IMG/VR virus record: IMGVR_UViG_3300048851_000184
Span: 1 to 64,000 of that record
Source: a virus
Lineage: Duplodnaviria > Caudoviricetes
DNA: 64,000 bases
Direction: 5' to 3' (one strand)
The notes below the pieces were generated by a model. The model was given only the letters and a program-made list of their open reading frames with translations, did not search any database and was not told the origin of the DNA. The translations under genes and the position numbers were made by a program. Below are positions 1 through 64,000 of this stretch, piece after piece (the stretch's first letter is position 1; every line of letters starts with the position of its first letter).

Positions 1-747
1 ATGCCCACCGACATTCTGGCCCTGTCTTGGAAGGTGCAGGTCGCTCTGGCGAGCGGCTATGCCGCGTACATCATCTCGTATCGAGGTATCCGGGCGCATC
101 ACTCCGCCCAAGACACCGTGTTCCTGGCGCTCGTGTTCAGCCTTATAGCTTCGGCAGAACTGTGGCTGGCCCGATCTCTGTCGCCGTTGGTTGCGGGCGC
201 TTGTGCCTTCCTGCTCTCCGTCGCGGTTGGCGTGCTCTGGCGCCGCCGTGGGCGACAAATGCTGACAAGCATGCTGCGAGGGCCGAACACCACGTGGTCA
301 GATGATACCCCTTCTGCGTGGGCACGGTTACAAGAGAATCGAGAGAACCCGGTTTCCCAGTTATCGGTGCTGCTGAAGGATGGAACTTGGCTGAACTGCG
401 ACGAGACAGCAAGGTTCAACGCTGCGCCCTACGCGCCGTGCGTGCTCGGGACAAACGGCGATGTGTTGATGTACCTGACGTCCACGACGGCAAAAGGAAC
501 AACGGAAGACAAGGAACAGTCGACCGTTCTGCACGAGCGGTTCGGTGCACGGCTTACATATGTGCCGAGCAGTGAAATTGCCCGCGTCAATATACGCCTG
601 ATGCCGAGTATCAATCGTCCCGCGAGGGCGGGGGCTTCGCCTCCGACGTCGTCAGGGGCGGCGACTTCGGCTGGGTACTGGCGCCAACTCCGCTCGGGTC
701 TCGCATTGGCGCTCCGGAAAGCGGCTGCAGCGATTTCTCCAAAATAG
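1..747 (+). CDS. Hypothetical membrane protein (DUF6338-like); start may lie upstream of window
   Basis: 248 aa ORF with 3 hydrophobic N-terminal segments followed by a soluble beta-rich domain; family call from memory. Confidence 0.55.
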   Translation: MPTDILALSWKVQVALASGYAAYIISYRGIRAHHSAQDTVFLALVFSLIASAELWLARSLSPLVAGACAFLLSVAVGVLWRRRGRQMLTSMLRGPNTTWSDDTPSAWARLQENRENPVSQLSVLLKDGTWLNCDETARFNAAPYAPCVLGTNGDVLMYLTSTTAKGTTEDKEQSTVLHERFGARLTYVPSSEIARVNIRLMPSINRPARAGASPPTSSGAATSAGYWRQLRSGLALALRKAAAAISPK

Positions 748-868
748 TCGGGGCTTTCGGCTGGTTAGAGTGACCAACCATAACCTTCGTCGCAGCCGAA
801 GCGAGCGGTACCCCCGCCTTCGGTTGGGAAGAGTCGCTAAGGTTAACGCGCTTCGAATCGTCAGGCAT
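611..868 (-). CDS. Small Pro/Ser-rich protein with four S-x-Q-P repeats
   Basis: 85 aa ORF, GGAGA RBS-like motif upstream; repeats SSQPK, SNQPK, SLQPL, STQPK. Confidence 0.45.
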   Translation of the reverse strand: MPDDSKRVNLSDSSQPKAGVPLASAATKVMVGHSNQPKAPTILEKSLQPLSGAPMRDPSGVGASTQPKSPPLTTSEAKPPPSRDD

Positions 869-977
869 CGCTGTCTCCTCGCGGCGATCTAATCACGTCG
901 GCGATGTCGATGCGAGTCGGTTCGGGACCGGCCTAGCGCCCTAAGCGATCAGCATCCGCCACGACGTGACCCCCTTT

Positions 978-1023
978 GGGTCCTCCCGGCGCTCCAGGGT
1001 AATACGGGGGGCAAAGGCGCAAC
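978..1023 (+). other. Lambda-like cos site (cosQ GGGTCCT at 978-984 plus cosN-like TACG/GGGGGCAAAGGC) of prophage 1
   Basis: GGGTCCT is identical to lambda cosQ, lies about 22 nt before TACG-GGG as in lambda, directly upstream of terS, and is conserved at 46293. Confidence 0.7.
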
Positions 1024-1117
1024 TTCTTTCTAGGCACCGAAATCGCGTTAGTTCTTCCTCCTCGGGGCCAAAACCGGCGGATTTCTGCGGCTTTTCGGCT
1101 CGGGAGCAGGGAAGTAG

Positions 1118-1612
1118 ATGGAAATCGACCTTGAAGAGCCCAGCCGACCGCAACTCGCGGCCGTGTTCCAGGTTTCGAGCCGGTGGATCGGCGAGCTTCG
1201 GTCCCAAGGGAAGATGCCTGCGGACGGAGCCTCGCTGCTCGAGAACGTCGAGGCCTGGGCCGCCGTCAAGTACGGCGCAGCAGCGGCAGATCCGGAAGCG
1301 CTCAACAAGGAACAGGAGCAGGCGCGGCTGGCGAAAGAGCAGGCCGACGCCAAGGCGATGGACAATGCCGAGCGGCGCCGCGAGCTCGCATCGCTGCCGG
1401 ACATGGTGGCTGCCGGCGCCGGCGTGATCGTCATGATCGTGGCGCAGCTGCAGCAGGTCGGCGCCCGCGTTGCCAAAGGCGACACCAAGCTTCGAGCTCG
1501 CATCGATGCCGAGATCAACAACGTCCTCACCGACTTGAGTATGGCCCGGATTGAGGAGGCGCGCGGCGGGGGCTTCGATGACGGCGAGCCCGAGGAAGAG
1601 GGGAGCGATTGA
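1118..1612 (+). CDS. terS: Terminase small subunit (gpNu1-like)
   Basis: N-terminal HTH-like segment, coiled coil, overlaps terL start; position after cos. Confidence 0.8.
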   Translation: MEIDLEEPSRPQLAAVFQVSSRWIGELRSQGKMPADGASLLENVEAWAAVKYGAAAADPEALNKEQEQARLAKEQADAKAMDNAERRRELASLPDMVAAGAGVIVMIVAQLQQVGARVAKGDTKLRARIDAEINNVLTDLSMARIEEARGGGFDDGEPEEEGSD

Positions 1613-3572
1613 GCCCTATGAGGCGCCCGGCCCGCATGGCGTAGCGCTCGCCCGTGCATGGCTGGCCGCCTGCAAGCCTCGCGAGCGCCCGCCGCTGTCG
1701 AAGTTCATGGTCGAGCATGCGCGTTCCGACGACGGTGCGCGCATCCGACCGTTCCCGTTCCAGGCGGACATAGCCGACGCGTTCACGGATCCGGAGACGT
1801 CGCAGCTGTCGGTGCGGAAGAGCAGCCGCATCGGCTACTCGACCATCCTGCAGTGCTTCGTCGCCTGGCGTATCAAGTTCGATCCAGCGCGCACGCTGAT
1901 CTATCAGCCGACGATCGACGACGCGGAGAAGTTCAGCCGCGACGATCTGGACCCGGTTCTGCAATGGCCGGTGGTTCGCTCGGTTGCCACGTTCAAGCCG
2001 AGGCACGCTGACAACCAGATCCGGGCCAAGCGCTACAAGGGCGGCTGGATCCAGATCAAAGGCGCCAACAGCCCCAAGGAGTTCCGGCGCGTCACGGCCG
2101 ACGACGTGTTCCTGGAGGAGTGCGACGGCTACCCTTGGGCGTCGAAGGAAGAGGGCGATCCTGCCCGCCTCGCGTTCAAGCGCAACCTGACTTCGCCGCG
2201 TCGGTTCAGCGCCGCCGGGTCGACGCCGAAGGTAAAGGGCTTCAGCCGGATCGACCTGCTGTTCGAGCAGGGCAGCCAGGAGTTTCGCTACGTTCCCTGC
2301 CCACATTGCGGCGAGATGCAGCAGCTCGTGTTCGGCGACGGTACCGGCGCCGGCATTCGGTGGGAGCCAAAGGAGAACCCCACGCGCGCCTGGTACCGGT
2401 GCGTCAACGGCTGCGACATCGACGAAGCCGACAAGCCGGGGATGGATGAGGCGGGCGAGTGGCGGGCGCACAACCCGGACGCCTTCCCGCGGCACCGCTC
2501 GTTCCACATCTGGGCGGCGTACAGCCAGCATCCCGGAGCCGCATGGCTGGAGATCGCGCGCGAGTTCCTGGAGGTCCGCAAGGACCCGAACCTGCTCCGC
2601 ACCTTCGTCAACCAGGTGCTGGGAGAGGCATGGGCCGAACGTGGCGAGGCTCCGGAGTGGCAGCGCCTCTACGATCGCCGGGAGAAGGCGATGCGGCTGG
2701 GAACGCCATCGGCGAAGGCCGGCCTGCTGGTTGGTGCCGCTGACGTCCAGCGCGGAGGCGGTGGGCGCATCGACCTGGACATCTGGGCGTTCGGGCCGAA
2801 CGGCCGCCGCGAGTTCGTCGAGCGCATCGAGGTCTTCGGCCCGATCGCTGACAAGAAGACCTGGAAGAAGCTCGACGCCGAGGTCGCGCGTACCTGGGAG
2901 ACCGAAGACGGCCGCTCGATGCGCCTGGCACGGGTCGCGATCGATTCCGGCGACGGCGAGAACACGATGGAGGTGTACGCCTGGGCGCGTCGGCACCCCG
3001 GCTTTGCGATGGCCGTCAAAGGCCGGCACCAGATCAGCGCCAACCAGCCGATCGGTGCGCCGACCTGGCAGGACGTCACCGTCAACGGCCGCAAGCTGAA
3101 GCGCGGCGTCCGGCTTTGGAACATCGGCACCTCGATGCTGAAGCTGGAGTTGTTCGGCGACCTGGAGAAGGAAAAGCCGGTCGACGGCGAGGAGTACCCG
3201 GGCGGGTATGTCTTCCTCCCCGACGGCACCACCGACGAGTGGATCAAGCAGCTGGTGGCGGAGGAGCTCCGGATCATCCGGCTGCGAAGCGGCGGCTTCC
3301 GGCGGGAGTGGCACAAGGTCCGCGATCGCAACGAGGCGCTCGATAACGCGGTCTATGCCCGCGCTGTCGCCTTTTCCCTGGGCGTCGACCGCTGGCGAGA
3401 GAGCGACTGGCAGAAGGCCCGGGGCGAGTTCACCAAACCGGCACCCCCGCCGCCCGCGCCGCCGCCGCAAGTTCCTGATGATCGCGCGCCCGCGCAGCCA
3501 CCCGCCGCAATCGCGGCGAAAGCCAAGCCGAAGCCCAAGCGTGCCAACCCGTTCACCAGCCGAGGGAGGTAG
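1578..3572 (+). CDS. terL: Terminase large subunit (lambda gpA family); exact start uncertain
   Basis: KSSRIGYS Walker A-like motif, VFLEE Walker B, STP, YVPCPHCGE zinc motif, AIDSG nuclease, RNEALD. Confidence 0.95.
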   Translation: MTASPRKRGAIEPYEAPGPHGVALARAWLAACKPRERPPLSKFMVEHARSDDGARIRPFPFQADIADAFTDPETSQLSVRKSSRIGYSTILQCFVAWRIKFDPARTLIYQPTIDDAEKFSRDDLDPVLQWPVVRSVATFKPRHADNQIRAKRYKGGWIQIKGANSPKEFRRVTADDVFLEECDGYPWASKEEGDPARLAFKRNLTSPRRFSAAGSTPKVKGFSRIDLLFEQGSQEFRYVPCPHCGEMQQLVFGDGTGAGIRWEPKENPTRAWYRCVNGCDIDEADKPGMDEAGEWRAHNPDAFPRHRSFHIWAAYSQHPGAAWLEIAREFLEVRKDPNLLRTFVNQVLGEAWAERGEAPEWQRLYDRREKAMRLGTPSAKAGLLVGAADVQRGGGGRIDLDIWAFGPNGRREFVERIEVFGPIADKKTWKKLDAEVARTWETEDGRSMRLARVAIDSGDGENTMEVYAWARRHPGFAMAVKGRHQISANQPIGAPTWQDVTVNGRKLKRGVRLWNIGTSMLKLELFGDLEKEKPVDGEEYPGGYVFLPDGTTDEWIKQLVAEELRIIRLRSGGFRREWHKVRDRNEALDNAVYARAVAFSLGVDRWRESDWQKARGEFTKPAPPPPAPPPQVPDDRAPAQPPAAIAAKAKPKPKRANPFTSRGR

Positions 3573-3574
3573 GA

Positions 3575-3790
3575 ATGTCGTATCAGCAGTCCGACCTGGA
3601 CCGGCTCAACCAAGCGATCGCGAGCGGCATCCGCAGCGTCACCTTCGCTGATGGTCGCCGGACGGAGTATCAGTCGCTTGACCAGCTGCTCGCCGCGAAG
3701 GCGGTGATCCAGAGCGAGTTGGCGATGAAGGCGACCGCGAAGGGCGCGATCGTCCACCGCCGTGTGCCGTTTTACCGGAGCGGCCTCTAA
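3575..3790 (+). CDS. gpW-like head completion protein
   Basis: 71 aa between terL and portal; AIASG-RSVTFADGRRTEYQS pattern. Confidence 0.75.
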   Translation: MSYQQSDLDRLNQAIASGIRSVTFADGRRTEYQSLDQLLAAKAVIQSELAMKATAKGAIVHRRVPFYRSGL

Positions 3791-5326
3791 ATGGCCGAGC
3801 GTACCCTGATGGATCGGCTGCTTCGGCGGGCGGTATCCGAGCCGGCGCCAGCCGCGGCGAGCGAGCGCAAGCGCATTCGGACCGGGCGCGGTGCGCGCGC
3901 GGAGTACGACGGCGCGACGCTCGGTCGGCGGGCCGCCGGGTGGCGGCGCACGCGGCTGGACGCCAACGGCGAACTCTCGCCTGCTGTTGCAGCGGCCCTG
4001 CGCGGGATCGCGCGCGACCTGGTGCGCAACAACCCGTTCGCGGCGCGCGGCGCGTCCACGATCGCGAACAACATGGTCGGCACCGGCATCACCTTTCAGG
4101 TGTACCGCGACGGCAAGATCGACGACCGGCTGAACAAGCTCGCCCGTCAGCATCTCGACACCACAGCGTGTGACGCCAGCGGCCGGCACGACCTCTACGG
4201 CCTCCAGCTTCAGGCGGCTCGGACGATTGTTGAGAGCGGCGCCGTGGTGATGCGTCGCCGCTGGCGCCGGGCTTCCGACCGGCTGCCGCTGCCGTTCCAG
4301 CTTCAGGTGATCGAGCCGGACTACATCGATCCGTCGAAGCATGGGCCGCTTTCCAGTGCGCCAGGCGTGCAGGGCGGGTTCCTGATCAACGGCGTGCAGT
4401 TCAGCCCTCTGGGCGCCCGCGAGGGCTACTGGCTGTATAACGGCCATCCTGGCGGTGGCCGCGCCGATGCGCTGGGCTCGACCTTCGTGAAGGCGGCAGA
4501 CGTTGCGCACGTCTTCCGCGCCGATCGGCCGGAGATGGAGCACGGCGCCACCTGGTTCGCGCCTGTCATCCTGCGGATGAAGGACTTCGGCGACTTCGAG
4601 GATGCGCAGCTGACGCGCCAGAAGCTCGCCAGCGCGTTCGTTGGCGTGGTGACGGGTGAGGATTCGGACGGCGTGATCCCCGGCATTGCGCAGGAAGAGG
4701 GCGGCCCGGACGATCGCGAGCCGCTCGACTACATCGAACCGGGCACCTTCCAGTATACCCGCCCTGGGGAGGAGGTAACCTTCTCCAGCCCCCCGGGCGT
4801 CGACGGGTATGCCGACTATACCAAGGTTTCGCTTCGGGCAGTGAGCTCGGGGCTGGGCGTGCCCTACGAGGCGCTCACCGGTGACCTGTCCAACGTGAAC
4901 TTCTCGTCCGGCCGAATGGGCTGGCTCGAATACCAGCGGTCGCTCGCCGCCTGGCAGTGGACGATGTTCATCCCGCAATTCTGTGGCGCGGTCGCCACGT
5001 GGCTGATCGACGCATTCGCGATGGTCGGTGAGGACGTGGAGGGTGTCACCGTCCGGTGGACGCCTCCCGGCCGAGAGATGATCAATCCCGCCGAAGAGGT
5101 GAAGGCGACCCGAGACGCCATCCGCTCCGGTCAGGACACGATCTCCGCCGCTGCGCGGCGCCGCGGTGAGGATCCCGACACCTTCCTGGCTGAGTGGAAG
5201 GCCGACGCCGAGAAGATCGACAAGCTCGGCCTCATCTTCGACTGCGACCCTCGCCGGGTGACCGCAGTCGGCAACCCTGCGGACAAAGAGCCCTCCGCCC
5301 AGCCTGTGCAGCCTCAGGGGGCCTGA
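3791..5326 (+). CDS. Portal protein, lambda family
   Basis: 511 aa; ARDLVRNNPFA, GVPYEALTGDLSNVNFSSGR motifs. Confidence 0.93.
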   Translation: MAERTLMDRLLRRAVSEPAPAAASERKRIRTGRGARAEYDGATLGRRAAGWRRTRLDANGELSPAVAAALRGIARDLVRNNPFAARGASTIANNMVGTGITFQVYRDGKIDDRLNKLARQHLDTTACDASGRHDLYGLQLQAARTIVESGAVVMRRRWRRASDRLPLPFQLQVIEPDYIDPSKHGPLSSAPGVQGGFLINGVQFSPLGAREGYWLYNGHPGGGRADALGSTFVKAADVAHVFRADRPEMEHGATWFAPVILRMKDFGDFEDAQLTRQKLASAFVGVVTGEDSDGVIPGIAQEEGGPDDREPLDYIEPGTFQYTRPGEEVTFSSPPGVDGYADYTKVSLRAVSSGLGVPYEALTGDLSNVNFSSGRMGWLEYQRSLAAWQWTMFIPQFCGAVATWLIDAFAMVGEDVEGVTVRWTPPGREMINPAEEVKATRDAIRSGQDTISAAARRRGEDPDTFLAEWKADAEKIDKLGLIFDCDPRRVTAVGNPADKEPSAQPVQPQGA

Positions 5327-7372
5327 ATGACTGAAATCCTGATCTACGGGATCGTCGGCGATAGCTGGGACGGTCTCGATGCCAACACGCTCGTCCCGCT
5401 CATCTCCGAAGGTGACGACGACCTGAGCCTGCGCATCAACAGCCCGGGCGGATACGTCATGGAGGGCCTCGCCATCTTCAACGCGGTCGCTCGCGAGAAG
5501 AAGAAGGGCCGCAGGGTCACCTGCCACATCGACGGTCTGGCGGCCTCGATGGCGTCGATCATCGCCATGGCCGGCGACGAGATCATCATGGCCGACAATG
5601 CGCTGATGATGGTGCACAACCCGTGGGATTGCGCGTGCGGGGATGCCAACGAACTGCGCCGCGCGGCCGATAAGCTCGACAGCATCCGTGACCAGCTCGT
5701 CGGCATCTACGCCGCGCGCACCGGCGTGCCGGCAGAAGACCTGATCCCGCTCCTGGATGCGGAGACCTGGTTCACCGCCCAACAGGCGCTCGAGCAGAAC
5801 TTCATCACGTCGATCAGCGAGACCGCCACCGTGTCGGCCGCGATCAACGTCAAAGCATTCGGGTTCCGCAAGGTCCCGGACAGCCCGCTCGTCACCACCC
5901 TGGCGGTGGCGAGCACCCGGACGGCTCCCGCCGCTCCGCCCCCGCAGAAGGAAACCACCATGCCTCAGGGTACCCAGCCGGGCGGCGAAAACCAGCCGCC
6001 CGCCGACACCATCACTGCAGCCGATGCGCAGGCGCGCGCAGACGCCGCGGTCGTCGCGGAGCGCCAGCGTGTCGCAGGCATCCGCGCGCTCGCTACGAAG
6101 CACAAGCTGCCTGCCGACTTCATCGACGGCCTGGTCGATGACGGCACCGCGCTTGCCACCGCCCGCGAGAAGATCCTCGACAAGCTCGCAGAGGAAGGCG
6201 ACGCCGCCAACATCGGGCACAATAGCCCGGCACGGGTGACCGTGGACCAGCGCGAGAAGTTCCGCGAGGGCGCCACCAACTGGCTGCTCGTCAAGGCGGG
6301 CGTTGCTCACCTCGTCGAGAAGGCGGCGGCGCTGAACGGCAAGACTGTGAAGATCGACCCGGGCGAGTTCCGCGGCGTTCGCAACGTCGATCTCGCGCGT
6401 GAATCGCTCGGCAACCTGGGCGTCAACGTCACCACCCGCGACCCGGATCAGATCGTGCGGCAGGCGATGACCTCGCAGGGCGCTGTGATCACGCAGTCGA
6501 CCAGCGACTTCCCGGTCCTGTTCGAGAACGCGATCCATCGCACCCTGCAGGCGGCGTATGCGACCACGCCCGACACCTGGACGCGCTTCTGCGGCACCGG
6601 AACGGTTACGGACTTCCGTCCGCATAGCCGGTACCTTCGCGGCTCGTTCGGCGCGCTCGACAATGTGAACGAGGTGGGCGAGTTCAAGAACAAGCCCATC
6701 CCGGATCTCGCCAAGGAGTCTATCACCGCGTCGACGAAGGGCAACATCATCAACCTGTCGCGCCAGGCGATCGTCAACGACGACATGGAGGTTTTCTCCG
6801 GTTTCGCCGTCGACCTCGGCCGTGCCGCCAAGCTGACGATCGAGATCGACGTCTTCGCGCTGCTGAACAGCAACCCGATCATGAACGACGGCAAGCCGCT
6901 GTTTCATGCCGACCACGCCAATTTGGCGGCTGCGGGTGCCGCACCTTCGGTCGCGTCGTTCGACGCCATCCGCGTGGCAATGGCGAAGCAGAAGGATCTC
7001 AGCGGAAACGAGTACCTCGACATCCGTCCAAGCATCCTGCTGCTGCCGATCGAGCTCGGTGGCGCGGCACGCCGCATCAACGGCGCGCTCTACGATCCCG
7101 ACACCACGGGCAAGTTCCAGGTGCCGAACATCGTCAACGGCATGTTCGCGGACATCGTGGACACGCCGCGGCTGGCCGGCAGCGCGCAGTATGCGTTCGC
7201 CGACCCGAACGTCGCGCCGGCAATCGAGGTCGTGTTCCTCAATGGCGTGACGGAGCCGTTCACCGACAGCCAGGACGGCTGGCGCGTGGATGGTGTCGAG
7301 TGGAAGGTCCGCCACGACTACGGCGTCGGCGCCGTCAACTGGCGGTCCGCCTACAAGCAGCCGGGCGCCTAA
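5327..7372 (+). CDS. ClpP-type (S14) prohead protease fused to scaffold and major capsid protein
   Basis: INSPGG, GLAASMAS (Ser), MMVHNPW (His), ETW; C-terminal capsid domain ending KVRHDYGVGAVNWR. Confidence 0.9.
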   Translation: MTEILIYGIVGDSWDGLDANTLVPLISEGDDDLSLRINSPGGYVMEGLAIFNAVAREKKKGRRVTCHIDGLAASMASIIAMAGDEIIMADNALMMVHNPWDCACGDANELRRAADKLDSIRDQLVGIYAARTGVPAEDLIPLLDAETWFTAQQALEQNFITSISETATVSAAINVKAFGFRKVPDSPLVTTLAVASTRTAPAAPPPQKETTMPQGTQPGGENQPPADTITAADAQARADAAVVAERQRVAGIRALATKHKLPADFIDGLVDDGTALATAREKILDKLAEEGDAANIGHNSPARVTVDQREKFREGATNWLLVKAGVAHLVEKAAALNGKTVKIDPGEFRGVRNVDLARESLGNLGVNVTTRDPDQIVRQAMTSQGAVITQSTSDFPVLFENAIHRTLQAAYATTPDTWTRFCGTGTVTDFRPHSRYLRGSFGALDNVNEVGEFKNKPIPDLAKESITASTKGNIINLSRQAIVNDDMEVFSGFAVDLGRAAKLTIEIDVFALLNSNPIMNDGKPLFHADHANLAAAGAAPSVASFDAIRVAMAKQKDLSGNEYLDIRPSILLLPIELGGAARRINGALYDPDTTGKFQVPNIVNGMFADIVDTPRLAGSAQYAFADPNVAPAIEVVFLNGVTEPFTDSQDGWRVDGVEWKVRHDYGVGAVNWRSAYKQPGA

Positions 7373-7436
7373 GCGCTCCGCCCCTGGGCCAGACGGGGGC
7401 GGCTCCAGCCGCTCCCGTCACATCTGGAGATACCCG

Positions 7437-7742
7437 ATGAAGTTCGTGAAGCTGATCACGTCGGCGTACGTCGCCGGCGTGCTGCGGCACCCCCACGAGG
7501 GCGTGCTGCATGTCGAGGACGACCAGGCGAGGCGCCTGCTCGACGACAAGGTGGCGGAGGACGTCACCGCCGACTTCACCGCCAAGGAGAACAAGGAGAC
7601 GGGCGTCGACGCGATCACGGCCACCGATGGTGCCGCGCCCACCGCGCCTGCCTCCGAACCCCACCAGTCCGAAGTCGCTCCGCAGGCGACCGAGGGCGCC
7701 CCGAAGCCGAAGCCCGCCCGGGCGTCGGCGAGCAAGGAGTGA
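7437..7742 (+). CDS. Head-associated hypothetical protein
   Basis: GGAG RBS, 101 aa, same slot as 52816-53124 in prophage 2 (shared HP-EG-V-V-DD-A motif). Confidence 0.65.
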   Translation: MKFVKLITSAYVAGVLRHPHEGVLHVEDDQARRLLDDKVAEDVTADFTAKENKETGVDAITATDGAAPTAPASEPHQSEVAPQATEGAPKPKPARASASKE

Positions 7743-7748
7743 GCCGAC

Positions 7749-8090
7749 ATGGCACGCAATTTCGTCCAGCCCGGTGACACGATCACCATGATCGCCCCCT
7801 CCGCCGTCACCAGCGGCGCGGGCATGCTCGTCGGCGTCGTGTTCGCCGTCGCCCTCGCCAATGCCGCACAGTCGGCACTGGTCGAGGCGAAGCGGACCGG
7901 CGTCTGGGACCTCGCCAAGGCCCCCGGCGAAGCTTGGGTGGCGGACACCACCAAGCTGTACTGGGACAACACCGCCAAGCGCGTGACCGCGACCGCGACG
8001 GGCAACACGCTGATCGGCGTCGCTCGTCAGTCGCAGGCCTCCGCCGACACCGTCGGCCGCGTCCTGCTCACCGGCCAGATCGCGGCCTGA
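7749..8090 (+). CDS. DUF2190-like capsid decoration/cement protein
   Basis: MARNFVQPGD start, GVWDLAK, YWD motifs. Confidence 0.8.
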   Translation: MARNFVQPGDTITMIAPSAVTSGAGMLVGVVFAVALANAAQSALVEAKRTGVWDLAKAPGEAWVADTTKLYWDNTAKRVTATATGNTLIGVARQSQASADTVGRVLLTGQIAA

Positions 8091-8093
8091 GCC

Positions 8094-8432
8094 ATGGATC
8101 CGTTCGCCTCGGCGCTCGACGCCCTGTTCACCGGGCCGGGCTCCGAGGCGGCGGATTACGTGTCGGAAAGCGGCGTGCAGGAGGGCGTCCGGATCATCCG
8201 GTCGCGCCCGACCGCCGACGCCACCTTCGGCGACAGCCGGGTTCGGCAGGACACCTGCTCGATCGACGTGCGGCGCTCCGAGGTGCCGGCGCCAGCCGCC
8301 GGTGACCGCTTCCTGATCCGCGGGGTCGACCTCGCCACCCAGGTGGAGGTTCTCACCGTCTGCATCATCATCGGCGATCCTGCGCTCGATGTTGAGGGCA
8401 TGACCTGGACCTGCTCGGCGCCGGAAGCATGA
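8094..8432 (+). CDS. Head-tail joining protein (gpFII-like)
   Basis: 112 aa, position, DVRRSEVP-PA-GDRF motif; conserved at 53470. Confidence 0.7.
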   Translation: MDPFASALDALFTGPGSEAADYVSESGVQEGVRIIRSRPTADATFGDSRVRQDTCSIDVRRSEVPAPAAGDRFLIRGVDLATQVEVLTVCIIIGDPALDVEGMTWTCSAPEA

Positions 8433-9079
8433 AGTTCGAGGTCGAGGTCCCCGACTTCGCCAAGGTGATGCGCGAGGCGGAGGGTAGCGTCGCGCGCGCG
8501 GCCACGGTCGCCATGCGCGCCACCACCGGCGACGCGCTGCGCGAGCTGCGCGGGCAGGTGACCTCCGCCGGTCTCGGCCAGCGCCTGGCGAACACCTGGC
8601 GCGGCAACGTCTACCCGAAGTCGCGCAACGGCATGAACCCGGCCGGCTACATCTACAGCCGCGCGCCCGAGATCATCGACAGCTTCGTGCGAGGCGCGAC
8701 CATCGTGCCGATCAACGGCAGCCGGTTCCTCGCCATTCCCACCGACAATGTGCCGCGTGTCGGCAGGCGTCGCGGCTCTACCGGCCGCATGACCCCCGAA
8801 CAGGTCGAGCACACGTTCAACCAGGACCTGTTCTACCAGCGTGGCAAGAATGGCCGCGTGCTCGCTTTCATCAACGCCGTGGGCGCGCGTCGCGGGCGCG
8901 GGATCCGCCAGGGCACGGCACGCCGGCTAGCGCAGGGGCGTGATCTCAAGCGCGTGCTGATGTTCACCCTCGTGCCCGTCGCTCGCATGCCCAAGCTGCT
9001 CGATTTGGACGGCCCCGCCGCCCGCTGGAGCGCCTCCTACATCGCCGCCTTTACCCGCGGTCTGGAGAAGAACTGGTGA
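8429..9079 (+). CDS. Tail completion/neck protein (DUF6441-like)
   Basis: GLGQRLANTW, FLAIPT motifs; ATGA overlap; conserved at 53805. Confidence 0.65.
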   Translation: MKFEVEVPDFAKVMREAEGSVARAATVAMRATTGDALRELRGQVTSAGLGQRLANTWRGNVYPKSRNGMNPAGYIYSRAPEIIDSFVRGATIVPINGSRFLAIPTDNVPRVGRRRGSTGRMTPEQVEHTFNQDLFYQRGKNGRVLAFINAVGARRGRGIRQGTARRLAQGRDLKRVLMFTLVPVARMPKLLDLDGPAARWSASYIAAFTRGLEKNW

Positions 9080-9516
9080 GCAAGCGCCTTCAGGTTCTCG
9101 CCGCGGTGAAGGCGCTGGTACAGGCAGCCCTGCCGGGCGCCACAGTGCTCGGGCTGGACGGTGACGATGCCGCTCCCGCCCGCCTCCCGCCGAACGGCCG
9201 TGTCGTGGTGCGCAGCGGTGAACCGGGAGATCCCGAGGTCGATCTCTGTCCACCCGTCTACCACTACGCGCACCGCATCCCGATCGAGGTCAGCGCCTAC
9301 GAAACTACCGCGCTCACCGGCGAGGAAGTGATCGACCAGATGATGGGTCTGATCGGCGCGGCTGTTGAGGCTGATCCGACGCTCGGCGGCCTGTGCGACT
9401 GGCTGGAGCCGACCGCGCCGAACACCGACGACATCTACGTCGAAGGCGCGAACCCTGCCCGCGGCGGCGATTTCGACCTGGTCGCCTCCTACTCGACCAC
9501 ATCCCCTCTCAACTGA
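9076..9516 (+). CDS. Putative tail terminator
   Basis: 146 aa before tube gene, DPTLGGLCD motif. Confidence 0.65.
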   Translation: MSKRLQVLAAVKALVQAALPGATVLGLDGDDAAPARLPPNGRVVVRSGEPGDPEVDLCPPVYHYAHRIPIEVSAYETTALTGEEVIDQMMGLIGAAVEADPTLGGLCDWLEPTAPNTDDIYVEGANPARGGDFDLVASYSTTSPLN

Positions 9517-9533
9517 GCCCGAAGGAACCCACC

Positions 9534-10490
9534 ATGGCCGTACAGCCTACCCGCCGGCGCGCGCTCGGCATCAACGCCGTGCAGTCGGCCGTGTTCGAAA
9601 CGAGCTACGGGCAGACGCCCACGACCGGCTTCAAGCGCCTGCCGTTCGTCAGCAACGCGCTTGGCGAAGAGCGCCCGCTGATCGAGGACGACCAACTCGG
9701 CTTCGGGCGCGAGGGGCTCGACCCGGAATATGACGTCGCGACCAACGACGGCGATGTCGTGGTGCCGATGGACACCCGCGCGTTCGGCTGGTGGCTGAAG
9801 CTGCTGCTGGGCGACGCCACCACGGCCGCAGGCGACGGCAGCCGCTATGCCCACACCTTCGTGTCGGGGAAGACGGAACTGCCGTCCGCCTCGATCGAAC
9901 TCGGCAACCCGGAGATCCCGAGCTACTCGGTGAACTTCGGCGCGCTGGCCAACCAGCTGCGTGTGTCGATGGCCCGCTCGGGCATGCTCAATGCCACGAT
10001 GGGCGTGATCGCGCAGGGCGAGACGCGCAAGCAGGCGCTGAGCGTCGCCGGCACCCCGGACCTGTTCCACGGCGATCGCTTCCAGCAGGCCACGGGCTCC
10101 ATCAAGCGGGGTGGCGAGGTGCTGGGCAGCGTCACCGCCGCTGGCTTCACCTATTCCAATAATTACGAGAAGGTGGAGGCGATCCGGGGGGACGGCCGGA
10201 TTGACGGCGCCGATCCGCTCAAGGCGATGATGACCGGCGAACTGACGATGCGCTTCGATCGCCTCGACCTCTACGATGCGTCCGTCGACGGCACGCCGAT
10301 CGATCTGGAGTTCGGGTGGAAGCGGGGCGACGCGAGCCTGCTCTTCACCCTCTCGCGCGTGTTCCTGCCGCGCGTCAAGCGCCCCATCAGCGGCCCCGGC
10401 GGCATCCAGGCAACGTCGAATTGGCAGGCGTCCGGTGCCGGCGGCCACACGTTGACTGCTGTGCTGACCAACGACGTCGCCAGCTACTGA
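9534..10490 (+). CDS. Major tail tube protein
   Basis: 318 aa, E..YG.TP start, LTND..SY end, AAGGA RBS; conserved at 54910. Confidence 0.85.
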   Translation: MAVQPTRRRALGINAVQSAVFETSYGQTPTTGFKRLPFVSNALGEERPLIEDDQLGFGREGLDPEYDVATNDGDVVVPMDTRAFGWWLKLLLGDATTAAGDGSRYAHTFVSGKTELPSASIELGNPEIPSYSVNFGALANQLRVSMARSGMLNATMGVIAQGETRKQALSVAGTPDLFHGDRFQQATGSIKRGGEVLGSVTAAGFTYSNNYEKVEAIRGDGRIDGADPLKAMMTGELTMRFDRLDLYDASVDGTPIDLEFGWKRGDASLLFTLSRVFLPRVKRPISGPGGIQATSNWQASGAGGHTLTAVLTNDVASY

Positions 10491-10510
10491 TCCTCCAGCG
10501 GAGACTGCCC

Positions 10511-10792
10511 GTGAAGAAGGAAGATACCGCCGCAGACGCGGCGACCGACAAGGCCCTGCCGCCGCTGCCGACCCATGTCGCCGCCGGTATCACGCCCGAG
10601 TTCGCCAAGCTGCGCGTCGTGGACGCGGAGACCGGCAAGCGGATCGACCACGTGCTGGAGGCGGATACCGAGAAGGGCACGGTTCGCCGCTATGCGGTCG
10701 AGCACGGCAACTTCGTGCGTGAGGGCAGCGACCTGAAGGTCATCGAGGAGGAGCGCAAGGTCCGCCTCGAGTGGATCGAGGGTGCCGGCTGA
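10511..10792 (+). CDS. Conserved hypothetical tail-region protein
   Basis: GTG start with GGAG RBS; homolog at 55886. Confidence 0.65.
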   Translation: MKKEDTAADAATDKALPPLPTHVAAGITPEFAKLRVVDAETGKRIDHVLEADTEKGTVRRYAVEHGNFVREGSDLKVIEEERKVRLEWIEGAG

Positions 10793-11358
10793 TGCTCGTC
10801 GTCAGCAAGAAGGCCGACGGCCCCGCCTGGCTGTCGGTGATGGGCGCCCAGGTGCTGTTCGCCCCCATCGACCGCAAGATGATGCGCGCTGCCCGTCGTG
10901 CTGCCGTCACGTCTCTCCGCGGCGAGGATGCCGAGGAAGGGGAGGAGGCTGCTGACGCGCCAGCCGCGGAGCAGCTTGAGGAGCTCGGTGACGCCCTCAG
11001 CGTGGCCCTGATCCTGGCCGGCGCCCGCGACTGGAAAGATGTCTGCCTGATGGCGGGCCCTGACGATGAGGGCGCCGGTGAGCCACTGCCGTTTAGCCGC
11101 GAGAACCTGGAGCACGCGCTCTCCGACCCGCTCACCTTCGAGGCGTTCGACCAGGCCTACGTCATGCCCTTCGTGCTGCGGGAGCGGACAAAAAACGTCT
11201 CCGCCGCCTCTCAGAATGGCACTGGGGAGGCGGCGATGCCGGAGAACGATACTGCCAGCTCACCTGCCAGGGGAGCGAAGGCCGGCGGTGCGAGCAGTGC
11301 CCGTACCGGATCGAAGAGCCGGACACCGCGGAAGCGGAAGGTGTCTGGGAGGTCCTGA
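10792..11358 (+). CDS. Tail assembly chaperone G-like
   Basis: Between tube and tape measure genes; in-phase A AAA AAC slippery heptamer at 11190-11196. Confidence 0.75.
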   Translation: MLVVSKKADGPAWLSVMGAQVLFAPIDRKMMRAARRAAVTSLRGEDAEEGEEAADAPAAEQLEELGDALSVALILAGARDWKDVCLMAGPDDEGAGEPLPFSRENLEHALSDPLTFEAFDQAYVMPFVLRERTKNVSAASQNGTGEAAMPENDTASSPARGAKAGGASSARTGSKSRTPRKRKVSGRS

Positions 11359-11540
11359 CCTCCTGCGACCGACAGCTGCGGGTTGCGGGCATGACGGGCA
11401 AGCCGTTCGCCCTGGATTACGCGGCCGTGATAGCCGTCGGCTCCGCGCTCGACGCCGACATGGAGATGCTGGCGGACGTGCTGCCGGCAGCCGAAGCGGC
11501 GATCGTCGCGCAGTTCGCCGGTGATGACGGCGGGGATTGA
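11190..11540 (+). CDS. T segment of chaperone GT, reached by -1 frameshift
   Basis: -1 frame open 116 codons (KKRLRRLSEWHWGGG...CEQCPY...FALDYAAV) without own start; conserved at 56565-56915. Confidence 0.7.
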   Translation, partial: KKRLRRLSEWHWGGGDAGERYCQLTCQGSEGRRCEQCPYRIEEPDTAEAEGVWEVLTSCDRQLRVAGMTGKPFALDYAAVIAVGSALDADMEMLADVLPAAEAAIVAQFAGDDGGD

Positions 11541-11549
11541 GGAGGGCGC

Positions 11550-14500
11550 GTGGAAAAGTCCGTCTCGATCCGCATGGGCACGACCGGCAAGGCCGATGTC
11601 ACCCGCACCTTCGACGAGATCGCCGCGTCTGGTGACGCGTCAGCGAAGCGCTGGAGCAAAGCCTACGAGCGGGCCGGCGAGGACGTAGAAGCGGCAATCC
11701 AGCGGCAGGCGAACGCTGCCGCCAAGATCGCTGCGATCGCGCCTCAGTCGCCCGTGCAGATGCGGATTGCGGATACGAACGGTACCGGGTTCGGCCAGTG
11801 GGAGGGCTCGGCCCGCCAGTCTGCCGCGGCGTTCAAGGACCTGATCGCCGCCGAAGAGCAGCTGGACGCGCGCACTCGCGCACTGGTGAGCGCGATCGAT
11901 CCGGCGTTCGCGGCGCAGCAGCGCTACAATGCCGAGATGCGGGACGCGGTCGGCCTCTACGACGCCGGTCGCATCAGCCTGGATCAGTTCCTCGCTGCCG
12001 AGCAGCAGGCCGCAGCCGTGCTGGACAAGGTCGCGGGGATCACGCGCACCGCGGCGGCTGAGACGGCCGAGCTGACGGCAATGCAGGCCCGCGTCGAGGC
12101 GGCCTCAGGTACCGGATTCGGCCAGTGGGAGGGGTCGGCAAAGCGCTCCGCTCTCGCAATGGGCGAGCTGCTCGCCGAAGAGGAGAGGCTGGAGGCGCGT
12201 ACGCGCGCCCTGATCGCGGCGATCGATCCCGCTGCCGCCGCCCAGATGCGCTTTGACGCCGAGATGGCCACCGCGCGCGAACTCATCAGCCGGGGCGCGA
12301 TCTCGCTGGACCAGTATGTCGCCAAGCTGCGGCTTGAGCAGGACGCGCTGGACGACGCGACGGCTGCGCACATGCGCGCGAACGTGTCTACGGGCCAGCT
12401 TCGCGCAGGCGGGCAACAACTTGCCTATCAGATTGGCGACATCACGCAGCAGTGGGCGCTCAACACGCCGCTGATGGTGATCTTTGCCCAGCAGGGTGGG
12501 CAGGTGGTGCAGGCGCTGGACCTGATGACGGGCGGCGCAAATCGCTTCATCTCGTTCATGGCTGGCACCTGGGGCGCTGTGCTGCTGGGCGCAGTGATGA
12601 TCATCGGGCAGATGGTCAGCCGTTCCAACGACGCGGGAAATGCGGCCGACGAACTAGCAAAGCGCCAGCAGTCGCTGTCCGGCATCATCGACAAGACGAC
12701 GGGCAGGATCAAAGAGCAGAACGCGGCCCTGCTGCAGAACGCCATCCTGGCGGCGCGCAAGGACGTGAACGAAACGCGCAAGGCGTACATCGAGGCGCGA
12801 ACTGACTTCGTAAACACAGCGGTCCCGATCCCCGGCTTGGCGCAGCTGCAGCAGCAGTTCGCCCGGGGCGAGAAGAGTGCCGCCCAGGTATCGTCTGAGC
12901 TGGCGAACCTGACCCGTGAGTTCAAATACGGGACGACGGGCTACAAGCAGGTTGAGTACCTGCAGGGGCTGCTCAAGAGTGTGGTGGACACCGCGCGCAC
13001 GGGTGTCAGCGCCCAAGCGCAGTCCCGGCTGCTGGGCGGTGCCGGGAAGCCCGGGGATGCCGCGATCGCGTTTGGCGACTTCAGCGCTGGACGGAACGAG
13101 CCGCCGAACACCGCCATCCTTGATGCCCAGGCTCGCTTGCAGGCCGGCAACCTGAGCAAGCTTCAGGAGGCGCAGGAAAAGCTCACCATCGCCCGCGAGA
13201 AGGCAAAGGACGAACTCGACAAGGGTATCATCACCCAAGATCAGTATACGGCCCGGCTGGCGCCGCTGGAGGCGGCGGTAAACGCCGCCCGCGAGAAGAC
13301 CGACCGGCACGGGCAGTCGCTCGCTCGCCAGGCCGCGGCGATGGACGTAAACGCGCAGGCATCCCTGGATCTGGCGCGGGCATATCTGGTTGGCGGGGAT
13401 GCCGCGCTGCGTGCCGAGGCGGCCCGCAAGGGCCTGACCGACGCGACCCGTCGCGGGATCGACACCGACGCGCAGGTGCAGCGCCAGCTGCAAGTGATGG
13501 TCGGCGAGCAGGTGGCGAACGGCGCAAAGTCCGTTGCCCAGCTGCGCGAAGAGACCGAGGCGCGCGCCGCTGTCCGCGCCCAAGTGCTGGCTGGCACGCT
13601 GCCGGTCGAGGGTATGGCGCAGGCGTTGTCCGACGAGGCGGCGCTACGTCCCCTGCTCAAGCTCCAAACCGTCGCCCAGGGCGAGGCGTTGACCGAACTG
13701 ACGAAGGTGATCGAGGCCTACCGCAAAGCGCTCGCCGACGCGCACGAGGAGGAGGCCAAGAGCAGCGCGGCCGTCGAGACCAAGGCGTCCACGGACCGCT
13801 TCGCCGAGACGATCGAGAGCATCCGAGATCTCGGTAAGGATCCGCTGCAGCGCGCCCTCGATGCCGCCCGGCGCGCGGCAGAACGCGACGCGGATGCCAA
13901 GAAGCTGACGGGTGAGGACCGGACGGGGTTCGTGGATGCCCGGATCAACGAGGCCCGCGCCACCGAAGGGTATCGCCGAGCGCAGTTCTACGTCAGCACC
14001 GCGGACGATCAGCGGGATTCGCTGGAGATGGCGAAGCTCGACCTCTCGCTCGCGTCGGCTGGCAACGATGAGCGCGATCGCGCGGTGTCGAAGCTGGACC
14101 TGATCCTGCGCATGAAGCGCGAGGGGATCACCGCCGACAGCGAGGAAGGTCGCAAGCTGCTGGAGAACCAGGAGCACCTCGACGGGGTTGCCACCCAGGC
14201 GAAGCTCGCCGCGGCTGGCTTCCAGGAGCTGCGCGACTTCGGCAGCGACTTCGTCGACACGGTGCTGTCCGAGGATACCTGGTCGAGCTGGGGCAACGCC
14301 GGCAAGACGATCCTGAACATGCTCAAGAGCGAGTTCGTGAAGCTCGCGCTGCTGAACCCGATCAAGAACCTGCTCAACGGCGACAGGGCGCTGCCGACCC
14401 TGAGCGGCCTGGTCGGCAAGGTGGGCAGCCTGTTCGGCAAGCCGGGCAACAATGCGGCTGGCACCGAGTGGTGGTCGGGCGGAGCGACGTACCTAGCCGA

Positions 14501-14771
14501 GCACGGTCCCGAACTCGTCAACCTGCCGCAGGGCTCCAGGGTGACACCGGCCGGCGAGACGCGGCGACTGCTCGGCGGTGGCGGGATGATGGGAGGCGAG
14601 ATGAAGCTCAAGCTGGAACTCACCCCTTCGTCCTACTTCGATGCGCGCGTAGTCTCGGTCAGCGGCCCGCTGGTGGCGCAGGGCGCAACAGCGGCTGCGG
14701 CCGGAGGGGCGCAGATGGCTGAGGCGGAAAGCATGGCCGCTGGCGCGCGCCGTCTGGGGCGGTTCCGCTGA
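11550..14771 (+). CDS. Tape measure protein (1073 aa)
   Basis: Ala-rich helical, QLAYQIGDITQQ...FAQQGGQ motif, C-terminal YLAEHGPELV. Confidence 0.9.
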   Translation: MEKSVSIRMGTTGKADVTRTFDEIAASGDASAKRWSKAYERAGEDVEAAIQRQANAAAKIAAIAPQSPVQMRIADTNGTGFGQWEGSARQSAAAFKDLIAAEEQLDARTRALVSAIDPAFAAQQRYNAEMRDAVGLYDAGRISLDQFLAAEQQAAAVLDKVAGITRTAAAETAELTAMQARVEAASGTGFGQWEGSAKRSALAMGELLAEEERLEARTRALIAAIDPAAAAQMRFDAEMATARELISRGAISLDQYVAKLRLEQDALDDATAAHMRANVSTGQLRAGGQQLAYQIGDITQQWALNTPLMVIFAQQGGQVVQALDLMTGGANRFISFMAGTWGAVLLGAVMIIGQMVSRSNDAGNAADELAKRQQSLSGIIDKTTGRIKEQNAALLQNAILAARKDVNETRKAYIEARTDFVNTAVPIPGLAQLQQQFARGEKSAAQVSSELANLTREFKYGTTGYKQVEYLQGLLKSVVDTARTGVSAQAQSRLLGGAGKPGDAAIAFGDFSAGRNEPPNTAILDAQARLQAGNLSKLQEAQEKLTIAREKAKDELDKGIITQDQYTARLAPLEAAVNAAREKTDRHGQSLARQAAAMDVNAQASLDLARAYLVGGDAALRAEAARKGLTDATRRGIDTDAQVQRQLQVMVGEQVANGAKSVAQLREETEARAAVRAQVLAGTLPVEGMAQALSDEAALRPLLKLQTVAQGEALTELTKVIEAYRKALADAHEEEAKSSAAVETKASTDRFAETIESIRDLGKDPLQRALDAARRAAERDADAKKLTGEDRTGFVDARINEARATEGYRRAQFYVSTADDQRDSLEMAKLDLSLASAGNDERDRAVSKLDLILRMKREGITADSEEGRKLLENQEHLDGVATQAKLAAAGFQELRDFGSDFVDTVLSEDTWSSWGNAGKTILNMLKSEFVKLALLNPIKNLLNGDRALPTLSGLVGKVGSLFGKPGNNAAGTEWWSGGATYLAEHGPELVNLPQGSRVTPAGETRRLLGGGGMMGGEMKLKLELTPSSYFDARVVSVSGPLVAQGATAAAAGGAQMAEAESMAAGARRLGRFR

Positions 14772-15373
14772 TGCCCGTCGCGATCCCGCACCTGCGGATC
14801 CGGTCGTTCGCGCTGCGCCCGCGCCTGTTCAGCGGTGAGCAGGAGGGCGCACTCGGTGGGCCGGACCTGCCGATCCCGAGGCCAGGCGATCGGTTCGCGG
14901 TGGACGTGACGACGACGCAGTTCCGCAACGACGCCGAAGGGCGGCTAATGGCGGCTGCGCTGTTCGAGGCGAGCAACAGCAGTGCGATCATGCGGATCGT
15001 GCAGCCGAACCGCAGCGGCCGCTCCCCCGGCTATGCGGTGGCGGTCGACGGCACAGACCAGGGCGGCATGACGCTGTCCCTGCGTGGGCTCCAGGCAGGT
15101 GCCTCGCTTACGCGCGGCAACTTCTTCAGCATCGTCCACGGCGGGCAGCGCTACGTGCACATGATCGCCTGCGCCGGACAGCTGGTGGTGCCGGTGAGCG
15201 GCAAGGTTGCACTGCCGATCTGGCCCATGCTGCGGTTTCTCACCGTCGACGGCGAGCCCGCTGAGTTCGTGGCCCCGATGATCGAGGGCAAGCTGCTGGG
15301 GTTCGACAAGGGCGCTAGCTTCGTGCGGGCGAAAACCGAGCCGCTGTCTTTCAGCATCCAGGAGCGGGCATGA
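14771..15373 (+). CDS. Putative distal tail protein
   Basis: 200 aa immediately after tape measure, TGATG overlap; homolog at 59825. Confidence 0.6.
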   Translation: MPVAIPHLRIRSFALRPRLFSGEQEGALGGPDLPIPRPGDRFAVDVTTTQFRNDAEGRLMAAALFEASNSSAIMRIVQPNRSGRSPGYAVAVDGTDQGGMTLSLRGLQAGASLTRGNFFSIVHGGQRYVHMIACAGQLVVPVSGKVALPIWPMLRFLTVDGEPAEFVAPMIEGKLLGFDKGASFVRAKTEPLSFSIQERA

Positions 15374-16011
15374 CCTTTCGCCTGACCCCTCCGATGTCTG
15401 CGAAGCTGCGGACTGGCCGCTACCCATTTGCGCCGCTCGTGCGGGTGGAGTTGCCGGACTACACGCTCTGCCATTTGGTCGGCTCTGCCGAGGTGAAGTT
15501 CAACGGGAAGAAGTTCGTCGGCCGAGATCCACGTTTCGGCGTTCTGGTGGCGGCGAGCAACCTGAAGGATGGCGTCGCCAACGAAGCGCCCGACTGGTCG
15601 CTGACTTTCGTTCCACCGGACGAGGTCGCCGCCTCCGAACTTGCTGCGGCGACCGCGCAGGGAGGCGAGGTTGGCGGCTGGCTTGGGCTGATCGACCCGG
15701 CGACCGGGCAGCTACTGCCGGAGCCCATCCAGCTATTTGGGGGCGAGCTGGACGTGCCGAGGATCCGCGTAGGCAAGGGCGCGCGCACGCTGGAGTGGCG
15801 CTGCGCATCCTCGCTTGAGCCCTTCCATGACGAGGAGAAGGGCGCACGGCTTTCGGACAGCTGGCACCAGCTGGTTTGGCCGGGAGAGACCGGCTGCGCG
15901 AACATGACGGGCATCGACAAGACGTCCATGTGGGGAGTCGAGAAGCCGCCCTCCACCGTGCGCGTCACCGGCGGCAGCCTGAACCCGTCGTTCCTGGGGA
16001 ACCTGGCCTGA
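15370..16011 (+). CDS. Putative tail hub/baseplate protein
   Basis: 213 aa, position; homolog at 60427. Confidence 0.6.
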   Translation: MTFRLTPPMSAKLRTGRYPFAPLVRVELPDYTLCHLVGSAEVKFNGKKFVGRDPRFGVLVAASNLKDGVANEAPDWSLTFVPPDEVAASELAAATAQGGEVGGWLGLIDPATGQLLPEPIQLFGGELDVPRIRVGKGARTLEWRCASSLEPFHDEEKGARLSDSWHQLVWPGETGCANMTGIDKTSMWGVEKPPSTVRVTGGSLNPSFLGNLA

Positions 16012-16430
16012 TGAGCGGACTTCTCCGGCGCCAGCAGGCCGCGCAGGCAGCGCTAGACCGGTTCAAGGGGGAGCCTCTCGTCTACGGAAAGAACGACTGC
16101 GTTCGCCTGGCGGCGTTCGTCCTGCGCAAGATGGGGCACCGGCCGCAGCTGGCGAAGGCCGGCAGCTACAGCACCGCGCTGGGCGCCGCGCGCGCATTGC
16201 AGCGTGCCGGGTTTGAGGATCTGGCGGCCGCCGTCGATGCACTGGGTCTGCCGCGGATCGCGCCCGCAGCCGCCTGGGTGGCGGACATGGTGCTGCTGCC
16301 AGCCGAGGGCCCCTTCGGCGGCGCCCTGAGCGTCGCCGTCGGGAACGGCCGGGTGCTCGGCTATCACGAAGACGTGGACGGCGCAGACATCCTGCAGCCG
16401 GTTCAATATCTCGCCGCCTGGCGGGTCTGA
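16011..16430 (+). CDS. Tail-associated NlpC/P60-like peptidase (DUF6950-like)
   Basis: YGKNDC motif, gpK-like position; homolog at 61068. Confidence 0.65.
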   Translation: MSGLLRRQQAAQAALDRFKGEPLVYGKNDCVRLAAFVLRKMGHRPQLAKAGSYSTALGAARALQRAGFEDLAAAVDALGLPRIAPAAAWVADMVLLPAEGPFGGALSVAVGNGRVLGYHEDVDGADILQPVQYLAAWRV

Positions 16431-16439
16431 GAGGCGCGC

Positions 16440-19031
16440 ATGGCGAAAGCTCTTCGGACGGCGGCGTTCGTCGTCGGCGCTGTCGCGCTTGCTGCAACTG
16501 GCGTCGGTGCGGCTGTGTCGCTAGGCGCCCTTGCCGCCAGCGCTACCACTGCCACGATCGCGACTGTCGCCACGGTGGCGCAGGTCAGTGCGGCCGCGCT
16601 CTCGATCGCGTCGGCCGCCGCCACGCCGAAGGGCTCGCTTGGCGGCAACCCGACCGAGTTCACGATCGATAAGGAATCCGGGCTGCCGTACGCGATCGGG
16701 CGGACCTATTCGGCGGGCAAGGTCGTGCACCGCCAGTATTACGGGTCGAAGAACAGCCTGGAGAGCTGGGTCGCCGTCCATAGCATCGGCCCGATCAAGA
16801 GCCTCGGCCCGTTTCAGGTCGAGAAGGCTACCGTCAGCTTCTCCAATCGCGCAGCTCTCGGCACGTATGCCGGGTATATGTGGCTGGACCAGCAGCTGGG
16901 CGCATGCCCCGAAAGCCGGGCCCTGCAAGGTCCGCAGGGGAATTTCCCCGGCTGGACCGCGGCGTCGAAGCTGTCCGGGCTCGCCGCGGATCTCTGGACG
17001 TTGAAGTTCGACACCAAGGGCAAGAAGTATCCCAACGGCGTGCCAGAGCGCGGCCGCATCCTGGAAGGGGTGTTCGTCTACGATCCCCGCCTCGATAGCA
17101 CCTATCCGGGCGGTGCGGGCGCCTGCCGGCTGGGGCAGGAGGCGACCTACGTCTACAGCGAGAACCCGGCACTGCACGCACTCACCTGGGCCTTCGGTCG
17201 CGTGCAGAATGGCGTCCTGATCGCTGGCGGCGGCATGAAGCTGGTCGGCATTGACCTGCCGCCATTCGTCGAGTGGGCGAACGTCTGCGAGGCGAACAAC
17301 TGGAAGGTCGGCGGCGTCGTCTACACGAGCGCCGACAACGGCTGGGACATCCTGAAGATGATCTGCCAGGCGGGCGGCGGCGAGCCGATGCCGGTCGGCG
17401 GCCAGCTGTCGGTGACCTTCAATGCTCCGCGGGTGTCGATCGGCACGATCACCAGCGCCGACATTACCATCAGCGACGTCGACGTGCCCGGGACCGCCTC
17501 GCGCCGCGCGCGCCGCAACACCGTGATCCCGAAGGTGCGGCTGGAGAGCCACGGCTGGCAGATGGTGCCGCTGAACGCGATCGCGATCCCCGACTATGTC
17601 GCCGTCGATGGCGGCAGCAGGCCGAGGGAGATCGAGTTTCCGCTGGTTCAGCAGGTCGACCAGGGCGCGCAGCTGGGCCTTTATGAGATCCTGAATGGCC
17701 GGGAGCTGGAGGGCATTCTTCTTCCCTGCAAGGCGACGATGATCGGGTACCGGCCGGGCGATTGCCTGACGGTGGACATCCCGGAGGCGGCGCTGGTCGG
17801 TCGTGACGTGGTGGTGCGCACGCGGGAGATCGACATGGGAACGGTCGGCGTGACCTTCACCTGCCGATCCGAGACCGCATCAAAGCACAGCTTCGCGCTC
17901 GGCAAGGGCGGCACGGCACCGCCGACGCCGGACCTGTCGATCCCGACCGTGGACCTAAGCGCGCCGGATGCCGCCGACTGGACGGCCAATGGGGCGGTGC
18001 TGAGCGCCAACGGCGTTTCCTTCCCCGCGGTGATCGTCACCGGCGCGACCGACGACCGGCCTATGGCGGGCGTGCTGTTCGAATACCGGCCCTATGTCGC
18101 CGGTACGGATCCGGAAGCCGGCTGGAGCGGCGGCGGCATCGACGGGCCGGGGATCACCCGCAAGGAGATCACTAGCGTCCGGTCCGACACGCAGTATGAG
18201 GTCGCGGTGCGCTACATGGTGGCCGGCACCTACAGCGAGCGCCTGGTGTTGGACCCCGTCACGGCCGGCGTGTTCAGCGCCGCCGGCGGCACCCAGGCCG
18301 CCATCGCGACGTCGTTCCCGATCGGCCTGGCGATTGCCGCCGCCGATACTGGTGTGGTGACGATCAGCGCCCACACCCGCCGCTATACCGACGGCCATCC
18401 GGACGTGGCGGTCGCCGGCGCCGCGATCGAGACGGGCCTGGCTCCGGGCGCGTTCCGGGCCATCGGGTACGACGACGAGGAGCGCACGGGCGGCGCGGTG
18501 GCGTACCAGCTGTTCGAGGACGACATCGATGCCCGCGCGGCGCCGGATCACCCGGGCCGGCACTACCTGGGCTACGCGATCATTCCGACTGCCGGCAGCC
18601 CGCCGTCGAACGGGGGCGGGGCCACGCCGCCGGGTGGGCAGTGCGTGACGGTCGACACGCCGATCCTGATGGCGGACGGCACCGAGAAGCCGGCGGGCGA
18701 GATCGACGCCGGCGATCGCGTCCGCACTCGGCACGAACTTCGGCTGAACGAGACGGCCGGGGGCTGGGGCATCTTCTCGGTCGAAGCCATCGAGATCGCG
18801 GACAGCGAGGATGTCTGGCAGGTGACGATCGACGGCCGCGAACTGCGCGCCACCGGCGACCACCTCATCTACACCGGCGCCTGGGTGAAGATGCGCGACG
18901 TGGGCGGGCAAATTCCGGGCTCACACCGGATCGTCAAGATGACCGTGACCGATGCCCACACCTACGTCTCCAACGGCATCCTCTCGCACAACATCAAGAT
19001 GAACCAGCCGGAACAGCCGAGCCAGGTCTGA
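16440..19031 (+). CDS. Tail tip/host-specificity protein (J-like) with C-terminal Hint domain
   Basis: VYDPRLDST, YSENPAL, RRNT motifs, FN3-like segment; Hint blocks at 18642-18992. Confidence 0.85.
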   Translation: MAKALRTAAFVVGAVALAATGVGAAVSLGALAASATTATIATVATVAQVSAAALSIASAAATPKGSLGGNPTEFTIDKESGLPYAIGRTYSAGKVVHRQYYGSKNSLESWVAVHSIGPIKSLGPFQVEKATVSFSNRAALGTYAGYMWLDQQLGACPESRALQGPQGNFPGWTAASKLSGLAADLWTLKFDTKGKKYPNGVPERGRILEGVFVYDPRLDSTYPGGAGACRLGQEATYVYSENPALHALTWAFGRVQNGVLIAGGGMKLVGIDLPPFVEWANVCEANNWKVGGVVYTSADNGWDILKMICQAGGGEPMPVGGQLSVTFNAPRVSIGTITSADITISDVDVPGTASRRARRNTVIPKVRLESHGWQMVPLNAIAIPDYVAVDGGSRPREIEFPLVQQVDQGAQLGLYEILNGRELEGILLPCKATMIGYRPGDCLTVDIPEAALVGRDVVVRTREIDMGTVGVTFTCRSETASKHSFALGKGGTAPPTPDLSIPTVDLSAPDAADWTANGAVLSANGVSFPAVIVTGATDDRPMAGVLFEYRPYVAGTDPEAGWSGGGIDGPGITRKEITSVRSDTQYEVAVRYMVAGTYSERLVLDPVTAGVFSAAGGTQAAIATSFPIGLAIAAADTGVVTISAHTRRYTDGHPDVAVAGAAIETGLAPGAFRAIGYDDEERTGGAVAYQLFEDDIDARAAPDHPGRHYLGYAIIPTAGSPPSNGGGATPPGGQCVTVDTPILMADGTEKPAGEIDAGDRVRTRHELRLNETAGGWGIFSVEAIEIADSEDVWQVTIDGRELRATGDHLIYTGAWVKMRDVGGQIPGSHRIVKMTVTDAHTYVSNGILSHNIKMNQPEQPSQV

Positions 19032-19072
19032 GGCGCGCCGAGCCCAACGCTTCGATACAAAGGGAACCGCAT

Positions 19073-22009
19073 ATGGCGACTGACGCACGCTGGGACATGG
19101 CGTTCCGGCGCAACAATGTGCGCACGTTCACGATCCGTCTTGTCGGCAAGGATATGACCGGCAAGACGATGCGCCAGCAGGTGCGTCTGGCGCCGGACAC
19201 GCCCGGAGCGCCCGTGATCGCACTGGAGACTGTGACCTCGGCGACCGCGGAGGGCCTGCGCCTGGCGAAGGTGGAGGTGGTCGACGGCGTGCCCGTCAGC
19301 ACCATCGTCGGCCGCTACAATCTCACGACCATGCGCGACAAGCTGCCCTACGGCGGCGAGGTCGGCGACGACTATCCCATGGTCCACGAGATCGAGCTCG
19401 ACGGCGTCACCCGTTTCTTCGGGCGCTGGACCGCGCGCGGCACCGTCATGGACAGCGAAGGCGCGCCGCTGCAGCGTGAGCCGCTCGCCGGGCGGGGTGC
19501 ACGTAGCGCCGCGACGTCGGAGACAGTGCAGCTGGCCGCGAGCATCGCCGACGGCGAAGTTCTTGAGGTGGTGATCGATGGAGCGCCTGAGCTGGGGGCG
19601 CTGACTGCGCAAGCCGCCGCCGCCGCTCAGGAAGCGAAGGCAGCGGCCGCTTCCGTCAACGGCATCACGCAGTCGAATTCCGCCAACCTGCTCGACCCAG
19701 CCACGATGGTGGTCAGCGGCAAGTATGTCGGGTCAAGCAACGTCATCAACAACGACGCCGCATGGGCGTACGCGAAGATCCCGCTGCCTGCTGACGCGAC
19801 CAGTATTGCGCTCGCGTCGAATACCGAACGACGCTCTGGTTCGACCTTTCTGGATGCGAACAGCCAACCCCTCAGCGGCGGCTATCAGGCAACTGCTGGC
19901 GCCGCGGGGACGAGTTACGCCCGCTCCGTTCCGGCCGGAGCCGCGTTCCTCGCGCTGAACGTCAAGTCGAACGCGATCGCGCAGCCGACCCAAATCATAG
20001 TCAACGTCGGCACGACGGCGCTCGCGTATCAGCCCTACGCCCCGGTGACGCGGCTCGCCGAGGGTGCCTTACCGACCACGACGGCGGACCTACAGCAAGC
20101 GCTGCTGGCCGACGTGCTCACGAAAGTGTCCGCCAGCCCCAACCGCTACGACCCTGCATCCATGCGGGTCGAGGGCAGCTATATCACCAATACTGGCGTA
20201 TTCTCGGGCAGCTCGACTTGGGCGCGTGCCATGGTTCCGGTCAAAGCTGGTGACGTGATAACGATCAACGCCAACGCCACAAAAAGGCAAGGTGCGGCGT
20301 TCTATACGGGTGTCACGTCGGACACTCTTGTCGCAGGCAGCGTGGACAATACCGCGACTTTGCCACTGACCCTGACCGCTCCCGCAGACGGCTATCTCGG
20401 CTTCAACGTCCGCAGCAACCTCATCGCTGAACCTTCGCAGATCATGGTCAACAGCGGCGTGCAGGCGCTGCCGTATCAGCCGTACTCGACCGCGAAACGC
20501 CTGGTTGTGCGGCAGGATGCAGTGCAGGGCGGCGGCAGCACACCGGCGCCAACGCCGGTCACGGGCAGCGGGGCTAAGGCGGTGCTGGCCGCGACCGGTG
20601 CGGGCTATGTGGAGGCAACGCACGAAGGCCGCACCTTCCGGCGCAACTTCCAGCTGGCATCTACGCCGACGCTCGCTGCCCCTGGCCTGTTCAACTTCAC
20701 CTCTGACCAGGTCGATGGCGTCACGCTGCGCGTCTGCTCCGACGACATCGCGCCCTATCGCGTGTTCAGTCCGGTTCGAACCGTCGGCGCCAACCATGGC
20801 TACGCTCAGACGCCGATGACGGTCAGCGGCGGCCATCCCAAGACGGTTGCGGACATCGGGCAGCGGGTGAGCCTGGGTGGCGTCGAATACATGATCGTCG
20901 GCGTGCCAAGCTCCACGGTCCTGAACCTGTCGCCGAACAGCGACAGCAACGACACGGTGCCCTCGGGCACCTTCACCTATGTAGGCGGCGGCTCGAACGC
21001 GAGCGGCTTCAGCGCAACCGCCGGCACCCCGAAGGACATGTACCCGCCCTACCAGAACCGGCAGTCGCGGGTCATAGCGGATGGAGCGCCAGTACCGGTC
21101 AGCAATGCGGAGTACCGCCTGACGCGCGGGCTGACCGTGGCCGAAAGCTATGACGTGCTGCCGAAGTCCGAGGTCATGGCGTGGATCGGCGCGAACGGCG
21201 CAGGCGGCAACCTGGCGATTTCCGGCCGAGACCCATCTTTCTCCGTGTCGAACGCCTATGAGTTCGACGCCCGGGCGAACGTGACGACCTATTCAGACTT
21301 CGTCGCACTCAAGGCCATGGCGCTGCAAGACATCATGTTCGTGCAGGCGGCCAAGGCCACCGATGGGATAGACGGCACGATCAGCTACTTCATCGCAAAC
21401 ACCCTGCCGATCACCCACCCGTCGAACGGCGTCACCTACAACTTCGCCATGATCGCGGTGCCGGATACCTCGGCATGGAACGGCGTCCGGCTCAACGTGA
21501 CTCCGGACCGCACGGCCGCCGGGTATCCGGACAGCGTTGTCATGCTCGGCAACACGATCGGCTTCGCGGTCGGCTATCTACCGGTGGGCGACACGACGCA
21601 GGCGGCCCGGGTCGCGAATGCGACGGTCAAATACCTGCAGATCAACGATCAGGGGCCGGCGAAGGTGTACCTGTCGGCGATTGACAAGGGGCCGCAGACC
21701 CTCGCTCGCGGCGATAGCTTCTCGACGGTCAGCTACCGGGCGTTCTTTGTCCGAGACCCGAAGCGCACGCTGCAGTACCCGGTGTTTACGCGCGGGGCCG
21801 ACTACTTCCGGGTCGCCTGGCACAACACTGCGCTGCTCGACCGAGTGCCAGTCCCCGCCGAGTTCGCAGGGCGCCCCTTCGAAGTCGTCCGCACCGCAGG
21901 CTCCGGCACCGTAGCCGTGAAGTCCAAGGTGATCACCGACTCCATCCTGTTCGATGTGTCTGCGGCCGGCTTCTACGCCGACATTTGGCTGAAGATTGCG
22001 CACTCCTGA
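19073..22009 (+). CDS. Tail fibre/receptor-binding protein (978 aa)
   Basis: AGGGA RBS before ATG 19073; anchor domain, two tandem repeats, Ser/Thr/Asn/Gly-rich beta C-terminus. Confidence 0.75.
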   Translation: MATDARWDMAFRRNNVRTFTIRLVGKDMTGKTMRQQVRLAPDTPGAPVIALETVTSATAEGLRLAKVEVVDGVPVSTIVGRYNLTTMRDKLPYGGEVGDDYPMVHEIELDGVTRFFGRWTARGTVMDSEGAPLQREPLAGRGARSAATSETVQLAASIADGEVLEVVIDGAPELGALTAQAAAAAQEAKAAAASVNGITQSNSANLLDPATMVVSGKYVGSSNVINNDAAWAYAKIPLPADATSIALASNTERRSGSTFLDANSQPLSGGYQATAGAAGTSYARSVPAGAAFLALNVKSNAIAQPTQIIVNVGTTALAYQPYAPVTRLAEGALPTTTADLQQALLADVLTKVSASPNRYDPASMRVEGSYITNTGVFSGSSTWARAMVPVKAGDVITINANATKRQGAAFYTGVTSDTLVAGSVDNTATLPLTLTAPADGYLGFNVRSNLIAEPSQIMVNSGVQALPYQPYSTAKRLVVRQDAVQGGGSTPAPTPVTGSGAKAVLAATGAGYVEATHEGRTFRRNFQLASTPTLAAPGLFNFTSDQVDGVTLRVCSDDIAPYRVFSPVRTVGANHGYAQTPMTVSGGHPKTVADIGQRVSLGGVEYMIVGVPSSTVLNLSPNSDSNDTVPSGTFTYVGGGSNASGFSATAGTPKDMYPPYQNRQSRVIADGAPVPVSNAEYRLTRGLTVAESYDVLPKSEVMAWIGANGAGGNLAISGRDPSFSVSNAYEFDARANVTTYSDFVALKAMALQDIMFVQAAKATDGIDGTISYFIANTLPITHPSNGVTYNFAMIAVPDTSAWNGVRLNVTPDRTAAGYPDSVVMLGNTIGFAVGYLPVGDTTQAARVANATVKYLQINDQGPAKVYLSAIDKGPQTLARGDSFSTVSYRAFFVRDPKRTLQYPVFTRGADYFRVAWHNTALLDRVPVPAEFAGRPFEVVRTAGSGTVAVKSKVITDSILFDVSAAGFYADIWLKIAHS

Positions 22010-22066
22010 GGCGCAGGCACCCACACGTTCGCGACGCCCGGCGCGCTCCGGGCAGGGAGACCTCCC

Positions 22067-22513
22067 ATGAACCCACTCTGGGGAATGTTCGCGGTGCTGG
22101 TCGGCACCTTCCTGCCCCTATCCCTGACGCTCAGGGCGGCTGCGCAGGTGTTCCACGATCAGCACTATGGGCTGTGGCACCCGGTCAACGTCTACCGCTG
22201 GATCAAGATCGCGCTGATCGTGCCCGTGCTGGCGCTGATCAGTCCGGCCGGCGTGTACCTGATGTTCGGCCTCGGCGACGCCGACATGACCGAGCGGATC
22301 GTCACCTTCCTCGCCTCGGCGCGCGGAGTGATCCTGGTGCTGGGTCTCCTGATTGCCGCCTTCATCGTCGACAAGGAGCGGCCGCGCATGATCGACCACC
22401 TGACGCGGCAGCCGACCTCGCGCGAGCACCGAACCCGGATCCAGTTCCGCCACGACACCATGATCGTGCTCATCATTCTGGGGCTCGCCCTGATCTCGGC
22501 CCCGTTTGTCTGA
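22067..22513 (+). CDS. Multi-pass membrane protein (holin/antiholin candidate)
   Basis: GGGAG RBS, about 4 hydrophobic segments, start of lysis region. Confidence 0.55.
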   Translation: MNPLWGMFAVLVGTFLPLSLTLRAAAQVFHDQHYGLWHPVNVYRWIKIALIVPVLALISPAGVYLMFGLGDADMTERIVTFLASARGVILVLGLLIAAFIVDKERPRMIDHLTRQPTSREHRTRIQFRHDTMIVLIILGLALISAPFV

Positions 22514-22878
22514 TGGCCGGACAGAACGTGGTCGCTGCGGCCGTGGGGCCGGCCGCAGTCGCACTGCTTGGCCTCAACATCCCGATCGTGCCGGCGCTGT
22601 TCGGCGTCGCTGGCGTCGTGCTGGGCCGCTACATCGCGCAGTCGGTGCGTCGTGAAGGGGAGGAGCGGGTCACCAGTCGCGCGAACCTGGCGGTGACGAT
22701 GCTGTTCGCGCTGGGCATGATCGCCGTCGCGTCCGAGCGCGAGCTCACGCCTTTCCGAGCCCTGGGCGTGGGTGCGTCGGCCGGCTTCCTCGGGCTCGGC
22801 CTTCTCGAATTCGTCGCCTCGCAGTTCTCTGAGCGAGTGCGCGGCGCGATCGACGGCTTCTTCAACCCGCGGAAGTGA
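22513..22878 (+). CDS. Putative holin
   Basis: 121 aa, 3-4 hydrophobic segments, basic C-terminus, TGATG overlap, upstream of endolysin. Confidence 0.55.
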   Translation: MAGQNVVAAAVGPAAVALLGLNIPIVPALFGVAGVVLGRYIAQSVRREGEERVTSRANLAVTMLFALGMIAVASERELTPFRALGVGASAGFLGLGLLEFVASQFSERVRGAIDGFFNPRK

Positions 22879-22906
22879 CGGGGCCGCAGAACTCCTGCGG
22901 CGGCCG

Positions 22907-23113
22907 TTATCCCTGCAACTCTGGCGACGTCGACGGGCGGCCGTCGGGCGCGCCCTCGGCGCCTCCCATTGTCTCATCCCAGATCTGCTGTTGAAGCTCT
23001 AGCCGCTGCTGCCGCGCTTCGCGCCGCCTGCGACGTTCCGCACGCTTCATTGCTCGGCGGATGAAGATTGCGACAAAGGTTATGAGCGCCAGGGCCGCGA
23101 CGAGCTTCAGCAT
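22907..23113 (-). CDS. Antisense single-pass membrane microprotein, copy A
   Basis: ACAGGTG RBS; N-terminal TM plus Arg-rich tail; paralog at 24444-24671. Confidence 0.7.
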   Translation of the reverse strand: MLKLVAALALITFVAIFIRRAMKRAERRRRREARQQRLELQQQIWDETMGGAEGAPDGRPSTSPELQG

Positions 23114-23370
23114 TCGACACCTGTTTGCGTCCGGCGCACGTCATTGTGCGCTGCAACATCGGGCATGCTGCCTGCCTTAAGGACGGTCAACGAGGCGCGG
23201 ATCGCGACGCGCCCGATGGGTCCCAGAATAGGACAGACGGGCCGCCCCGGCTCTGTCCTGCCTGACGGGGGCCGGGGCGGGAGCGTGGTTGGGGTTCCGC
23301 GCTCCCCGCCGGCCTGAGGGCGGCAAGTTTCGCGACAATTTCCACCCGGTTACATTTGAAAGGAAGAAGC

Positions 23371-23880
23371 ATGGCAACGGCAACTCCGCCGTGGCTTGAG
23401 GCTGCGCGCGCGCTGAACGGCACGCGCGAGGCGGCAGGCTCGGCAAACAATCCGACGATCCTCGGTTGGGCCAAGCGGTTGGGCGCGAAGGTGCTCGGCA
23501 TGGCCTACAACGCCGACAGCGTGCCCTGGTGCGGGCTGTTCGTCGCACACTGCATGAAGGAGGCGGGGATCGTGCCGGCGCCGATCGCGGTCCGCGCCTC
23601 GGCCTGGTCGACCTGGGGCGTGCGCCTCCGACCGGAGAGGCTGGCGCCGGGTGCGGTGCTCGTGTTCTCGCGCTCCGGCGGCGGGCACGTCGGCTTCTAC
23701 GTCGGAGAGGACACGGCGGCTTATCACGTCCTGGGTGGCAACCAGGGCGATCGCGTCTCGATCATGCGGATCGCGAAGGACCGGCTGGTCGCATCACGCT
23801 GGCCGACCGGCGTGCCTGTGGCCGACGGGCCGGTGCAGATGTCCCTGGCGAGCGTGCCGCTGTCGAGGAACGAAGCGTGA
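23371..23880 (+). CDS. Endolysin, TIGR02594-like NlpC/P60 peptidase
   Basis: PWCGLFV (Cys), GGHVGF (His), LGGNQGD motifs; AAGGA RBS. Confidence 0.85.
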   Translation: MATATPPWLEAARALNGTREAAGSANNPTILGWAKRLGAKVLGMAYNADSVPWCGLFVAHCMKEAGIVPAPIAVRASAWSTWGVRLRPERLAPGAVLVFSRSGGGHVGFYVGEDTAAYHVLGGNQGDRVSIMRIAKDRLVASRWPTGVPVADGPVQMSLASVPLSRNEA

Positions 23881-24323
23881 GCTGGGCGGCGGCCGGAGCG
23901 CTGCTGCGCCGGTTTTGGTGGGCGCTGCCGATGCTGGTGCTGGCGGTCGCTCTATTCGCCACCCGCGCGACCTTGGCCGATCGCACCGCGACCTTGCGCG
24001 CGGAGCGATCGGCCTGGACCTCTGCGTTAGACCAGGGGGAGAAGGTCCGTCTTGAGGCCGAACGCCGCTTCGCTAGCAACCTCGCTCAGGCAGCCACCAA
24101 CTATGCCGACGGCCTGGCCGCGCGTCAGCCGATCATCGTCCGATCCACCAACACTGTGAGGGAATATGCGCAGACTGATGCTGGGCGCGTGCTGTGCCGC
24201 GATGCTGACCGGGTGCGCGCAGTCGACGCGCTCGATGCCGAGCTTGCCCAAGCTGCCGGATCCGCCGTCGGCCGCGCTGGAGCCGTGCACGCCGACCCCT
24301 CAGCGCCGGCAGGCGGACAGTAG
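23877..24323 (+). CDS. Inner-membrane spanin (Rz-like)
   Basis: GTGA overlap, N-terminal TM then helical periplasmic domain. Confidence 0.75.
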   Translation: MSWAAAGALLRRFWWALPMLVLAVALFATRATLADRTATLRAERSAWTSALDQGEKVRLEAERRFASNLAQAATNYADGLAARQPIIVRSTNTVREYAQTDAGRVLCRDADRVRAVDALDAELAQAAGSAVGRAGAVHADPSAPAGGQ

Positions 24324-24426
24324 TGCTACTGCCGCCGACGACGACGGGACGATTCGTGACGGGCGGTTCGATCTAGCGGCGTGCGAGGCGAAGCGGCGGT
24401 TGCTGGTGGAGGGGTGGCCGCGTTAA
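24166..24426 (+). CDS. Outer-membrane spanin lipoprotein (Rz1-like)
   Basis: Lipobox LTGC, Pro-rich segment, overlaps 3' part of Rz in another frame. Confidence 0.8.
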   Translation: MRRLMLGACCAAMLTGCAQSTRSMPSLPKLPDPPSAALEPCTPTPQRRQADSSATAADDDGTIRDGRFDLAACEAKRRLLVEGWPR

Positions 24427-24443
24427 CAACTGCGCCCGGATCA

Positions 24444-24671
24444 TTACGGAACGCGTTTTTGTCCTGACGGTGGAAGTGAAGCGGTAGGGGCGGCCTGGTC
24501 ATCCCGCTGCCTGCTCATCGCCTCATCCCACTCCTGCTGTTCGGTCTCTTGCCGTAGTTGGCGAGCTTCATGGCGCTTCCGACCTTCAGCACGTTTCATC
24601 TGCCGCCGCACGAACACGACGATCAAGGCAAGGACGGCAAGAGCAACGATGAGCTTCAACATCAGTATCAC
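24444..24671 (-). CDS. Antisense single-pass membrane microprotein, copy B (start 24671 or 24662)
   Basis: Same RBS and architecture as 22907-23113. Confidence 0.7.
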   Translation of the reverse strand: MILMLKLIVALAVLALIVVFVRRQMKRAEGRKRHEARQLRQETEQQEWDEAMSRQRDDQAAPTASLPPSGQKRVP

Positions 24672-24781
24672 CTGTACGCTTAGGGGCGGGCCGAATTTGC
24701 GCTGCGGCTTGAACCACCTGGCTTACGGGTTGATCCGCAGTGCCGCTGATGGCCGGGGTGGCGGCGGTGAAGCGGTAGGGG

Positions 24782-24822
24782 AAAAGCCCGCCTGCACGAA
24801 CGGGGGGCTGGTGCAGACGGGC
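24782..24822 (-). terminator. Rho-independent terminator of leftward small-gene operon
   Basis: 12 bp stem (one G-U on minus strand) followed by TTTT on minus strand. Confidence 0.55.
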
Positions 24823-24926
24823 AGTACGGGGAACTGCTCGCTTCCGGTTGCGCGCTATCATCAACGGGCCGCTCTAACGCTAAGTTCCGCCCCGGCGCGC
24901 GCATCTGCCGCCCGCTCTGGACGAGC

Positions 24927-25106
24927 CTAGCTTCCCTGCTCGGACTCGCCGGGTCTTTCGGCTTCTGCCGCGTCTATGGCTTTGAGGAGGTCATCAAAGC
25001 AGGACACATCCTCCACCGGATATGCGCGCTTGAATCCAGCGCCTAGAGCTTCCAGGTCGCGCTGGGACAGCAGCCCGACGGCTATGATGTGATTTGAGGG
25101 TTCCAT
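24927..25106 (-). CDS. 59 aa hypothetical protein (not in ORF track)
   Basis: Hand-translated MEPSNHIIAVGLLSQRDLEALGAGFKRAYPVEDVSCFDDLLKAID...; resembles small sphingomonad proteins. Confidence 0.6.
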   Translation of the reverse strand: MEPSNHIIAVGLLSQRDLEALGAGFKRAYPVEDVSCFDDLLKAIDAAEAERPGESEQGS

Positions 25107-25119
25107 TGCCGCTATCCTG

Positions 25120-25296
25120 TCATTCGCTACTTAGCGGCGGCGGCATCAGCCGGAGACGCAGGCGCTGCATCATCGAGGAGACTTCCTCCGGGTTGCGGTG
25201 CAGCCGGTTGGCAATTTCTTCGCCCGGGTGGCCCTGCTGAAGGAGATCCCTAAGCGCGGTGATGTCGGTCTGAGTCCACCGCCGATGCGGGTTCAT
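25120..25296 (-). CDS. 58 aa small HTH protein (GcrA/Myb-like; not in ORF track)
   Basis: Hand-translated RRWTQTDITALRDLLQQGHPGEEIANRLHRNPEEV. Confidence 0.55.
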   Translation of the reverse strand: MNPHRRWTQTDITALRDLLQQGHPGEEIANRLHRNPEEVSSMMQRLRLRLMPPPLSSE

Positions 25297-25392
25297 TGAT
25301 CACCCGCGCACTGGTGCGCGCGCAAGCCCGGCCTGAGCTCTGGCCTGGGTTCAACCAACTTGCTTATTGCGTCTTCGCGGCTCGAAGCGATC

Positions 25393-25641
25393 TCAGGCGA
25401 AGCCCCGGTCGGGATTCTCGCTCATGGCACGGTCTTCCGCGTCCCGCACGTTCGATGCCGATTGTTGCAGAGCCGCATTTCTCGATTTCCGGGCGTCGGA
25501 GCGCTCAGCGCTATCGGCCTCCTTCGCCCATGCCACGGCCGCCACCCCGGCAATTCTCCGGCTGTTCTCCAAAGGAGCGGACGCTGCGAGAGCTAGTTGG
25601 AGGGCTTCTTGGGTCCGGCAGAACGTGACCGATGGCGTCAT
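25393..25641 (-). CDS. Small hypothetical protein
   Basis: GGAGG-like RBS; FCRTQEA...AWAKEA...SENPDRG pattern. Confidence 0.55.
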   Translation of the reverse strand: MTPSVTFCRTQEALQLALAASAPLENSRRIAGVAAVAWAKEADSAERSDARKSRNAALQQSASNVRDAEDRAMSENPDRGFA

Positions 25642-25811
25642 GGGAGGTCCTCTATCGCATCGTGGCACGGGGGGCTCGACGGTTCATGGGCTGAACGGCT
25701 GGCGATGCACTTCGGGCCCGCTCGTTCCGCACATGGTCAGACGTGGCTTAGGCCGGACGGCTGACGGAACGGCGCGCGTCCTCGCGGCTTATTGGCCGCT
25801 AGGAGTTGCCG

Positions 25812-26078
25812 ATGCCCAAGTACCGTTTCCTCATTGAGAAGGGTTCGGAGTTCGAGCCCTCTGAGCTCATCGAGCTTTCCGGCATCCAAGAAGCCAAATC
25901 GAAGGCCGTCATCTTTGCCGGCGATATGCTGCGAGAGATAGACGGGGCATTCTGGCCCGGAGGGACCTGGCGGTTAGCGGTGGCCGATGAGCAGGGCCTG
26001 ATCCAGTTTACCATCGAGGTGCACGGATTCGAGTCGCCAGCGCTCAAGGGGCAAACATCCACTCGCCCCACCTCTTGA
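25812..26078 (+). CDS. DUF6894-like small protein
   Basis: AGGAG RBS; MPKYRF...EA...A...WRLAVADEQG...F.I pattern. Confidence 0.65.
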   Translation: MPKYRFLIEKGSEFEPSELIELSGIQEAKSKAVIFAGDMLREIDGAFWPGGTWRLAVADEQGLIQFTIEVHGFESPALKGQTSTRPTS

Positions 26079-26235
26079 CCGCTCGGATGCCGCAGCAGAG
26101 CGCGACCGCGGTTTGCTACTCGCCTGGCTTGGCTGGCGCGGGCGCCCATTCGTGCGCGGTGCCGTCGCACTGGTGCGGTTCGGGCGGGAGCTTGGGCAGG
26201 GGGGTGATGTAGGGGCGGCCGCCGGTGAGGCTAGA

Positions 26236-26424
26236 TCAGACGGCCCATGCCCACGTGCCGGTGACGATCACCACCGCCGCCAGTACCATGATCAGCAGAG
26301 CTTCGGCGCATGTCGCTATGGAAGGGGGCCATCTACGCGGCCGTGCCGCAGCTTTATCAGCTGCGTATCGGGTCGCCGCGTCATCGCGTCGCCGTCTCGA
26401 TCGCCGGTCGGCCCCGTAACTCAC
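26236..26424 (-). CDS. Small protein with C-terminal TM helix
   Basis: Basic N-terminus, hydrophobic tail; overlaps upstream ORF by 4 nt. Confidence 0.45.
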   Translation of the reverse strand: MSYGADRRSRRRRDDAATRYAADKAAARPRRWPPSIATCAEALLIMVLAAVVIVTGTWAWAV

Positions 26425-26606
26425 GGTTCGACTACCACGCCCGCGCCGTCCGGAAGCTTCTCGCCCGGTGCCAGCAGCTTGAAGTGACAGACCTCCTGCC
26501 CCTCAGGTTCAAGCACCTCGTGCCAGCGCCACACCCGGTATCCGGGACCGGCTGCGCGTGCTTTTGCGAGCCACTCCTTCTGCTCAGCTTTCCAGTCTTG
26601 CATCAT
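26421..26606 (-). CDS. Hypothetical 61 aa protein
   Basis: Tightly packed in leftward run, natural composition. Confidence 0.5.
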   Translation of the reverse strand: MMQDWKAEQKEWLAKARAAGPGYRVWRWHEVLEPEGQEVCHFKLLAPGEKLPDGAGVVVEP

Positions 26607-26608
26607 AG

Positions 26609-26905
26609 TCAGGCTCCGAGCCCGCGGCGGTGCGTCTCCGCCAGCAATGCCATAATGGCTGGATCGTTGGCGTCCCCGCGAGTGTGGCGATTAGCCTGCA
26701 CCAGCTCAATGTCGCTCAACAGCCCAGTGCCGCCGCAGATCAAACAAGGTGACGGCTGAGGCGCTTGGACACTGTGCCAGATCGGATGCACAATGGGGCT
26801 GGAGATGCCGCTGCCGTAGCACACGGGCAGCGCTGGTCGGCAGGTATCATCGCTCGCTCCGCTGTGGCGTCCAAACGCGCTCGCGGCGGCGAGGCTAAAT
26901 GTCAA
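26609..26905 (-). CDS. Small protein with CxxCxGxG-like motifs and C-terminal DP..ALLAE..RR.L module
   Basis: VCYGSG and PCLICGGTG motifs; start uncertain. Confidence 0.45.
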   Translation of the reverse strand: MTFSLAAASAFGRHSGASDDTCRPALPVCYGSGISSPIVHPIWHSVQAPQPSPCLICGGTGLLSDIELVQANRHTRGDANDPAIMALLAETHRRGLGA

Positions 26906-27194
26906 GATCGCGGCGGTGGATCTCGGATAACAGCGCCTCAGCCGCGGGATCTTCGGTCAGCCTGCTGGTCTGCTGGTACGCAATGAGCAAGTTCCTGTCT
27001 TCGCGAGGCAAGAACGCCTTGGTCCCGTCGTCGGACTTACACAGAACATAGTGATATTTGGGCCAGTCCGAAACCTTCCCTTCGACATCGCGCGAGGCAA
27101 ACGACGCCAGCGCCGCCCGGCTTCCGTAAACGCTCGCCCCTTCCTCCGCGGTGCCGCCATGCAGCGGGCCGCCATAGATCGGATATGCCGTCAT
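26895..27194 (-). CDS. Small protein with GGPLHG motif and C-terminal DP..ALLSE..RR.L module
   Basis: GAGGAGAG RBS before ATG 27194. Confidence 0.55.
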   Translation of the reverse strand: MTAYPIYGGPLHGGTAEEGASVYGSRAALASFASRDVEGKVSDWPKYHYVLCKSDDGTKAFLPREDRNLLIAYQQTSRLTEDPAAEALLSEIHRRDLDI

Positions 27195-27266
27195 GCCTCT
27201 CTCCTCGCCCCTTACCTCGCGGCGTGCGGGGTGCAAGGTGGCCCCAGTTTCGGCGTCTTGCATGCC

Positions 27267-27488
27267 TTATCTGCTACCCGCGTCACGGTTAAGCAGCGAT
27301 GCGACCAAGGCTGCCAACTCCGGGGTGACGCACTCAGCGATCCGATCGCCGCCATCGTCGACCACGTATGGCCCAACTGCGATCACCGGCACGGAGAGCT
27401 GCGATGGCGTAGCGGGCCGAGGAAAGAACTGCGGGCCAATCGACTCGCTCATACATGCAATCCTCGTCGCTTGAGCTCGGATCGTCAC
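27267..27488 (-). CDS. Hypothetical protein
   Basis: ORF in leftward run; start may be internal ATG. Confidence 0.4.
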   Translation of the reverse strand: MTIRAQATRIACMSESIGPQFFPRPATPSQLSVPVIAVGPYVVDDGGDRIAECVTPELAALVASLLNRDAGSR

Positions 27489-27540
27489 GCCTCCGCATCA
27501 GACATCTCGCGCACGAACTACGGATCGTTCGGGCAGTGGA

Positions 27541-27765
27541 TCATGGCTTATTCCGCCGGCTTGCAAGGAAGTCCTGCACGTCGGCAGCGTGTAACATCGG
27601 TACCGTCGATATGTTCTTCGTCTGCTGTAACCGCATCAGGAGGACATCGAGATCAGTGATAGTGAGGCCGCTGGACGCATCGATCACCGCGTTGTCATCG
27701 ACATAGCGCTCTCGGAAAGCTTCAAGCCGCCGGTACGCTGCGTCAACTGCCGCCAGGTCCGTCAC
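27541..27765 (-). CDS. Hypothetical 74 aa protein
   Basis: GAGGAGAG RBS before GTG start. Confidence 0.5.
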   Translation of the reverse strand: MTDLAAVDAAYRRLEAFRERYVDDNAVIDASSGLTITDLDVLLMRLQQTKNISTVPMLHAADVQDFLASRRNKP

Positions 27766-27880
27766 GACTCGCTCTCCTCTGCCGCCAGCCTGCGCTCACG
27801 CCGGACGGGGCGCAAGCGGTGCTGGCAGCGCTTGCGCGAGGCTGCGGTGAACCGGCTGCAGCGGTGCAGATGCTGAGATT

Positions 27881-27900
27881 GGGACCGCACCGGGACCGCA
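27881..27900 (+). repeat. Tandem GGGACCGCA direct repeat, candidate integrase arm site
   Basis: Copies at 27881-27889 and 27892-27900, about 80 bp inside attR. Confidence 0.45.
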
Positions 27901-27979
27901 AACTGCCTGATGTTCGTCAGCTGTTCCGCGGTTGTAAGGGATTTTGCGAGGGCTTTCCCTCCGTGACCGCACGAACGAT

Positions 27980-28028
27980 TGCAATCGCACTGCAGAGGTC
28001 AGGGGTTCGATTCCCCTCAGCTCCACCA
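27980..28028 (+). other. attR candidate: duplicated 3' half of tRNA-Ala(CGC)
   Basis: Anticodon arm TGCA-ATCGCAC-TGCA, T arm AGGGG-TTCGATT-CCCCT, end CAGCTCCACCA; no 5' acceptor strand or D arm. Confidence 0.8.
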
Positions 28029-28113
28029 CCCCTTCGCCGCCGACGGACCGGCGCTGCGCCCCAAAGATCTCCCGACGTCGACTGCGGTACCTGATCGCGT
28101 TTGTTCGCGTCCC

Positions 28114-28494
28114 TCAGTGGCGGTGCTCGGGGCGGAGGCGGTAGCGGCCGTCGGCAAAGGCGTCGAACAAGCCGATGATCGCGGGATGCTCCACCGGCTC
28201 CTCGCTCTCGTCGACCACCAGGTTCTGCTGGCTGACATAGGCGACGTAGCTCGACTCCGCATTTTCGGCGAGCAGGTGGTAGAAAGGCTGGTCCTTGCGC
28301 GGACGCACCTCGGCCGGGATCGCCTCGTACCATTCGTCGCTGTTGGCGAAGACCGGGTCGACGTCGAAGACTACCCCGCGAAAGTCGAACAGGCGGTGGC
28401 GCACCACGTCGCCGATGGAGAAACGGGCGTGCGCGACCGGCGGCATCGCCAGCGGTGCCTCGTGCAGATTCCGGGGTTCGGACATTTCAATCAT
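28114..28494 (-). CDS. hspQ: Heat shock protein HspQ (YccV-like)
   Basis: ARFSIGDVVRHRLFDFRGVVFDVDPVF, PRKDQPFYHLLAEN, YVAYVSQQNL motifs. Confidence 0.92.
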   Translation of the reverse strand: MIEMSEPRNLHEAPLAMPPVAHARFSIGDVVRHRLFDFRGVVFDVDPVFANSDEWYEAIPAEVRPRKDQPFYHLLAENAESSYVAYVSQQNLVVDESEEPVEHPAIIGLFDAFADGRYRLRPEHRH

Positions 28495-28625
28495 GGGTAA
28501 TATCTAGTCTCGCTGCGAAAAGGCACAAGCAGGCGCTTGCGCTGTCCGGAACTTTGGCCTAACGGCGACCGCTCGCTGACCGGCGTGCCGTTTCCTTCCC
28601 GGAAACCGAGCATGCCAACCTCTGC

Positions 28626-28715
28626 GGAGAGGTGCCGGAGTGGTCGATCGGGGCGGTCTCGAAAACCGTTGAGCCCGCAAGGGTTCCGAGGGTTCGAATC
28701 CCTCCCTCTCCGCCA
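28626..28715 (+). tRNA. tRNA-Ser(CGA)
   Basis: GGAGAGG/CCTCTCC acceptor, anticodon loop CTCGAAA, long variable arm, TTCGAAT, CCA end. Confidence 0.95.
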
Positions 28716-28804
28716 ATACCGTATCCGCACGCGTGCGCAGCGGTTCACTCCCCCTTGAAACTCAGCGATTTCCCGGCTTGATGAGTGCCGGGATTGTTCG
28801 CAGC

Positions 28805-28871
28805 CGTTCACCCGCGTTCACCGCCCCACGCGGTATTGCGCACGGTATCGGATCGCGGGCGTACGGTATCG
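28805..28871 (+). repeat. Candidate integrase arm-type repeats (CGTTCACC x2; CGGTAT x3)
   Basis: CGTTCACC at 28805 and 28815; ACGGTATCG at 28842 and 28863, CGGTAT at 28831. Confidence 0.5.
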
Positions 28872-28889
28872 AGCCGGAGAAGGTGCACC

Positions 28890-30452
28890 ATGCTGACCGA
28901 CGCGAAGGCGAAAGCCGCCAAGCCTCGCGACAAGGCGTACAAGCTCGCCGATGCCGAGCAGCTCTACCTGCACGTCTCCACGTCGGGCAGCCGGCTCTGG
29001 CGGATGGACTATAAGCACGGCGGCAAACGCAAGACGCTGTCGTTCGGCGCCTACCCCACGGTCACCCTGTCGGACGCGCGCCGAAAGCGCGACGAGGCGA
29101 AGGCGCTGATCCGCGATGGCTTCGACCCCGCCGTCGAGCGTCGGCTCACCGCCAAGGCGCAGGAGGCCGATCACGAGGCGACCTTCGAGCGGATCGCCCG
29201 GCGCTGGTGGGAGCGAAACAAGCCCCGCTGGTCGGCGCGGCATTCGGACGACGTGATCCAGTCGCTGGAGCGCGACGTCTTCCCGGAGATCGGCGGCCTG
29301 CCGATCGCGCGGTTGCGCGCGCCTCGGATCCTCGACCTCCTCCACCAGATCGAACGCCGCGGCTCCGTCGAGACCGCCAAGCGCATCCGCCAGCGGATCT
29401 CCGGCGTGTTCGGCTCCGCAATCGCTATGGGCATTGCGGACAGCGACCCGACCGCCAGCCTCAAGAACGAACTCCAGCCGGTCACGCGGCGCAGCAAGCA
29501 GCCGGCGATCACGGACCTCGACGGCGTGCGCCGCGTGCTCACCGACGCCGAGGCAACGCCCTCGCATATCATCACGAAGCTCGCGCTGCGCATGCTGGCG
29601 CTGACGGCCGTTCGCCCGGGCGAGCTGCGCGGCGCACGCTGGGAGGAGATCGACGGCGTCGACTGGACCCGGCAGCTGTACGGGCCCTATCTCGCGACCT
29701 GGACCGTTCCTGCCGCCCGCATGAAGGGCACCCTGGCGCGCAAGGAGGAGACCGGCGGCGACCATGTCGTGCCGCTGTCGATGGAAGCGATCGACGTGCT
29801 GCTGGCGATGCGGGACATCACCGGACGGCTGCCGATGATCTTCCCGAACCAGCGCAGCTCTCACCAGCCGATGAGCGAGAACGCTATCGGGTACCTGCTG
29901 AACCGCGCCGGCTATCACGGCCGGCACGTCCCGCACGGCTGGCGCGCGGCGTTCTCCACCATCATGAACGAGCGGGCCAGCCGGGAGGGCAGGGCAGGCG
30001 ATCGCGCCGTCGTCGACCTGATGCTGGCGCACGTGCCCAAGGATAAGGTCGAGAGCGCGTATAACCGCGCCGCCTTCATGCCGCGCCGGCGAGCGATCGC
30101 GCAGGAATGGGCGACGCTGCTGATGGAGGGGAAGCCGAACTCCGCAGCGCTGGTCGACCGGCCGTACCGGGATCCGGTGGTGGGGGAGTGGAGCGCCACC
30201 CGTCGCGAGTTCATGGACTGGGTGATCGGGCGAGCCCTGCCGCTGTTGCCGGACCATCCGGCCGAGGCCGTCGAGGCGTTCCTCGCCGACACCGAGAAGT
30301 ACCAATGCGGCCGGCAGACGCTGTTCGGGCCGGGACGGCAGGCTGCGCTTCGGGATGCTCTACGCGGCGCCCTGGCGGCTGGACGCACCGACGACGTCGA
30401 GCGGATCATCCGAACAGCGCCGGACCTTGCCGTGGATCCTGCGGCCGCCTGA
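28890..30452 (+). CDS. int: Tyrosine integrase, P4-like, with C-terminal extension
   Basis: MLTDAKAKAAKP arm domain; AVRPGELR, HVVPLS, HGWR, LAH, YNRA catalytic motifs. Confidence 0.95.
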   Translation: MLTDAKAKAAKPRDKAYKLADAEQLYLHVSTSGSRLWRMDYKHGGKRKTLSFGAYPTVTLSDARRKRDEAKALIRDGFDPAVERRLTAKAQEADHEATFERIARRWWERNKPRWSARHSDDVIQSLERDVFPEIGGLPIARLRAPRILDLLHQIERRGSVETAKRIRQRISGVFGSAIAMGIADSDPTASLKNELQPVTRRSKQPAITDLDGVRRVLTDAEATPSHIITKLALRMLALTAVRPGELRGARWEEIDGVDWTRQLYGPYLATWTVPAARMKGTLARKEETGGDHVVPLSMEAIDVLLAMRDITGRLPMIFPNQRSSHQPMSENAIGYLLNRAGYHGRHVPHGWRAAFSTIMNERASREGRAGDRAVVDLMLAHVPKDKVESAYNRAAFMPRRRAIAQEWATLLMEGKPNSAALVDRPYRDPVVGEWSATRREFMDWVIGRALPLLPDHPAEAVEAFLADTEKYQCGRQTLFGPGRQAALRDALRGALAAGRTDDVERIIRTAPDLAVDPAAA

Positions 30453-30479
30453 CGGCTGGATCATCACCAGGAGACGAAG

Positions 30480-30508
30480 AGGGCTGGCCGCGAGGCTGGC
30501 CCTTTTTT
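30480..30508 (+). terminator. Rho-independent terminator after int
   Basis: AGGGCTGGCC-GCGA-GGCTGGCCCT stem then T run. Confidence 0.75.
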
Positions 30509-30536
30509 GTTTCTCAGGCTGGCGCCTCGGCGGGCA

Positions 30537-30908
30537 TCACATGCCCGGGACGAGAGGCGGTACGCGGGTGAGCTCGCCCGCTTCCAGGAACTCCATCAGC
30601 GCGTCCCACTTCGCCCGGCGTGCGGCCTCGACCGCAGCGTCCGCCGTTCTCTCGACGGCGCGCAGCCGCTCGAGCAGCTGATCCGCATCCACCTCTGGCG
30701 GAATCGCCCCTGCTATGTCCCGGTAGGGCAGGGCACCGTGGCAGCGGATACCGACGGTGGTGTCGGCCAGCGCGGTGATGTCGCTGACGATCCACCCGCC
30801 GCCGCACCGGGCAAGCACTCGCTCCCCGACCTCAAACCCGCGGTTGTTCAACCGCAACTTACCACCGGGCCGCGTCTCGCCCGTGCTGGGTGTCAGGATG
30901 TCAACCAT
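30537..30908 (-). CDS. Hypothetical protein
   Basis: GGGAGGGG RBS; overlaps upstream gene end. Confidence 0.55.
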   Translation of the reverse strand: MVDILTPSTGETRPGGKLRLNNRGFEVGERVLARCGGGWIVSDITALADTTVGIRCHGALPYRDIAGAIPPEVDADQLLERLRAVERTADAAVEAARRAKWDALMEFLEAGELTRVPPLVPGM

Positions 30909-32094
30909 AGTCGCGCCCCTCCCGTGCCGGCTGGAGGGCGGCGAAAGCGGCAGAGTTGGCCGCTTCCCATCCTTTCGGCCACGCTGCGTTGAAGGCGGTT
31001 TCGCAACGCCGCCACACATCGGCTGCGGCGTAGCCCTTGCCGTCAGTCAGGTGCTCGCCCGCAAACTCGTCCCAAGCGTCGATGCGTGCCTGATCGTCCT
31101 CCCGCTCCGTCCGCCCCGCCTGTTGCGAGGCGCGCGGCATCGCGGCGGTGTAAGCGGCGATCGCCAGCGCTATGCCTTCGTCTCGGCCGTGGTCATATGC
31201 GGTGCAGTCGGGGCCACTGCAAAACTGGTCGCGCTTGAGGCGTTCCATTGCGGCCAACCCATCATCGCTGGCGCGCGGCATCGCGGCGAGGGCTGCAAGG
31301 ATGCGCCGGAAATCGTGCCGGGTCATACCTGCCTTGGCGAGTTGGAAGCCCTTCGCGTCGGGATGCTCGACCGCGTGGCGAACACGCTCGACAAGTTCGG
31401 GGTCCACCCGCTCCACGTCCTCCGCGTCGGCGCGCTGCGGGGTGGGGGCTGCGGCGAGGACTTCTCGCGCAATGGCTGCCATCTTGAGGCCGCCTCCGGT
31501 TCCTCCGCCCGTGCCGGCCGGCGTGTCCTCGGCGATGATTCGAAGCAATGCCCCCCGCATCCTCTCCGCATCCCCGCCTGCGGGGGCCTGTGGGGCGGCG
31601 GCGAGGGCTTGCGGGGGCGCGGGATTGAAGTCGGTATTTTGTTTTAGCGACCGTATATCGCTTGGGGCCGCACCGCACTCAGGATCGGAAAAGGCTGTAT
31701 TATATCGCTCTACGATTTGCGCTGCCGCCTCGAAAGCATCATTCCGCCAATACTGGATTTCTGCACGCCGGTTATGTGCCGCAAGTTTATAAAGATGCCG
31801 CGTGTCGCAACCCGAAACGTATTGTTGGGCACCTTCGCAATGATCGCAATCGTACAGCAAAGACTCCTTGTCGAACTCCCCCACACCCTGCGCCTCTGCG
31901 GGCTGGGTGGCGCGGTCATTCCATGCGGCGACCGGCATTGCGACCGTCGGATGGTGCCCCTCGTGCTTGCCAGAGCAGCGGACAACGCCTGCTATGTTCT
32001 TCCAAGGCTCGCCGCCACAGAACGGGCAGGGCTTCAGCACCTCCACCGCGCTTTCGGGTTGTTCGGAGGTCATCGTGCCGGGTCCTTGGGTCAC
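30901..32094 (-). CDS. Mosaic protein with N-terminal Lar-like (restriction alleviation) zinc domain
   Basis: LKPCPFCGG...WNDR motif; downstream modules unassigned. Confidence 0.6.
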   Translation of the reverse strand: MTQGPGTMTSEQPESAVEVLKPCPFCGGEPWKNIAGVVRCSGKHEGHHPTVAMPVAAWNDRATQPAEAQGVGEFDKESLLYDCDHCEGAQQYVSGCDTRHLYKLAAHNRRAEIQYWRNDAFEAAAQIVERYNTAFSDPECGAAPSDIRSLKQNTDFNPAPPQALAAAPQAPAGGDAERMRGALLRIIAEDTPAGTGGGTGGGLKMAAIAREVLAAAPTPQRADAEDVERVDPELVERVRHAVEHPDAKGFQLAKAGMTRHDFRRILAALAAMPRASDDGLAAMERLKRDQFCSGPDCTAYDHGRDEGIALAIAAYTAAMPRASQQAGRTEREDDQARIDAWDEFAGEHLTDGKGYAAADVWRRCETAFNAAWPKGWEAANSAAFAALQPAREGRDYG

Positions 32095-32279
32095 GAGATC
32101 TTCTCCCTATGTGCAGTTGCCTCGGCGCAGTCGTAGTGCGCGTACAGCCCAGCCCAGGGCAGCAGCGGCCACCACAAGCAGTCGAAACGGGCCGGCAGCA
32201 GGATCACCAGCCTGTAGGCGACCCAGCCCCGGAAGCGGCGAAGGCTCAAGCGCCACGCGATCTTCTCGACCTCGCTCAT
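32091..32279 (-). CDS. Small hypothetical protein
   Basis: 4-nt overlaps with neighbours. Confidence 0.5.
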   Translation of the reverse strand: MSEVEKIAWRLSLRRFRGWVAYRLVILLPARFDCLWWPLLPWAGLYAHYDCAEATAHREKIS

Positions 32280-32785
32280 TGCGGGCGCTCCGGCAGAGCG
32301 GCGCGGGCGGCAGTGATTGCGGCAAGCGGAGTTTCGCCACGTCCAATCACGTCCCACTCGCGATCATTGATCGACCCGCTTTCCTTGGTGACACGCCACT
32401 CCTGGGACTGGTCATCATCATCGCCGTAGACCGGGGAGTAGAAGTCCAGCGACAGCCGGTGTTGCGTGCCGAACCATTCCAGCGCGGCGGTCGCCTCGGC
32501 TGCGTCGAGGAGCGCGGGGAGGGCGTTGACGGCGGCGGTGATTAGGGCGGCGTTTGGCTCGTAGGGGTCGGCACCAGCTCGCCGGTGAGCGTCCGCATCA
32601 AAATCATGCTGATGACCGGGCCGAGCGACGGCAACCAGCGGCTTGAGCGGTCCGATAGTAGAGCTTTGCTCCGGCCCGCGCACGAACCCCCAGTCATCGC
32701 CCTCATATGGACGATATTCCCAAGGCCCCGGCGTCGCCCTCTCCCGCAGAGCCCGCAGCCCCGCCACGTCGATCTTGTCGGTCAT
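32276..32785 (-). CDS. Ead/Ea22-like protein
   Basis: LRALRERATPGPW and NAALITAAVNALPALLD motifs. Confidence 0.65.
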   Translation of the reverse strand: MTDKIDVAGLRALRERATPGPWEYRPYEGDDWGFVRGPEQSSTIGPLKPLVAVARPGHQHDFDADAHRRAGADPYEPNAALITAAVNALPALLDAAEATAALEWFGTQHRLSLDFYSPVYGDDDDQSQEWRVTKESGSINDREWDVIGRGETPLAAITAARAALPERPQ

Positions 32786-32787
32786 GC

Positions 32788-33027
32788 TCAAGATCCCATG
32801 CAGTCGGGGCAGTAAGCCCCGTAGGTGATGTGCCAGGGGCCAGTGCCGCACTCGGGGCACTTGAAGTATTCTTGGGGATGCGTCTCAGCGTCGCGGCGGA
32901 CGTCCTCAATTGGGCTGTCTTCGCTGCAGACGGCCGCAACGGTCTTGACGCCGATTGCCAGATCCCTCCGCAAAGACGATCGGACCAGTCGGGCTGAAGC
33001 GCTCGTATCTGACCAATGGTAGGTCAT
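32788..33027 (-). CDS. Small zinc-finger protein
   Basis: CPEC...CPDC. Confidence 0.55.
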   Translation of the reverse strand: MTYHWSDTSASARLVRSSLRRDLAIGVKTVAAVCSEDSPIEDVRRDAETHPQEYFKCPECGTGPWHITYGAYCPDCMGS

Positions 33028-33380
33028 GCGGTGGCTCCTGCGACTGAGGTGTTTCGAGCAACCGCCACCATGAAGGCTTCAGCCTCTTCCTCGCTCCAGT
33101 CCAAGGGCGGCAGGCTGTCGATCTCGTCCCATGCAGCTTGAACAACTCTAGCTTGAGAGATGCCTTCCGGTTGAGCATGGGCAATCTTGCCGGCCAACCA
33201 CAGCGAAACGTCTTCGTGGAAGCAGTTGTCCGTGGTTTCGTCAGCCAGCAGGCGGTGCAAGCCCTCGACGAGCGTCATTGCATCGATGCCATCAAGCTCG
33301 AGACCTTCTCCCGCCGCTGTGTCGAGGAAGTTTGCAGCCGCTTGAATGAGGCCGCGCGTCTCTGCGTCAAACCGATCCAT
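33024..33380 (-). CDS. Hypothetical protein
   Basis: GGAGGGAAG RBS; packed in operon. Confidence 0.5.
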   Translation of the reverse strand: MDRFDAETRGLIQAAANFLDTAAGEGLELDGIDAMTLVEGLHRLLADETTDNCFHEDVSLWLAGKIAHAQPEGISQARVVQAAWDEIDSLPPLDWSEEEAEAFMVAVARNTSVAGATA

Positions 33381-33529
33381 CACTTCCCTCCCTGAAACCG
33401 GGCTTTCGCGTCGGCGATCTGAGCGTCGAGGAGCGGGGTCATTGCGGACGTCCTTTGCGAAAATGGATGATCGCCACTCCCCGCCACGGCGGCGTCGAAG
33501 TTCGTGCTTTCGGGTATGATCTCGATCAT
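33380..33529 (-). CDS. Small hypothetical protein
   Basis: ATGA-type overlaps both sides. Confidence 0.4.
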   Translation of the reverse strand: MIEIIPESTNFDAAVAGSGDHPFSQRTSAMTPLLDAQIADAKARFQGGK

Positions 33530-33708
33530 GCGGCTGGCCCGTTCGGCTGGTGCTCGCGGATGGCGCGGCAGATGCAGGATGCGGCGAACAGGATGGTGGC
33601 GAGCAGCAGCTTCCACCGGGTGCCCTCAACGTCGCTGGCCCAGCCCGATTCTACGGCGCCCGCGAGGAAGCCGACGGAGACGGGCCCCAACAGATCTTCG
33701 CGCTTCAT
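33526..33708 (-). CDS. Small membrane protein
   Basis: Two hydrophobic segments, 4-nt overlaps. Confidence 0.45.
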   Translation of the reverse strand: MKREDLLGPVSVGFLAGAVESGWASDVEGTRWKLLLATILFAASCICRAIREHQPNGPAA

Positions 33709-34352
33709 GCGCCCACCGCCCGGCGCGCATCCTCGCGCGCCTGGTTGAGTTCTGCCATCGTCTCTGCGGATCCGGTGGGCTTGTCCGGGTGCCGCGTCTG
33801 CGCCAGGCGGCGATACGCCTGCTCAACGTCGGCGGACGTCACCTGCTCCCCGCGCCCGAACCCCAGCACCTCTCGCCAGCTGCGCGCGGGTGCGCCGCCC
33901 GGCGCGGGAAGGGCGGTATAGCCCGCGAACGCCTGGCGCAGATCGCCCACGCCCCAGCGCTCCTGCCCGCGCAGCGCCTCGACGTGCGCCGCGATCGCCG
34001 CAATGTTGTCCTGCACGGTGCTCCACCGATCACAGGCGAGGACGTGCGGCTTCCCGTCGAGCTCGAAATAGAACGCGACGCCCGGGTCGGCTGGATCGCG
34101 TCTGCTGACGCTCTGGTCCCGCGCTCCTGACGCGGTGAAGCGTATGTTGGTCGACAGCACCTGGTTCAGCACCCGCCATGGCTTGCCGGCCTTGGTCATA
34201 GCGCGGATCTGCTCGCCCAGACGCCGCCGGGCGATCGTGAGGGTGAGCGGGCGCCCTTCGTGCCGGAAGGCCGCGTGCCGGTACTCCTGCGACCGCTGGC
34301 GGCTGGTGGGCCACCGCAGCGGGTACCCCATCTGGATTTCCGGATCGCTCAT
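33705..34352 (-). CDS. Phage J-domain (DnaJ-like) protein
   Basis: YPLRWP N-terminus; C-terminal WREVLG...AYRRLAQTRHPDK...MAELNQA J domain. Confidence 0.8.
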   Translation of the reverse strand: MSDPEIQMGYPLRWPTSRQRSQEYRHAAFRHEGRPLTLTIARRRLGEQIRAMTKAGKPWRVLNQVLSTNIRFTASGARDQSVSRRDPADPGVAFYFELDGKPHVLACDRWSTVQDNIAAIAAHVEALRGQERWGVGDLRQAFAGYTALPAPGGAPARSWREVLGFGRGEQVTSADVEQAYRRLAQTRHPDKPTGSAETMAELNQAREDARRAVGA

Positions 34353-34822
34353 GCTTCACCGCACCCGCGGCCGACCAGCTCCCCGTTCGCGCCACCGGTG
34401 AAGTCGCGCCAGTGGACCCAGCCCTTCGGGCAGAGGAAGCCCCACTCGCGCAGCTTGGGCCCGGTCATGAACAGCGAGACGGCCCGCTCGCCCGGCAGGA
34501 TCTCCAACCGGTGCGCGGCCTCGGCATCACGACTGCCGATCCACCCGGCCTCCCGCTGAAACGTGCCGTCCGGCGTGTGCTCGATGTACCGGCCGTCGAG
34601 CAGCATCGACGTGTTCGCCCACGGGTGATCGTGCAGCGCGCGGTCGTCGTCGCTGCGCAGGATCTCGTGGAGGTAGACGTTGCAGCCGGCGTTCCGCGGG
34701 ACGATCCACCAGCGGCGCAGGTAAGGGTTGTCCGGGGGACCGATCACGAAGTCTGGGGCCAAGCTCGCGATCGTGGTGGTTGCCCACGCGCGCATTTCCT
34801 CGACGGTGGCGTACTGGATCAT
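34349..34822 (-). CDS. Cupin-fold phage protein
   Basis: YLRRWW, YLHEILRSDDDRALHDHPW, HR, EWGF motifs. Confidence 0.7.
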   Translation of the reverse strand: MIQYATVEEMRAWATTTIASLAPDFVIGPPDNPYLRRWWIVPRNAGCNVYLHEILRSDDDRALHDHPWANTSMLLDGRYIEHTPDGTFQREAGWIGSRDAEAAHRLEILPGERAVSLFMTGPKLREWGFLCPKGWVHWRDFTGGANGELVGRGCGEA

Positions 34823-34824
34823 GC

Positions 34825-34989
34825 TCACTGCACCCTTCCTTCCTGCCAGCACTGCTCGCGCACCTCGAAGGGCGGGCGGTGCGACTTCTCGACCATGACG
34901 AAGCCCGCGCGGGTCGCGGCCTGGCGCGATCGGCGGACGGTGAGGCGGTGGCCGGGAGCCACCTGGATCTCGCGGTACTGGGCAGGCAT
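34825..34989 (-). CDS. Small hypothetical protein
   Basis: TGATG coupling to upstream gene. Confidence 0.4.
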   Translation of the reverse strand: MPAQYREIQVAPGHRLTVRRSRQAATRAGFVMVEKSHRPPFEVREQCWQEGRVQ

Positions 34990-35657
34990 CAGTAATCGCC
35001 AACCGAGGTGACCACGGCGTCCTCGTCGAGGATGATGGTCGTCCCGCACGCGAAGTAGGCGCGGATCCTCTGCTCCAGACCGTAGCTGCTGCCGAAGTGC
35101 CGGGACGACTTGATGTCGTGCTCCCGCAGCGTGGCGCTCGAAATCTTGCCGTCGCTGCCGATCAGGAGGCGGAAGTCGCACCGGTGCTTGTCGCCGGCTT
35201 CGTGAACCTCCTCCTGGTCCAGGTAGACCCACGTCGAGCCATAATCGTTGTGTTCGACGATGACGGTGATGACGTCGCCATAACCCTCGCCCTCATGCCG
35301 CTTGCACATCTCGGCCGCGATCTCGGAGAGCTTCACCTCCTTGGGCGCGAGTTTGAGTAGCTCGTCGAGATCCTCGGCAAGGCGGCCGGCAATGAGGGGC
35401 GCGACCTTCGCCTCGATCTGCGCCTTCACCATCCCCGCGACGAGGTTGCCGTAGGCGGGCAGATCAAGGCGATCAACGCGCAGGGCGTCCTCGACGGCCT
35501 TCTCGATCAGCTTGCCCGTTTCGCTGTAGGTTCGGAGCGCGCGGTCGATACTCTCGACGATCAGCTTCTCGACGCGGGTGTTGACCTCCTTCTCGATGAA
35601 GTCGGGTGTCATCTTCGCAGCGACGGCGCTGCTGATCAGGCCGGACAGGTCAGTCAT
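34989..35657 (-). CDS. Hypothetical phage protein (222 aa)
   Basis: AGGAG RBS, strong codon bias. Confidence 0.7.
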   Translation of the reverse strand: MTDLSGLISSAVAAKMTPDFIEKEVNTRVEKLIVESIDRALRTYSETGKLIEKAVEDALRVDRLDLPAYGNLVAGMVKAQIEAKVAPLIAGRLAEDLDELLKLAPKEVKLSEIAAEMCKRHEGEGYGDVITVIVEHNDYGSTWVYLDQEEVHEAGDKHRCDFRLLIGSDGKISSATLREHDIKSSRHFGSSYGLEQRIRAYFACGTTIILDEDAVVTSVGDY

Positions 35658-35703
35658 GGGGTAGGCTCCTCGTGTGCCGCTAATCCGGCTCGTCTGGTGG
35701 TGT

Positions 35704-35889
35704 TCAGGGGTGCGGCGTTCGGCCGTCCCGGCAGAAGGCGCAGCGGCCGCGCACCAGCCGCGGGCGGTCGTATCCGCACTCGTCGCACTCGCCCGGCTTG
35801 CCGGCTGGTATCGGCGCCCGCGCGGCGGCGATGCTGCGCGCGAGGTGCTCGTCCTGGATCAGCTGCGCGTCGTCGATCACGTCAGCCAT
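35704..35889 (-). CDS. TraR/DksA C4-type zinc-finger protein
   Basis: MADVIDDAQ...HLARSIAAAR...CDECG...R...RCAFCRD. Confidence 0.75.
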   Translation of the reverse strand: MADVIDDAQLIQDEHLARSIAAARAPIPAGKPGECDECGYDRPRLVRGRCAFCRDGRTPHP

Positions 35890-36109
35890 GCTGCGCGCCC
35901 TCGATGCGGTTCTCGCTGACCTTCTCGAGCCAGCGGTTGACCTCGCTCTCCTTCCAGCGCGTCGAGACGCCGCCGGGCTTGAGCGCCGCGGGGAAGCTCC
36001 CCTCGCGCATCTTGCGGTAGATCATCGTCTTGCCCAGGCCGACCATGGCCGTCACCTCAGGGAGGCGCAGCAGGCGGTCGGGCAGATCGAAATGGGCAGG
36101 CGCGTTCAT
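35882..36109 (-). CDS. AlpA-family regulator/excisionase
   Basis: RLLRLPEVTAMVGLGKTMIYRKMREGSFP...RWKESEV. Confidence 0.88.
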   Translation of the reverse strand: MNAPAHFDLPDRLLRLPEVTAMVGLGKTMIYRKMREGSFPAALKPGGVSTRWKESEVNRWLEKVSENRIEGAQHG

Positions 36110-36124
36110 TGCGGCCGAAGCTCC

Positions 36125-36325
36125 TTAGCGGTGTGGACTGGCGCGGCGCGGCCGCGCGGGGATCAGGCGGGCCGCGTAGGGCCAGCCGAAGAACAGGACG
36201 CCGGCCGCGAACACGGCGAACGATCGCCAGTCGCTGGCACCGGCTGCGCCGGCAGCGCCGAAGATCATGCAGGCGAGGAACAGCGGCAGCCAGGCGGACG
36301 GCTTGGCAGGGGCGGGGCGGCTCAT
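36125..36325 (-). CDS. Small two-TM membrane protein
   Basis: Two hydrophobic segments. Confidence 0.5.
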   Translation of the reverse strand: MSRPAPAKPSAWLPLFLACMIFGAAGAAGASDWRSFAVFAAGVLFFGWPYAARLIPARPRRASPHR

Positions 36326-36450
36326 AGGTGGGCTCCCAGCGTGCGGGCGATGGTCAGGGCGGCGGCGATGATGGCAGCCGCGATCGGCAGCGCCTTCTCA
36401 ATCAGCCAGCGGTCGCGGTCGGCGTCGACCGGGTGGATCGGATCAGCCAT
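36322..36450 (-). CDS. Membrane microprotein (MADPIHPVDADRDRWL...)
   Basis: GGGAGAG RBS; paralog of next gene. Confidence 0.55.
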   Translation of the reverse strand: MADPIHPVDADRDRWLIEKALPIAAAIIAAALTIARTLGAHL

Positions 36451-36652
36451 GGAAGCTCTCCCAGAGCAGCACGATCGCGATCCCGACGGCGACGATCTCC
36501 AGCCCGAACCATGCGATAGTGACCCGCCACACCAGCGAGCAGATCCGACGCTCGCGAGGCGTAAGCTCGGGTTCGGGCGCCTCAACCTCCCGCTGCACTC
36601 GCATCAGCCAGCAGTCGCGGTCGACGTCGACGGGGTGGAGCGGATCAGCCAC
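36443..36652 (-). CDS. Membrane microprotein (VADPLHPVDVDRDCWL...)
   Basis: GGGAGAG RBS, GTG start, C-terminal TM. Confidence 0.55.
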   Translation of the reverse strand: MADPLHPVDVDRDCWLMRVQREVEAPEPELTPRERRICSLVWRVTIAWFGLEIVAVGIAIVLLWESFHG

Positions 36653-36902
36653 AGATTCTCTCCCAGATCGCCACGGCGGCAACCGCGAGGCAGTGGATCC
36701 ACAATCCGGCGCCAGCGATGGCGCACCAGCATACGAGCGCGCGCATGCGGAGCTCGCTCGGGGTGCGCTTCGGCTCGCCCTCCTGCCGCTCCACTCGCAT
36801 CAGCGCGGCGTTCTGGGAGGCGGCCGATGCGCGGACCCGGCCGAGCTCGGCCACGAAGCGGCGGCGCGCGGTGGCCGCCTGGGGCATCTCCGGCGCGATC
36901 AT
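36645..36902 (-). CDS. Membrane microprotein, related C-terminal half
   Basis: LMRVERQE..P..TP and C-terminal TM ending WE. Confidence 0.5.
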   Translation of the reverse strand: MIAPEMPQAATARRRFVAELGRVRASAASQNAALMRVERQEGEPKRTPSELRMRALVCWCAIAGAGLWIHCLAVAAVAIWERICG

Positions 36903-37363
36903 GCGCTGAGCCCCTTTGCGCCGTAGGCGGCCGCCACACGCTCTGCCGCAACCCGGGCCGCAGTCGCCTCCTTGACCTGGCGCGACAACTCAGCGGCCTG
37001 CGCGGTCAGCTCCTGCTCGCGCAACGTGAGGGCATTCACCCGGTCCAGGTGCATGCGGGCGGATTCGCGTGACGGCTTCGCCACGCGACCCGCGCGGCGG
37101 TGGATGTCGTCGTTGATGGCGAGGAGCAGCGCCTCGGCCGTCCAGTCGTTGCCTAATCGGCGGCAGCGCAGCCGGACCTTGCCGAACAGCTCCGCCTTAT
37201 CAGCCTCGAGGGCGATGCGGCGGCGGTCGTTCTCCGGCAGCCTGCTGGCGCGATCGCTCAGGTCGCGGATCTGCAGCGCGGTTGAGCGGAAATCCTCGAT
37301 CGCCTGGATGACGTCGGGATCGGGTTCTTCGGTCTCGTGAAACACGACGGTCGTCGCCTCCAT
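36899..37363 (-). CDS. Hypothetical protein, first gene of leftward early operon
   Basis: Directly downstream of PL-like promoter; coiled-coil C-terminus. Confidence 0.6.
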   Translation of the reverse strand: MEATTVVFHETEEPDPDVIQAIEDFRSTALQIRDLSDRASRLPENDRRRIALEADKAELFGKVRLRCRRLGNDWTAEALLLAINDDIHRRAGRVAKPSRESARMHLDRVNALTLREQELTAQAAELSRQVKEATAARVAAERVAAAYGAKGLSA

Positions 37364-37395
37364 CTGCGCCGCAAAACCGCGCGGCTGATGTAGGC

Positions 37396-37449
37396 AATAT
37401 GTAGGGCGTGCCCTACTAAGTCAAACGATAATCGTAGGGCGTGCCCTAC
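37396..37449 (-). promoter_or_regulatory. PL-like promoter with two operators (OL)
   Basis: GTAGGGCGTGCCCTAC at 37401-37416 and 37434-37449; TTGACT-17-CATATT on minus strand. Confidence 0.75.
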
Positions 37450-37838
37450 TATTCGTCCGGGTAGACCGGGTCAGGCCAGAAGCCGTCGTCCTCGTCACGC
37501 GGGGAAGGCATGCGCTTCTGGGGCAGCAATGGTTCGTCGCCATCGAACGCGGCGCGCACAACCGCGCCGTAGGCCGATTCCTCCTGGAAGGCGGCTATGA
37601 TGTCTCGACCAGAGTTAAGCATTCCACCAATCCACGGCGCGCGCTCGGCCGTCAGGTAGCCGATCTGGATGCCGCGGCAGCTGTAGACTGCTACGGCAAA
37701 TTCATCCGCTGGATTGTCAGGCTCGGGCCGCAGCTCGACCCGTTCACCGGGCGCGCATATCGCGAGTTCAAATCGTCGGCCCGGACCGCGCTTGTTGGGG
37801 TAATCAGCGCCAACGACTGCTAAGGATATCTGGCGCAC
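37449..37838 (-). CDS. Stand-alone HIRAN-domain protein
   Basis: AVVGADY, VELRPEPDNPADEFAVAV, QIGYL motifs. Confidence 0.8.
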   Translation of the reverse strand: MRQISLAVVGADYPNKRGPGRRFELAICAPGERVELRPEPDNPADEFAVAVYSCRGIQIGYLTAERAPWIGGMLNSGRDIIAAFQEESAYGAVVRAAFDGDEPLLPQKRMPSPRDEDDGFWPDPVYPDE

Positions 37839-37849
37839 TCTTCTCGCCC

Positions 37850-38557
37850 TTAGAGGTCCCTCGCAAAACGAATAACCCGACCGCCGATTATCAGTTCGTC
37901 GGCGTCGACTTCGTAGTTGTCGATCGTCGGGTTGTCGGAAATCACGAGCACTCGCCCTCCCTTCAACGGGCGTAGTCGTTTGATCGCGGCACCGCCGTTG
38001 ATTGATACGGCCCACACCCGATCAGCCTGGTTCAGGCGAGTCTGCGTGCTATCGATCCACACAAGGTCGTTGCTGTTGAGCGTTGGGTACATGCTGTCCC
38101 CCACGCCCCGAGCCAGCCGCAGCCGGTGCGGTGGGGTTCGCGTGAAACTACGGACGTAGCCAATGTCGAAAGTAACAGGCTCTTCCTCGATGTAGTCGTC
38201 CACCGTTGCTCCGGGACCCATCGGCAGAGACAGGTCTAGCTTGATGATCGGGACCGTCTCGTTGCCGTCTACCGTCCGAATGTTTGGTTGATCCGGGGCG
38301 TGCCTCGGCGCGCCGTCCTCTCTCGGATGGACAAGGTCAACGAGGTATTCTGGCTCGAATCCGAGCACCTGCTCCATAGCACGTAGGACCTTGGGCCCGG
38401 GCCGTTTCACCTTCCCGCGCTCTACATCCCACAACGGCTTTCCGGTGGTTCCGAGCATCTTCCGCAGTTGCGAATCGAAGTGGTCGCGGGTGTGCGGCGC
38501 GCGGTCGATGGCAGCCGCGAGTGCCGTCTGAAGGGGGCTGCGTTCGTCTGTTGCCAT
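37850..38557 (-). CDS. cI: CI-like repressor with S24 autopeptidase domain
   Basis: GVGDSMYPTL (Ser), AAIKRL (Lys), ISDNP; divergent from cro-like gene. Confidence 0.88.
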   Translation of the reverse strand: MATDERSPLQTALAAAIDRAPHTRDHFDSQLRKMLGTTGKPLWDVERGKVKRPGPKVLRAMEQVLGFEPEYLVDLVHPREDGAPRHAPDQPNIRTVDGNETVPIIKLDLSLPMGPGATVDDYIEEEPVTFDIGYVRSFTRTPPHRLRLARGVGDSMYPTLNSNDLVWIDSTQTRLNQADRVWAVSINGGAAIKRLRPLKGGRVLVISDNPTIDNYEVDADELIIGGRVIRFARDL

Positions 38558-38648
38558 GTAGGCCGTGTCCCACACCGCCGCCGCCCGTGCTATACTAGGG
38601 TTCACCCTACTTATTCCAGTTGACGGTAGGGCGCGCCCTACGTACAGT
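38558..38648. promoter_or_regulatory. OR operators and PR promoter
   Basis: GTAGGGCGCGCCCTAC 38626-38641, CTAGGGTTCACCCTAC 38595-38610, degenerate site 38558-38573; TTGACG(38620)-17-TACAGT(38643). Confidence 0.8.
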
Positions 38649-38655
38649 AGCCCAC

Positions 38656-38859
38656 ATGACGAGCGACACCCTACGCAGCGCGGTCGACGCATTCTTGCAG
38701 CGCACCGGCACGGCAGCTGTCACCTTCGGGCGTGAGGCGATGAACGATCCGCACTTCGTTCGTGATCTTCGCAACGGCCGGCGCGTGTGGCCCGAGACCG
38801 AGGCCAAGGTCCGCAAGTACATGAGCCAGCACCAGTGCGCCGAGCAGGTCGCAGCGTGA
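38656..38859 (+). CDS. Cro-like small HTH protein
   Basis: FGREAMNDPHFVRDLRNGR pattern, first gene after PR. Confidence 0.75.
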   Translation: MTSDTLRSAVDAFLQRTGTAAVTFGREAMNDPHFVRDLRNGRRVWPETEAKVRKYMSQHQCAEQVAA

Positions 38860-38999
38860 CGACGCCCCGCTGCACCACGTGCGACGTGCACGCCGAGCAC
38901 CCCGAGGCGCGCTCCTGCCCATTCGAGCGCTGCCCGCTCAAGCGCGGCCCGGCCGCTGCTGTTTTCACCCCCGTTCATGCCGATCGGAATGCGCGATGA
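38856..38999 (+). CDS. Small Cys-rich protein
   Basis: CTTC...CPFERCP; GTGA/ATGA overlaps. Confidence 0.5.
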   Translation: MTTPRCTTCDVHAEHPEARSCPFERCPLKRGPAAAVFTPVHADRNAR

Positions 39000-39475
39000 T
39001 CGACGAAACTGTCGTTGGTGAAACGACCCCACTTCCACGACCACGGTTGCACGCCAAGCTGATGCACGGCTGGAGCCGCGCGATTGATCGGCTGGGGAAG
39101 GGCGCCTTCTGCGACGCCATCGAGTGCACCGGCCCCGGCGTCGATAAGCAGCTTGCCGGGTCGATGCCCACGCTGGAGGTGATCGACCGCGCGCTGTGTG
39201 TTGCACCCGACGTGCTGGACGACTGGCTGCGCGCGAAGGGCTTGCGGCTGGTCGCCGAGAACGCGGTTTGCGATTCGGACGACCTGCAGCTGGTGCTGGC
39301 ACGTGCGCTGGTGATGCTCAACGAAGCGGAGCACCCCGACAGCCCCGGCGGCCGCACCATCACCCACCAAGAATATCTGACCGGCGAAGCGATGATGCGC
39401 GAGCTGCACGCGGCGACCGGCTCCTGGCTCCAGAAATGCACGAACATTCGCCGACCCACCGTGGTGGCATCCTGA
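38996..39475 (+). CDS. Hypothetical protein in CII position
   Basis: Position and helical composition only. Confidence 0.55.
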   Translation: MIDETVVGETTPLPRPRLHAKLMHGWSRAIDRLGKGAFCDAIECTGPGVDKQLAGSMPTLEVIDRALCVAPDVLDDWLRAKGLRLVAENAVCDSDDLQLVLARALVMLNEAEHPDSPGGRTITHQEYLTGEAMMRELHAATGSWLQKCTNIRRPTVVAS

Positions 39476-39512
39476 GGAACTGAGCGCCGGCACCACCGGC
39501 AGGAGTGACGAC

Positions 39513-40109
39513 ATGGACATGACGAACAGCGCGGGGGCGGCGATGGCCGCTTCCGCGACAGAGAAACCGCGTGCGGTCGGATCGGCAGACGCCGTCCTCG
39601 CCGTGCTGACCGCAGCGGCCGAGGTGGGGGCGCCGTGCCCATCCAACCTTGACCTGTCGCATATGCTCGGCGCGTCCACGCGCGGCGCCGGTGGCGGAGT
39701 GATCCGACGGCTGTTGGACCGCGGCCTCATTAGGGTGGACGGCCGCGGTACGTCCCGGGTGATCACCATCGTCGCGAGCGGCAAGTCCACCGGGGTGACC
39801 GCTCTGAAGGCCTCGCGGGTGACCTCCGGCAAGGCACGCCCGTGGACCGCTGACGAGATCGCGATCGTGGAGCGCGAGGTGCGCGCCGGGAAGAGCGACA
39901 GCGAGATCGGTGCGCTCCTGGGCCGCAACGCGAACAGCGTGTGGTGCCGTGCGAACCCGGTGCGGCGTGATCTGCGCGAGGACGCCCCGCCGGTCGCAGA
40001 GCCCCCCGCGGCCGCGCAGGCCATGTGCCACTATTGCGGCTCACGCATCGCGCCCGACGTCACCATCTCCTGCCGGGCGTGCAAGCCCCTGCGGAGCGCG
40101 GGAGCGTGA
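39513..40109 (+). CDS. Two-HTH protein (winged helix plus Myb/GcrA-like) with C-terminal CxxC pairs
   Basis: PCPSNLDL..MLG, PWTADEIAI...SEIGALLGRN, CHYC/CRAC. Confidence 0.55.
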   Translation: MDMTNSAGAAMAASATEKPRAVGSADAVLAVLTAAAEVGAPCPSNLDLSHMLGASTRGAGGGVIRRLLDRGLIRVDGRGTSRVITIVASGKSTGVTALKASRVTSGKARPWTADEIAIVEREVRAGKSDSEIGALLGRNANSVWCRANPVRRDLREDAPPVAEPPAAAQAMCHYCGSRIAPDVTISCRACKPLRSAGA

Positions 40110-41320
40110 GCGTCCGGATCCTGATCGGGGACGTGCGCGAGCAGCTGGCGAGGCTGCCGGCGGACTCCGTCGATTGCTGCGTCACGTCGCCCCCGTACTG
40201 GGGCCTGCGCGACTACGGCGTCGACGGTCAGATCGGGCTTGAGCCGACGCTGGGCGAGCACCTGGCGGTCATGGTCGACGTGTTCGAGGCGGTGAAGCGC
40301 GTGCTGAAGCCGGAGGGGACGCTCTGGCTCAACTACGGCGACTGCTACGCGACGAAGCCGAGCGGGCGCAGCGCCGCGGATACGAAGGCGGCGGGCAACG
40401 ACGATCGCACGTTCCGCGACAAGCCGTTTTCTACCATCGGGCCGGTCTACGTCGAGATGAGCGATGAGGCCCGCGCGGCGCGCGGCAACAAGATGAGCGG
40501 CGCGACGGATGGTGTCCGTACCGCACCGCCGCCAGCCGGACGCATCGCCGCAGGCGGCATCCTGAAGCCCAAAGACCTGTGCATGATCCCGAACCGGCTG
40601 GCGATCGCGCTGCAGGATGCCGGCTGGTGGGTCCGCTCGGAGATCGTGTGGGGCAAGCCGAACCCGATGCCGGACAGCAGCGGACGCTATCGACCGTCGA
40701 CCGCACACGAGAAGATCTGGCTGCTGACCAAGTCGGCGAAAAGCCACTACGACGCGCTGGCGGTCCGTATGCCGCGCGCGCAGGACGAGAACAGCAACGG
40801 CTATCCCGGGAGCACGGGTGACGGCGTCCGCCGCCGCACGACGGTGGGTAACCAGCGCTACAAGATGCCCGACGGGTGGGATACGAGCGCAGGCGGCCAC
40901 GGCAGCCGCCATCGTGCGGGTCGTGAGGCTGGACAGCGCGACGCAGCAGCCGCTCCGGAGGACGGTCGCCGCTTCCTTCGCAACTATGAGCCCGACCTGT
41001 CCGGCATCATCCCGCCCGAGGTCTGGCAGATCGCGACGGCGCCGTTCAGCGAGGCGCACTTCGCCACATTCCCGCCCGCGCTGGTCGCCCCGTGCATCAT
41101 GGCGGGCTGCCCGGCTGGTGGCGTGGTGCTCGATCCCTTCGGCGGCGCGGGCACTACCGGCCTCGTGGCCGACCGGCTCCAGCGCGACGCGATTCTGATC
41201 GAGCTGAACCCCGAATACGCCGCGATCGCGGAGCGCCGATTGGCATCCGACCGCGGCGCCCTGCTCGACGCGATGGAGGCCGAGAAGCCCCTCCCGTTCC
41301 TTGAAGGAGAAGCAGCATGA
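40106..41320 (+). CDS. Orphan amino-methyltransferase (N4-mC/N6-mA, beta class)
   Basis: VTSPPYWG catalytic motif before VVLDPFGGAGTT SAM-binding motif; HFATFP. Confidence 0.9.
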   Translation: MSVRILIGDVREQLARLPADSVDCCVTSPPYWGLRDYGVDGQIGLEPTLGEHLAVMVDVFEAVKRVLKPEGTLWLNYGDCYATKPSGRSAADTKAAGNDDRTFRDKPFSTIGPVYVEMSDEARAARGNKMSGATDGVRTAPPPAGRIAAGGILKPKDLCMIPNRLAIALQDAGWWVRSEIVWGKPNPMPDSSGRYRPSTAHEKIWLLTKSAKSHYDALAVRMPRAQDENSNGYPGSTGDGVRRRTTVGNQRYKMPDGWDTSAGGHGSRHRAGREAGQRDAAAAPEDGRRFLRNYEPDLSGIIPPEVWQIATAPFSEAHFATFPPALVAPCIMAGCPAGGVVLDPFGGAGTTGLVADRLQRDAILIELNPEYAAIAERRLASDRGALLDAMEAEKPLPFLEGEAA

Positions 41321-42456
41321 CGAGCGTGCAGTTTGAGCGCGTCGCATTGGCGCGCGCGCTTTCGATCGCGTCCAAGGTTGCGGGCTGGGCCGCGCCTGAC
41401 TGGTTCCCCCCGCGCGCCGAGGGCATGAAGGCGATGCCCGGGCCGCCGCTGGTGGAGATCGTCGCGGCTGGAGGTCTCGCGACCATCCGGTCGGCCAACT
41501 TCCAGCGGGAGATCGTGGTCGAGGTGCCCGCCATGGGTGAGTGCCAGGCGATCGTCCCTGCGGCGATGCTCGGCGGCTGGGTGCATCGCGCGACCGGCGC
41601 CACCGTGCACATGCAGCTGACGGACGCTGAGGCGCTGTTCAACTGCGGCCGTCAGCGCATGACGCTCCGTAGTTCGCGGCGCCCCTATGTCCCGGCTCGT
41701 ACGCCCGCCGAGGTGCTGCGCGCACCGCTGTCGAAGGTGCGCAGCGGGTTCTCTGCCACGGTGGCGGTGCCGAAGGAGGGCGGCGACCAGGTCGCCATGG
41801 GCGGGGTGCACATCCGCGGCACCGCCGAGGCCTTGGGCTTCTTCTCGACCGAGCACGGCCGGGCGCACGAGCAGATCGCGCCCGCGGCTGGTGGCGTCGC
41901 GCTGATCGTGCCGATCGAGGCCGTGAAGCTCTTTCTCGTGACGTTCGACGCCATGGAAGGGGAGGTGAGCATCCACGCGGACGGGCGCTCGGTCGCCTTT
42001 GCGGCTGGCGACATCCGCATCACCTCCGCGCTGATCGATGCGTCGCCCCTCAATGCCGAGCAGCAGTTCCGGACGGAGCGGAGCAATGTCCTGCGCGCGA
42101 CTGCCGACACGCTGCTCGCACACATCGAACTGGCGACCACGGTTTCCGACCCCCGACATCGCGAGTTCCAGCTTCGGCTTGGCGCCGCATGCGAGGTCCA
42201 CGCGGCCAGCCAAGGCGGCAAGGACGACGCCACCGTCGCACTGGTGGCGAACTGGCTCGGCTCGCCCATGCGCGTCACCTTCGCGCTCCGCCCCGTGCGC
42301 GACGCGCTCCTGCTGTTCGGCAAGGAGCAGATCGAGTGGCGCATGGCCGGTCCGCTGGAGCCGACTGTCATCTCGTCGGTCGCCCAGCCCGACCTGCGCG
42401 CCCTCGTCGCACCGTTCCTCCCCACCACCGACCAGAAGCAGGCGAAGGCAGCATGA
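41317..42456 (+). CDS. Diverged DNA polymerase III beta-clamp-like protein
   Basis: 379 aa; three-repeat layout, ST.HGR, SALID, F....V.DAL segments recall DnaN. Confidence 0.55.
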   Translation: MTSVQFERVALARALSIASKVAGWAAPDWFPPRAEGMKAMPGPPLVEIVAAGGLATIRSANFQREIVVEVPAMGECQAIVPAAMLGGWVHRATGATVHMQLTDAEALFNCGRQRMTLRSSRRPYVPARTPAEVLRAPLSKVRSGFSATVAVPKEGGDQVAMGGVHIRGTAEALGFFSTEHGRAHEQIAPAAGGVALIVPIEAVKLFLVTFDAMEGEVSIHADGRSVAFAAGDIRITSALIDASPLNAEQQFRTERSNVLRATADTLLAHIELATTVSDPRHREFQLRLGAACEVHAASQGGKDDATVALVANWLGSPMRVTFALRPVRDALLLFGKEQIEWRMAGPLEPTVISSVAQPDLRALVAPFLPTTDQKQAKAA

Positions 42457-42617
42457 ACTTCCGGAAGAAGGGCGACCTGATGGAGCTCGCAACTGCCATC
42501 GAGAACGGCGACAAGGTGGCGGCGCGCGCTGCCCTTGATCGGGTTTTCGCCAGCAACGTCGAAAAGACGGAGTGCATCGCGCAGGCGCGCGCCCTTGCGC
42601 GCCGGCGGACAGCATGA
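42453..42617 (+). CDS. Small hypothetical protein
   Basis: ATGA overlaps. Confidence 0.5.
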   Translation: MNFRKKGDLMELATAIENGDKVAARAALDRVFASNVEKTECIAQARALARRRTA

Positions 42618-42871
42618 GCGAGCCGGAAAAGCGGCACGGCTCGCTGAGCGAGCGCCTGATGCGCGTCACCCTGCTCCAGAAGGCGCAGGAGTTCGTCGGC
42701 CAGGAGCGGCTGGCGGAGGGCATGGGCCTCGCCAGCCGCTCGCTCCGCGCGAAGCTGTCGATCGACCGGGGGCTGAGCGACGCCGACCTGTTGGGCGCCG
42801 CATCTGCGGTCGAGGCGCGCGCGGCCGAACTGACGGCGTTCGCCGCGAAAATCCGGGAGCGGCTGGCGTGA
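42614..42871 (+). CDS. Small HTH-like protein
   Basis: GQERLAEGMGLASRSL segment. Confidence 0.5.
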   Translation: MSEPEKRHGSLSERLMRVTLLQKAQEFVGQERLAEGMGLASRSLRAKLSIDRGLSDADLLGAASAVEARAAELTAFAAKIRERLA

Positions 42872-42893
42872 AGCCGACGAACAGGGATCCCGC

Positions 42894-43259
42894 GTGAAGC
42901 TTCCGCCGCTCCTTGAACGGCCGGTACAGCGCGCGCTGATCGACAGCTTCGCGTGGCAGGGCTGCCATGCCGTGCACGTGCCGAACGGCAGCCACCTCGC
43001 TGGCGGCCCGCTGTCGCGCGCCAAGCAGGTGGCCGCGCTGAAGGCGGACGGCATGCGCCCCGGCTTTCCCGACCTCACGGTGCTCGACCAGCGCAAGCCG
43101 CGCGTCGGCTTCGTCGAGGTGAAGCGGGAAGGGTGGGACGACCTTGATCCCGACCAGGAGTGGTGGCGCGACGAGATCCAGCGGCTGGACCTGCCGTGGG
43201 CGCTTGCGAACCGTCCGGACCAGGCGCCAGAGATCCTGCGCGTGTGGGGGTGGCGATGA
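42894..43259 (+). CDS. VRR-NUC-family nuclease
   Basis: HVPNG, GMRPGFPDL, FVEVK PD-(D/E)XK motifs. Confidence 0.8.
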   Translation: MKLPPLLERPVQRALIDSFAWQGCHAVHVPNGSHLAGGPLSRAKQVAALKADGMRPGFPDLTVLDQRKPRVGFVEVKREGWDDLDPDQEWWRDEIQRLDLPWALANRPDQAPEILRVWGWR

Positions 43260-44026
43260 GCGCGACCTCCTGCGGCTTCGACCTGATCCGGGCCGCCTAT
43301 GCTGCGGCTGGGCTGGACGAGCACGAGCGTGCCGTCCTTGTGCTGCTCGCCTTCATGGCAAACGATGATCGCCAGGCGTGGCCCTCTATCGCCTACATCG
43401 TCGAGAAGACGGGCAAGGGCGAGCGCACCGTTCAACGTGCGATCAAGCGACTGGTGGAGGGTGCACACCTGTCGCGGCGCCAGCGTCGACACGACACCGC
43501 TGTCTATGTTGTGCACCCGCAGGCTATCCCGGAAGCCGTCAACGATCCCAAACCCGTCAGTGGGACGGGCGTCGGACTGACGGGCGTCAGCGGTACGCCC
43601 GTCAGTGAGGACGTTAAGACCCGTCCCACAGACACCCTAATAGCCAAGAACAACCAACCCTCTCCGGATGCTTCGCATCCTGCGAGGTCCCGCAAGGCGC
43701 CAGCGGATCAGCGTGCGCAGCGGCTGGCTGACGATTGGGCACCGGAAGCTTTTCCCCAAGGCAGTGCAGCGGCCGACGCAACCGCCGGTTGGCCGCCGGG
43801 GATGCTCGACCGGGAACTGTCCAAGTTCCGCGACTACTTCCGGGCCCAGCCCGGAGCGAAGGGTCGAAAGACCGACTGGCAAGCAACCTTCCGAAACTGG
43901 GTGATCCGGGCAGATGAGCAGCAGCAACGAAATCGCAGTCCGCGAGGACATTGGTCGGACCGGAGCCGCTATCGCGACCCGCTCCTCGATCGCTATGTTG
44001 GAGGCGGAGATCCCGGCCTGGGTTGA
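43256..44026 (+). CDS. Replication initiator (N-terminal HTH, C-terminal DnaT-like)
   Basis: AWPSIAYI..KTG...RTVQRAI..L; KFRDYF...KTDWQATFRNWV. Confidence 0.8.
   Translation: MSATSCGFDLIRAAYAAAGLDEHERAVLVLLAFMANDDRQAWPSIAYIVEKTGKGERTVQRAIKRLVEGAHLSRRQRRHDTAVYVVHPQAIPEAVNDPKPVSGTGVGLTGVSGTPVSEDVKTRPTDTLIAKNNQPSPDASHPARSRKAPADQRAQRLADDWAPEAFPQGSAAADATAGWPPGMLDRELSKFRDYFRAQPGAKGRKTDWQATFRNWVIRADEQQQRNRSPRGHWSDRSRYRDPLLDRYVGGGDPGLG
43553..43640. repeat. Iteron-like repeats inside initiator gene (candidate origin)
   Basis: CCCGTCAGTG at 43553 and 43598, inverted copy 43576, GACGGGCGTC x2, then A-rich tract. Confidence 0.55.
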
Positions 44027-44576
44027 CCTGGGCGAGCTCGATGCCAGCTTCCCCCACGGCTACGGCCGGCCGATCCCGGCTGGCGCCGCGCCGGCGCTGC
44101 TGATCGCCGCGGAGAAGCACCGGTCCGCGATGGTGCCAGCCGCCCCAGCCGAACGCCACGCCGTGCTGATGGGGCTGCGGTCCGGCACGATCCTCCGAGA
44201 CGAGGATGCGGACGAGGCCGAGGCTACGGTGAAGCTGCTGCGCGTCCACCTCGACGACGTGCCGCTCGACATCCTTCAAGCTGCGTGCCGCGCCTACTGC
44301 AATGCTCCTGGCCGCCGGTTTTTCCCACGCTCGGCTGGTGAACTGCGGACCTTCATCTCGCCGCTGCAGTACCAGCGCCAGGCGCGTGCGGTCCGGCTGG
44401 AGCGGCTGGCAGCCGAGGCGAAGAAGGCCGACGCGAGGCGGGCGGAACTCGAAGGCGACCCGCTGACCCCGGAGGCTATGCGCGAGATCCTCGCTGCCGC
44501 CGGGGAACGCGCCCGGGCTCGGCTGTTGCCGCTGATTCCTAGCGCAGGCTCTCAGCAGCACAGCGAGGCGGCGTGA
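43995..44576 (+). CDS. Hypothetical protein in helicase-loader position
   Basis: DVPLDILQAAC..Y.....RFFP..GEL motif. Confidence 0.6.
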   Translation: MLEAEIPAWVDLGELDASFPHGYGRPIPAGAAPALLIAAEKHRSAMVPAAPAERHAVLMGLRSGTILRDEDADEAEATVKLLRVHLDDVPLDILQAACRAYCNAPGRRFFPRSAGELRTFISPLQYQRQARAVRLERLAAEAKKADARRAELEGDPLTPEAMREILAAAGERARARLLPLIPSAGSQQHSEAA

Positions 44577-45166
44577 TGGGTGGAAGGCCTCCGCGCGGCT
44601 TGGCCGCTGGCGATCCGCGCCCGGAACTCGAGACGGCCGATGGGGTCGGCGGACGGCTGCGCGTCGTCGAGCTGCCGAAGCTCTGTAACAGCCAGGCGGC
44701 GATGACCGCTGCATATCGGGCGTCAATGATCCTGATCGAGCAAGGCTGGATGCGGTACCCGGCCGCGCGTTGGGACCAGCCGGCCATTGCGGTGATGGAC
44801 GGCGCAACCTGCGTAGCCGGCGTCAGCTTCAGTGAGGATCGAGACGAGCGGGCGTTCAGTGTGGACTTTGCCTTCTCGGACCCGGCCCATCCGGTTGCGT
44901 TCACGCTCCTCCTTCAGCGCATCCGGAGCAAGGTGGTGGGCGGTGACTTCGACGAGGTCCGGTTCGCTTGCCACGAAGGCAACGAGCCGATGCGCCGGGC
45001 TGTCAACATCCTGGGCGCCCGGGTCTTCAGCCACAGCTATCGGATGCCGGTGGCGGCCTTGTCGCGGTCCTCGCGCCCGCCGCCGCCCGTGGCACAGAGG
45101 TCTGCCCCAGGGGAGTGGGACGTGCGGGGCGAGGCGGATCAACGTAACAAGCGGGGGTGGAAGTGA
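44576..45166 (+). CDS. Putative GNAT-fold protein
   Basis: Beta-strand pattern plus HEGNEPMRRAVNILG resembling GNAT motif B. Confidence 0.4.
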   Translation: MGGRPPRGLAAGDPRPELETADGVGGRLRVVELPKLCNSQAAMTAAYRASMILIEQGWMRYPAARWDQPAIAVMDGATCVAGVSFSEDRDERAFSVDFAFSDPAHPVAFTLLLQRIRSKVVGGDFDEVRFACHEGNEPMRRAVNILGARVFSHSYRMPVAALSRSSRPPPPVAQRSAPGEWDVRGEADQRNKRGWK

Positions 45167-45774
45167 TGGCGTTGGAGAACGGGGAGCGCGCACGCGAGGA
45201 GCGCTGGTGCATCCTGCGGACGCACGGCGGCAGAACCCTGCCACTTGCCCGCTCGCTCGCGGACGCGGGCATTCTTGCGTGGACGCCGGTGGAGCATGTG
45301 CGCCGGCGCATCCCGCGATCGAGGGAGAAGGAGCGAGAGTTCCGACCCGTTCCCTACCTTCCGACCTATGTGTTCGCCCCGGCCGCTGACCTGGGCGAAC
45401 TTCGGCGTCTGGAGGTGGCGGAGGAAAGCGGGCATCCAGCCTTCTCCATCTTCCGCCACTACGGCGCATCGGTGCTGGTGCCGGAGGCTGAGATCGCATC
45501 CCTGCGCCAGCGGGAGGCCGAGAGCAGGCGCCGCATGGAGCAGAGCCTGGACGCTCAGGAGCGGCATGGACGACCGCTGAGGGAGCGCGCCGTGCCCTAT
45601 GCGCGCGGCTCTGAGGTTGCCGTGGAGGAGGGCGCATTCGCCGGCCTGTCGGGCATTGTCGAGGAGAGCGACGGCCGGCACACGCTGCTCCTGTTCGGCA
45701 CCCACCTGCGCGTGACGATTGAGACTTCCACATTGCGGGGGAATGCTGTAGCAGAGCCGTCATCTGCTGACTGA
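45166..45774 (+). CDS. NusG-family (NGN plus KOW) antiterminator in Q position
   Basis: WCILRT, LPTYVF, GSEVAVEEGAFAGLSGIV KOW motif. Confidence 0.8.
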   Translation: MALENGERAREERWCILRTHGGRTLPLARSLADAGILAWTPVEHVRRRIPRSREKEREFRPVPYLPTYVFAPAADLGELRRLEVAEESGHPAFSIFRHYGASVLVPEAEIASLRQREAESRRRMEQSLDAQERHGRPLRERAVPYARGSEVAVEEGAFAGLSGIVEESDGRHTLLLFGTHLRVTIETSTLRGNAVAEPSSAD

Positions 45775-45939
45775 TCAGCCCAGACGAGCGATGCGCCGGC
45801 GTAAGCGCCACTGCCCTCGTCATCATGACCGACCGGTGAGGGCGCCTATGCGGCGCTTGGCCGGGAGTCCGGCAGGCTACCTGAAATCCAAGACGCGAGC
45901 CGGTTTAGCGGCTCGCCTGCGCAGCGCGGTCTGGAGGTG

Positions 45940-46167
45940 CGGATGTCGGGCACGTCGCTCACCCCGTCAGATCGGCTGCGCAACCTTGCGGGTGAGATCG
46001 AGACGCTAGCGGACGCCATGGAGCAGCCCTCGCGCACGACTGCCCGCGCGGACATGCTGATCGCCGAGTGCGAGCGTATCGCCGCCGACGTGCGTGCGGT
46101 GGTGCGGGGCAGGGCCCGGCCTTCGGCTCGGCCGCTGTGGCATCGTGGAGGACAGGCGGCTTGGTAA
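45940..46167 (+). CDS. Small hypothetical protein
   Basis: GGAGG RBS. Confidence 0.55.
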   Translation, partial: RMSGTSLTPSDRLRNLAGEIETLADAMEQPSRTTARADMLIAECERIAADVRAVVRGRARPSARPLWHRGGQAAW

Positions 46168-46292
46168 GCGCCGCGATCGCGGGCTCGGAGTATTTCAGCC
46201 GTGAGGCCTAACCCTCGCACCTAGACCGATTTTCGACCCTCCGACCTTCGGCGCGACCCATCATCCCACATGGTGGGACCGCCCCCCCCCTT

Positions 46293-46338
46293 GGGTCCTT
46301 CCGGCGCCGCAGGGTAATACGGGGGGCAAAGGCGCAAC
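46293..46338 (+). other. Lambda-like cos site of prophage 2
   Basis: GGGTCCTTCCGG...AGGGTAATACGGGGGGCAAAGGCGCAACTT, core identical to 996-1025. Confidence 0.7.
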
Positions 46339-46431
46339 TTCCGTCTAGGCGCGAAATTCCACATGGGTGCCGCCGCCTTGACACGAAATCTGGCGGTTTT
46401 CGGCCGTTTTCGGGCGTGTGGAGGCGGCATT

Positions 46432-46947
46432 TTGGCGATCGACACCGAAACGCTCACCCGGGCTGACGTCGCGTGGCTTGTCGGCATGTCGGACAGCTGG
46501 GTTCGGGACCGGATGCAGGCAGGCGAACTGCCGCGGCCGGGCACGACGGCGGAGGAATACGTCGAGGCATTCGTCTCGTATCGGCTCCGCAAATTGGAGC
46601 GCGTCATTGCCGACCTCAATGAAGGCGGCGGCATGCTCGACAAGGAGCAGGAGCAGGCGCGGCTTGCGAAAGAGCAGGCCGATGCCAAGGCGATGGACAA
46701 TGCCGAGCGGCGGCAGGAACTCGCCTCGTTGCCCGACATGGTGGCCGCCGGCGCTGGCGTGATCGTCATGATCGTGGCGCAGCTCCAGCAGGTCGGCGCC
46801 CGCGTCGCCAAGGGCGACACCAAGCTTCGCGCTCGCATCGACGCCGAGATCAACAACGTCCTCACCGACTTGAGCATGGCCCGGATTGAGGAGGCGCGCG
46901 GCGGGGGCTTCGATGACAGCGAGCCCGAAGAAGAAGGGGGCGATTGA
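46432..46947 (+). CDS. terS: Terminase small subunit
   Basis: GGAGG RBS plus TTG start; C-terminal half near-identical to 1118-1612. Confidence 0.8.
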   Translation: MAIDTETLTRADVAWLVGMSDSWVRDRMQAGELPRPGTTAEEYVEAFVSYRLRKLERVIADLNEGGGMLDKEQEQARLAKEQADAKAMDNAERRQELASLPDMVAAGAGVIVMIVAQLQQVGARVAKGDTKLRARIDAEINNVLTDLSMARIEEARGGGFDDSEPEEEGGD

Positions 46948-48895
46948 GCCCTACGAGGCGCCCGGCGCGCATGGTGTAGCGCTCGCCCGTGCGTGGCTGG
47001 CCGCGTGCAAGCCTCGCGAGCGGCCGCCGCTGTCGAAGTTCATGGTCGAGCATGCGCGTTCCGACGACGGTGCGCGCATCCGGCCGTTCCCGTTCCAGGC
47101 GGACATCGCCGACGCGTTCACGGATCCGGAGACGTCGCAGCTGTCGGTGCGGAAGAGCAGCCGCATTGGTTACTCGACCATCCTGCAATGTTTCGTCGCA
47201 TGGCGCATCAAGTTCGACCCGGCTCGCACGCTGATCTACCAGCCGACGATCGACGACGCGGAGAAGTTCAGCCGCGACGATCTAGATCCGGTTCTGCAAT
47301 GGCCGGTGGTCCGCTCGGTTGCCACGTTCAAGCCGAGGCACGCTGACAACCAGATCCGGGCGAAGCGCTATAAGGGCGGCTGGATCCAGATCAAGGGCGC
47401 CAACAGCCCCAAGGAGTTCAGGCGCGTCACCTCTGACGACGTCTTCCTCGAGGAATGTGACGGATACCCCTGGGCGTCGAAGGAAGAAGGCGACCCCGCG
47501 CGGCTGGCGTACAAGCGCAACCTGACGTCGCCGCGCCGGTTCAGCGCAGCTGGTTCGACGCCGAAGGTGAAAGGCTTCAGCCGGATCGACCTGCTGTTCG
47601 AGCAGGGCAGCCAGGAATATCGATACGTCCCCTGTCCACACTGCGGCGAGATGCAGCAGCTCGTGTTCGGCGACGGTACCGGCGCCGGCATCCGGTGGGA
47701 GCCGAAGGAGAACCCGACCCGCGCCTGGTACCGGTGCATCAACGGCTGCGACATCGACGAAGCTGACAAGCCGGCGATGGACGAGGCGGGGGAGTGGCGG
47801 GCGCACAATCCGGATGCTTTCCCGCGCCACCGCTCGTTTCACATCTGGGCAGCGTACAGTCAGCACCCCGGCGCCGCATGGCTGGAGATCGCGCGCGAGT
47901 TCCTGGAGGTTCGCAAGGACCCGAACCTGCTCCGCACGTTCGTTAATCAGGTGCTGGGCGAGGCATGGGCCGAGCGCGGTGAGGCTCCGGAATGGCAGCG
48001 CCTCTACGATCGCCGGGAGAAGGCGATGCGGCTTGGAACGCCCTCGGCGAAGGCCGGGTTGCTGGTCGGCGCTGCCGACGTGCAGCGCGGCGGTGGCGGC
48101 CGCATCGACCTGGACATCTGGGCGTTCGGGCCAAGCGGCCGCCGCGAGTTCGTGGAGCGCATCGAGGTCTTCGGATCGATCTCGGACAAGGCGACCTGGG
48201 CGAAGCTCGACGCGGAGGTCGCGCGGACTTGGACCAGTGAGGACGGCCGCAACATGCGGCTGGCGCGTGTCGCGATCGATTCCGGCGACGGCGAGAATAC
48301 CATGGAGGTCTACGGGTGGGCCCGTCGCCACCCCGGGTTCGTGATGGCCGTCAAAGGTCGGCACATGATCACGGCCAACCAGCCGATCGGCTCGCCGACG
48401 TGGCAGGACGTCACCGTCAACGGCCGCAAGATGAAGCGCGGCGTTCGGCTCTGGAATATCGGCACCTCGATGCTGAAGCTCGAGCTCTTCGGCGACCTGG
48501 AGAAGGAGAAGCCGGTCGATGGCGAGGAATACCCGGACGGGTATGTCTTCCTGCCCGACGGCACGACGGACGAGTGGATCAAGCAGCTCGTCGCCGAGGA
48601 ACTCCGGATCATCCGGCAGCGCAACGGCGGCTTCCGGCGAGAGTGGCACAAGAACCGGGACCGGAACGAGGCGCTGGATAACGCCGTCTACGCCCGAGCC
48701 GTCGCATTCTCACTCGGCGTTGACCGGTGGACGCCGGCCCAGTGGGCTCTGCTGCTGGAAAAGCCGCCCGAGGCGCGAACGCCGAAGGCCGCCGCAAAGA
48801 AGCCGGCGCCTGCGAAGCGAACTGCAGTCGTGCCGAAGAAACCGCCACCGGCTCCGAAGCCGCCCAGCAACTGGCTGAACCGAAGGGGGCGCTGA
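46913..48895 (+). CDS. terL: Terminase large subunit (gpA family)
   Basis: Near-identical to 1578-3572 except C-terminal tail. Confidence 0.95.
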   Translation: MTASPKKKGAIEPYEAPGAHGVALARAWLAACKPRERPPLSKFMVEHARSDDGARIRPFPFQADIADAFTDPETSQLSVRKSSRIGYSTILQCFVAWRIKFDPARTLIYQPTIDDAEKFSRDDLDPVLQWPVVRSVATFKPRHADNQIRAKRYKGGWIQIKGANSPKEFRRVTSDDVFLEECDGYPWASKEEGDPARLAYKRNLTSPRRFSAAGSTPKVKGFSRIDLLFEQGSQEYRYVPCPHCGEMQQLVFGDGTGAGIRWEPKENPTRAWYRCINGCDIDEADKPAMDEAGEWRAHNPDAFPRHRSFHIWAAYSQHPGAAWLEIAREFLEVRKDPNLLRTFVNQVLGEAWAERGEAPEWQRLYDRREKAMRLGTPSAKAGLLVGAADVQRGGGGRIDLDIWAFGPSGRREFVERIEVFGSISDKATWAKLDAEVARTWTSEDGRNMRLARVAIDSGDGENTMEVYGWARRHPGFVMAVKGRHMITANQPIGSPTWQDVTVNGRKMKRGVRLWNIGTSMLKLELFGDLEKEKPVDGEEYPDGYVFLPDGTTDEWIKQLVAEELRIIRQRNGGFRREWHKNRDRNEALDNAVYARAVAFSLGVDRWTPAQWALLLEKPPEARTPKAAAKKPAPAKRTAVVPKKPPPAPKPPSNWLNRRGR

Positions 48896-49101
48896 TGGCC
48901 TACACGCAAAGCGACCTGGACGCCCTCAGCAAGGCGATCATCGGCGGCATCAAGAGCGTCACCTATGCCGATGGCCGCCGTGTCGAATACCAGACGCTTG
49001 CCGACATGCGGGCGCTGCGCGACGACATGAAGGAGGAGATCGCCGCAGGTCTGCGCTCCCGCCAGCTGCGCACGACCGTTGGCCGGGTGATCCGCCGATG
49101 A
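48895..49101 (+). CDS. gpW-like head completion protein
   Basis: MAYTQSDLDAL..AI..GIKSVTYADGRRVEYQ. Confidence 0.75.
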   Translation: MAYTQSDLDALSKAIIGGIKSVTYADGRRVEYQTLADMRALRDDMKEEIAAGLRSRQLRTTVGRVIRR

Positions 49102-50546
49102 ACGTCATGGACAGGGCCATCCAGGCCGTCTCTCCAGTGTGGGGAGCGAAACGCGCTGCCGCTCGGCGAGCGCTGGGCTACCTCAACAAGCCGGCTCAGC
49201 GCTTCGTCGGCAAGCCTGGGGACTGGGACCGGAATACCGGCAACCCGGACGACGCCCGGCCCGCCCGCATGGTCGAGCGCAAGCGTGTGATCGACCTGGT
49301 TGCGTCGGACCCGTTTGCCCGCAAGGCGCTGTCGGCTCTGGTCAACAACACGGTCGGCTGGGGCATCACCGGCGCGCCGAAGAAGGCCCCGGCGACGTTC
49401 CGGAAGCTGTGGAACGACTGGCTCAAGGTCTGTGACTGGTACGGCCGCCTCGGCTTCTATGGTCTTCAGGAACTCGCGGTGCGGACCATGTTCCGCGAGG
49501 GCGAGGTTTTCATCGTCTTCCAGACGCTGTCCCTGGCGGAGGCCGACGGGACGATCCCGCTGCGGTTGCAGTTGCTCGACGGGGGCATGCTGGCGACGAC
49601 CGTCTACAGCCACGGCGGCAACGACGTCCTGGACGGGATCGAGTATGATTCCCGGGGTCGCGTGACCGCCTACCACTTCTACGAGGGCCGGCCGAGCCAG
49701 CGCTGGGCGTCGTACCGGACGGTTCGGGTTCCCGCTGCCGACGTCATCCACCTGTTCGTGCAGGAGCACGTCGGCCAGCGCCGCGGGCACAGCGTCTTCA
49801 ACACCATCGTCAAGCGCCTTGGGGACATCGACGAGAGCGTCGAGGCCGAGCTGGTGCGCAAGAACGTCGAGGCATGCTTTGCTGCGTTCATCACGCAGGG
49901 CGTGGACGACAACGGCGTCGTGTTCGGCGATTTGCAGGGTGATGCTGAGGCGAGCCCGATCGGCGTACAGAGCGAGGGGCTCACCCCGGGCATGATCAGC
50001 CGGCTTGCGCCGGGCGAGAGCGTCAAGTTCGGAGACCCCAAGGCATCGGGCGGCCTGAACGACATCCTGCGCCTTGCCCTGCTGTCGGCTGCGGCTGGCG
50101 CCGGCATCACCTACGAGCACTTCGGCGACCTCTCGAACGTGAACTTCTCCAGCTACAAGGCTGGCAACCTGGAGTTCCAGCGGTCCACCGGCAGGATCCA
50201 GTTCAACACGCTGATCCCTGTGTTCCTTGATCGCGTCGCGTCGCGCTTTCAGGAGGCGGCATTTCTCGCCGGCGCGATGCCCAATCGCTCCTACGAGATG
50301 ACCTGGTCGCCGCCCCCGTTCGAAAGCATCGACCGCAAGGGCGACGCCGAGGCGGACATCCTGGAGATGGCGGCGGGCCTCGAGAGTCGCCCCAGCCTTG
50401 TCGTGGCGCGGGGCTACGACCCTGACCAGCTGCGAGCCGAGATCGCAGAGGATCGCAAGCAGAACGCGGCCGCAAAACTGGTGTTCGCGGGCGACGCGCC
50501 GCCGACCCAGTTTGCGGCACCAGCCGCGACGCCAGCCGCCGAGTAG
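49098..50546 (+). CDS. Portal protein, lambda family
   Basis: GITYEHFGDLSNVNFSS motif; distant from portal 1. Confidence 0.9.
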   Translation: MNVMDRAIQAVSPVWGAKRAAARRALGYLNKPAQRFVGKPGDWDRNTGNPDDARPARMVERKRVIDLVASDPFARKALSALVNNTVGWGITGAPKKAPATFRKLWNDWLKVCDWYGRLGFYGLQELAVRTMFREGEVFIVFQTLSLAEADGTIPLRLQLLDGGMLATTVYSHGGNDVLDGIEYDSRGRVTAYHFYEGRPSQRWASYRTVRVPAADVIHLFVQEHVGQRRGHSVFNTIVKRLGDIDESVEAELVRKNVEACFAAFITQGVDDNGVVFGDLQGDAEASPIGVQSEGLTPGMISRLAPGESVKFGDPKASGGLNDILRLALLSAAAGAGITYEHFGDLSNVNFSSYKAGNLEFQRSTGRIQFNTLIPVFLDRVASRFQEAAFLAGAMPNRSYEMTWSPPPFESIDRKGDAEADILEMAAGLESRPSLVVARGYDPDQLRAEIAEDRKQNAAAKLVFAGDAPPTQFAAPAATPAAE

Positions 50547-50556
50547 GAGCCTCTCC

Positions 50557-52758
50557 ATGACTAAGCCGAAGCCGGCGCCCATCGGCGTCGACGAACCCCC
50601 GCGCGCGGTTGGCGAAACCGCTGACGGTCCGCTGCCGCCCCGCCGCAAGCGGTCCGCACTCGCGCTCGCCTTGGTGGCTGGCGCGGGGATCGCGGGCATG
50701 CTGACGCGAGACGCCCCAGGCCAGCGCCCCGGTGTCGATCCGGAAGAGCGCCGCCAGCCGCAAGCAGGTGGACGAGGCACGCGCAGCCTCGCCCTGGCTC
50801 CCGACAGCTACGATGCTGAGGGGCACACGGTGGAGGCGATCCTCTCCACCGGCGCGGCGGTCCAGCGCTATTACTTCGTCGAGGAGCTGGAGATCAGCGC
50901 CGAGGCGATCGACCTGACGCGCGTCGCTGGCGGCATTTGCCCGCTACTGGACACGCATAATCAGTTCGAGGTCGGAGCCCAGATCGGCCGCGTGACATCC
51001 GTCCGCGTCGAAGGTGGGCAACTCATCGGAACGCTGCAGTTCGACCAGACGGCAGCCGGCCAGGAAATCGAGGCGCGCGTCGCTCGCGGCGAGCTGCGCG
51101 CGATCTCCATCGGCTACCGCGTCACCCGCTGGCAGATCACGGCCACCGACGACAACGATAACGAGACCTGGCGCGCTGTCGCCTGGGAGTTGCTGGAAGC
51201 CAGCCTCGTGCCCGTTCCCGCTGATCCGAACGCCGTGGTTCGGTCTGCACCCGGGACCCCCGCCCACGGAACCCAAGAGGAAGAAGATATGCGACGGAAC
51301 CTTCCGGGCGGCGGTGTCGCCCACCCGAACGCCAACCGCGGCGCCGCTGCCCCTGCGCAGCCCGCCGCCGAAACGACCATTGTCGTCGACGCGAACGGCG
51401 CCAGCCGCGCGGAGCCGAACACTCCTGCTGGTGCGGGGGCCGCCCCCGTGGCCGAAACCCGTGCGGCGGCCGGTGTGTCGGCATCGCGCATCCTGGACCT
51501 GTGCGGCCGGTCGGCGGCACTTGGCAGCGAGTTCGCCGCGGAGCTGATCCGCACCAACGAGACGACGCCGCTGACCGAGGCCGACCTGCTCAGCCGGGTG
51601 AATGAGCGTCTGATTGCCGACCGCCCGACGATCGACGCCCGTGCGGGTGCCACCGGTACCGAAAGCGAGGGCTACCGACAGGCGATCGAGGACGCGGTGA
51701 TGCTCCGCGCCAACCCCGACACCCAGCTACCGGATGAGCCGGGCCGCACCCGCGCCCAGCGCACGGAAGCCGCGCGCGAGTTCCGCGGCATGACGCTGAT
51801 GGAGCTGGCACGCGACTATCTGGGTCGCACCGGCATCAACACCCGAGGCATGGGCCGGCTGGACATCGCAGGCGCGGCGCTGGGCATGCGCTATGGCGCG
51901 CTGACGACCAGTGACTTCGCCAATGCGCTCGGCTCGGTCACCAGCCGCCGGATCCGCGCTGCGTTCGACATGGCGCCGCAGACGTTCCGCCCGATCGTCT
52001 CGACCGGCACGCTGCCCGACTTCAAGCCGGCGCAGATCATCGGCCTGGGAGATGCCCCCGCGCTGCTGAACGTGCCCGAGAACGGCGAGTTCAAGCGGGG
52101 CGCGATCACCGACACCGGCATGACCTATCGGCTGTACACCTATGGCCGCATCATCGCCATTTCCCGGCAGGCGATCGTCAACGACGATCAGAACCTATTC
52201 GGTCGCATCCCGACCATGTTCGGTCGCAAGGCGGCGGACCTGGAGAGCGACCTCGTCTGGGGTATCCTGCTGTCGAACCCCGCGATGGCGGATGGCGTCC
52301 CGCTGTTCCACGCGAACCACGGCAACCTTGCCGCGGTGGGTGGTGCGATCAACGTCGAGAACGTCGGCAAGGGCCGCCAGGCCATGCGCCAGCAGAAGAG
52401 CAACGAAGGCGGCTTCCTCAACATCGGTGCCACGTACCTGATCGTGGGGCCGGCGCAGGAGACCGCAGCCGACCAGTTCGTCACGGCGATCACCGCCAAC
52501 ACGAACAGCGCGGTCAACCCGTTCGCGGGGCGCCTGCAGGTGATCGTCGAGCCGCGGATCACCGACAACAGCTGGATGCTGTCCGCCGACCCGAACGCCT
52601 TCGACACGATCGAGTTGGACCACCTGCTCGGCCAGGAGGAGCTGTTCACCGACACGCGTGTCGGCTTCGACGTCGACGGCGTCGAGAACAAGGCCCGCCT
52701 CGATGTCGGCGCAGCCGCGCTCGACCACCGCGGCTTCTACAAGTCGCCGGCCTACTAA
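50557..52758 (+). CDS. HK97-type prohead protease fused to scaffold and major capsid protein
   Basis: PLLDTHN (His), AISIGYRV (Ser), WELLEASLVPVPADP; capsid end KARLDVGAAALDHRG. Confidence 0.88.
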   Translation: MTKPKPAPIGVDEPPRAVGETADGPLPPRRKRSALALALVAGAGIAGMLTRDAPGQRPGVDPEERRQPQAGGRGTRSLALAPDSYDAEGHTVEAILSTGAAVQRYYFVEELEISAEAIDLTRVAGGICPLLDTHNQFEVGAQIGRVTSVRVEGGQLIGTLQFDQTAAGQEIEARVARGELRAISIGYRVTRWQITATDDNDNETWRAVAWELLEASLVPVPADPNAVVRSAPGTPAHGTQEEEDMRRNLPGGGVAHPNANRGAAAPAQPAAETTIVVDANGASRAEPNTPAGAGAAPVAETRAAAGVSASRILDLCGRSAALGSEFAAELIRTNETTPLTEADLLSRVNERLIADRPTIDARAGATGTESEGYRQAIEDAVMLRANPDTQLPDEPGRTRAQRTEAAREFRGMTLMELARDYLGRTGINTRGMGRLDIAGAALGMRYGALTTSDFANALGSVTSRRIRAAFDMAPQTFRPIVSTGTLPDFKPAQIIGLGDAPALLNVPENGEFKRGAITDTGMTYRLYTYGRIIAISRQAIVNDDQNLFGRIPTMFGRKAADLESDLVWGILLSNPAMADGVPLFHANHGNLAAVGGAINVENVGKGRQAMRQQKSNEGGFLNIGATYLIVGPAQETAADQFVTAITANTNSAVNPFAGRLQVIVEPRITDNSWMLSADPNAFDTIELDHLLGQEELFTDTRVGFDVDGVENKARLDVGAAALDHRGFYKSPAY

Positions 52759-52815
52759 GCCGCCCGTCCACTGCATTGGCGGCGGGGCAGCGCTCCCGCC
52801 GCCGGGAGAACCCAC

Positions 52816-53124
52816 ATGAAGACCATCAGCTTGCGGCAGCCCCTGCCGATCGGCGGGCCTGTCCACCACCCGTCTGAGGGCCCGGTGACCGTCGACGACG
52901 ACCTGGCCGAGCACCTCATCAGCAGCGGCCTCGCCGACGAAGGTGACGGTGAGGAAGAGGACGAGGACGACGACGAGGAGGAGCTTGAGGCCGACGGCCT
53001 TGAGGATCTGACCGTCGCCGACCTCGGCATCCTGGTCACCAAGGAGGGCGTGCCGCTCCACGGCGCCACCAAGAAGGATGACATCATCAAGGCGATCCGC
53101 GCTCACCGCGCGCCCGCCGAGTAA
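52816..53124 (+). CDS. Head-associated protein with acidic tract and HeH/LEM-like tail
   Basis: D/E run then LEDLTVADL...GVPLHGATKKDDII. Confidence 0.65.
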   Translation: MKTISLRQPLPIGGPVHHPSEGPVTVDDDLAEHLISSGLADEGDGEEEDEDDDEEELEADGLEDLTVADLGILVTKEGVPLHGATKKDDIIKAIRAHRAPAE

Positions 53125-53136
53125 GGAGCAGCAACG

Positions 53137-53466
53137 ATGAAGAACTTTGTCCAGCCGGGGGTGAACCTCACCCTCGTGGCTCCGCGCGACCTGGCAAGCG
53201 GCGAAGGCTTCCTGGTGGGGGCCATCTTCGCCGTCGCCTCGGCAGCGGCCAAGGCCGGGGAGCAGGTCGTCGGCGTCACCGAGCAGGTGTTCGATCTGCC
53301 GAAGGCGACCGGCGCGGTGACGCAGGGTGCGAAGGCCTACTGGGACGACGCCGCCCGCAACGTCACGACCGTCGCCGGTGGCGTACTGATCGGCGCGTTC
53401 GTCGACCCGGCAGCCAGCGCGGCGCCGACGGGCCGTGTGAAGCTCACCGGCCAGATCGCCGCCTAA
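53137..53466 (+). CDS. DUF2190-like capsid decoration protein
   Basis: MKNFVQPG, VFDLPKA, AYWD. Confidence 0.8.
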   Translation: MKNFVQPGVNLTLVAPRDLASGEGFLVGAIFAVASAAAKAGEQVVGVTEQVFDLPKATGAVTQGAKAYWDDAARNVTTVAGGVLIGAFVDPAASAAPTGRVKLTGQIAA

Positions 53467-53469
53467 GCC

Positions 53470-53808
53470 ATGGATCCGTTCGCCTCGGCGCTCGACGCCC
53501 TTTTCACCGGGCCGGGCTCCGAGGCGGCGGATTACGTGTCGGAAAGCGGCGTGCAGGAGGGCGTCCGGATCATCCGATCCCGCCCGACCGCCGACGCTAC
53601 CTTCGGCGACAGCCGGATTCGGCAGGATACCTGCGAGATTGACGTGCGGCGCTCCGAGGTGCCGGATCCGGCCCCCGGCGACCGCTTCCTGATCCGTGAG
53701 ATTGATCCCGCCACGCAGGCGGAGGTTCTCACCGTCTGCATCATCGCCGGCGACCCAGCGCTCGACGCCGAGGGCATGACCTGGACCTGCTCGGCGCCGG
53801 AAGCGTGA
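53470..53808 (+). CDS. Head-tail joining protein
   Basis: Near-identical to 8094-8432. Confidence 0.7.
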   Translation: MDPFASALDALFTGPGSEAADYVSESGVQEGVRIIRSRPTADATFGDSRIRQDTCEIDVRRSEVPDPAPGDRFLIREIDPATQAEVLTVCIIAGDPALDAEGMTWTCSAPEA

Positions 53809-54455
53809 AGTTCGAGGTTGAGGTCCCCGACTTCGCCAAGGTGATGCGCGAGGCGGAGAGCGGCGTCGCGCGCGCGGCCACTGTCGCGATGCGCGCCACC
53901 ACCGGCGATGCGCTGCGCGAGCTGCGCGGCCAGGTGACATCGGCTGGTCTCGGCCAGCGCTTGGCGAACACCTGGCGCGGCAACGTCTACCCGAAGTCGC
54001 GCAACGGCATGAACCCGGCCGGCTACATCTACAGCCGCGCTCCCGAGATCATCGACAGCTTCGTGCGAGGCACCACCATCGTGCCGGTCAACGGCAGCCG
54101 GTTCCTCGCCATTCCCACCGACAATGTGCCCCGTGTCGGCAGGCGTCGCGGCTCTACCGGCCGCATGACCCCCGAACAGGTCGAGCACACGTTCAACCAG
54201 GACCTGTTCTACCAGCGTGGCAAGAACGGCCGCGTGCTCGCGTTCATCAACGCCGTGGGCGCGCGTCGCGGACGCGGGATCCGCCAGGGTACCGCACGCC
54301 GACTGGCGCAGGGGCGCGATCTCAAGCGCGTGCTGATGTTCACCCTCGTGCCCGTCGCTCGCATGCCGAAGTTGCTCGACCTGGACGGCCCGGCCGCCCG
54401 CTGGAGCGCCGCCTACATCGCTGCCTTCACCCGCGGTCTGGAGAAGAACTGGTGA
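53805..54455 (+). CDS. DUF6441-like neck protein
   Basis: Near-identical to 8429-9079. Confidence 0.65.
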   Translation: MKFEVEVPDFAKVMREAESGVARAATVAMRATTGDALRELRGQVTSAGLGQRLANTWRGNVYPKSRNGMNPAGYIYSRAPEIIDSFVRGTTIVPVNGSRFLAIPTDNVPRVGRRRGSTGRMTPEQVEHTFNQDLFYQRGKNGRVLAFINAVGARRGRGIRQGTARRLAQGRDLKRVLMFTLVPVARMPKLLDLDGPAARWSAAYIAAFTRGLEKNW

Positions 54456-54892
54456 GCAAGCGCCTCGATGTCCTCGCCGCCGTGAAGGCGCTGATCGAAG
54501 CCGCGCTCCCGGGGGCCAAGGTAGTGGGGATGGACGGCAAGGACGCAGCGCCCGCGCGTGTTCCGCCGAACGGCCGGGTCATCGTGCGCAGCGGTGAACC
54601 GGGCGAGCCTGAGGTTGACCTCTGTCCACCCGTCTACCACTACGCGCACCGCATCCCGATCGAGGTCAGCGCCTACGAGACGACCGCGCTGACCGGCGAA
54701 GAGGTGATCGATCAGATGATGGGCCAGATCGGCGAGGCGGTTGAGGCCGATCCCACGCTCGGCGGCCTCTGCGACTGGCTGGAGCCGACCGGCCCCAACA
54801 CCGACGACATCTACGTCGAGGGCGCGAACCCTGCGCGCGGCGGCGATTTCGACCTGGTCGCCTCCTACTCGACCACATCCCCTCTCAACTGA
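54452..54892 (+). CDS. Putative tail terminator
   Basis: Near-identical to 9076-9516. Confidence 0.65.
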   Translation: MSKRLDVLAAVKALIEAALPGAKVVGMDGKDAAPARVPPNGRVIVRSGEPGEPEVDLCPPVYHYAHRIPIEVSAYETTALTGEEVIDQMMGQIGEAVEADPTLGGLCDWLEPTGPNTDDIYVEGANPARGGDFDLVASYSTTSPLN

Positions 54893-54909
54893 GCCCGAAG
54901 GAACCAACC

Positions 54910-55863
54910 ATGGCCGTACAGCCTACCCGCCGGCGCGCGCTCGGCATCAACGCCGTGCAGTCGGCCGTGTTCGAGACCAGCTATGGGCAGACGCCCACGA
55001 CCGGCTTCAAGCGCCTGCCGTTCGTCAGCAATGCGCTTGGCGAAGAGCGCCCGCTGATCGAGGACGACCAGCTCGGCTTCGGACGCGAGGGGCTCGACCC
55101 GGAATATGACGTCGCGACCAACGACGGCGACGTCGTGGTGCCGATGGACACCCGCGCGTTCGGCTGGTGGCTGAAGCTGCTGCTGGGCGCACCGACGTCG
55201 GCTGCGGCCGGCGCCGCCACCGCTCACACGTTTGTGTCGGGCAAGACCGAACTGCCGTCCGCCTCGATCGAGCTCGGCAACCCGGAGATCCCGAGCTACT
55301 CGGTGAACTTCGGCGCGCTCGCCAACCAGCTGCGCGTGTCGATGGCGCGCTCCGGCATGCTCAACGCCACCATCGGCGTCATCGCCCAGGGCGAGACCCG
55401 CAAGCAGGCGCTGAGCGTCGCCGGCACTCCGGACCTGTTCCACGGCGACCGCTTCCAGCAGGCGACCGGCTCCATCAAGCGGGGCGGTGAGGTCCTGGGC
55501 AGCGTCACCGCGGCCGGCTTCACCTATTCCAACAACTTCGAAAAGGTGGAGGCGATCCGCGAGGACGGCCGGATCGACGGTGCGGATCCGCTCAAGGCGA
55601 TGATGACCGGCGAATTGACGATGCGGTTCGATCGCCTCGACCTCTACGATGCCTCCGTCGACGGCACCCCGATCGATCTGGAGTTCGGCTGGAAGCGCGG
55701 CGCCGCGAGCCTGATCTTCACCGTCCCGCGCGTGTTCCTGCCGCGGGTCAAGCGACCCATCAGCGGTCCGGGCGGCATCCAGGCGACGTCCAACTGGCAG
55801 GCATCGGGGGCCGGCGGGAACACGCTGACCGCCGTGCTGACCAACGACGTCGCCAGCTACTGA
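54910..55863 (+). CDS. Major tail tube protein
   Basis: Near-identical to 9534-10490. Confidence 0.85.
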   Translation: MAVQPTRRRALGINAVQSAVFETSYGQTPTTGFKRLPFVSNALGEERPLIEDDQLGFGREGLDPEYDVATNDGDVVVPMDTRAFGWWLKLLLGAPTSAAAGAATAHTFVSGKTELPSASIELGNPEIPSYSVNFGALANQLRVSMARSGMLNATIGVIAQGETRKQALSVAGTPDLFHGDRFQQATGSIKRGGEVLGSVTAAGFTYSNNFEKVEAIREDGRIDGADPLKAMMTGELTMRFDRLDLYDASVDGTPIDLEFGWKRGAASLIFTVPRVFLPRVKRPISGPGGIQATSNWQASGAGGNTLTAVLTNDVASY

Positions 55864-55885
55864 TCCCCTCCAGCGGAGAACGCCC

Positions 55886-56167
55886 GTGAAGAAGGAAACG
55901 AACGCCGCCACCGCGGCGACCGAGAAGACCGTCCCGCCGCTGCCGACCCACGTCGCCGCCGGCGTCACGCCCGAGTTTGCCAAGCTGCGCGTGCTCGACG
56001 CGGACACCGGCAAGCGGATCGGCCATGTGCTGGAGGTAGATGCGGAGAAGGGCTTCGTGCGCCGCTATGCGGTGAAGCACGGCAACTTCGTGCGCGAGGG
56101 TAGCGACCTGAAGGTCATCGAGGAGGGGCGCAAGGTCCGCCTCGAGTGGATCGAGGGTGCCGCCTGA
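55886..56167 (+). CDS. Conserved hypothetical tail-region protein
   Basis: Homolog of 10511-10792. Confidence 0.65.
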   Translation: MKKETNAATAATEKTVPPLPTHVAAGVTPEFAKLRVLDADTGKRIGHVLEVDAEKGFVRRYAVKHGNFVREGSDLKVIEEGRKVRLEWIEGAA

Positions 56168-56733
56168 TGCTCGTCGTCAGCAAGAAGGCCGAGGGCCCCG
56201 CCTGGCTGCCCGTGATGGGCGCCCAGGTGCTGTTCGCGCCGATCGACCGCAAGATGATGCGCGCGGCCCGTCGTGCCGCGGTCAAGTCTCTCCGCGGCGA
56301 GGATGCCGAGGAAGGCGAGGAGGCCGCTGACGCGCCAGCCGCGGAGCAGCTGGAGGAACTCGGCGACGCGCTCAGCGTAGCCCTGATCCTGGCCGGCGCA
56401 CGCGACTGGAAAGATGTCTGCCTGATGGCGGGGCCTGACGATGAAGGCCCCGGCGAGCCGCTGCCGTTCAGCCGCGAGAACCTCGAGCACGCGCTCTCGG
56501 ACCCGCTCACCTTCGAGGCCTTCGATCAGGCGTACGTCATGCCGTTCGTGATGCGGGAGCGGACAAAAAACGTCTCCGCCGCCTCTCAGGTTGGCACTGG
56601 GGAGGCGGCGATGCCGGAGAGCGATACTGCCAGCTCACCTGCCAAGGTGGCGAAGGGCGCCGGTGCGAGCAGTGCCCGTACCGGATCGAAGAGCCGGACA
56701 CCGCGGAAGCGGAAGGTGTCTGGGAGGTCCTGA
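56167..56733 (+). CDS. Tail assembly chaperone G-like
   Basis: Homolog of 10792-11358; A AAA AAC at 56565-56571. Confidence 0.75.
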   Translation: MLVVSKKAEGPAWLPVMGAQVLFAPIDRKMMRAARRAAVKSLRGEDAEEGEEAADAPAAEQLEELGDALSVALILAGARDWKDVCLMAGPDDEGPGEPLPFSRENLEHALSDPLTFEAFDQAYVMPFVMRERTKNVSAASQVGTGEAAMPESDTASSPAKVAKGAGASSARTGSKSRTPRKRKVSGRS

Positions 56734-56915
56734 CCTCCTGCGATCGCCAGCTGCGGGTCGCAGGCATGACGGGCAAGCCGTTCGCGCTGGATTACGCGGC
56801 GGTGATGGCGGTCGGCGCCGCGTTGGATGCCGACATGGAGATGCTGGCGGACGTGCTGCCGGCAGCCGAAGCGGCGATCGTCGCACAGTTCGCCGGTGAT
56901 GACGGCGGGGATTGA
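56565..56915 (+). CDS. T segment of chaperone GT (-1 frame)
   Basis: Open 116 codons, Cys and Trp conserved with copy 1. Confidence 0.7.
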   Translation, partial: KKRLRRLSGWHWGGGDAGERYCQLTCQGGEGRRCEQCPYRIEEPDTAEAEGVWEVLTSCDRQLRVAGMTGKPFALDYAAVMAVGAALDADMEMLADVLPAAEAAIVAQFAGDDGGD

Positions 56916-56924
56916 GGAGGGCGC

Positions 56925-59825
56925 GTGGAAAAGTCCGTCTCGATCCGCATGGGCACGACCGGCAAGGCCGATGTCACCCGCACCTTCGATGAAATGGCCG
57001 CTTCCGGTGAGGCATCGGCCAACCGGTGGAGCAAGGCCTACGACCGCGCCGGGCAGGATGTTGAAGCGGCGCTGCAGCGCCAGGCGAACGCCGCCGCCAA
57101 GATCGCTGCCATCGTTCCGCAGACCGCGATCCAGATGCAGGCGAACGCCGCGGCTGGTTCGAACACGCGCTTCGGCGGTGGTTATGCGGCAGGCGCTGGT
57201 GAGCGGAACGGACTAGGCGAGGGATCAGCACGCGCATCCGCTGCGGTGTTCAAGGAGTTGATCGCCGCCGAGGAGCAGCTTGAGGCGCGCACCCGGGCTT
57301 TGGTTGCCTCGATCGACCCCGTCTGGGCGGCTCAGCAGCGATTCAACGCTGAGATGGAAAACGCGCGCGATCTGATCAGCAACGGCAAGATCTCGCTCGA
57401 CCAGTATGTCACCAAGCTGGGGCAGGAGAGGGCCGCCCTCGACAGCGCGACGGCCGCCCAACAGCGCGGGGCAGTATCCGCCGGCGCCCATCGGGCGGCG
57501 ATGCAGGGGCTGTCGTTCCAGGCGCAAGACGCGATGACGCAGCTATCGATGGGCGCCAACGTCTTCAACGTCATTGCGGTGCAGGGAGCCCAGGCTGCGG
57601 GGCAGATGGCGAACCTGGAGGGGAAACTTGGCTCTGCCGCCAAGTTCATGATCGGGCCTTGGGGGCTGGCGATCACCGGCGGGCTGATGTTGCTCGGGAT
57701 GCTGACAGATCGGCTGATGCAGAGCCGCCAGGCCTCGGAAGCAGACGAGGCGGCAAAGCGCGGAGAGGCTGCGGGCGCAAACACGTTGGAGGGCGCCATC
57801 AAGGCGCTCAACGACATTACGGGAGTTCACAACCGGTCTCAGGCCGTCGCGATTGATCTGGCGATCGGCAACGCCGACGCCATGCTCAAGCAGGCTGAGG
57901 CTACCCGGGCAGCGACCGCCGCCCGCCTCGCCGACATGAAGGCCCTGCAGGCGGCCAACCGGCAACGCGCGTCTGGCCCAGGGCAGAACTCGGAAATGGT
58001 CGCGATCGGATTGCCTGCCGGCGACGAGGCGATCGCGAGCGTAGAAGCGACGCTCTCCAAGCTCGACGCCAGCATCATCCGCGGACAGAATGCCGTGCGG
58101 TTCGCGCGGGCGGAGTCCTCCCGCCAACATGCGGTGCAAACGGCGGACGAACTTGACCGGAACTCCCGGCTGCGGATCTCGACCGGAGCGGTGGCGGATG
58201 CTGAGCGCAACCTCGCGAAGGTCCGTGAAGAGGGGCGCTCACAGCTCGCCGCCAAGAAGATCACGCCTGAGGAATACGCCGCCAAGAGCGACGAAGCCGA
58301 GCGGCGGCTGGTAAAAGCGCAGGAGGACGGCCGGCATAGCTCCGATCGCCGCGCGGCATCTCTGGGCCGGCAGGCCGCGGCTATGGAGGTCAACGCCGAC
58401 GCCTCGCTGGAACTGGCGCGGGCATATCTGGTTGGCGGTGCTGCCGCGCTGCGGGCTGAGGCTGCCCGCAAGGGCCTGACCGACGCGACCCGCCGCGGGA
58501 TCGACTCGGACGCGCAGGTAGCGCGCCAGCTGCAGGTGATGGTCGGCGAGCAGGTAGCCAACGGCGCAAAGTCCGTCGCCCAGCTGCGCGAGGAAACCGA
58601 GGCCCGCGCCGCTGTCCGCGCCCAGGTGCTCGCCGGCACACTGCCGGTGGAGGGCATGGCGCAGGCGTTGTCCGACGAGGCGGCGTTGCGGCCCCTGCTC
58701 AAGCTCCAGACGGTTGCCCAGGGCGAGGCGCTGACCGAACTGACGAAGGTGATCGAGGCCTACCGCAAAGCGCTCGCCGATGCGCACGAGGAAGAGGCGC
58801 GGAGCGGGGCTGCCGTCGAGACCAGGGCGTCGAAGGACCGCTTCGCCGAGACGATCGAGAGCATCCGAGATCTAGGTAAGGATCCGCTGCAGCGCGCGCT
58901 CGATGCCGCCCGGCGCGCGGCAGAACGCGACGCGGATGCCAAGAAGCTGACGGGTGAGGACCGGACGGGGTTCGTGGACGCCCGGGTTAGCGAGGCTCGC
59001 GCCACCGAGGGGTACCGCCGGGCGCAGTTCTACGTCAGCACCGCGGACGATCAGCGAGATTCGCTGGAGTTGGCGAAGCTCGAACTTTCCCTCGCCGCAT
59101 CTGGCAACGACGAGCGCGATCGCGCCATGGCGAAGCTGGAGATGATCCTCCGGATGAAGCGGGAAGGCATCACCGCCGACAGCGAGGAAGGCCGCAAGCT
59201 GCTGGAGAACCAGGAGCGCCTCGACGGGGTTGCCACCCAGGCGAAGCTTGCTGCCGCCGGCTTCAGGGAGCTGCGCGACTTCGGCAACGACTTCGTCGAC
59301 ACGGTGCTGTCGGAGGATACCTGGTCGAGCTGGGGCAACGCCGGCAAGACGATCCTGAACATGCTCAAGAGCGAGTTCGTGAAGCTCGCCCTGCTGAACC
59401 CGCTCAAGAACCTGATCAACGGCGACAAGGCCCTGCCGACGCTGAGCGGCCTGGTCGGCAAGATCGGTAACCTGTTCGGCCCCAAGGGTGTCGGCAACAA
59501 CGCCGCGGGCACCGAATGGTGGTCGGGCGGCGCGACGTGGCTCGCGGAGAACGGGCCCGAGATCGTCAACCTGCCGCAGGGTTCGCGGGTCACGTCCGCA
59601 GCCGAGACGCGTCGGCTGTTCGCCGCGAATGATGCGGGCTCGCGTGCTGGCGGCCTGACCGTGATCGTCAACGCCCAGGATGCGGTGCTGGCGGATACGG
59701 TGCGCGGCTGGGTCTCGGAAGGTGTCGGGCTTGCATCGGCGCAGGGCGCAGCTGGCGGCGCAGCTATGGCGGAGGCGAATGACATGGCCGCAGGCACCCG
59801 CACGCTTGGCCGGTGGCGCCGCTGA
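56925..59825 (+). CDS. Tape measure protein (966 aa)
   Basis: Shares both ends with 11550-14771. Confidence 0.9.
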   Translation: MEKSVSIRMGTTGKADVTRTFDEMAASGEASANRWSKAYDRAGQDVEAALQRQANAAAKIAAIVPQTAIQMQANAAAGSNTRFGGGYAAGAGERNGLGEGSARASAAVFKELIAAEEQLEARTRALVASIDPVWAAQQRFNAEMENARDLISNGKISLDQYVTKLGQERAALDSATAAQQRGAVSAGAHRAAMQGLSFQAQDAMTQLSMGANVFNVIAVQGAQAAGQMANLEGKLGSAAKFMIGPWGLAITGGLMLLGMLTDRLMQSRQASEADEAAKRGEAAGANTLEGAIKALNDITGVHNRSQAVAIDLAIGNADAMLKQAEATRAATAARLADMKALQAANRQRASGPGQNSEMVAIGLPAGDEAIASVEATLSKLDASIIRGQNAVRFARAESSRQHAVQTADELDRNSRLRISTGAVADAERNLAKVREEGRSQLAAKKITPEEYAAKSDEAERRLVKAQEDGRHSSDRRAASLGRQAAAMEVNADASLELARAYLVGGAAALRAEAARKGLTDATRRGIDSDAQVARQLQVMVGEQVANGAKSVAQLREETEARAAVRAQVLAGTLPVEGMAQALSDEAALRPLLKLQTVAQGEALTELTKVIEAYRKALADAHEEEARSGAAVETRASKDRFAETIESIRDLGKDPLQRALDAARRAAERDADAKKLTGEDRTGFVDARVSEARATEGYRRAQFYVSTADDQRDSLELAKLELSLAASGNDERDRAMAKLEMILRMKREGITADSEEGRKLLENQERLDGVATQAKLAAAGFRELRDFGNDFVDTVLSEDTWSSWGNAGKTILNMLKSEFVKLALLNPLKNLINGDKALPTLSGLVGKIGNLFGPKGVGNNAAGTEWWSGGATWLAENGPEIVNLPQGSRVTSAAETRRLFAANDAGSRAGGLTVIVNAQDAVLADTVRGWVSEGVGLASAQGAAGGAAMAEANDMAAGTRTLGRWRR

Positions 59826-60430
59826 TGCCGGTGGAGATCCCGCACCTGCGTATTCGCAGGTTCGCCATGCGTCCCCGCCTGTTCAGTGGCGAGCAGGAGG
59901 GCGCGCTCGGCGGAGAGGATCTGCCGATCCCGCGTCCGGGAGATCGTCTCGCCGTCGACGTGGACACGACGCAGTTCCGGACGGGCGAAGAGGCGCGCTT
60001 GATGACGGCGGCCCTCTTCGAGGCGAGCAACAGCAGCGCGATCATGCGCATCGTCCAACCGAACAAGAGCAGGGGCAGTTCGCCCGGCAATGAGGCGGTC
60101 GTGGATGGCGGCGGGTTCGGCGGCATGACGCTGACGCTGCGCGGCCTGCAGCGCGGCGCGGCGCTCACCCGCGGCAACTTCTTCAGCATCGTCCACAACG
60201 GCCGCCGCTACGTCCACATGATCGCCTGTGCTGGGCAGGTGATAGTTCCTGACACCGGGCGGGTGGCGCTGCCGATCTGGCCGATGCTTCGCTTCTGGGC
60301 CGTGGATGGAGAACCGGTCGAGTTCGTCGCTCCGATGATCGAGGGCAAGCTGGTGGGCTTCGACAAGGGCGCCGGCTTCGTGCGTGCGAAGACCGAGCCG
60401 CTGTCCTTCAGCATCCAGGAGCGGGCATGA
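59825..60430 (+). CDS. Putative distal tail protein
   Basis: Homolog of 14771-15373. Confidence 0.6.
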   Translation: MPVEIPHLRIRRFAMRPRLFSGEQEGALGGEDLPIPRPGDRLAVDVDTTQFRTGEEARLMTAALFEASNSSAIMRIVQPNKSRGSSPGNEAVVDGGGFGGMTLTLRGLQRGAALTRGNFFSIVHNGRRYVHMIACAGQVIVPDTGRVALPIWPMLRFWAVDGEPVEFVAPMIEGKLVGFDKGAGFVRAKTEPLSFSIQERA

Positions 60431-61071
60431 CCTTCCGCCTGACGCCCCAAATGTCCGCGGCGCTGCGCTCCGGCCGGCACCCCTATGCGCCGCTCGTGCG
60501 CGTGCAGCTGCCCGGCTACACGCTTTGCCAGGTGGTCGGATCTGTGGAGGTGCCCTTCCTGGGGAATATGTTCGTCGGGCGTGACCCGCGATTCGGGAGC
60601 TTGATCGCGGCGAGCAACCTGAAGGACGGCGTGGGCGATGAGGCGCCGGACTGGTCGCTGACGTTCGTTCCGCCTGACGACATCGGCGCTTCCGAACTGG
60701 CGGCCGCGACGGCGCAGGGCGGCGAGGTCGGCGGCTGGTTGGGGTTGATCAATCCGGCCGACGGCAATCTGCTGCCTGAGCCGATCCAGCTATTTGCGGG
60801 CGAGCTCGACGTTCCACGGATCCGCGTAGGCAAGGGGACGCGCACGCTTGAGTGGCGCTGCTCCTCCGCGCTCGAGCCCTTCCATGATGAGGAGCGGGGC
60901 GCCCGCCTGTCGGACAGCTGGCACCGGCTGGTGTGGAACGGCGAAACCGGGCTCGCGAACATGACGGGCACTGGCAAGACGTCGATGTGGGGTGTGGAGA
61001 AGCCTCCTTCCGCCGTCCGCGTCACCGGCGGCAGCCTGGCCGCGTCCTTCCTGGGGAGCATCGGGCTATGA
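60427..61071 (+). CDS. Putative tail hub protein
   Basis: Homolog of 15370-16011. Confidence 0.6.
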   Translation: MTFRLTPQMSAALRSGRHPYAPLVRVQLPGYTLCQVVGSVEVPFLGNMFVGRDPRFGSLIAASNLKDGVGDEAPDWSLTFVPPDDIGASELAAATAQGGEVGGWLGLINPADGNLLPEPIQLFAGELDVPRIRVGKGTRTLEWRCSSALEPFHDEERGARLSDSWHRLVWNGETGLANMTGTGKTSMWGVEKPPSAVRVTGGSLAASFLGSIGL

Positions 61072-61487
61072 CCGTACTCCTTCGCCGGCAGCAGGTGGCA
61101 CAGGCCGCGGTCGATCGCTTCAAGGGCCAGCCGCTCGCGTACGGGAAGAACGACTGCGTCCGACTGGCAGCCTTCGTGCTGCGCAAGATGGGGCACCGCC
61201 CCCAGCTGGCGAAGGCGGGCACCTACAGCAACGCGCTCGGTGCCGCGCGTGCGTTGCAGCGGGCCGGGTTCGAGGATCTGGCGGCGGCTGTCGACGCACT
61301 GGGGCTGCCACGCATCGCGCCCGCCGCGGCATGGGTGGCGGACTTGGTGCTGCTCCCCGCAGACGGCCCCTTCGGCGGTGCGCTGAGCGTAGCGGTCGGG
61401 AACGGCCGTGTGCTGGGCTATCACGAAGACGTGGCCGGTGCCGACATCCTCCAGCCGGTCGAATATCTCGCTGCCTGGCGGGTGTAG
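61068..61487 (+). CDS. Tail NlpC/P60-like peptidase
   Basis: YGKNDC; homolog of 16011-16430. Confidence 0.65.
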   Translation: MTVLLRRQQVAQAAVDRFKGQPLAYGKNDCVRLAAFVLRKMGHRPQLAKAGTYSNALGAARALQRAGFEDLAAAVDALGLPRIAPAAAWVADLVLLPADGPFGGALSVAVGNGRVLGYHEDVAGADILQPVEYLAAWRV

Positions 61488-61844
61488 TTAGAGGCAAGCG
61501 CTCAGGACAGGTGGAAGTTCTCGCGGTTGGTCGGGCCGATCGCGAATGCGCCGCGTCTCGATCGCCCTTTCGCTGCCACGGTCATGCACCTCCACGACAT
61601 TCACGACCGACGCGATCCCGGCGGTCCTCATGACTTGGCTGAAGACGACGCTGCGGGGGCCCTCTTCAGACCTGAGCTCCACGCCGCGATCCTTCGACAG
61701 TGCCAGCGCCACGCACGCGACGACATCCGTCATCGGCCGCGGGGTTGATGCGGCGGCGGACGGGCCGCGGCTCTGGAGATCTCCCGTCGTCTTGCACCCA
61801 ACGAGTGCAACGGTAGCGGACAGCATAAGGGCAACAGTTCGCAT
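61488..61844 (-). CDS. Antisense lipoprotein moron
   Basis: GGAG RBS, signal MRTVALMLSATVALVG-C lipobox; absent from prophage 1. Confidence 0.75.
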   Translation of the reverse strand: MRTVALMLSATVALVGCKTTGDLQSRGPSAAASTPRPMTDVVACVALALSKDRGVELRSEEGPRSVVFSQVMRTAGIASVVNVVEVHDRGSERAIETRRIRDRPDQPRELPPVLSACL

Positions 61845-61873
61845 GGCTCACTCCGAACGACACGCCTTCTGAT

Positions 61874-64000
61874 ATGGCAAAAGCGCTGAGAACAGCAGCC
61901 TTTGTTGTGGGGGCAGTCGCGCTTGTTGCGACCGGTGTTGGTGCAGCAGCAGGCGCAGGCTTACTCGGGGCCACTACTCTTGCCGCTGGCGCGTCGGCTG
62001 CAACTGTCGGCACGCTGGCGACCGTCGCAAGCGTTGCCAGCATTGCCCAGGTAGGCGCGGCGGCGCTGTCGATCGCCTCGGCGATCGCCCAACCGAAGGG
62101 CTCGTTGGGCGGCAACCCGACCGAGTTCACGATCGATAAGGAGTCCGGCATCCCCTACGCGATCGGCCGGACCTATTCGGCCGGCAAGGTCGTGCATCGC
62201 CAGTATTACGGGTCGAAGAACAGCCTGGAGAGTTGGGTTGCGGTCCATAGCCTCGGGCCGGTCAAGAGCCTGGGCCCGTTCCAGGTCTCCAAGGCGACGG
62301 TACCGTTCCAAAACGGCGCGGCCGTGGGGACGTATGCCGGTTATATGTGGCTCGACCAGCAGCTCGGCGCGTGCCCGGAAGCGCGCGCACTACAGGGGCC
62401 GCAGGGGCCATTTCCCGGCTGGGGCCCAGCGTCGAAGCTGTCCGGCCTCGCTGCGGATCTCTGGACGCTCAAGTTCGACAGCAAGGGCAAGAAGTATCCT
62501 AACGGCGTGCCCGAGCGGGGCAGGATCCTGGAAGGCGTGCTCGTGTATGATGCGCGCCTCGACAGCACCTATCCGGGCGGCTCTGGACCCTGCCGGCTGG
62601 GGCAGGAAGCAACCTACGTCTACAGCGAGTGCCCGGCGAACCACGCGCTAACCTGGGCCTATGGCCGGTTGCAGAACGGCACGCTGGTGGCCGGCGGCGG
62701 GGTCAAGGTGTCCGGCATCGACCTGGCCCCGTTTGTCGAGTGGGCGAACGTCTGCGATGCCAACGGCTGGAGGGCGGGCGGGATCGTCTACACCAGCGCG
62801 GACAATGACTGGGACATCCTGAAGATGATCTGCCAGGCGGGCGGCGCGGAGCCGATGCCGGTGGGCGGGCAGCTGTCGGTGACCTTCAACGCGCCGCGCG
62901 TCTCGATCGGTACGATCACCAGCGGCGACATCATCGGCGACGTCGACGTGCCCGGGACCGCCTCCCGCCGCGCGCGCCGCAACACCGTGATCTCGAAGGT
63001 GCGGCTGGAGAGCCACGGCTGGCAGGTGGTGCCGCTGAACGCGATCGCGATCCCCGACTATGTCGCCGTCGATGGCGGCAGCAGGCCAAGGGAGATCGAG
63101 TTCCCGCTGGTGCAGCAGGTTGACCAGGGCGCGCAGCTTGGCCTCTACGAGATCCTGAACGGCCGGGAGCTGGAGGGCATTCTTCTTCCCTGCAAGGCGA
63201 CCATGATCGGCTACCGGCCGGGCGACTGCCTGACGGTGGACATCCCGGAGGCAGCGCTGGTCGGCCGCGATGTGGTGGTGCGCACGCGGGAGATCGACAT
63301 GGGAACGGTTGGCGTGACCTTCACCTGCCGGTCGGAGACCGCGTCCAAGCACAGCTTCGCGCTTGGCAAGGGCGGTACGGCACCGCCGACACCGGACCTT
63401 TCGATCCCGACCGTTGACCTGACCGCCCCCGACGCCGCCGACTGGACGGCCAACGGGGCGGTGCTGAGCGCCAATGGCGTTTCCTTCCCGGCGGTGATCG
63501 TCACCGGCGCGGCCGACGACCGGCCCATGGCGGGCGTGCTGTTCGAATACCGGCCCTATGTCGTCGGTGCGGATCCGGAAGTCGGCTGGAGCGGTGGCGG
63601 CATCGACGGGCCGGGGATCACTCGCAAGGAGATCACCAGCGTCCGGTCCGACACCCAGTATGAGGTCGCGGTGCGCTACATGGTCGGTGGCACGTACAGC
63701 GACCGGCTGGTGTTGGGCCCGGTCACGGCGGGCGTGTTCAGCGCCGCCGGCGGCACCCAGGCCGCGATCGCGACGTCGTTCCCGATCGGCTTGGCGATTG
63801 CCGCCGCCGATACTGGTGTGGTGACGATCAGCGCTCACACCCGCCGCTATACCGACGGCCATCCGGACGTGGCGGTCGCCGGCGCCACGATCGAGACGGG
63901 CCTCGCTCCGGGCGCGTTCCGGGCGATTGGCTACGACGACGAGGAGCGCACGGGCGGCGCGGTGGCGTACCAGCTGTTCGAGGACGACATCGATGCCCGC
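61874..64000 (+). CDS. Tail tip protein (J-like), truncated by window end
   Basis: Open frame from ATG 61874 to 64000, homolog of 16440-19031. Confidence 0.85.
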   Translation, partial: MAKALRTAAFVVGAVALVATGVGAAAGAGLLGATTLAAGASAATVGTLATVASVASIAQVGAAALSIASAIAQPKGSLGGNPTEFTIDKESGIPYAIGRTYSAGKVVHRQYYGSKNSLESWVAVHSLGPVKSLGPFQVSKATVPFQNGAAVGTYAGYMWLDQQLGACPEARALQGPQGPFPGWGPASKLSGLAADLWTLKFDSKGKKYPNGVPERGRILEGVLVYDARLDSTYPGGSGPCRLGQEATYVYSECPANHALTWAYGRLQNGTLVAGGGVKVSGIDLAPFVEWANVCDANGWRAGGIVYTSADNDWDILKMICQAGGAEPMPVGGQLSVTFNAPRVSIGTITSGDIIGDVDVPGTASRRARRNTVISKVRLESHGWQVVPLNAIAIPDYVAVDGGSRPREIEFPLVQQVDQGAQLGLYEILNGRELEGILLPCKATMIGYRPGDCLTVDIPEAALVGRDVVVRTREIDMGTVGVTFTCRSETASKHSFALGKGGTAPPTPDLSIPTVDLTAPDAADWTANGAVLSANGVSFPAVIVTGAADDRPMAGVLFEYRPYVVGADPEVGWSGGGIDGPGITRKEITSVRSDTQYEVAVRYMVGGTYSDRLVLGPVTAGVFSAAGGTQAAIATSFPIGLAIAAADTGVVTISAHTRRYTDGHPDVAVAGATIETGLAPGAFRAIGYDDEERTGGAVAYQLFEDDIDAR

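Follow-up and report, generated by a model that had tools for sequence, protein, structure and literature searches.

In the usual view, phages that package from cos sites cannot productively take up the host DNA beside them, a second cos being needed. In lambda tandem prophages, helper terminase packages the chromosome from one cos to the next, yielding 1-4 virions per cell (PMC4669245). In the corresponding 'Ter' test, the upstream cosB sets initiation and the downstream cos terminates, the hybrid being composed of the right arm of the first prophage and the left arm of the second, and termination is blind to cosB (PMC4669245). In situ packaging ahead of excision has also been documented in pac phages (bioRxiv 10.1101/2021.08.25.457636). 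Phages of the RcC cluster of Rhodobacter, isolated as virions from water samples and with a lytic or temperate status listed as not determined, have defined genome ends, mapped from reads, that carry 5' overhangs of 11 bases (PMC8601537). We consider it probable that the locus analysed here is explained by two prophages whose cosQ-cosN sites form a formally packageable unit.

Two neighbouring prophages and the host segment between them

The window is the first 64,000 nt of an IMG/VR provirus record (72,387 bp) that was excised from a metagenome contig. The host genus is Sphingomonas; the host DNA is that of an alphaproteobacterium with 67% GC. The record probably holds two related lambda-like siphophage prophages, inserted in the same orientation in neighbouring tRNA genes: prophage 1 in tRNA-Ala(CGC), and prophage 2 in tRNA-Ser(CGA), 685 bp from prophage 1. 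Outside the cos and terminase regions, the following features were assigned:

1-747: 248-aa gene at the left edge of prophage 1 (phrog_12870, a phage family)
3575..24426, + strand: head, tail and lysis genes of prophage 1 (adaptor, portal, ClpP-capsid fusion, tail genes, tape measure, J-like fibre)
23356-23880, + strand: endolysin of prophage 1
24166-24426, + strand: Rz-like spanin of prophage 1
27981..28030, + strand: attR of prophage 1, the 3' ~50 nt of tRNA-Ala(CGC), matching the intact tRNA-Ala of Sphingomonas desiccabilis
28114..28494, - strand: host hspQ, a YccV-like hemimethylated-DNA-binding protein (PF08755)
28626..28715, + strand: host tRNA-Ser(CGA) (ARAGORN), its 3' end being attL of prophage 2
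28785..30452, + strand: P4-type tyrosine integrase of prophage 2 (PF13356, PF22022 and PF00589)
37850..38692, - strand: CI-like repressor of prophage 2 (phrog_4, phrog_6201)
43160..44026, + strand: O-like replication initiator of prophage 2 (phrog_1032, phrog_391 and others)
45157..45774, + strand: late-gene antiterminator of prophage 2 (phrog_6386)

Prophage 1 carries a lambda-type portal and a protease-capsid fusion. Its early/regulatory arm lies outside the record; metagenome scans for this left arm, with the first 40 nt of the record and with the corresponding terminus of a sibling record, gave no match, and a DNA search of window positions 1-960 against 401 Sphingomonas genomes gave chance matches only. 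For prophage 2, no repeat of at least 12 nt of the tRNA-Ser region was found elsewhere in the 72,387-bp record that could be its attR; since the record ends before attR, the length of prophage 2 is known only as a minimum, 43,672 bp.

Host homology begins at 27980 and stops at 28715, and the hspQ gene is 89% identical to that of S. desiccabilis. Among the 80 sphingomonad and related hspQ loci kept, synteny of hspQ and tRNA-Ser was found in nearly all whose loci extend far enough, an integrase homologue adjoins tRNA-Ser in about seven, tRNA-Ala(CGC) stands beside hspQ only in S. desiccabilis, and in none of the 80 are both tRNA sites occupied together. The tandem arrangement could be an assembly chimera, in which a strain with a prophage in tRNA-Ala and another with a prophage in tRNA-Ser were joined through the hspQ-tRNA-Ser segment. 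Related single-site proviruses do occur in the same metagenome series (G002 and G003 in tRNA-Ser; G006 and G007 in tRNA-Ala), and the common host segment is just 685 bp long. However, these siblings match the window at 80-93% identity and represent other phages in another host, and both junctions fit exactly the S. desiccabilis synteny of tRNA-Ala, hspQ and tRNA-Ser. We regard the chimera as improbable.

A shared cos-like motif

The window has two exact copies of the 30-mer AGGGTAATACGGGGGGCAAAGGCGCAACTT, on the + strand in each case (996-1025 and 46311-46340), and none of 100 shuffles gave any match. Each copy is preceded 18 nt upstream by GGGTCCT, and the two are offset by 45,315 bp. The 12-mer GGGTCCTTCCGG is exact at the second site (cos2) and has one mismatch at the first (cos1). 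The shared core is 87% identical between prophages; left of it there is no similarity between them, and right of it similarity drops and picks up again at 1300/46635, at about 90%. In both loci terS starts 90-110 nt after the motif and is followed by a gpA-family terL and a lambda-family portal. The features of these regions are:

970..1044, + strand: cos1 core of prophage 1 (GGGTCCT at 978-984; conserved CTAG box at 1030-1033)
1018..1117, + strand: cosB-side leader of prophage 1, type A (TTCTTCCTCC ... GGCGGATTTCTGCGGCTTTTCGG ... AGGGAAG), unlike the prophage 2 leader
1118..1612, + strand: terS of prophage 1, 164 aa (phrog_57)
1551..3572, + strand: gpA-family large terminase of prophage 1 (PF05876 and PF20454)
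46285..46359, + strand: cos2 core of prophage 2 (GGGTCCT at 46293-46299)
46432..46947, + strand: terS of prophage 2, 171 aa, TTG start, type B N-terminal domain (phrog_57)
46886..48895, + strand: gpA-family large terminase of prophage 2 (PF05876 and PF20454)

The motif was aligned with genome ends that are real, namely the right and left ends of lambda and the record termini of the Rhodobacter phages RcKemmy and RcBaka, whose terL is 38% identical to that of the window. With slashes marking the nicks, the prophage 2 motif reads GGGTCCTTCCGG-N14-ACG/GGGGGCAAAGG/CGC-N9-CTAG, the lambda ends GGGTCCTTTCCGG-N16-ACG/GGGCGGCGACCT/CGC-N9-CTAT and the RcKemmy ends AGGTTCTTCCG-N14-GCG/GGGGGCGGAAG/CGC-N9-CTAG. 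RcMeacham, whose record starts with GATCT followed by GGGGGCGG and overlaps its own end, was left out as untrimmed, so that RcKemmy and RcBaka are the end-mapped references. Shuffle tests of the alignments gave 15/2000 for lambda against prophage 2, 3/2000 for lambda against prophage 1 and 0/2000 for RcKemmy against prophage 2. The lambda GGGTCCT, at 48473-48479, we take to be cosQ. Homology places the predicted top-strand nicks between 1006 and 1007 at cos1 and between 46321 and 46322 at cos2, positions that may be 1-2 nt off, and the predicted 11-nt 5' overhang GGGGGCAAAGG at 1007-1017 and 46322-46332. The distance from GGGTCCT to the nick is 29 nt here (predicted nick), 30 in lambda and 28 in RcKemmy. 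Both motifs are very likely lambda-type cosQ-cosN sites, and, being co-oriented on the + strand with an identical 30-mer, they have compatible predicted cohesive ends. The first-pass annotation had reported GGGTCCT and an identical core in both prophages, offset by 45,315 bp, and had read them as real cos sites; exact coordinates bear out the former, and the latter is supported as far as cosQ and cosN are concerned.

The motif is also conserved among relatives. Forty-nine loci, gathered by terL alone, have it 530-660 bp upstream of terL; across them cosQ is near-invariant, and the motif is retained while both flanks vary. In about 60 other loci homology to the window begins abruptly at 969-972, and the leader downstream of the cos core is of several types among relatives, which together indicate that the cos core travels with terL and not with the upstream gene. 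In another provirus, a satellite-like insert inside terL has a separate copy of the motif, with a terS of the insert's own behind it. A different reading of this conservation is that the motif is a late promoter or an antiterminator target: it lies between the antiterminator gene and the first late gene, and TTGGGT-N18-TAATAC looks, by eye, loosely promoter-like. Yet the would-be -10 bases are not conserved, the motif is constant though the genes upstream differ (phrog_12870 versus phrog_6386), and it matches the real virion ends of lambda and the RcC phages, all of which make this reading very improbable. A late promoter or RNA element at the motif was discarded in favour of cos, as a consensus scan returned no promoter and Rfam no family match.

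Downstream of the cos cores, pairwise alignment of the two TerS proteins showed that their N-terminal ~60 aa differ while the C-terminal ~110 aa are near-identical; the TerL proteins are 95% identical over 620 aa, and their C-terminal ~50 aa alone differ. The cosB-side leaders contain TTTTCGG-like repeats, but neither an R-site array nor an IHF site could be made out in them. By analogy, the differing TerS N-terminal domains and cosB-side leaders, combined with the same cosN, correspond to the lambda/21 situation.

Possible packaging of the interval between the two sites

From cos1 to cos2 the interval runs through the late genes of prophage 1, attR, hspQ and tRNA-Ser(CGA), and then prophage 2 from integrase through antiterminator. 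This content had been claimed in the first-pass annotation, and profile and ARAGORN matches agree with it. The sites are 45,315 bp apart because the two prophage genomes are collinear and integrated 685 bp apart, the distance being the sum of 27.0 kb of right arm from one phage, 0.7 kb of host DNA and 17.6 kb of left arm from the other. The one-genome spacing is thus no special feature but a consequence of the geometry of two such prophages in neighbouring tRNA genes. Complete relatives measure 45,011 bp and, once a 123-bp terminal repeat is subtracted from 43,234, 43,111 bp; many provirus records fall at 44-46 kb, and against these sizes 45,315 bp is a plausible packaging length.

By analogy with lambda, TerS would bind the variable cosB side, the gpA-type TerL would nick at ACG/GGGGGCAAAGG/CGC to leave an 11-nt 5' overhang, and packaging would proceed rightward, in the direction of terS, and would stop at the next cosQ-cosN, whichever cosB type that site has. 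The lambda rules that had been invoked for this locus, initiation needing a matching cosB and termination only cosQ and cosN, are rightly cited (PMC4669245, PMC9026076). Since the cos pair is co-oriented and termination would be blind to cosB, the interval is a formally packageable substrate of unit length, comparable to the passive chromosome in lambda tandem dilysogens. Excision in its normal course would part the two cos sites ahead of any packaging. What the sequence shows is the nature of the cos sites and their layout; that the interval could be cut and packaged, and the hybrid be viable, we infer by analogy. The interval had been called a complete hybrid phage: it does hold a full set of phage modules, but "complete" is too strong, as it carries attR of prophage 1 and attL of prophage 2 and lacks attP.

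A stronger reading is that, upon induction, the prophage 1 terminase would cut cos1 in the chromosome and end at cos2, yielding at meaningful frequency and without excision a viable 45.3-kb hybrid with hspQ and tRNA-Ser. Every cis requirement is present (two cos sites in the same orientation with identical predicted overhangs, a consensus cosQ where packaging would end, and unit length), as are genes for packaging, head, tail, lysis, integrase, immunity, replication and antitermination, and there is precedent both in lambda (PMC4669245) and in pac phages that package before excision (bioRxiv 10.1101/2021.08.25.457636). Against it, the late-promoter region of prophage 1 (748-969) is unrelated to its prophage 2 counterpart and expression of the type-A TerS is only putative; the absence of attP from the hybrid also weighs here; and module reassortment by ordinary recombination already accounts for hybrids in nature. 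In IMG/VR, hspQ was found in two records only, both proviruses with hspQ at the record edge, and no circular or terminal-repeat contig with hspQ was found. We consider such in-place packaging rather unlikely, and likewise unlikely that the locus is a natural cos-type counterpart of lateral transduction, in which the second cos of a sister prophage would let induction release infectious hybrids without excision.

It is possible, though doubtful, that prophage 1 is a defective late-region remnant and cos1 a relic that could be used only with type-A TerS from another phage. The record begins at a gene boundary ~1 kb left of cos1, one gene away, the sibling provirus G006, at the same tRNA-Ala site, also ends ~1 kb left of its cos, and gene 1-747 has no homologue in the other loci. 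However, where a provirus begins and ends is estimated by software, and prophage 2 is likewise clipped on its right; gene 1-747 belongs to a phage family, the late genes of prophage 1 are all intact, with lengths similar to their prophage 2 counterparts, and in other sibling records the breaks fall at repeat boundaries, as assembly breaks would.

For Sphingomonas temperate phages of this large and uncharacterised group, the two sites provide a predicted sequence-level definition of cos (cosQ, nick sites and 11-nt overhang), making end prediction feasible in prophages and metagenomes, and the lambda cosQ-cosN architecture is recognisable as far as alphaproteobacterial phages. Adjacent sister prophages would be a natural way round the need for a second cos, of which this locus is a concrete, testable case. 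If hybrids are packaged, the particles would combine the virion genes of prophage 1 with the immunity and replication genes of prophage 2, hspQ and tRNA-Ser(CGA), moving a host tRNA and hspQ and reshuffling phage modules in one step; if hybrid packaging fails, the locus is an ordinary pair of neighbouring prophages.

Comparison with known packaging systems

Lambda (gpNu1/gpA, with the specificity variants 21 and N15) likewise has a gpA-family terL and terS directly right of cos and GGGTCCT ~29-30 nt left of the nick (predicted in the prophages), and its G-rich overhang flanked by ACG and CGC resembles the one predicted here. In lambda/21 a variable cosB side goes with a variable TerS N-terminal domain over a common cosN, a pattern that the two prophages probably repeat. 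The lambda overhang is 12 nt long, whereas that predicted for the Sphingomonas prophages is 11 nt (GGGGGCAAAGG), and the R3-I1-R2-R1 array of lambda has no recognisable counterpart in them. Unlike lambda, the Sphingomonas prophages have an alphaproteobacterial host and ends predicted from sequence, and their lysis genes follow the tail genes, so that the late transcript must cross cos. The RcC cluster (Rhodobacter capsulatus; RcKemmy, RcBaka) shares a homologous cosQ-cosN-CTAG motif, with the record termini inside it, as well as a gpA terL and the capsid-protease fusion, but in its phages a ParB-like gene and four reverse-strand genes stand between cos and terS, which are ~2 kb apart.

The lambda tandem dilysogens of the 'Ter' test (Feiss laboratory, PMC4669245) likewise have two co-oriented chromosomal cos sites one unit apart. 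The Sphingomonas locus differs in being natural and in joining two different phages at two adjacent attB sites instead of the same attB; the unit therefore holds 685 bp of host DNA, and attR and attL instead of attP. Lateral transduction by late-excising pac prophages (P22, ES18 and staphylococcal 80alpha) offers the parallel of in situ packaging with adjacent host genes. It proceeds by successive headfuls, whereas a cos terminase needs a second cos, which here would come from the neighbouring prophage and would give one defined unit. Chromosomal cos-to-cos packaging is classical lambda biology, and the Sphingomonas locus adds a natural example of an arrangement already known.

Organization of the two prophages

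The full record is a single sequence of 72,387 bp (67% GC), of which the window covers the first 64 kb; it is classed in IMG/VR as a provirus excised from a larger contig, and gene boundaries coincide with both of its ends. The host is a Sphingomonas; its hspQ protein and the one of S. desiccabilis CP1D share 89% identity. A blastn self-comparison of the record revealed two related collinear prophages (970-27238 versus 46285-71844, 80-90% identity), prophage 1 on the left at tRNA-Ala(CGC) and prophage 2 on the right at tRNA-Ser(CGA), with one exception: the portal, protease and capsid block (3.4-8.0 kb) has been replaced. As a whole, the replaced head block spans 3395-8010 in prophage 1 and 48730-53386 in prophage 2. 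Both prophages code for terS (phrog_57), a gpA-family terL (PF05876 and PF20454) and a lambda-family portal; the capsid is fused to ClpP in prophage 1 and to an S78 protease in prophage 2. Over 620 aa the two terL proteins share 95% identity, and divergence is confined to the final ~50 aa, which fits the different portals, the head-block break falling inside terL. The following features were identified between the two late regions:

27981-28030, 3' ~50 nt of tRNA-Ala(CGC), right boundary of prophage 1; matches the intact gene beside hspQ in S. desiccabilis
27980-28715, extent of host homology, ending with the final base of tRNA-Ser(CGA), where prophage 2 begins
28785-30452, P4-type integrase of prophage 2
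37850-38692, minus strand, CI-like repressor of prophage 2
43160-44026, O-like initiator of prophage 2
45157-45774, antiterminator of prophage 2

Prophage 2 also codes for a methyltransferase and a clamp homologue, listed after the CI-like repressor. From these boundaries and genes, the contents that the first-pass annotation had listed for the interval are therefore correct.

Among the 80 loci retained from related genomes (L052-L131), hspQ and tRNA-Ser(CGA) are syntenic almost throughout, where the locus extends that far. This tRNA-Ser is a recurrent integration site, with a directly adjoining integrase homologue in about 7 of the 80 genomes; a tRNA-Ala(CGC) adjoining hspQ occurs among them only in S. 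desiccabilis. It is improbable that the metagenome-derived record is an assembly chimera, falsely joining two prophages through the 685-bp host segment, as the sibling records, at 80-93% identity, do not come from the same strains.

Identity of the repeated motif

A 30-mer occurs exactly twice on the plus strand (996-1025 and 46311-46340; none of 100 shuffles gave a match), each copy preceded by GGGTCCT (978-984 and 46293-46299), and the offset of 45,315 bp reported earlier was recovered. The motif belongs to a common core of ~75 nt (970-1044 versus 46285-46359, 87% identical), situated 90-110 nt upstream of terS, which is followed by the gpA-type terL. In the self-comparison of the whole record this core is an island: no similarity between the prophages was detected to its left, and the next similar block starts at 1300/46635.

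Five lines of evidence make it highly probable that the motif is a lambda-type cos. The mapped ends of lambda (J02459), RcKemmy and RcBaka, the last two being Rhodobacter phages, were read with the right end joined to the left end.

Joined phage ends and the prophage 2 motif (slashes, nicks, predicted in prophage 2)
lambda: GGGTCCTTTCCGG-N16-ACG/GGGCGGCGACCT/CGC-N9-CTAT
prophage 2: GGGTCCTTCCGG-N14-ACG/GGGGGCAAAGG/CGC-N9-CTAG
RcKemmy: AGGTTCTTCCG-N14-GCG/GGGGGCGGAAG/CGC-N9-CTAG

In end-anchored global alignments, 0 of 2000 shuffles were as good for RcKemmy against prophage 2, 3 of 2000 for lambda against prophage 1, and 15 of 2000 for lambda against prophage 2; terL of the Rhodobacter RcC phages is 38% identical to terL here. 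The GGGTCCT of lambda (48473-48479) is its cosQ. Termination requires both cosQ and cosN (PMC9026076). Homology predicts overhangs at 1007-1017 and 46322-46332, positions that could shift by 1-2 nt. In each of the three phage groups, exactly 9 nt separate the CGC beyond the right nick from a CTAG box, which reads CTAT in lambda (lambda 1-30, RcKemmy 1-30, window 1018-1033 and 46333-46348); this box may correspond to part of the I2 segment of lambda. A promoter reading of the motif found no support in a promoter search, and no Rfam family matched the motif.

Linkage of the motif to the terminase genes

The 19-mer ATACGGGGGGCAAAGGCGC is present in 29 IMG/VR stretches: almost all have TTGGGTCCTTCC 14 nt ahead of it, in a few cases with one or two bases changed, CTAG follows 9 nt downstream in most, and the terS leader, between cosN and terS, falls into at least four types. 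Because this search fixed the 19-mer by construction, a second survey was carried out via the terL protein alone. Of the loci so collected, 49 (terL identity nearly always at least 64%, 49% in one) have the motif at 530-660 bp upstream of terL, and cosQ is nearly invariant. The overhang GGGGGCAAAGG was found in 33 of 48 distinct sequences, and its variants lie mostly in the right half, where changes do not affect cleavage in lambda (PMC4669245). Homology to the window begins sharply at 969-972 in ~60 loci, and the genes upstream of cos are phrog_12870 in prophage 1 and phrog_6386 in prophage 2. Judged from these alignments, the motif core travels with the terminase and not with a regulator.

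A perfect cosQ-cosN motif is also present in a prophage elsewhere in the chromosome of S. desiccabilis CP1D (G010:C1:1597225-1597267), the nearest named relative of the host. In the sphingomonad-type provirus G001 (IMGVR_UViG_2911878434_000005), a satellite-like insert of ~10.3 kb (~20,229-30,584; L043/L044) splits the gpA terL and contains an O-like replication initiator, an Ant anti-repressor and, at its right edge, a tyrosine integrase. Also present in the insert is a second cosQ-cosN motif, whose 19-mer lies at 23348-23366 with the insert's own terS after it, and this pairing provides the fifth line for cos identity.

Possible packaging of the interval between the two sites

With high confidence, the two motifs are genuine cos sites of the lambda type, placed in a natural heterologous tandem.

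Segments of the interval
1007-28030, prophage 1 right arm, 27,024 bp
28031-28715, host DNA, 685 bp
28716-46321, prophage 2 left arm, 17,606 bp
Total, 45,315 bp

Complete relatives measure 43,111 bp (43,234 bp when a 123-bp terminal repeat is counted) and 45,011 bp, and provirus records mostly 44-46 kb; the minimum length of prophage 2 is 43,672 bp. In principle, the unit between the two sites is packable. This spacing is automatic, since two collinear prophages sit in tRNA genes 685 bp apart. The first-pass annotation had proposed that the unit could be packaged in place as a hybrid phage, and the lambda premises it took as established, on initiation, termination and tandem prophages, agree with the literature (PMC4669245): cross-initiation between specificities is ~1e-4, termination is indifferent to cosB, and the chromosome between tandem-prophage cos sites is packaged by helper terminase at 1-4 virions per cell. 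In situ hybrid packaging here is a reasonable prediction rather than a finding, and we consider it unlikely. Since the self-comparison showed the regions left of cos to be unrelated, it is not assured that the prophage 2 antiterminator would switch on the prophage 1 late genes. The hybrid would carry attR of prophage 1 and attL of prophage 2, without attP. No free viral contig with hspQ was found in IMG/VR, where the two hspQ records are both proviruses.

The early arm of prophage 1 lies outside the record, and was found neither in two metagenome scans nor in 401 Sphingomonas genomes (window 1-960). Prophage 1 might be a remnant with the late region only, as suggested by the sibling provirus G006, which occupies the same site and also ends ~1 kb left of its cos; we hold this to be somewhat unlikely. 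Other sibling records are interrupted where repeats begin or end, or open with the terS codon.

All four pairings of cosB type and head type were found among relatives; ordinary recombination at the conserved cos-terS-terL segment already produces hybrids. The terS leaders (window 1036-1130 and 46351-46445; also L001, L011 and others) contain two pairable arms covering the terS ribosome-binding site, TTCTTCCTCC...AGGGAAG in one type and GCCGCCGCC...GGAGGCGGC in the other, which co-vary between types. The arms may form a hairpin that controls translation, or may belong to cosB; folding of the leaders gives weak z-scores, from -0.55 to -2.3 with a single +0.24.

Over their C-terminal ~110 aa the two terS proteins are almost the same, but the N-terminal ~60 aa, the DNA-binding part, show only weak similarity, and the leaders from cosN to terS differ between the prophages. 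This matches the lambda/21/N15 pattern, in which cosN is common and cosB private. The G001 insert, in turn, looks like a helper-embedded satellite of the HE-PICI type (PMC10111431), here outside enterobacteria.
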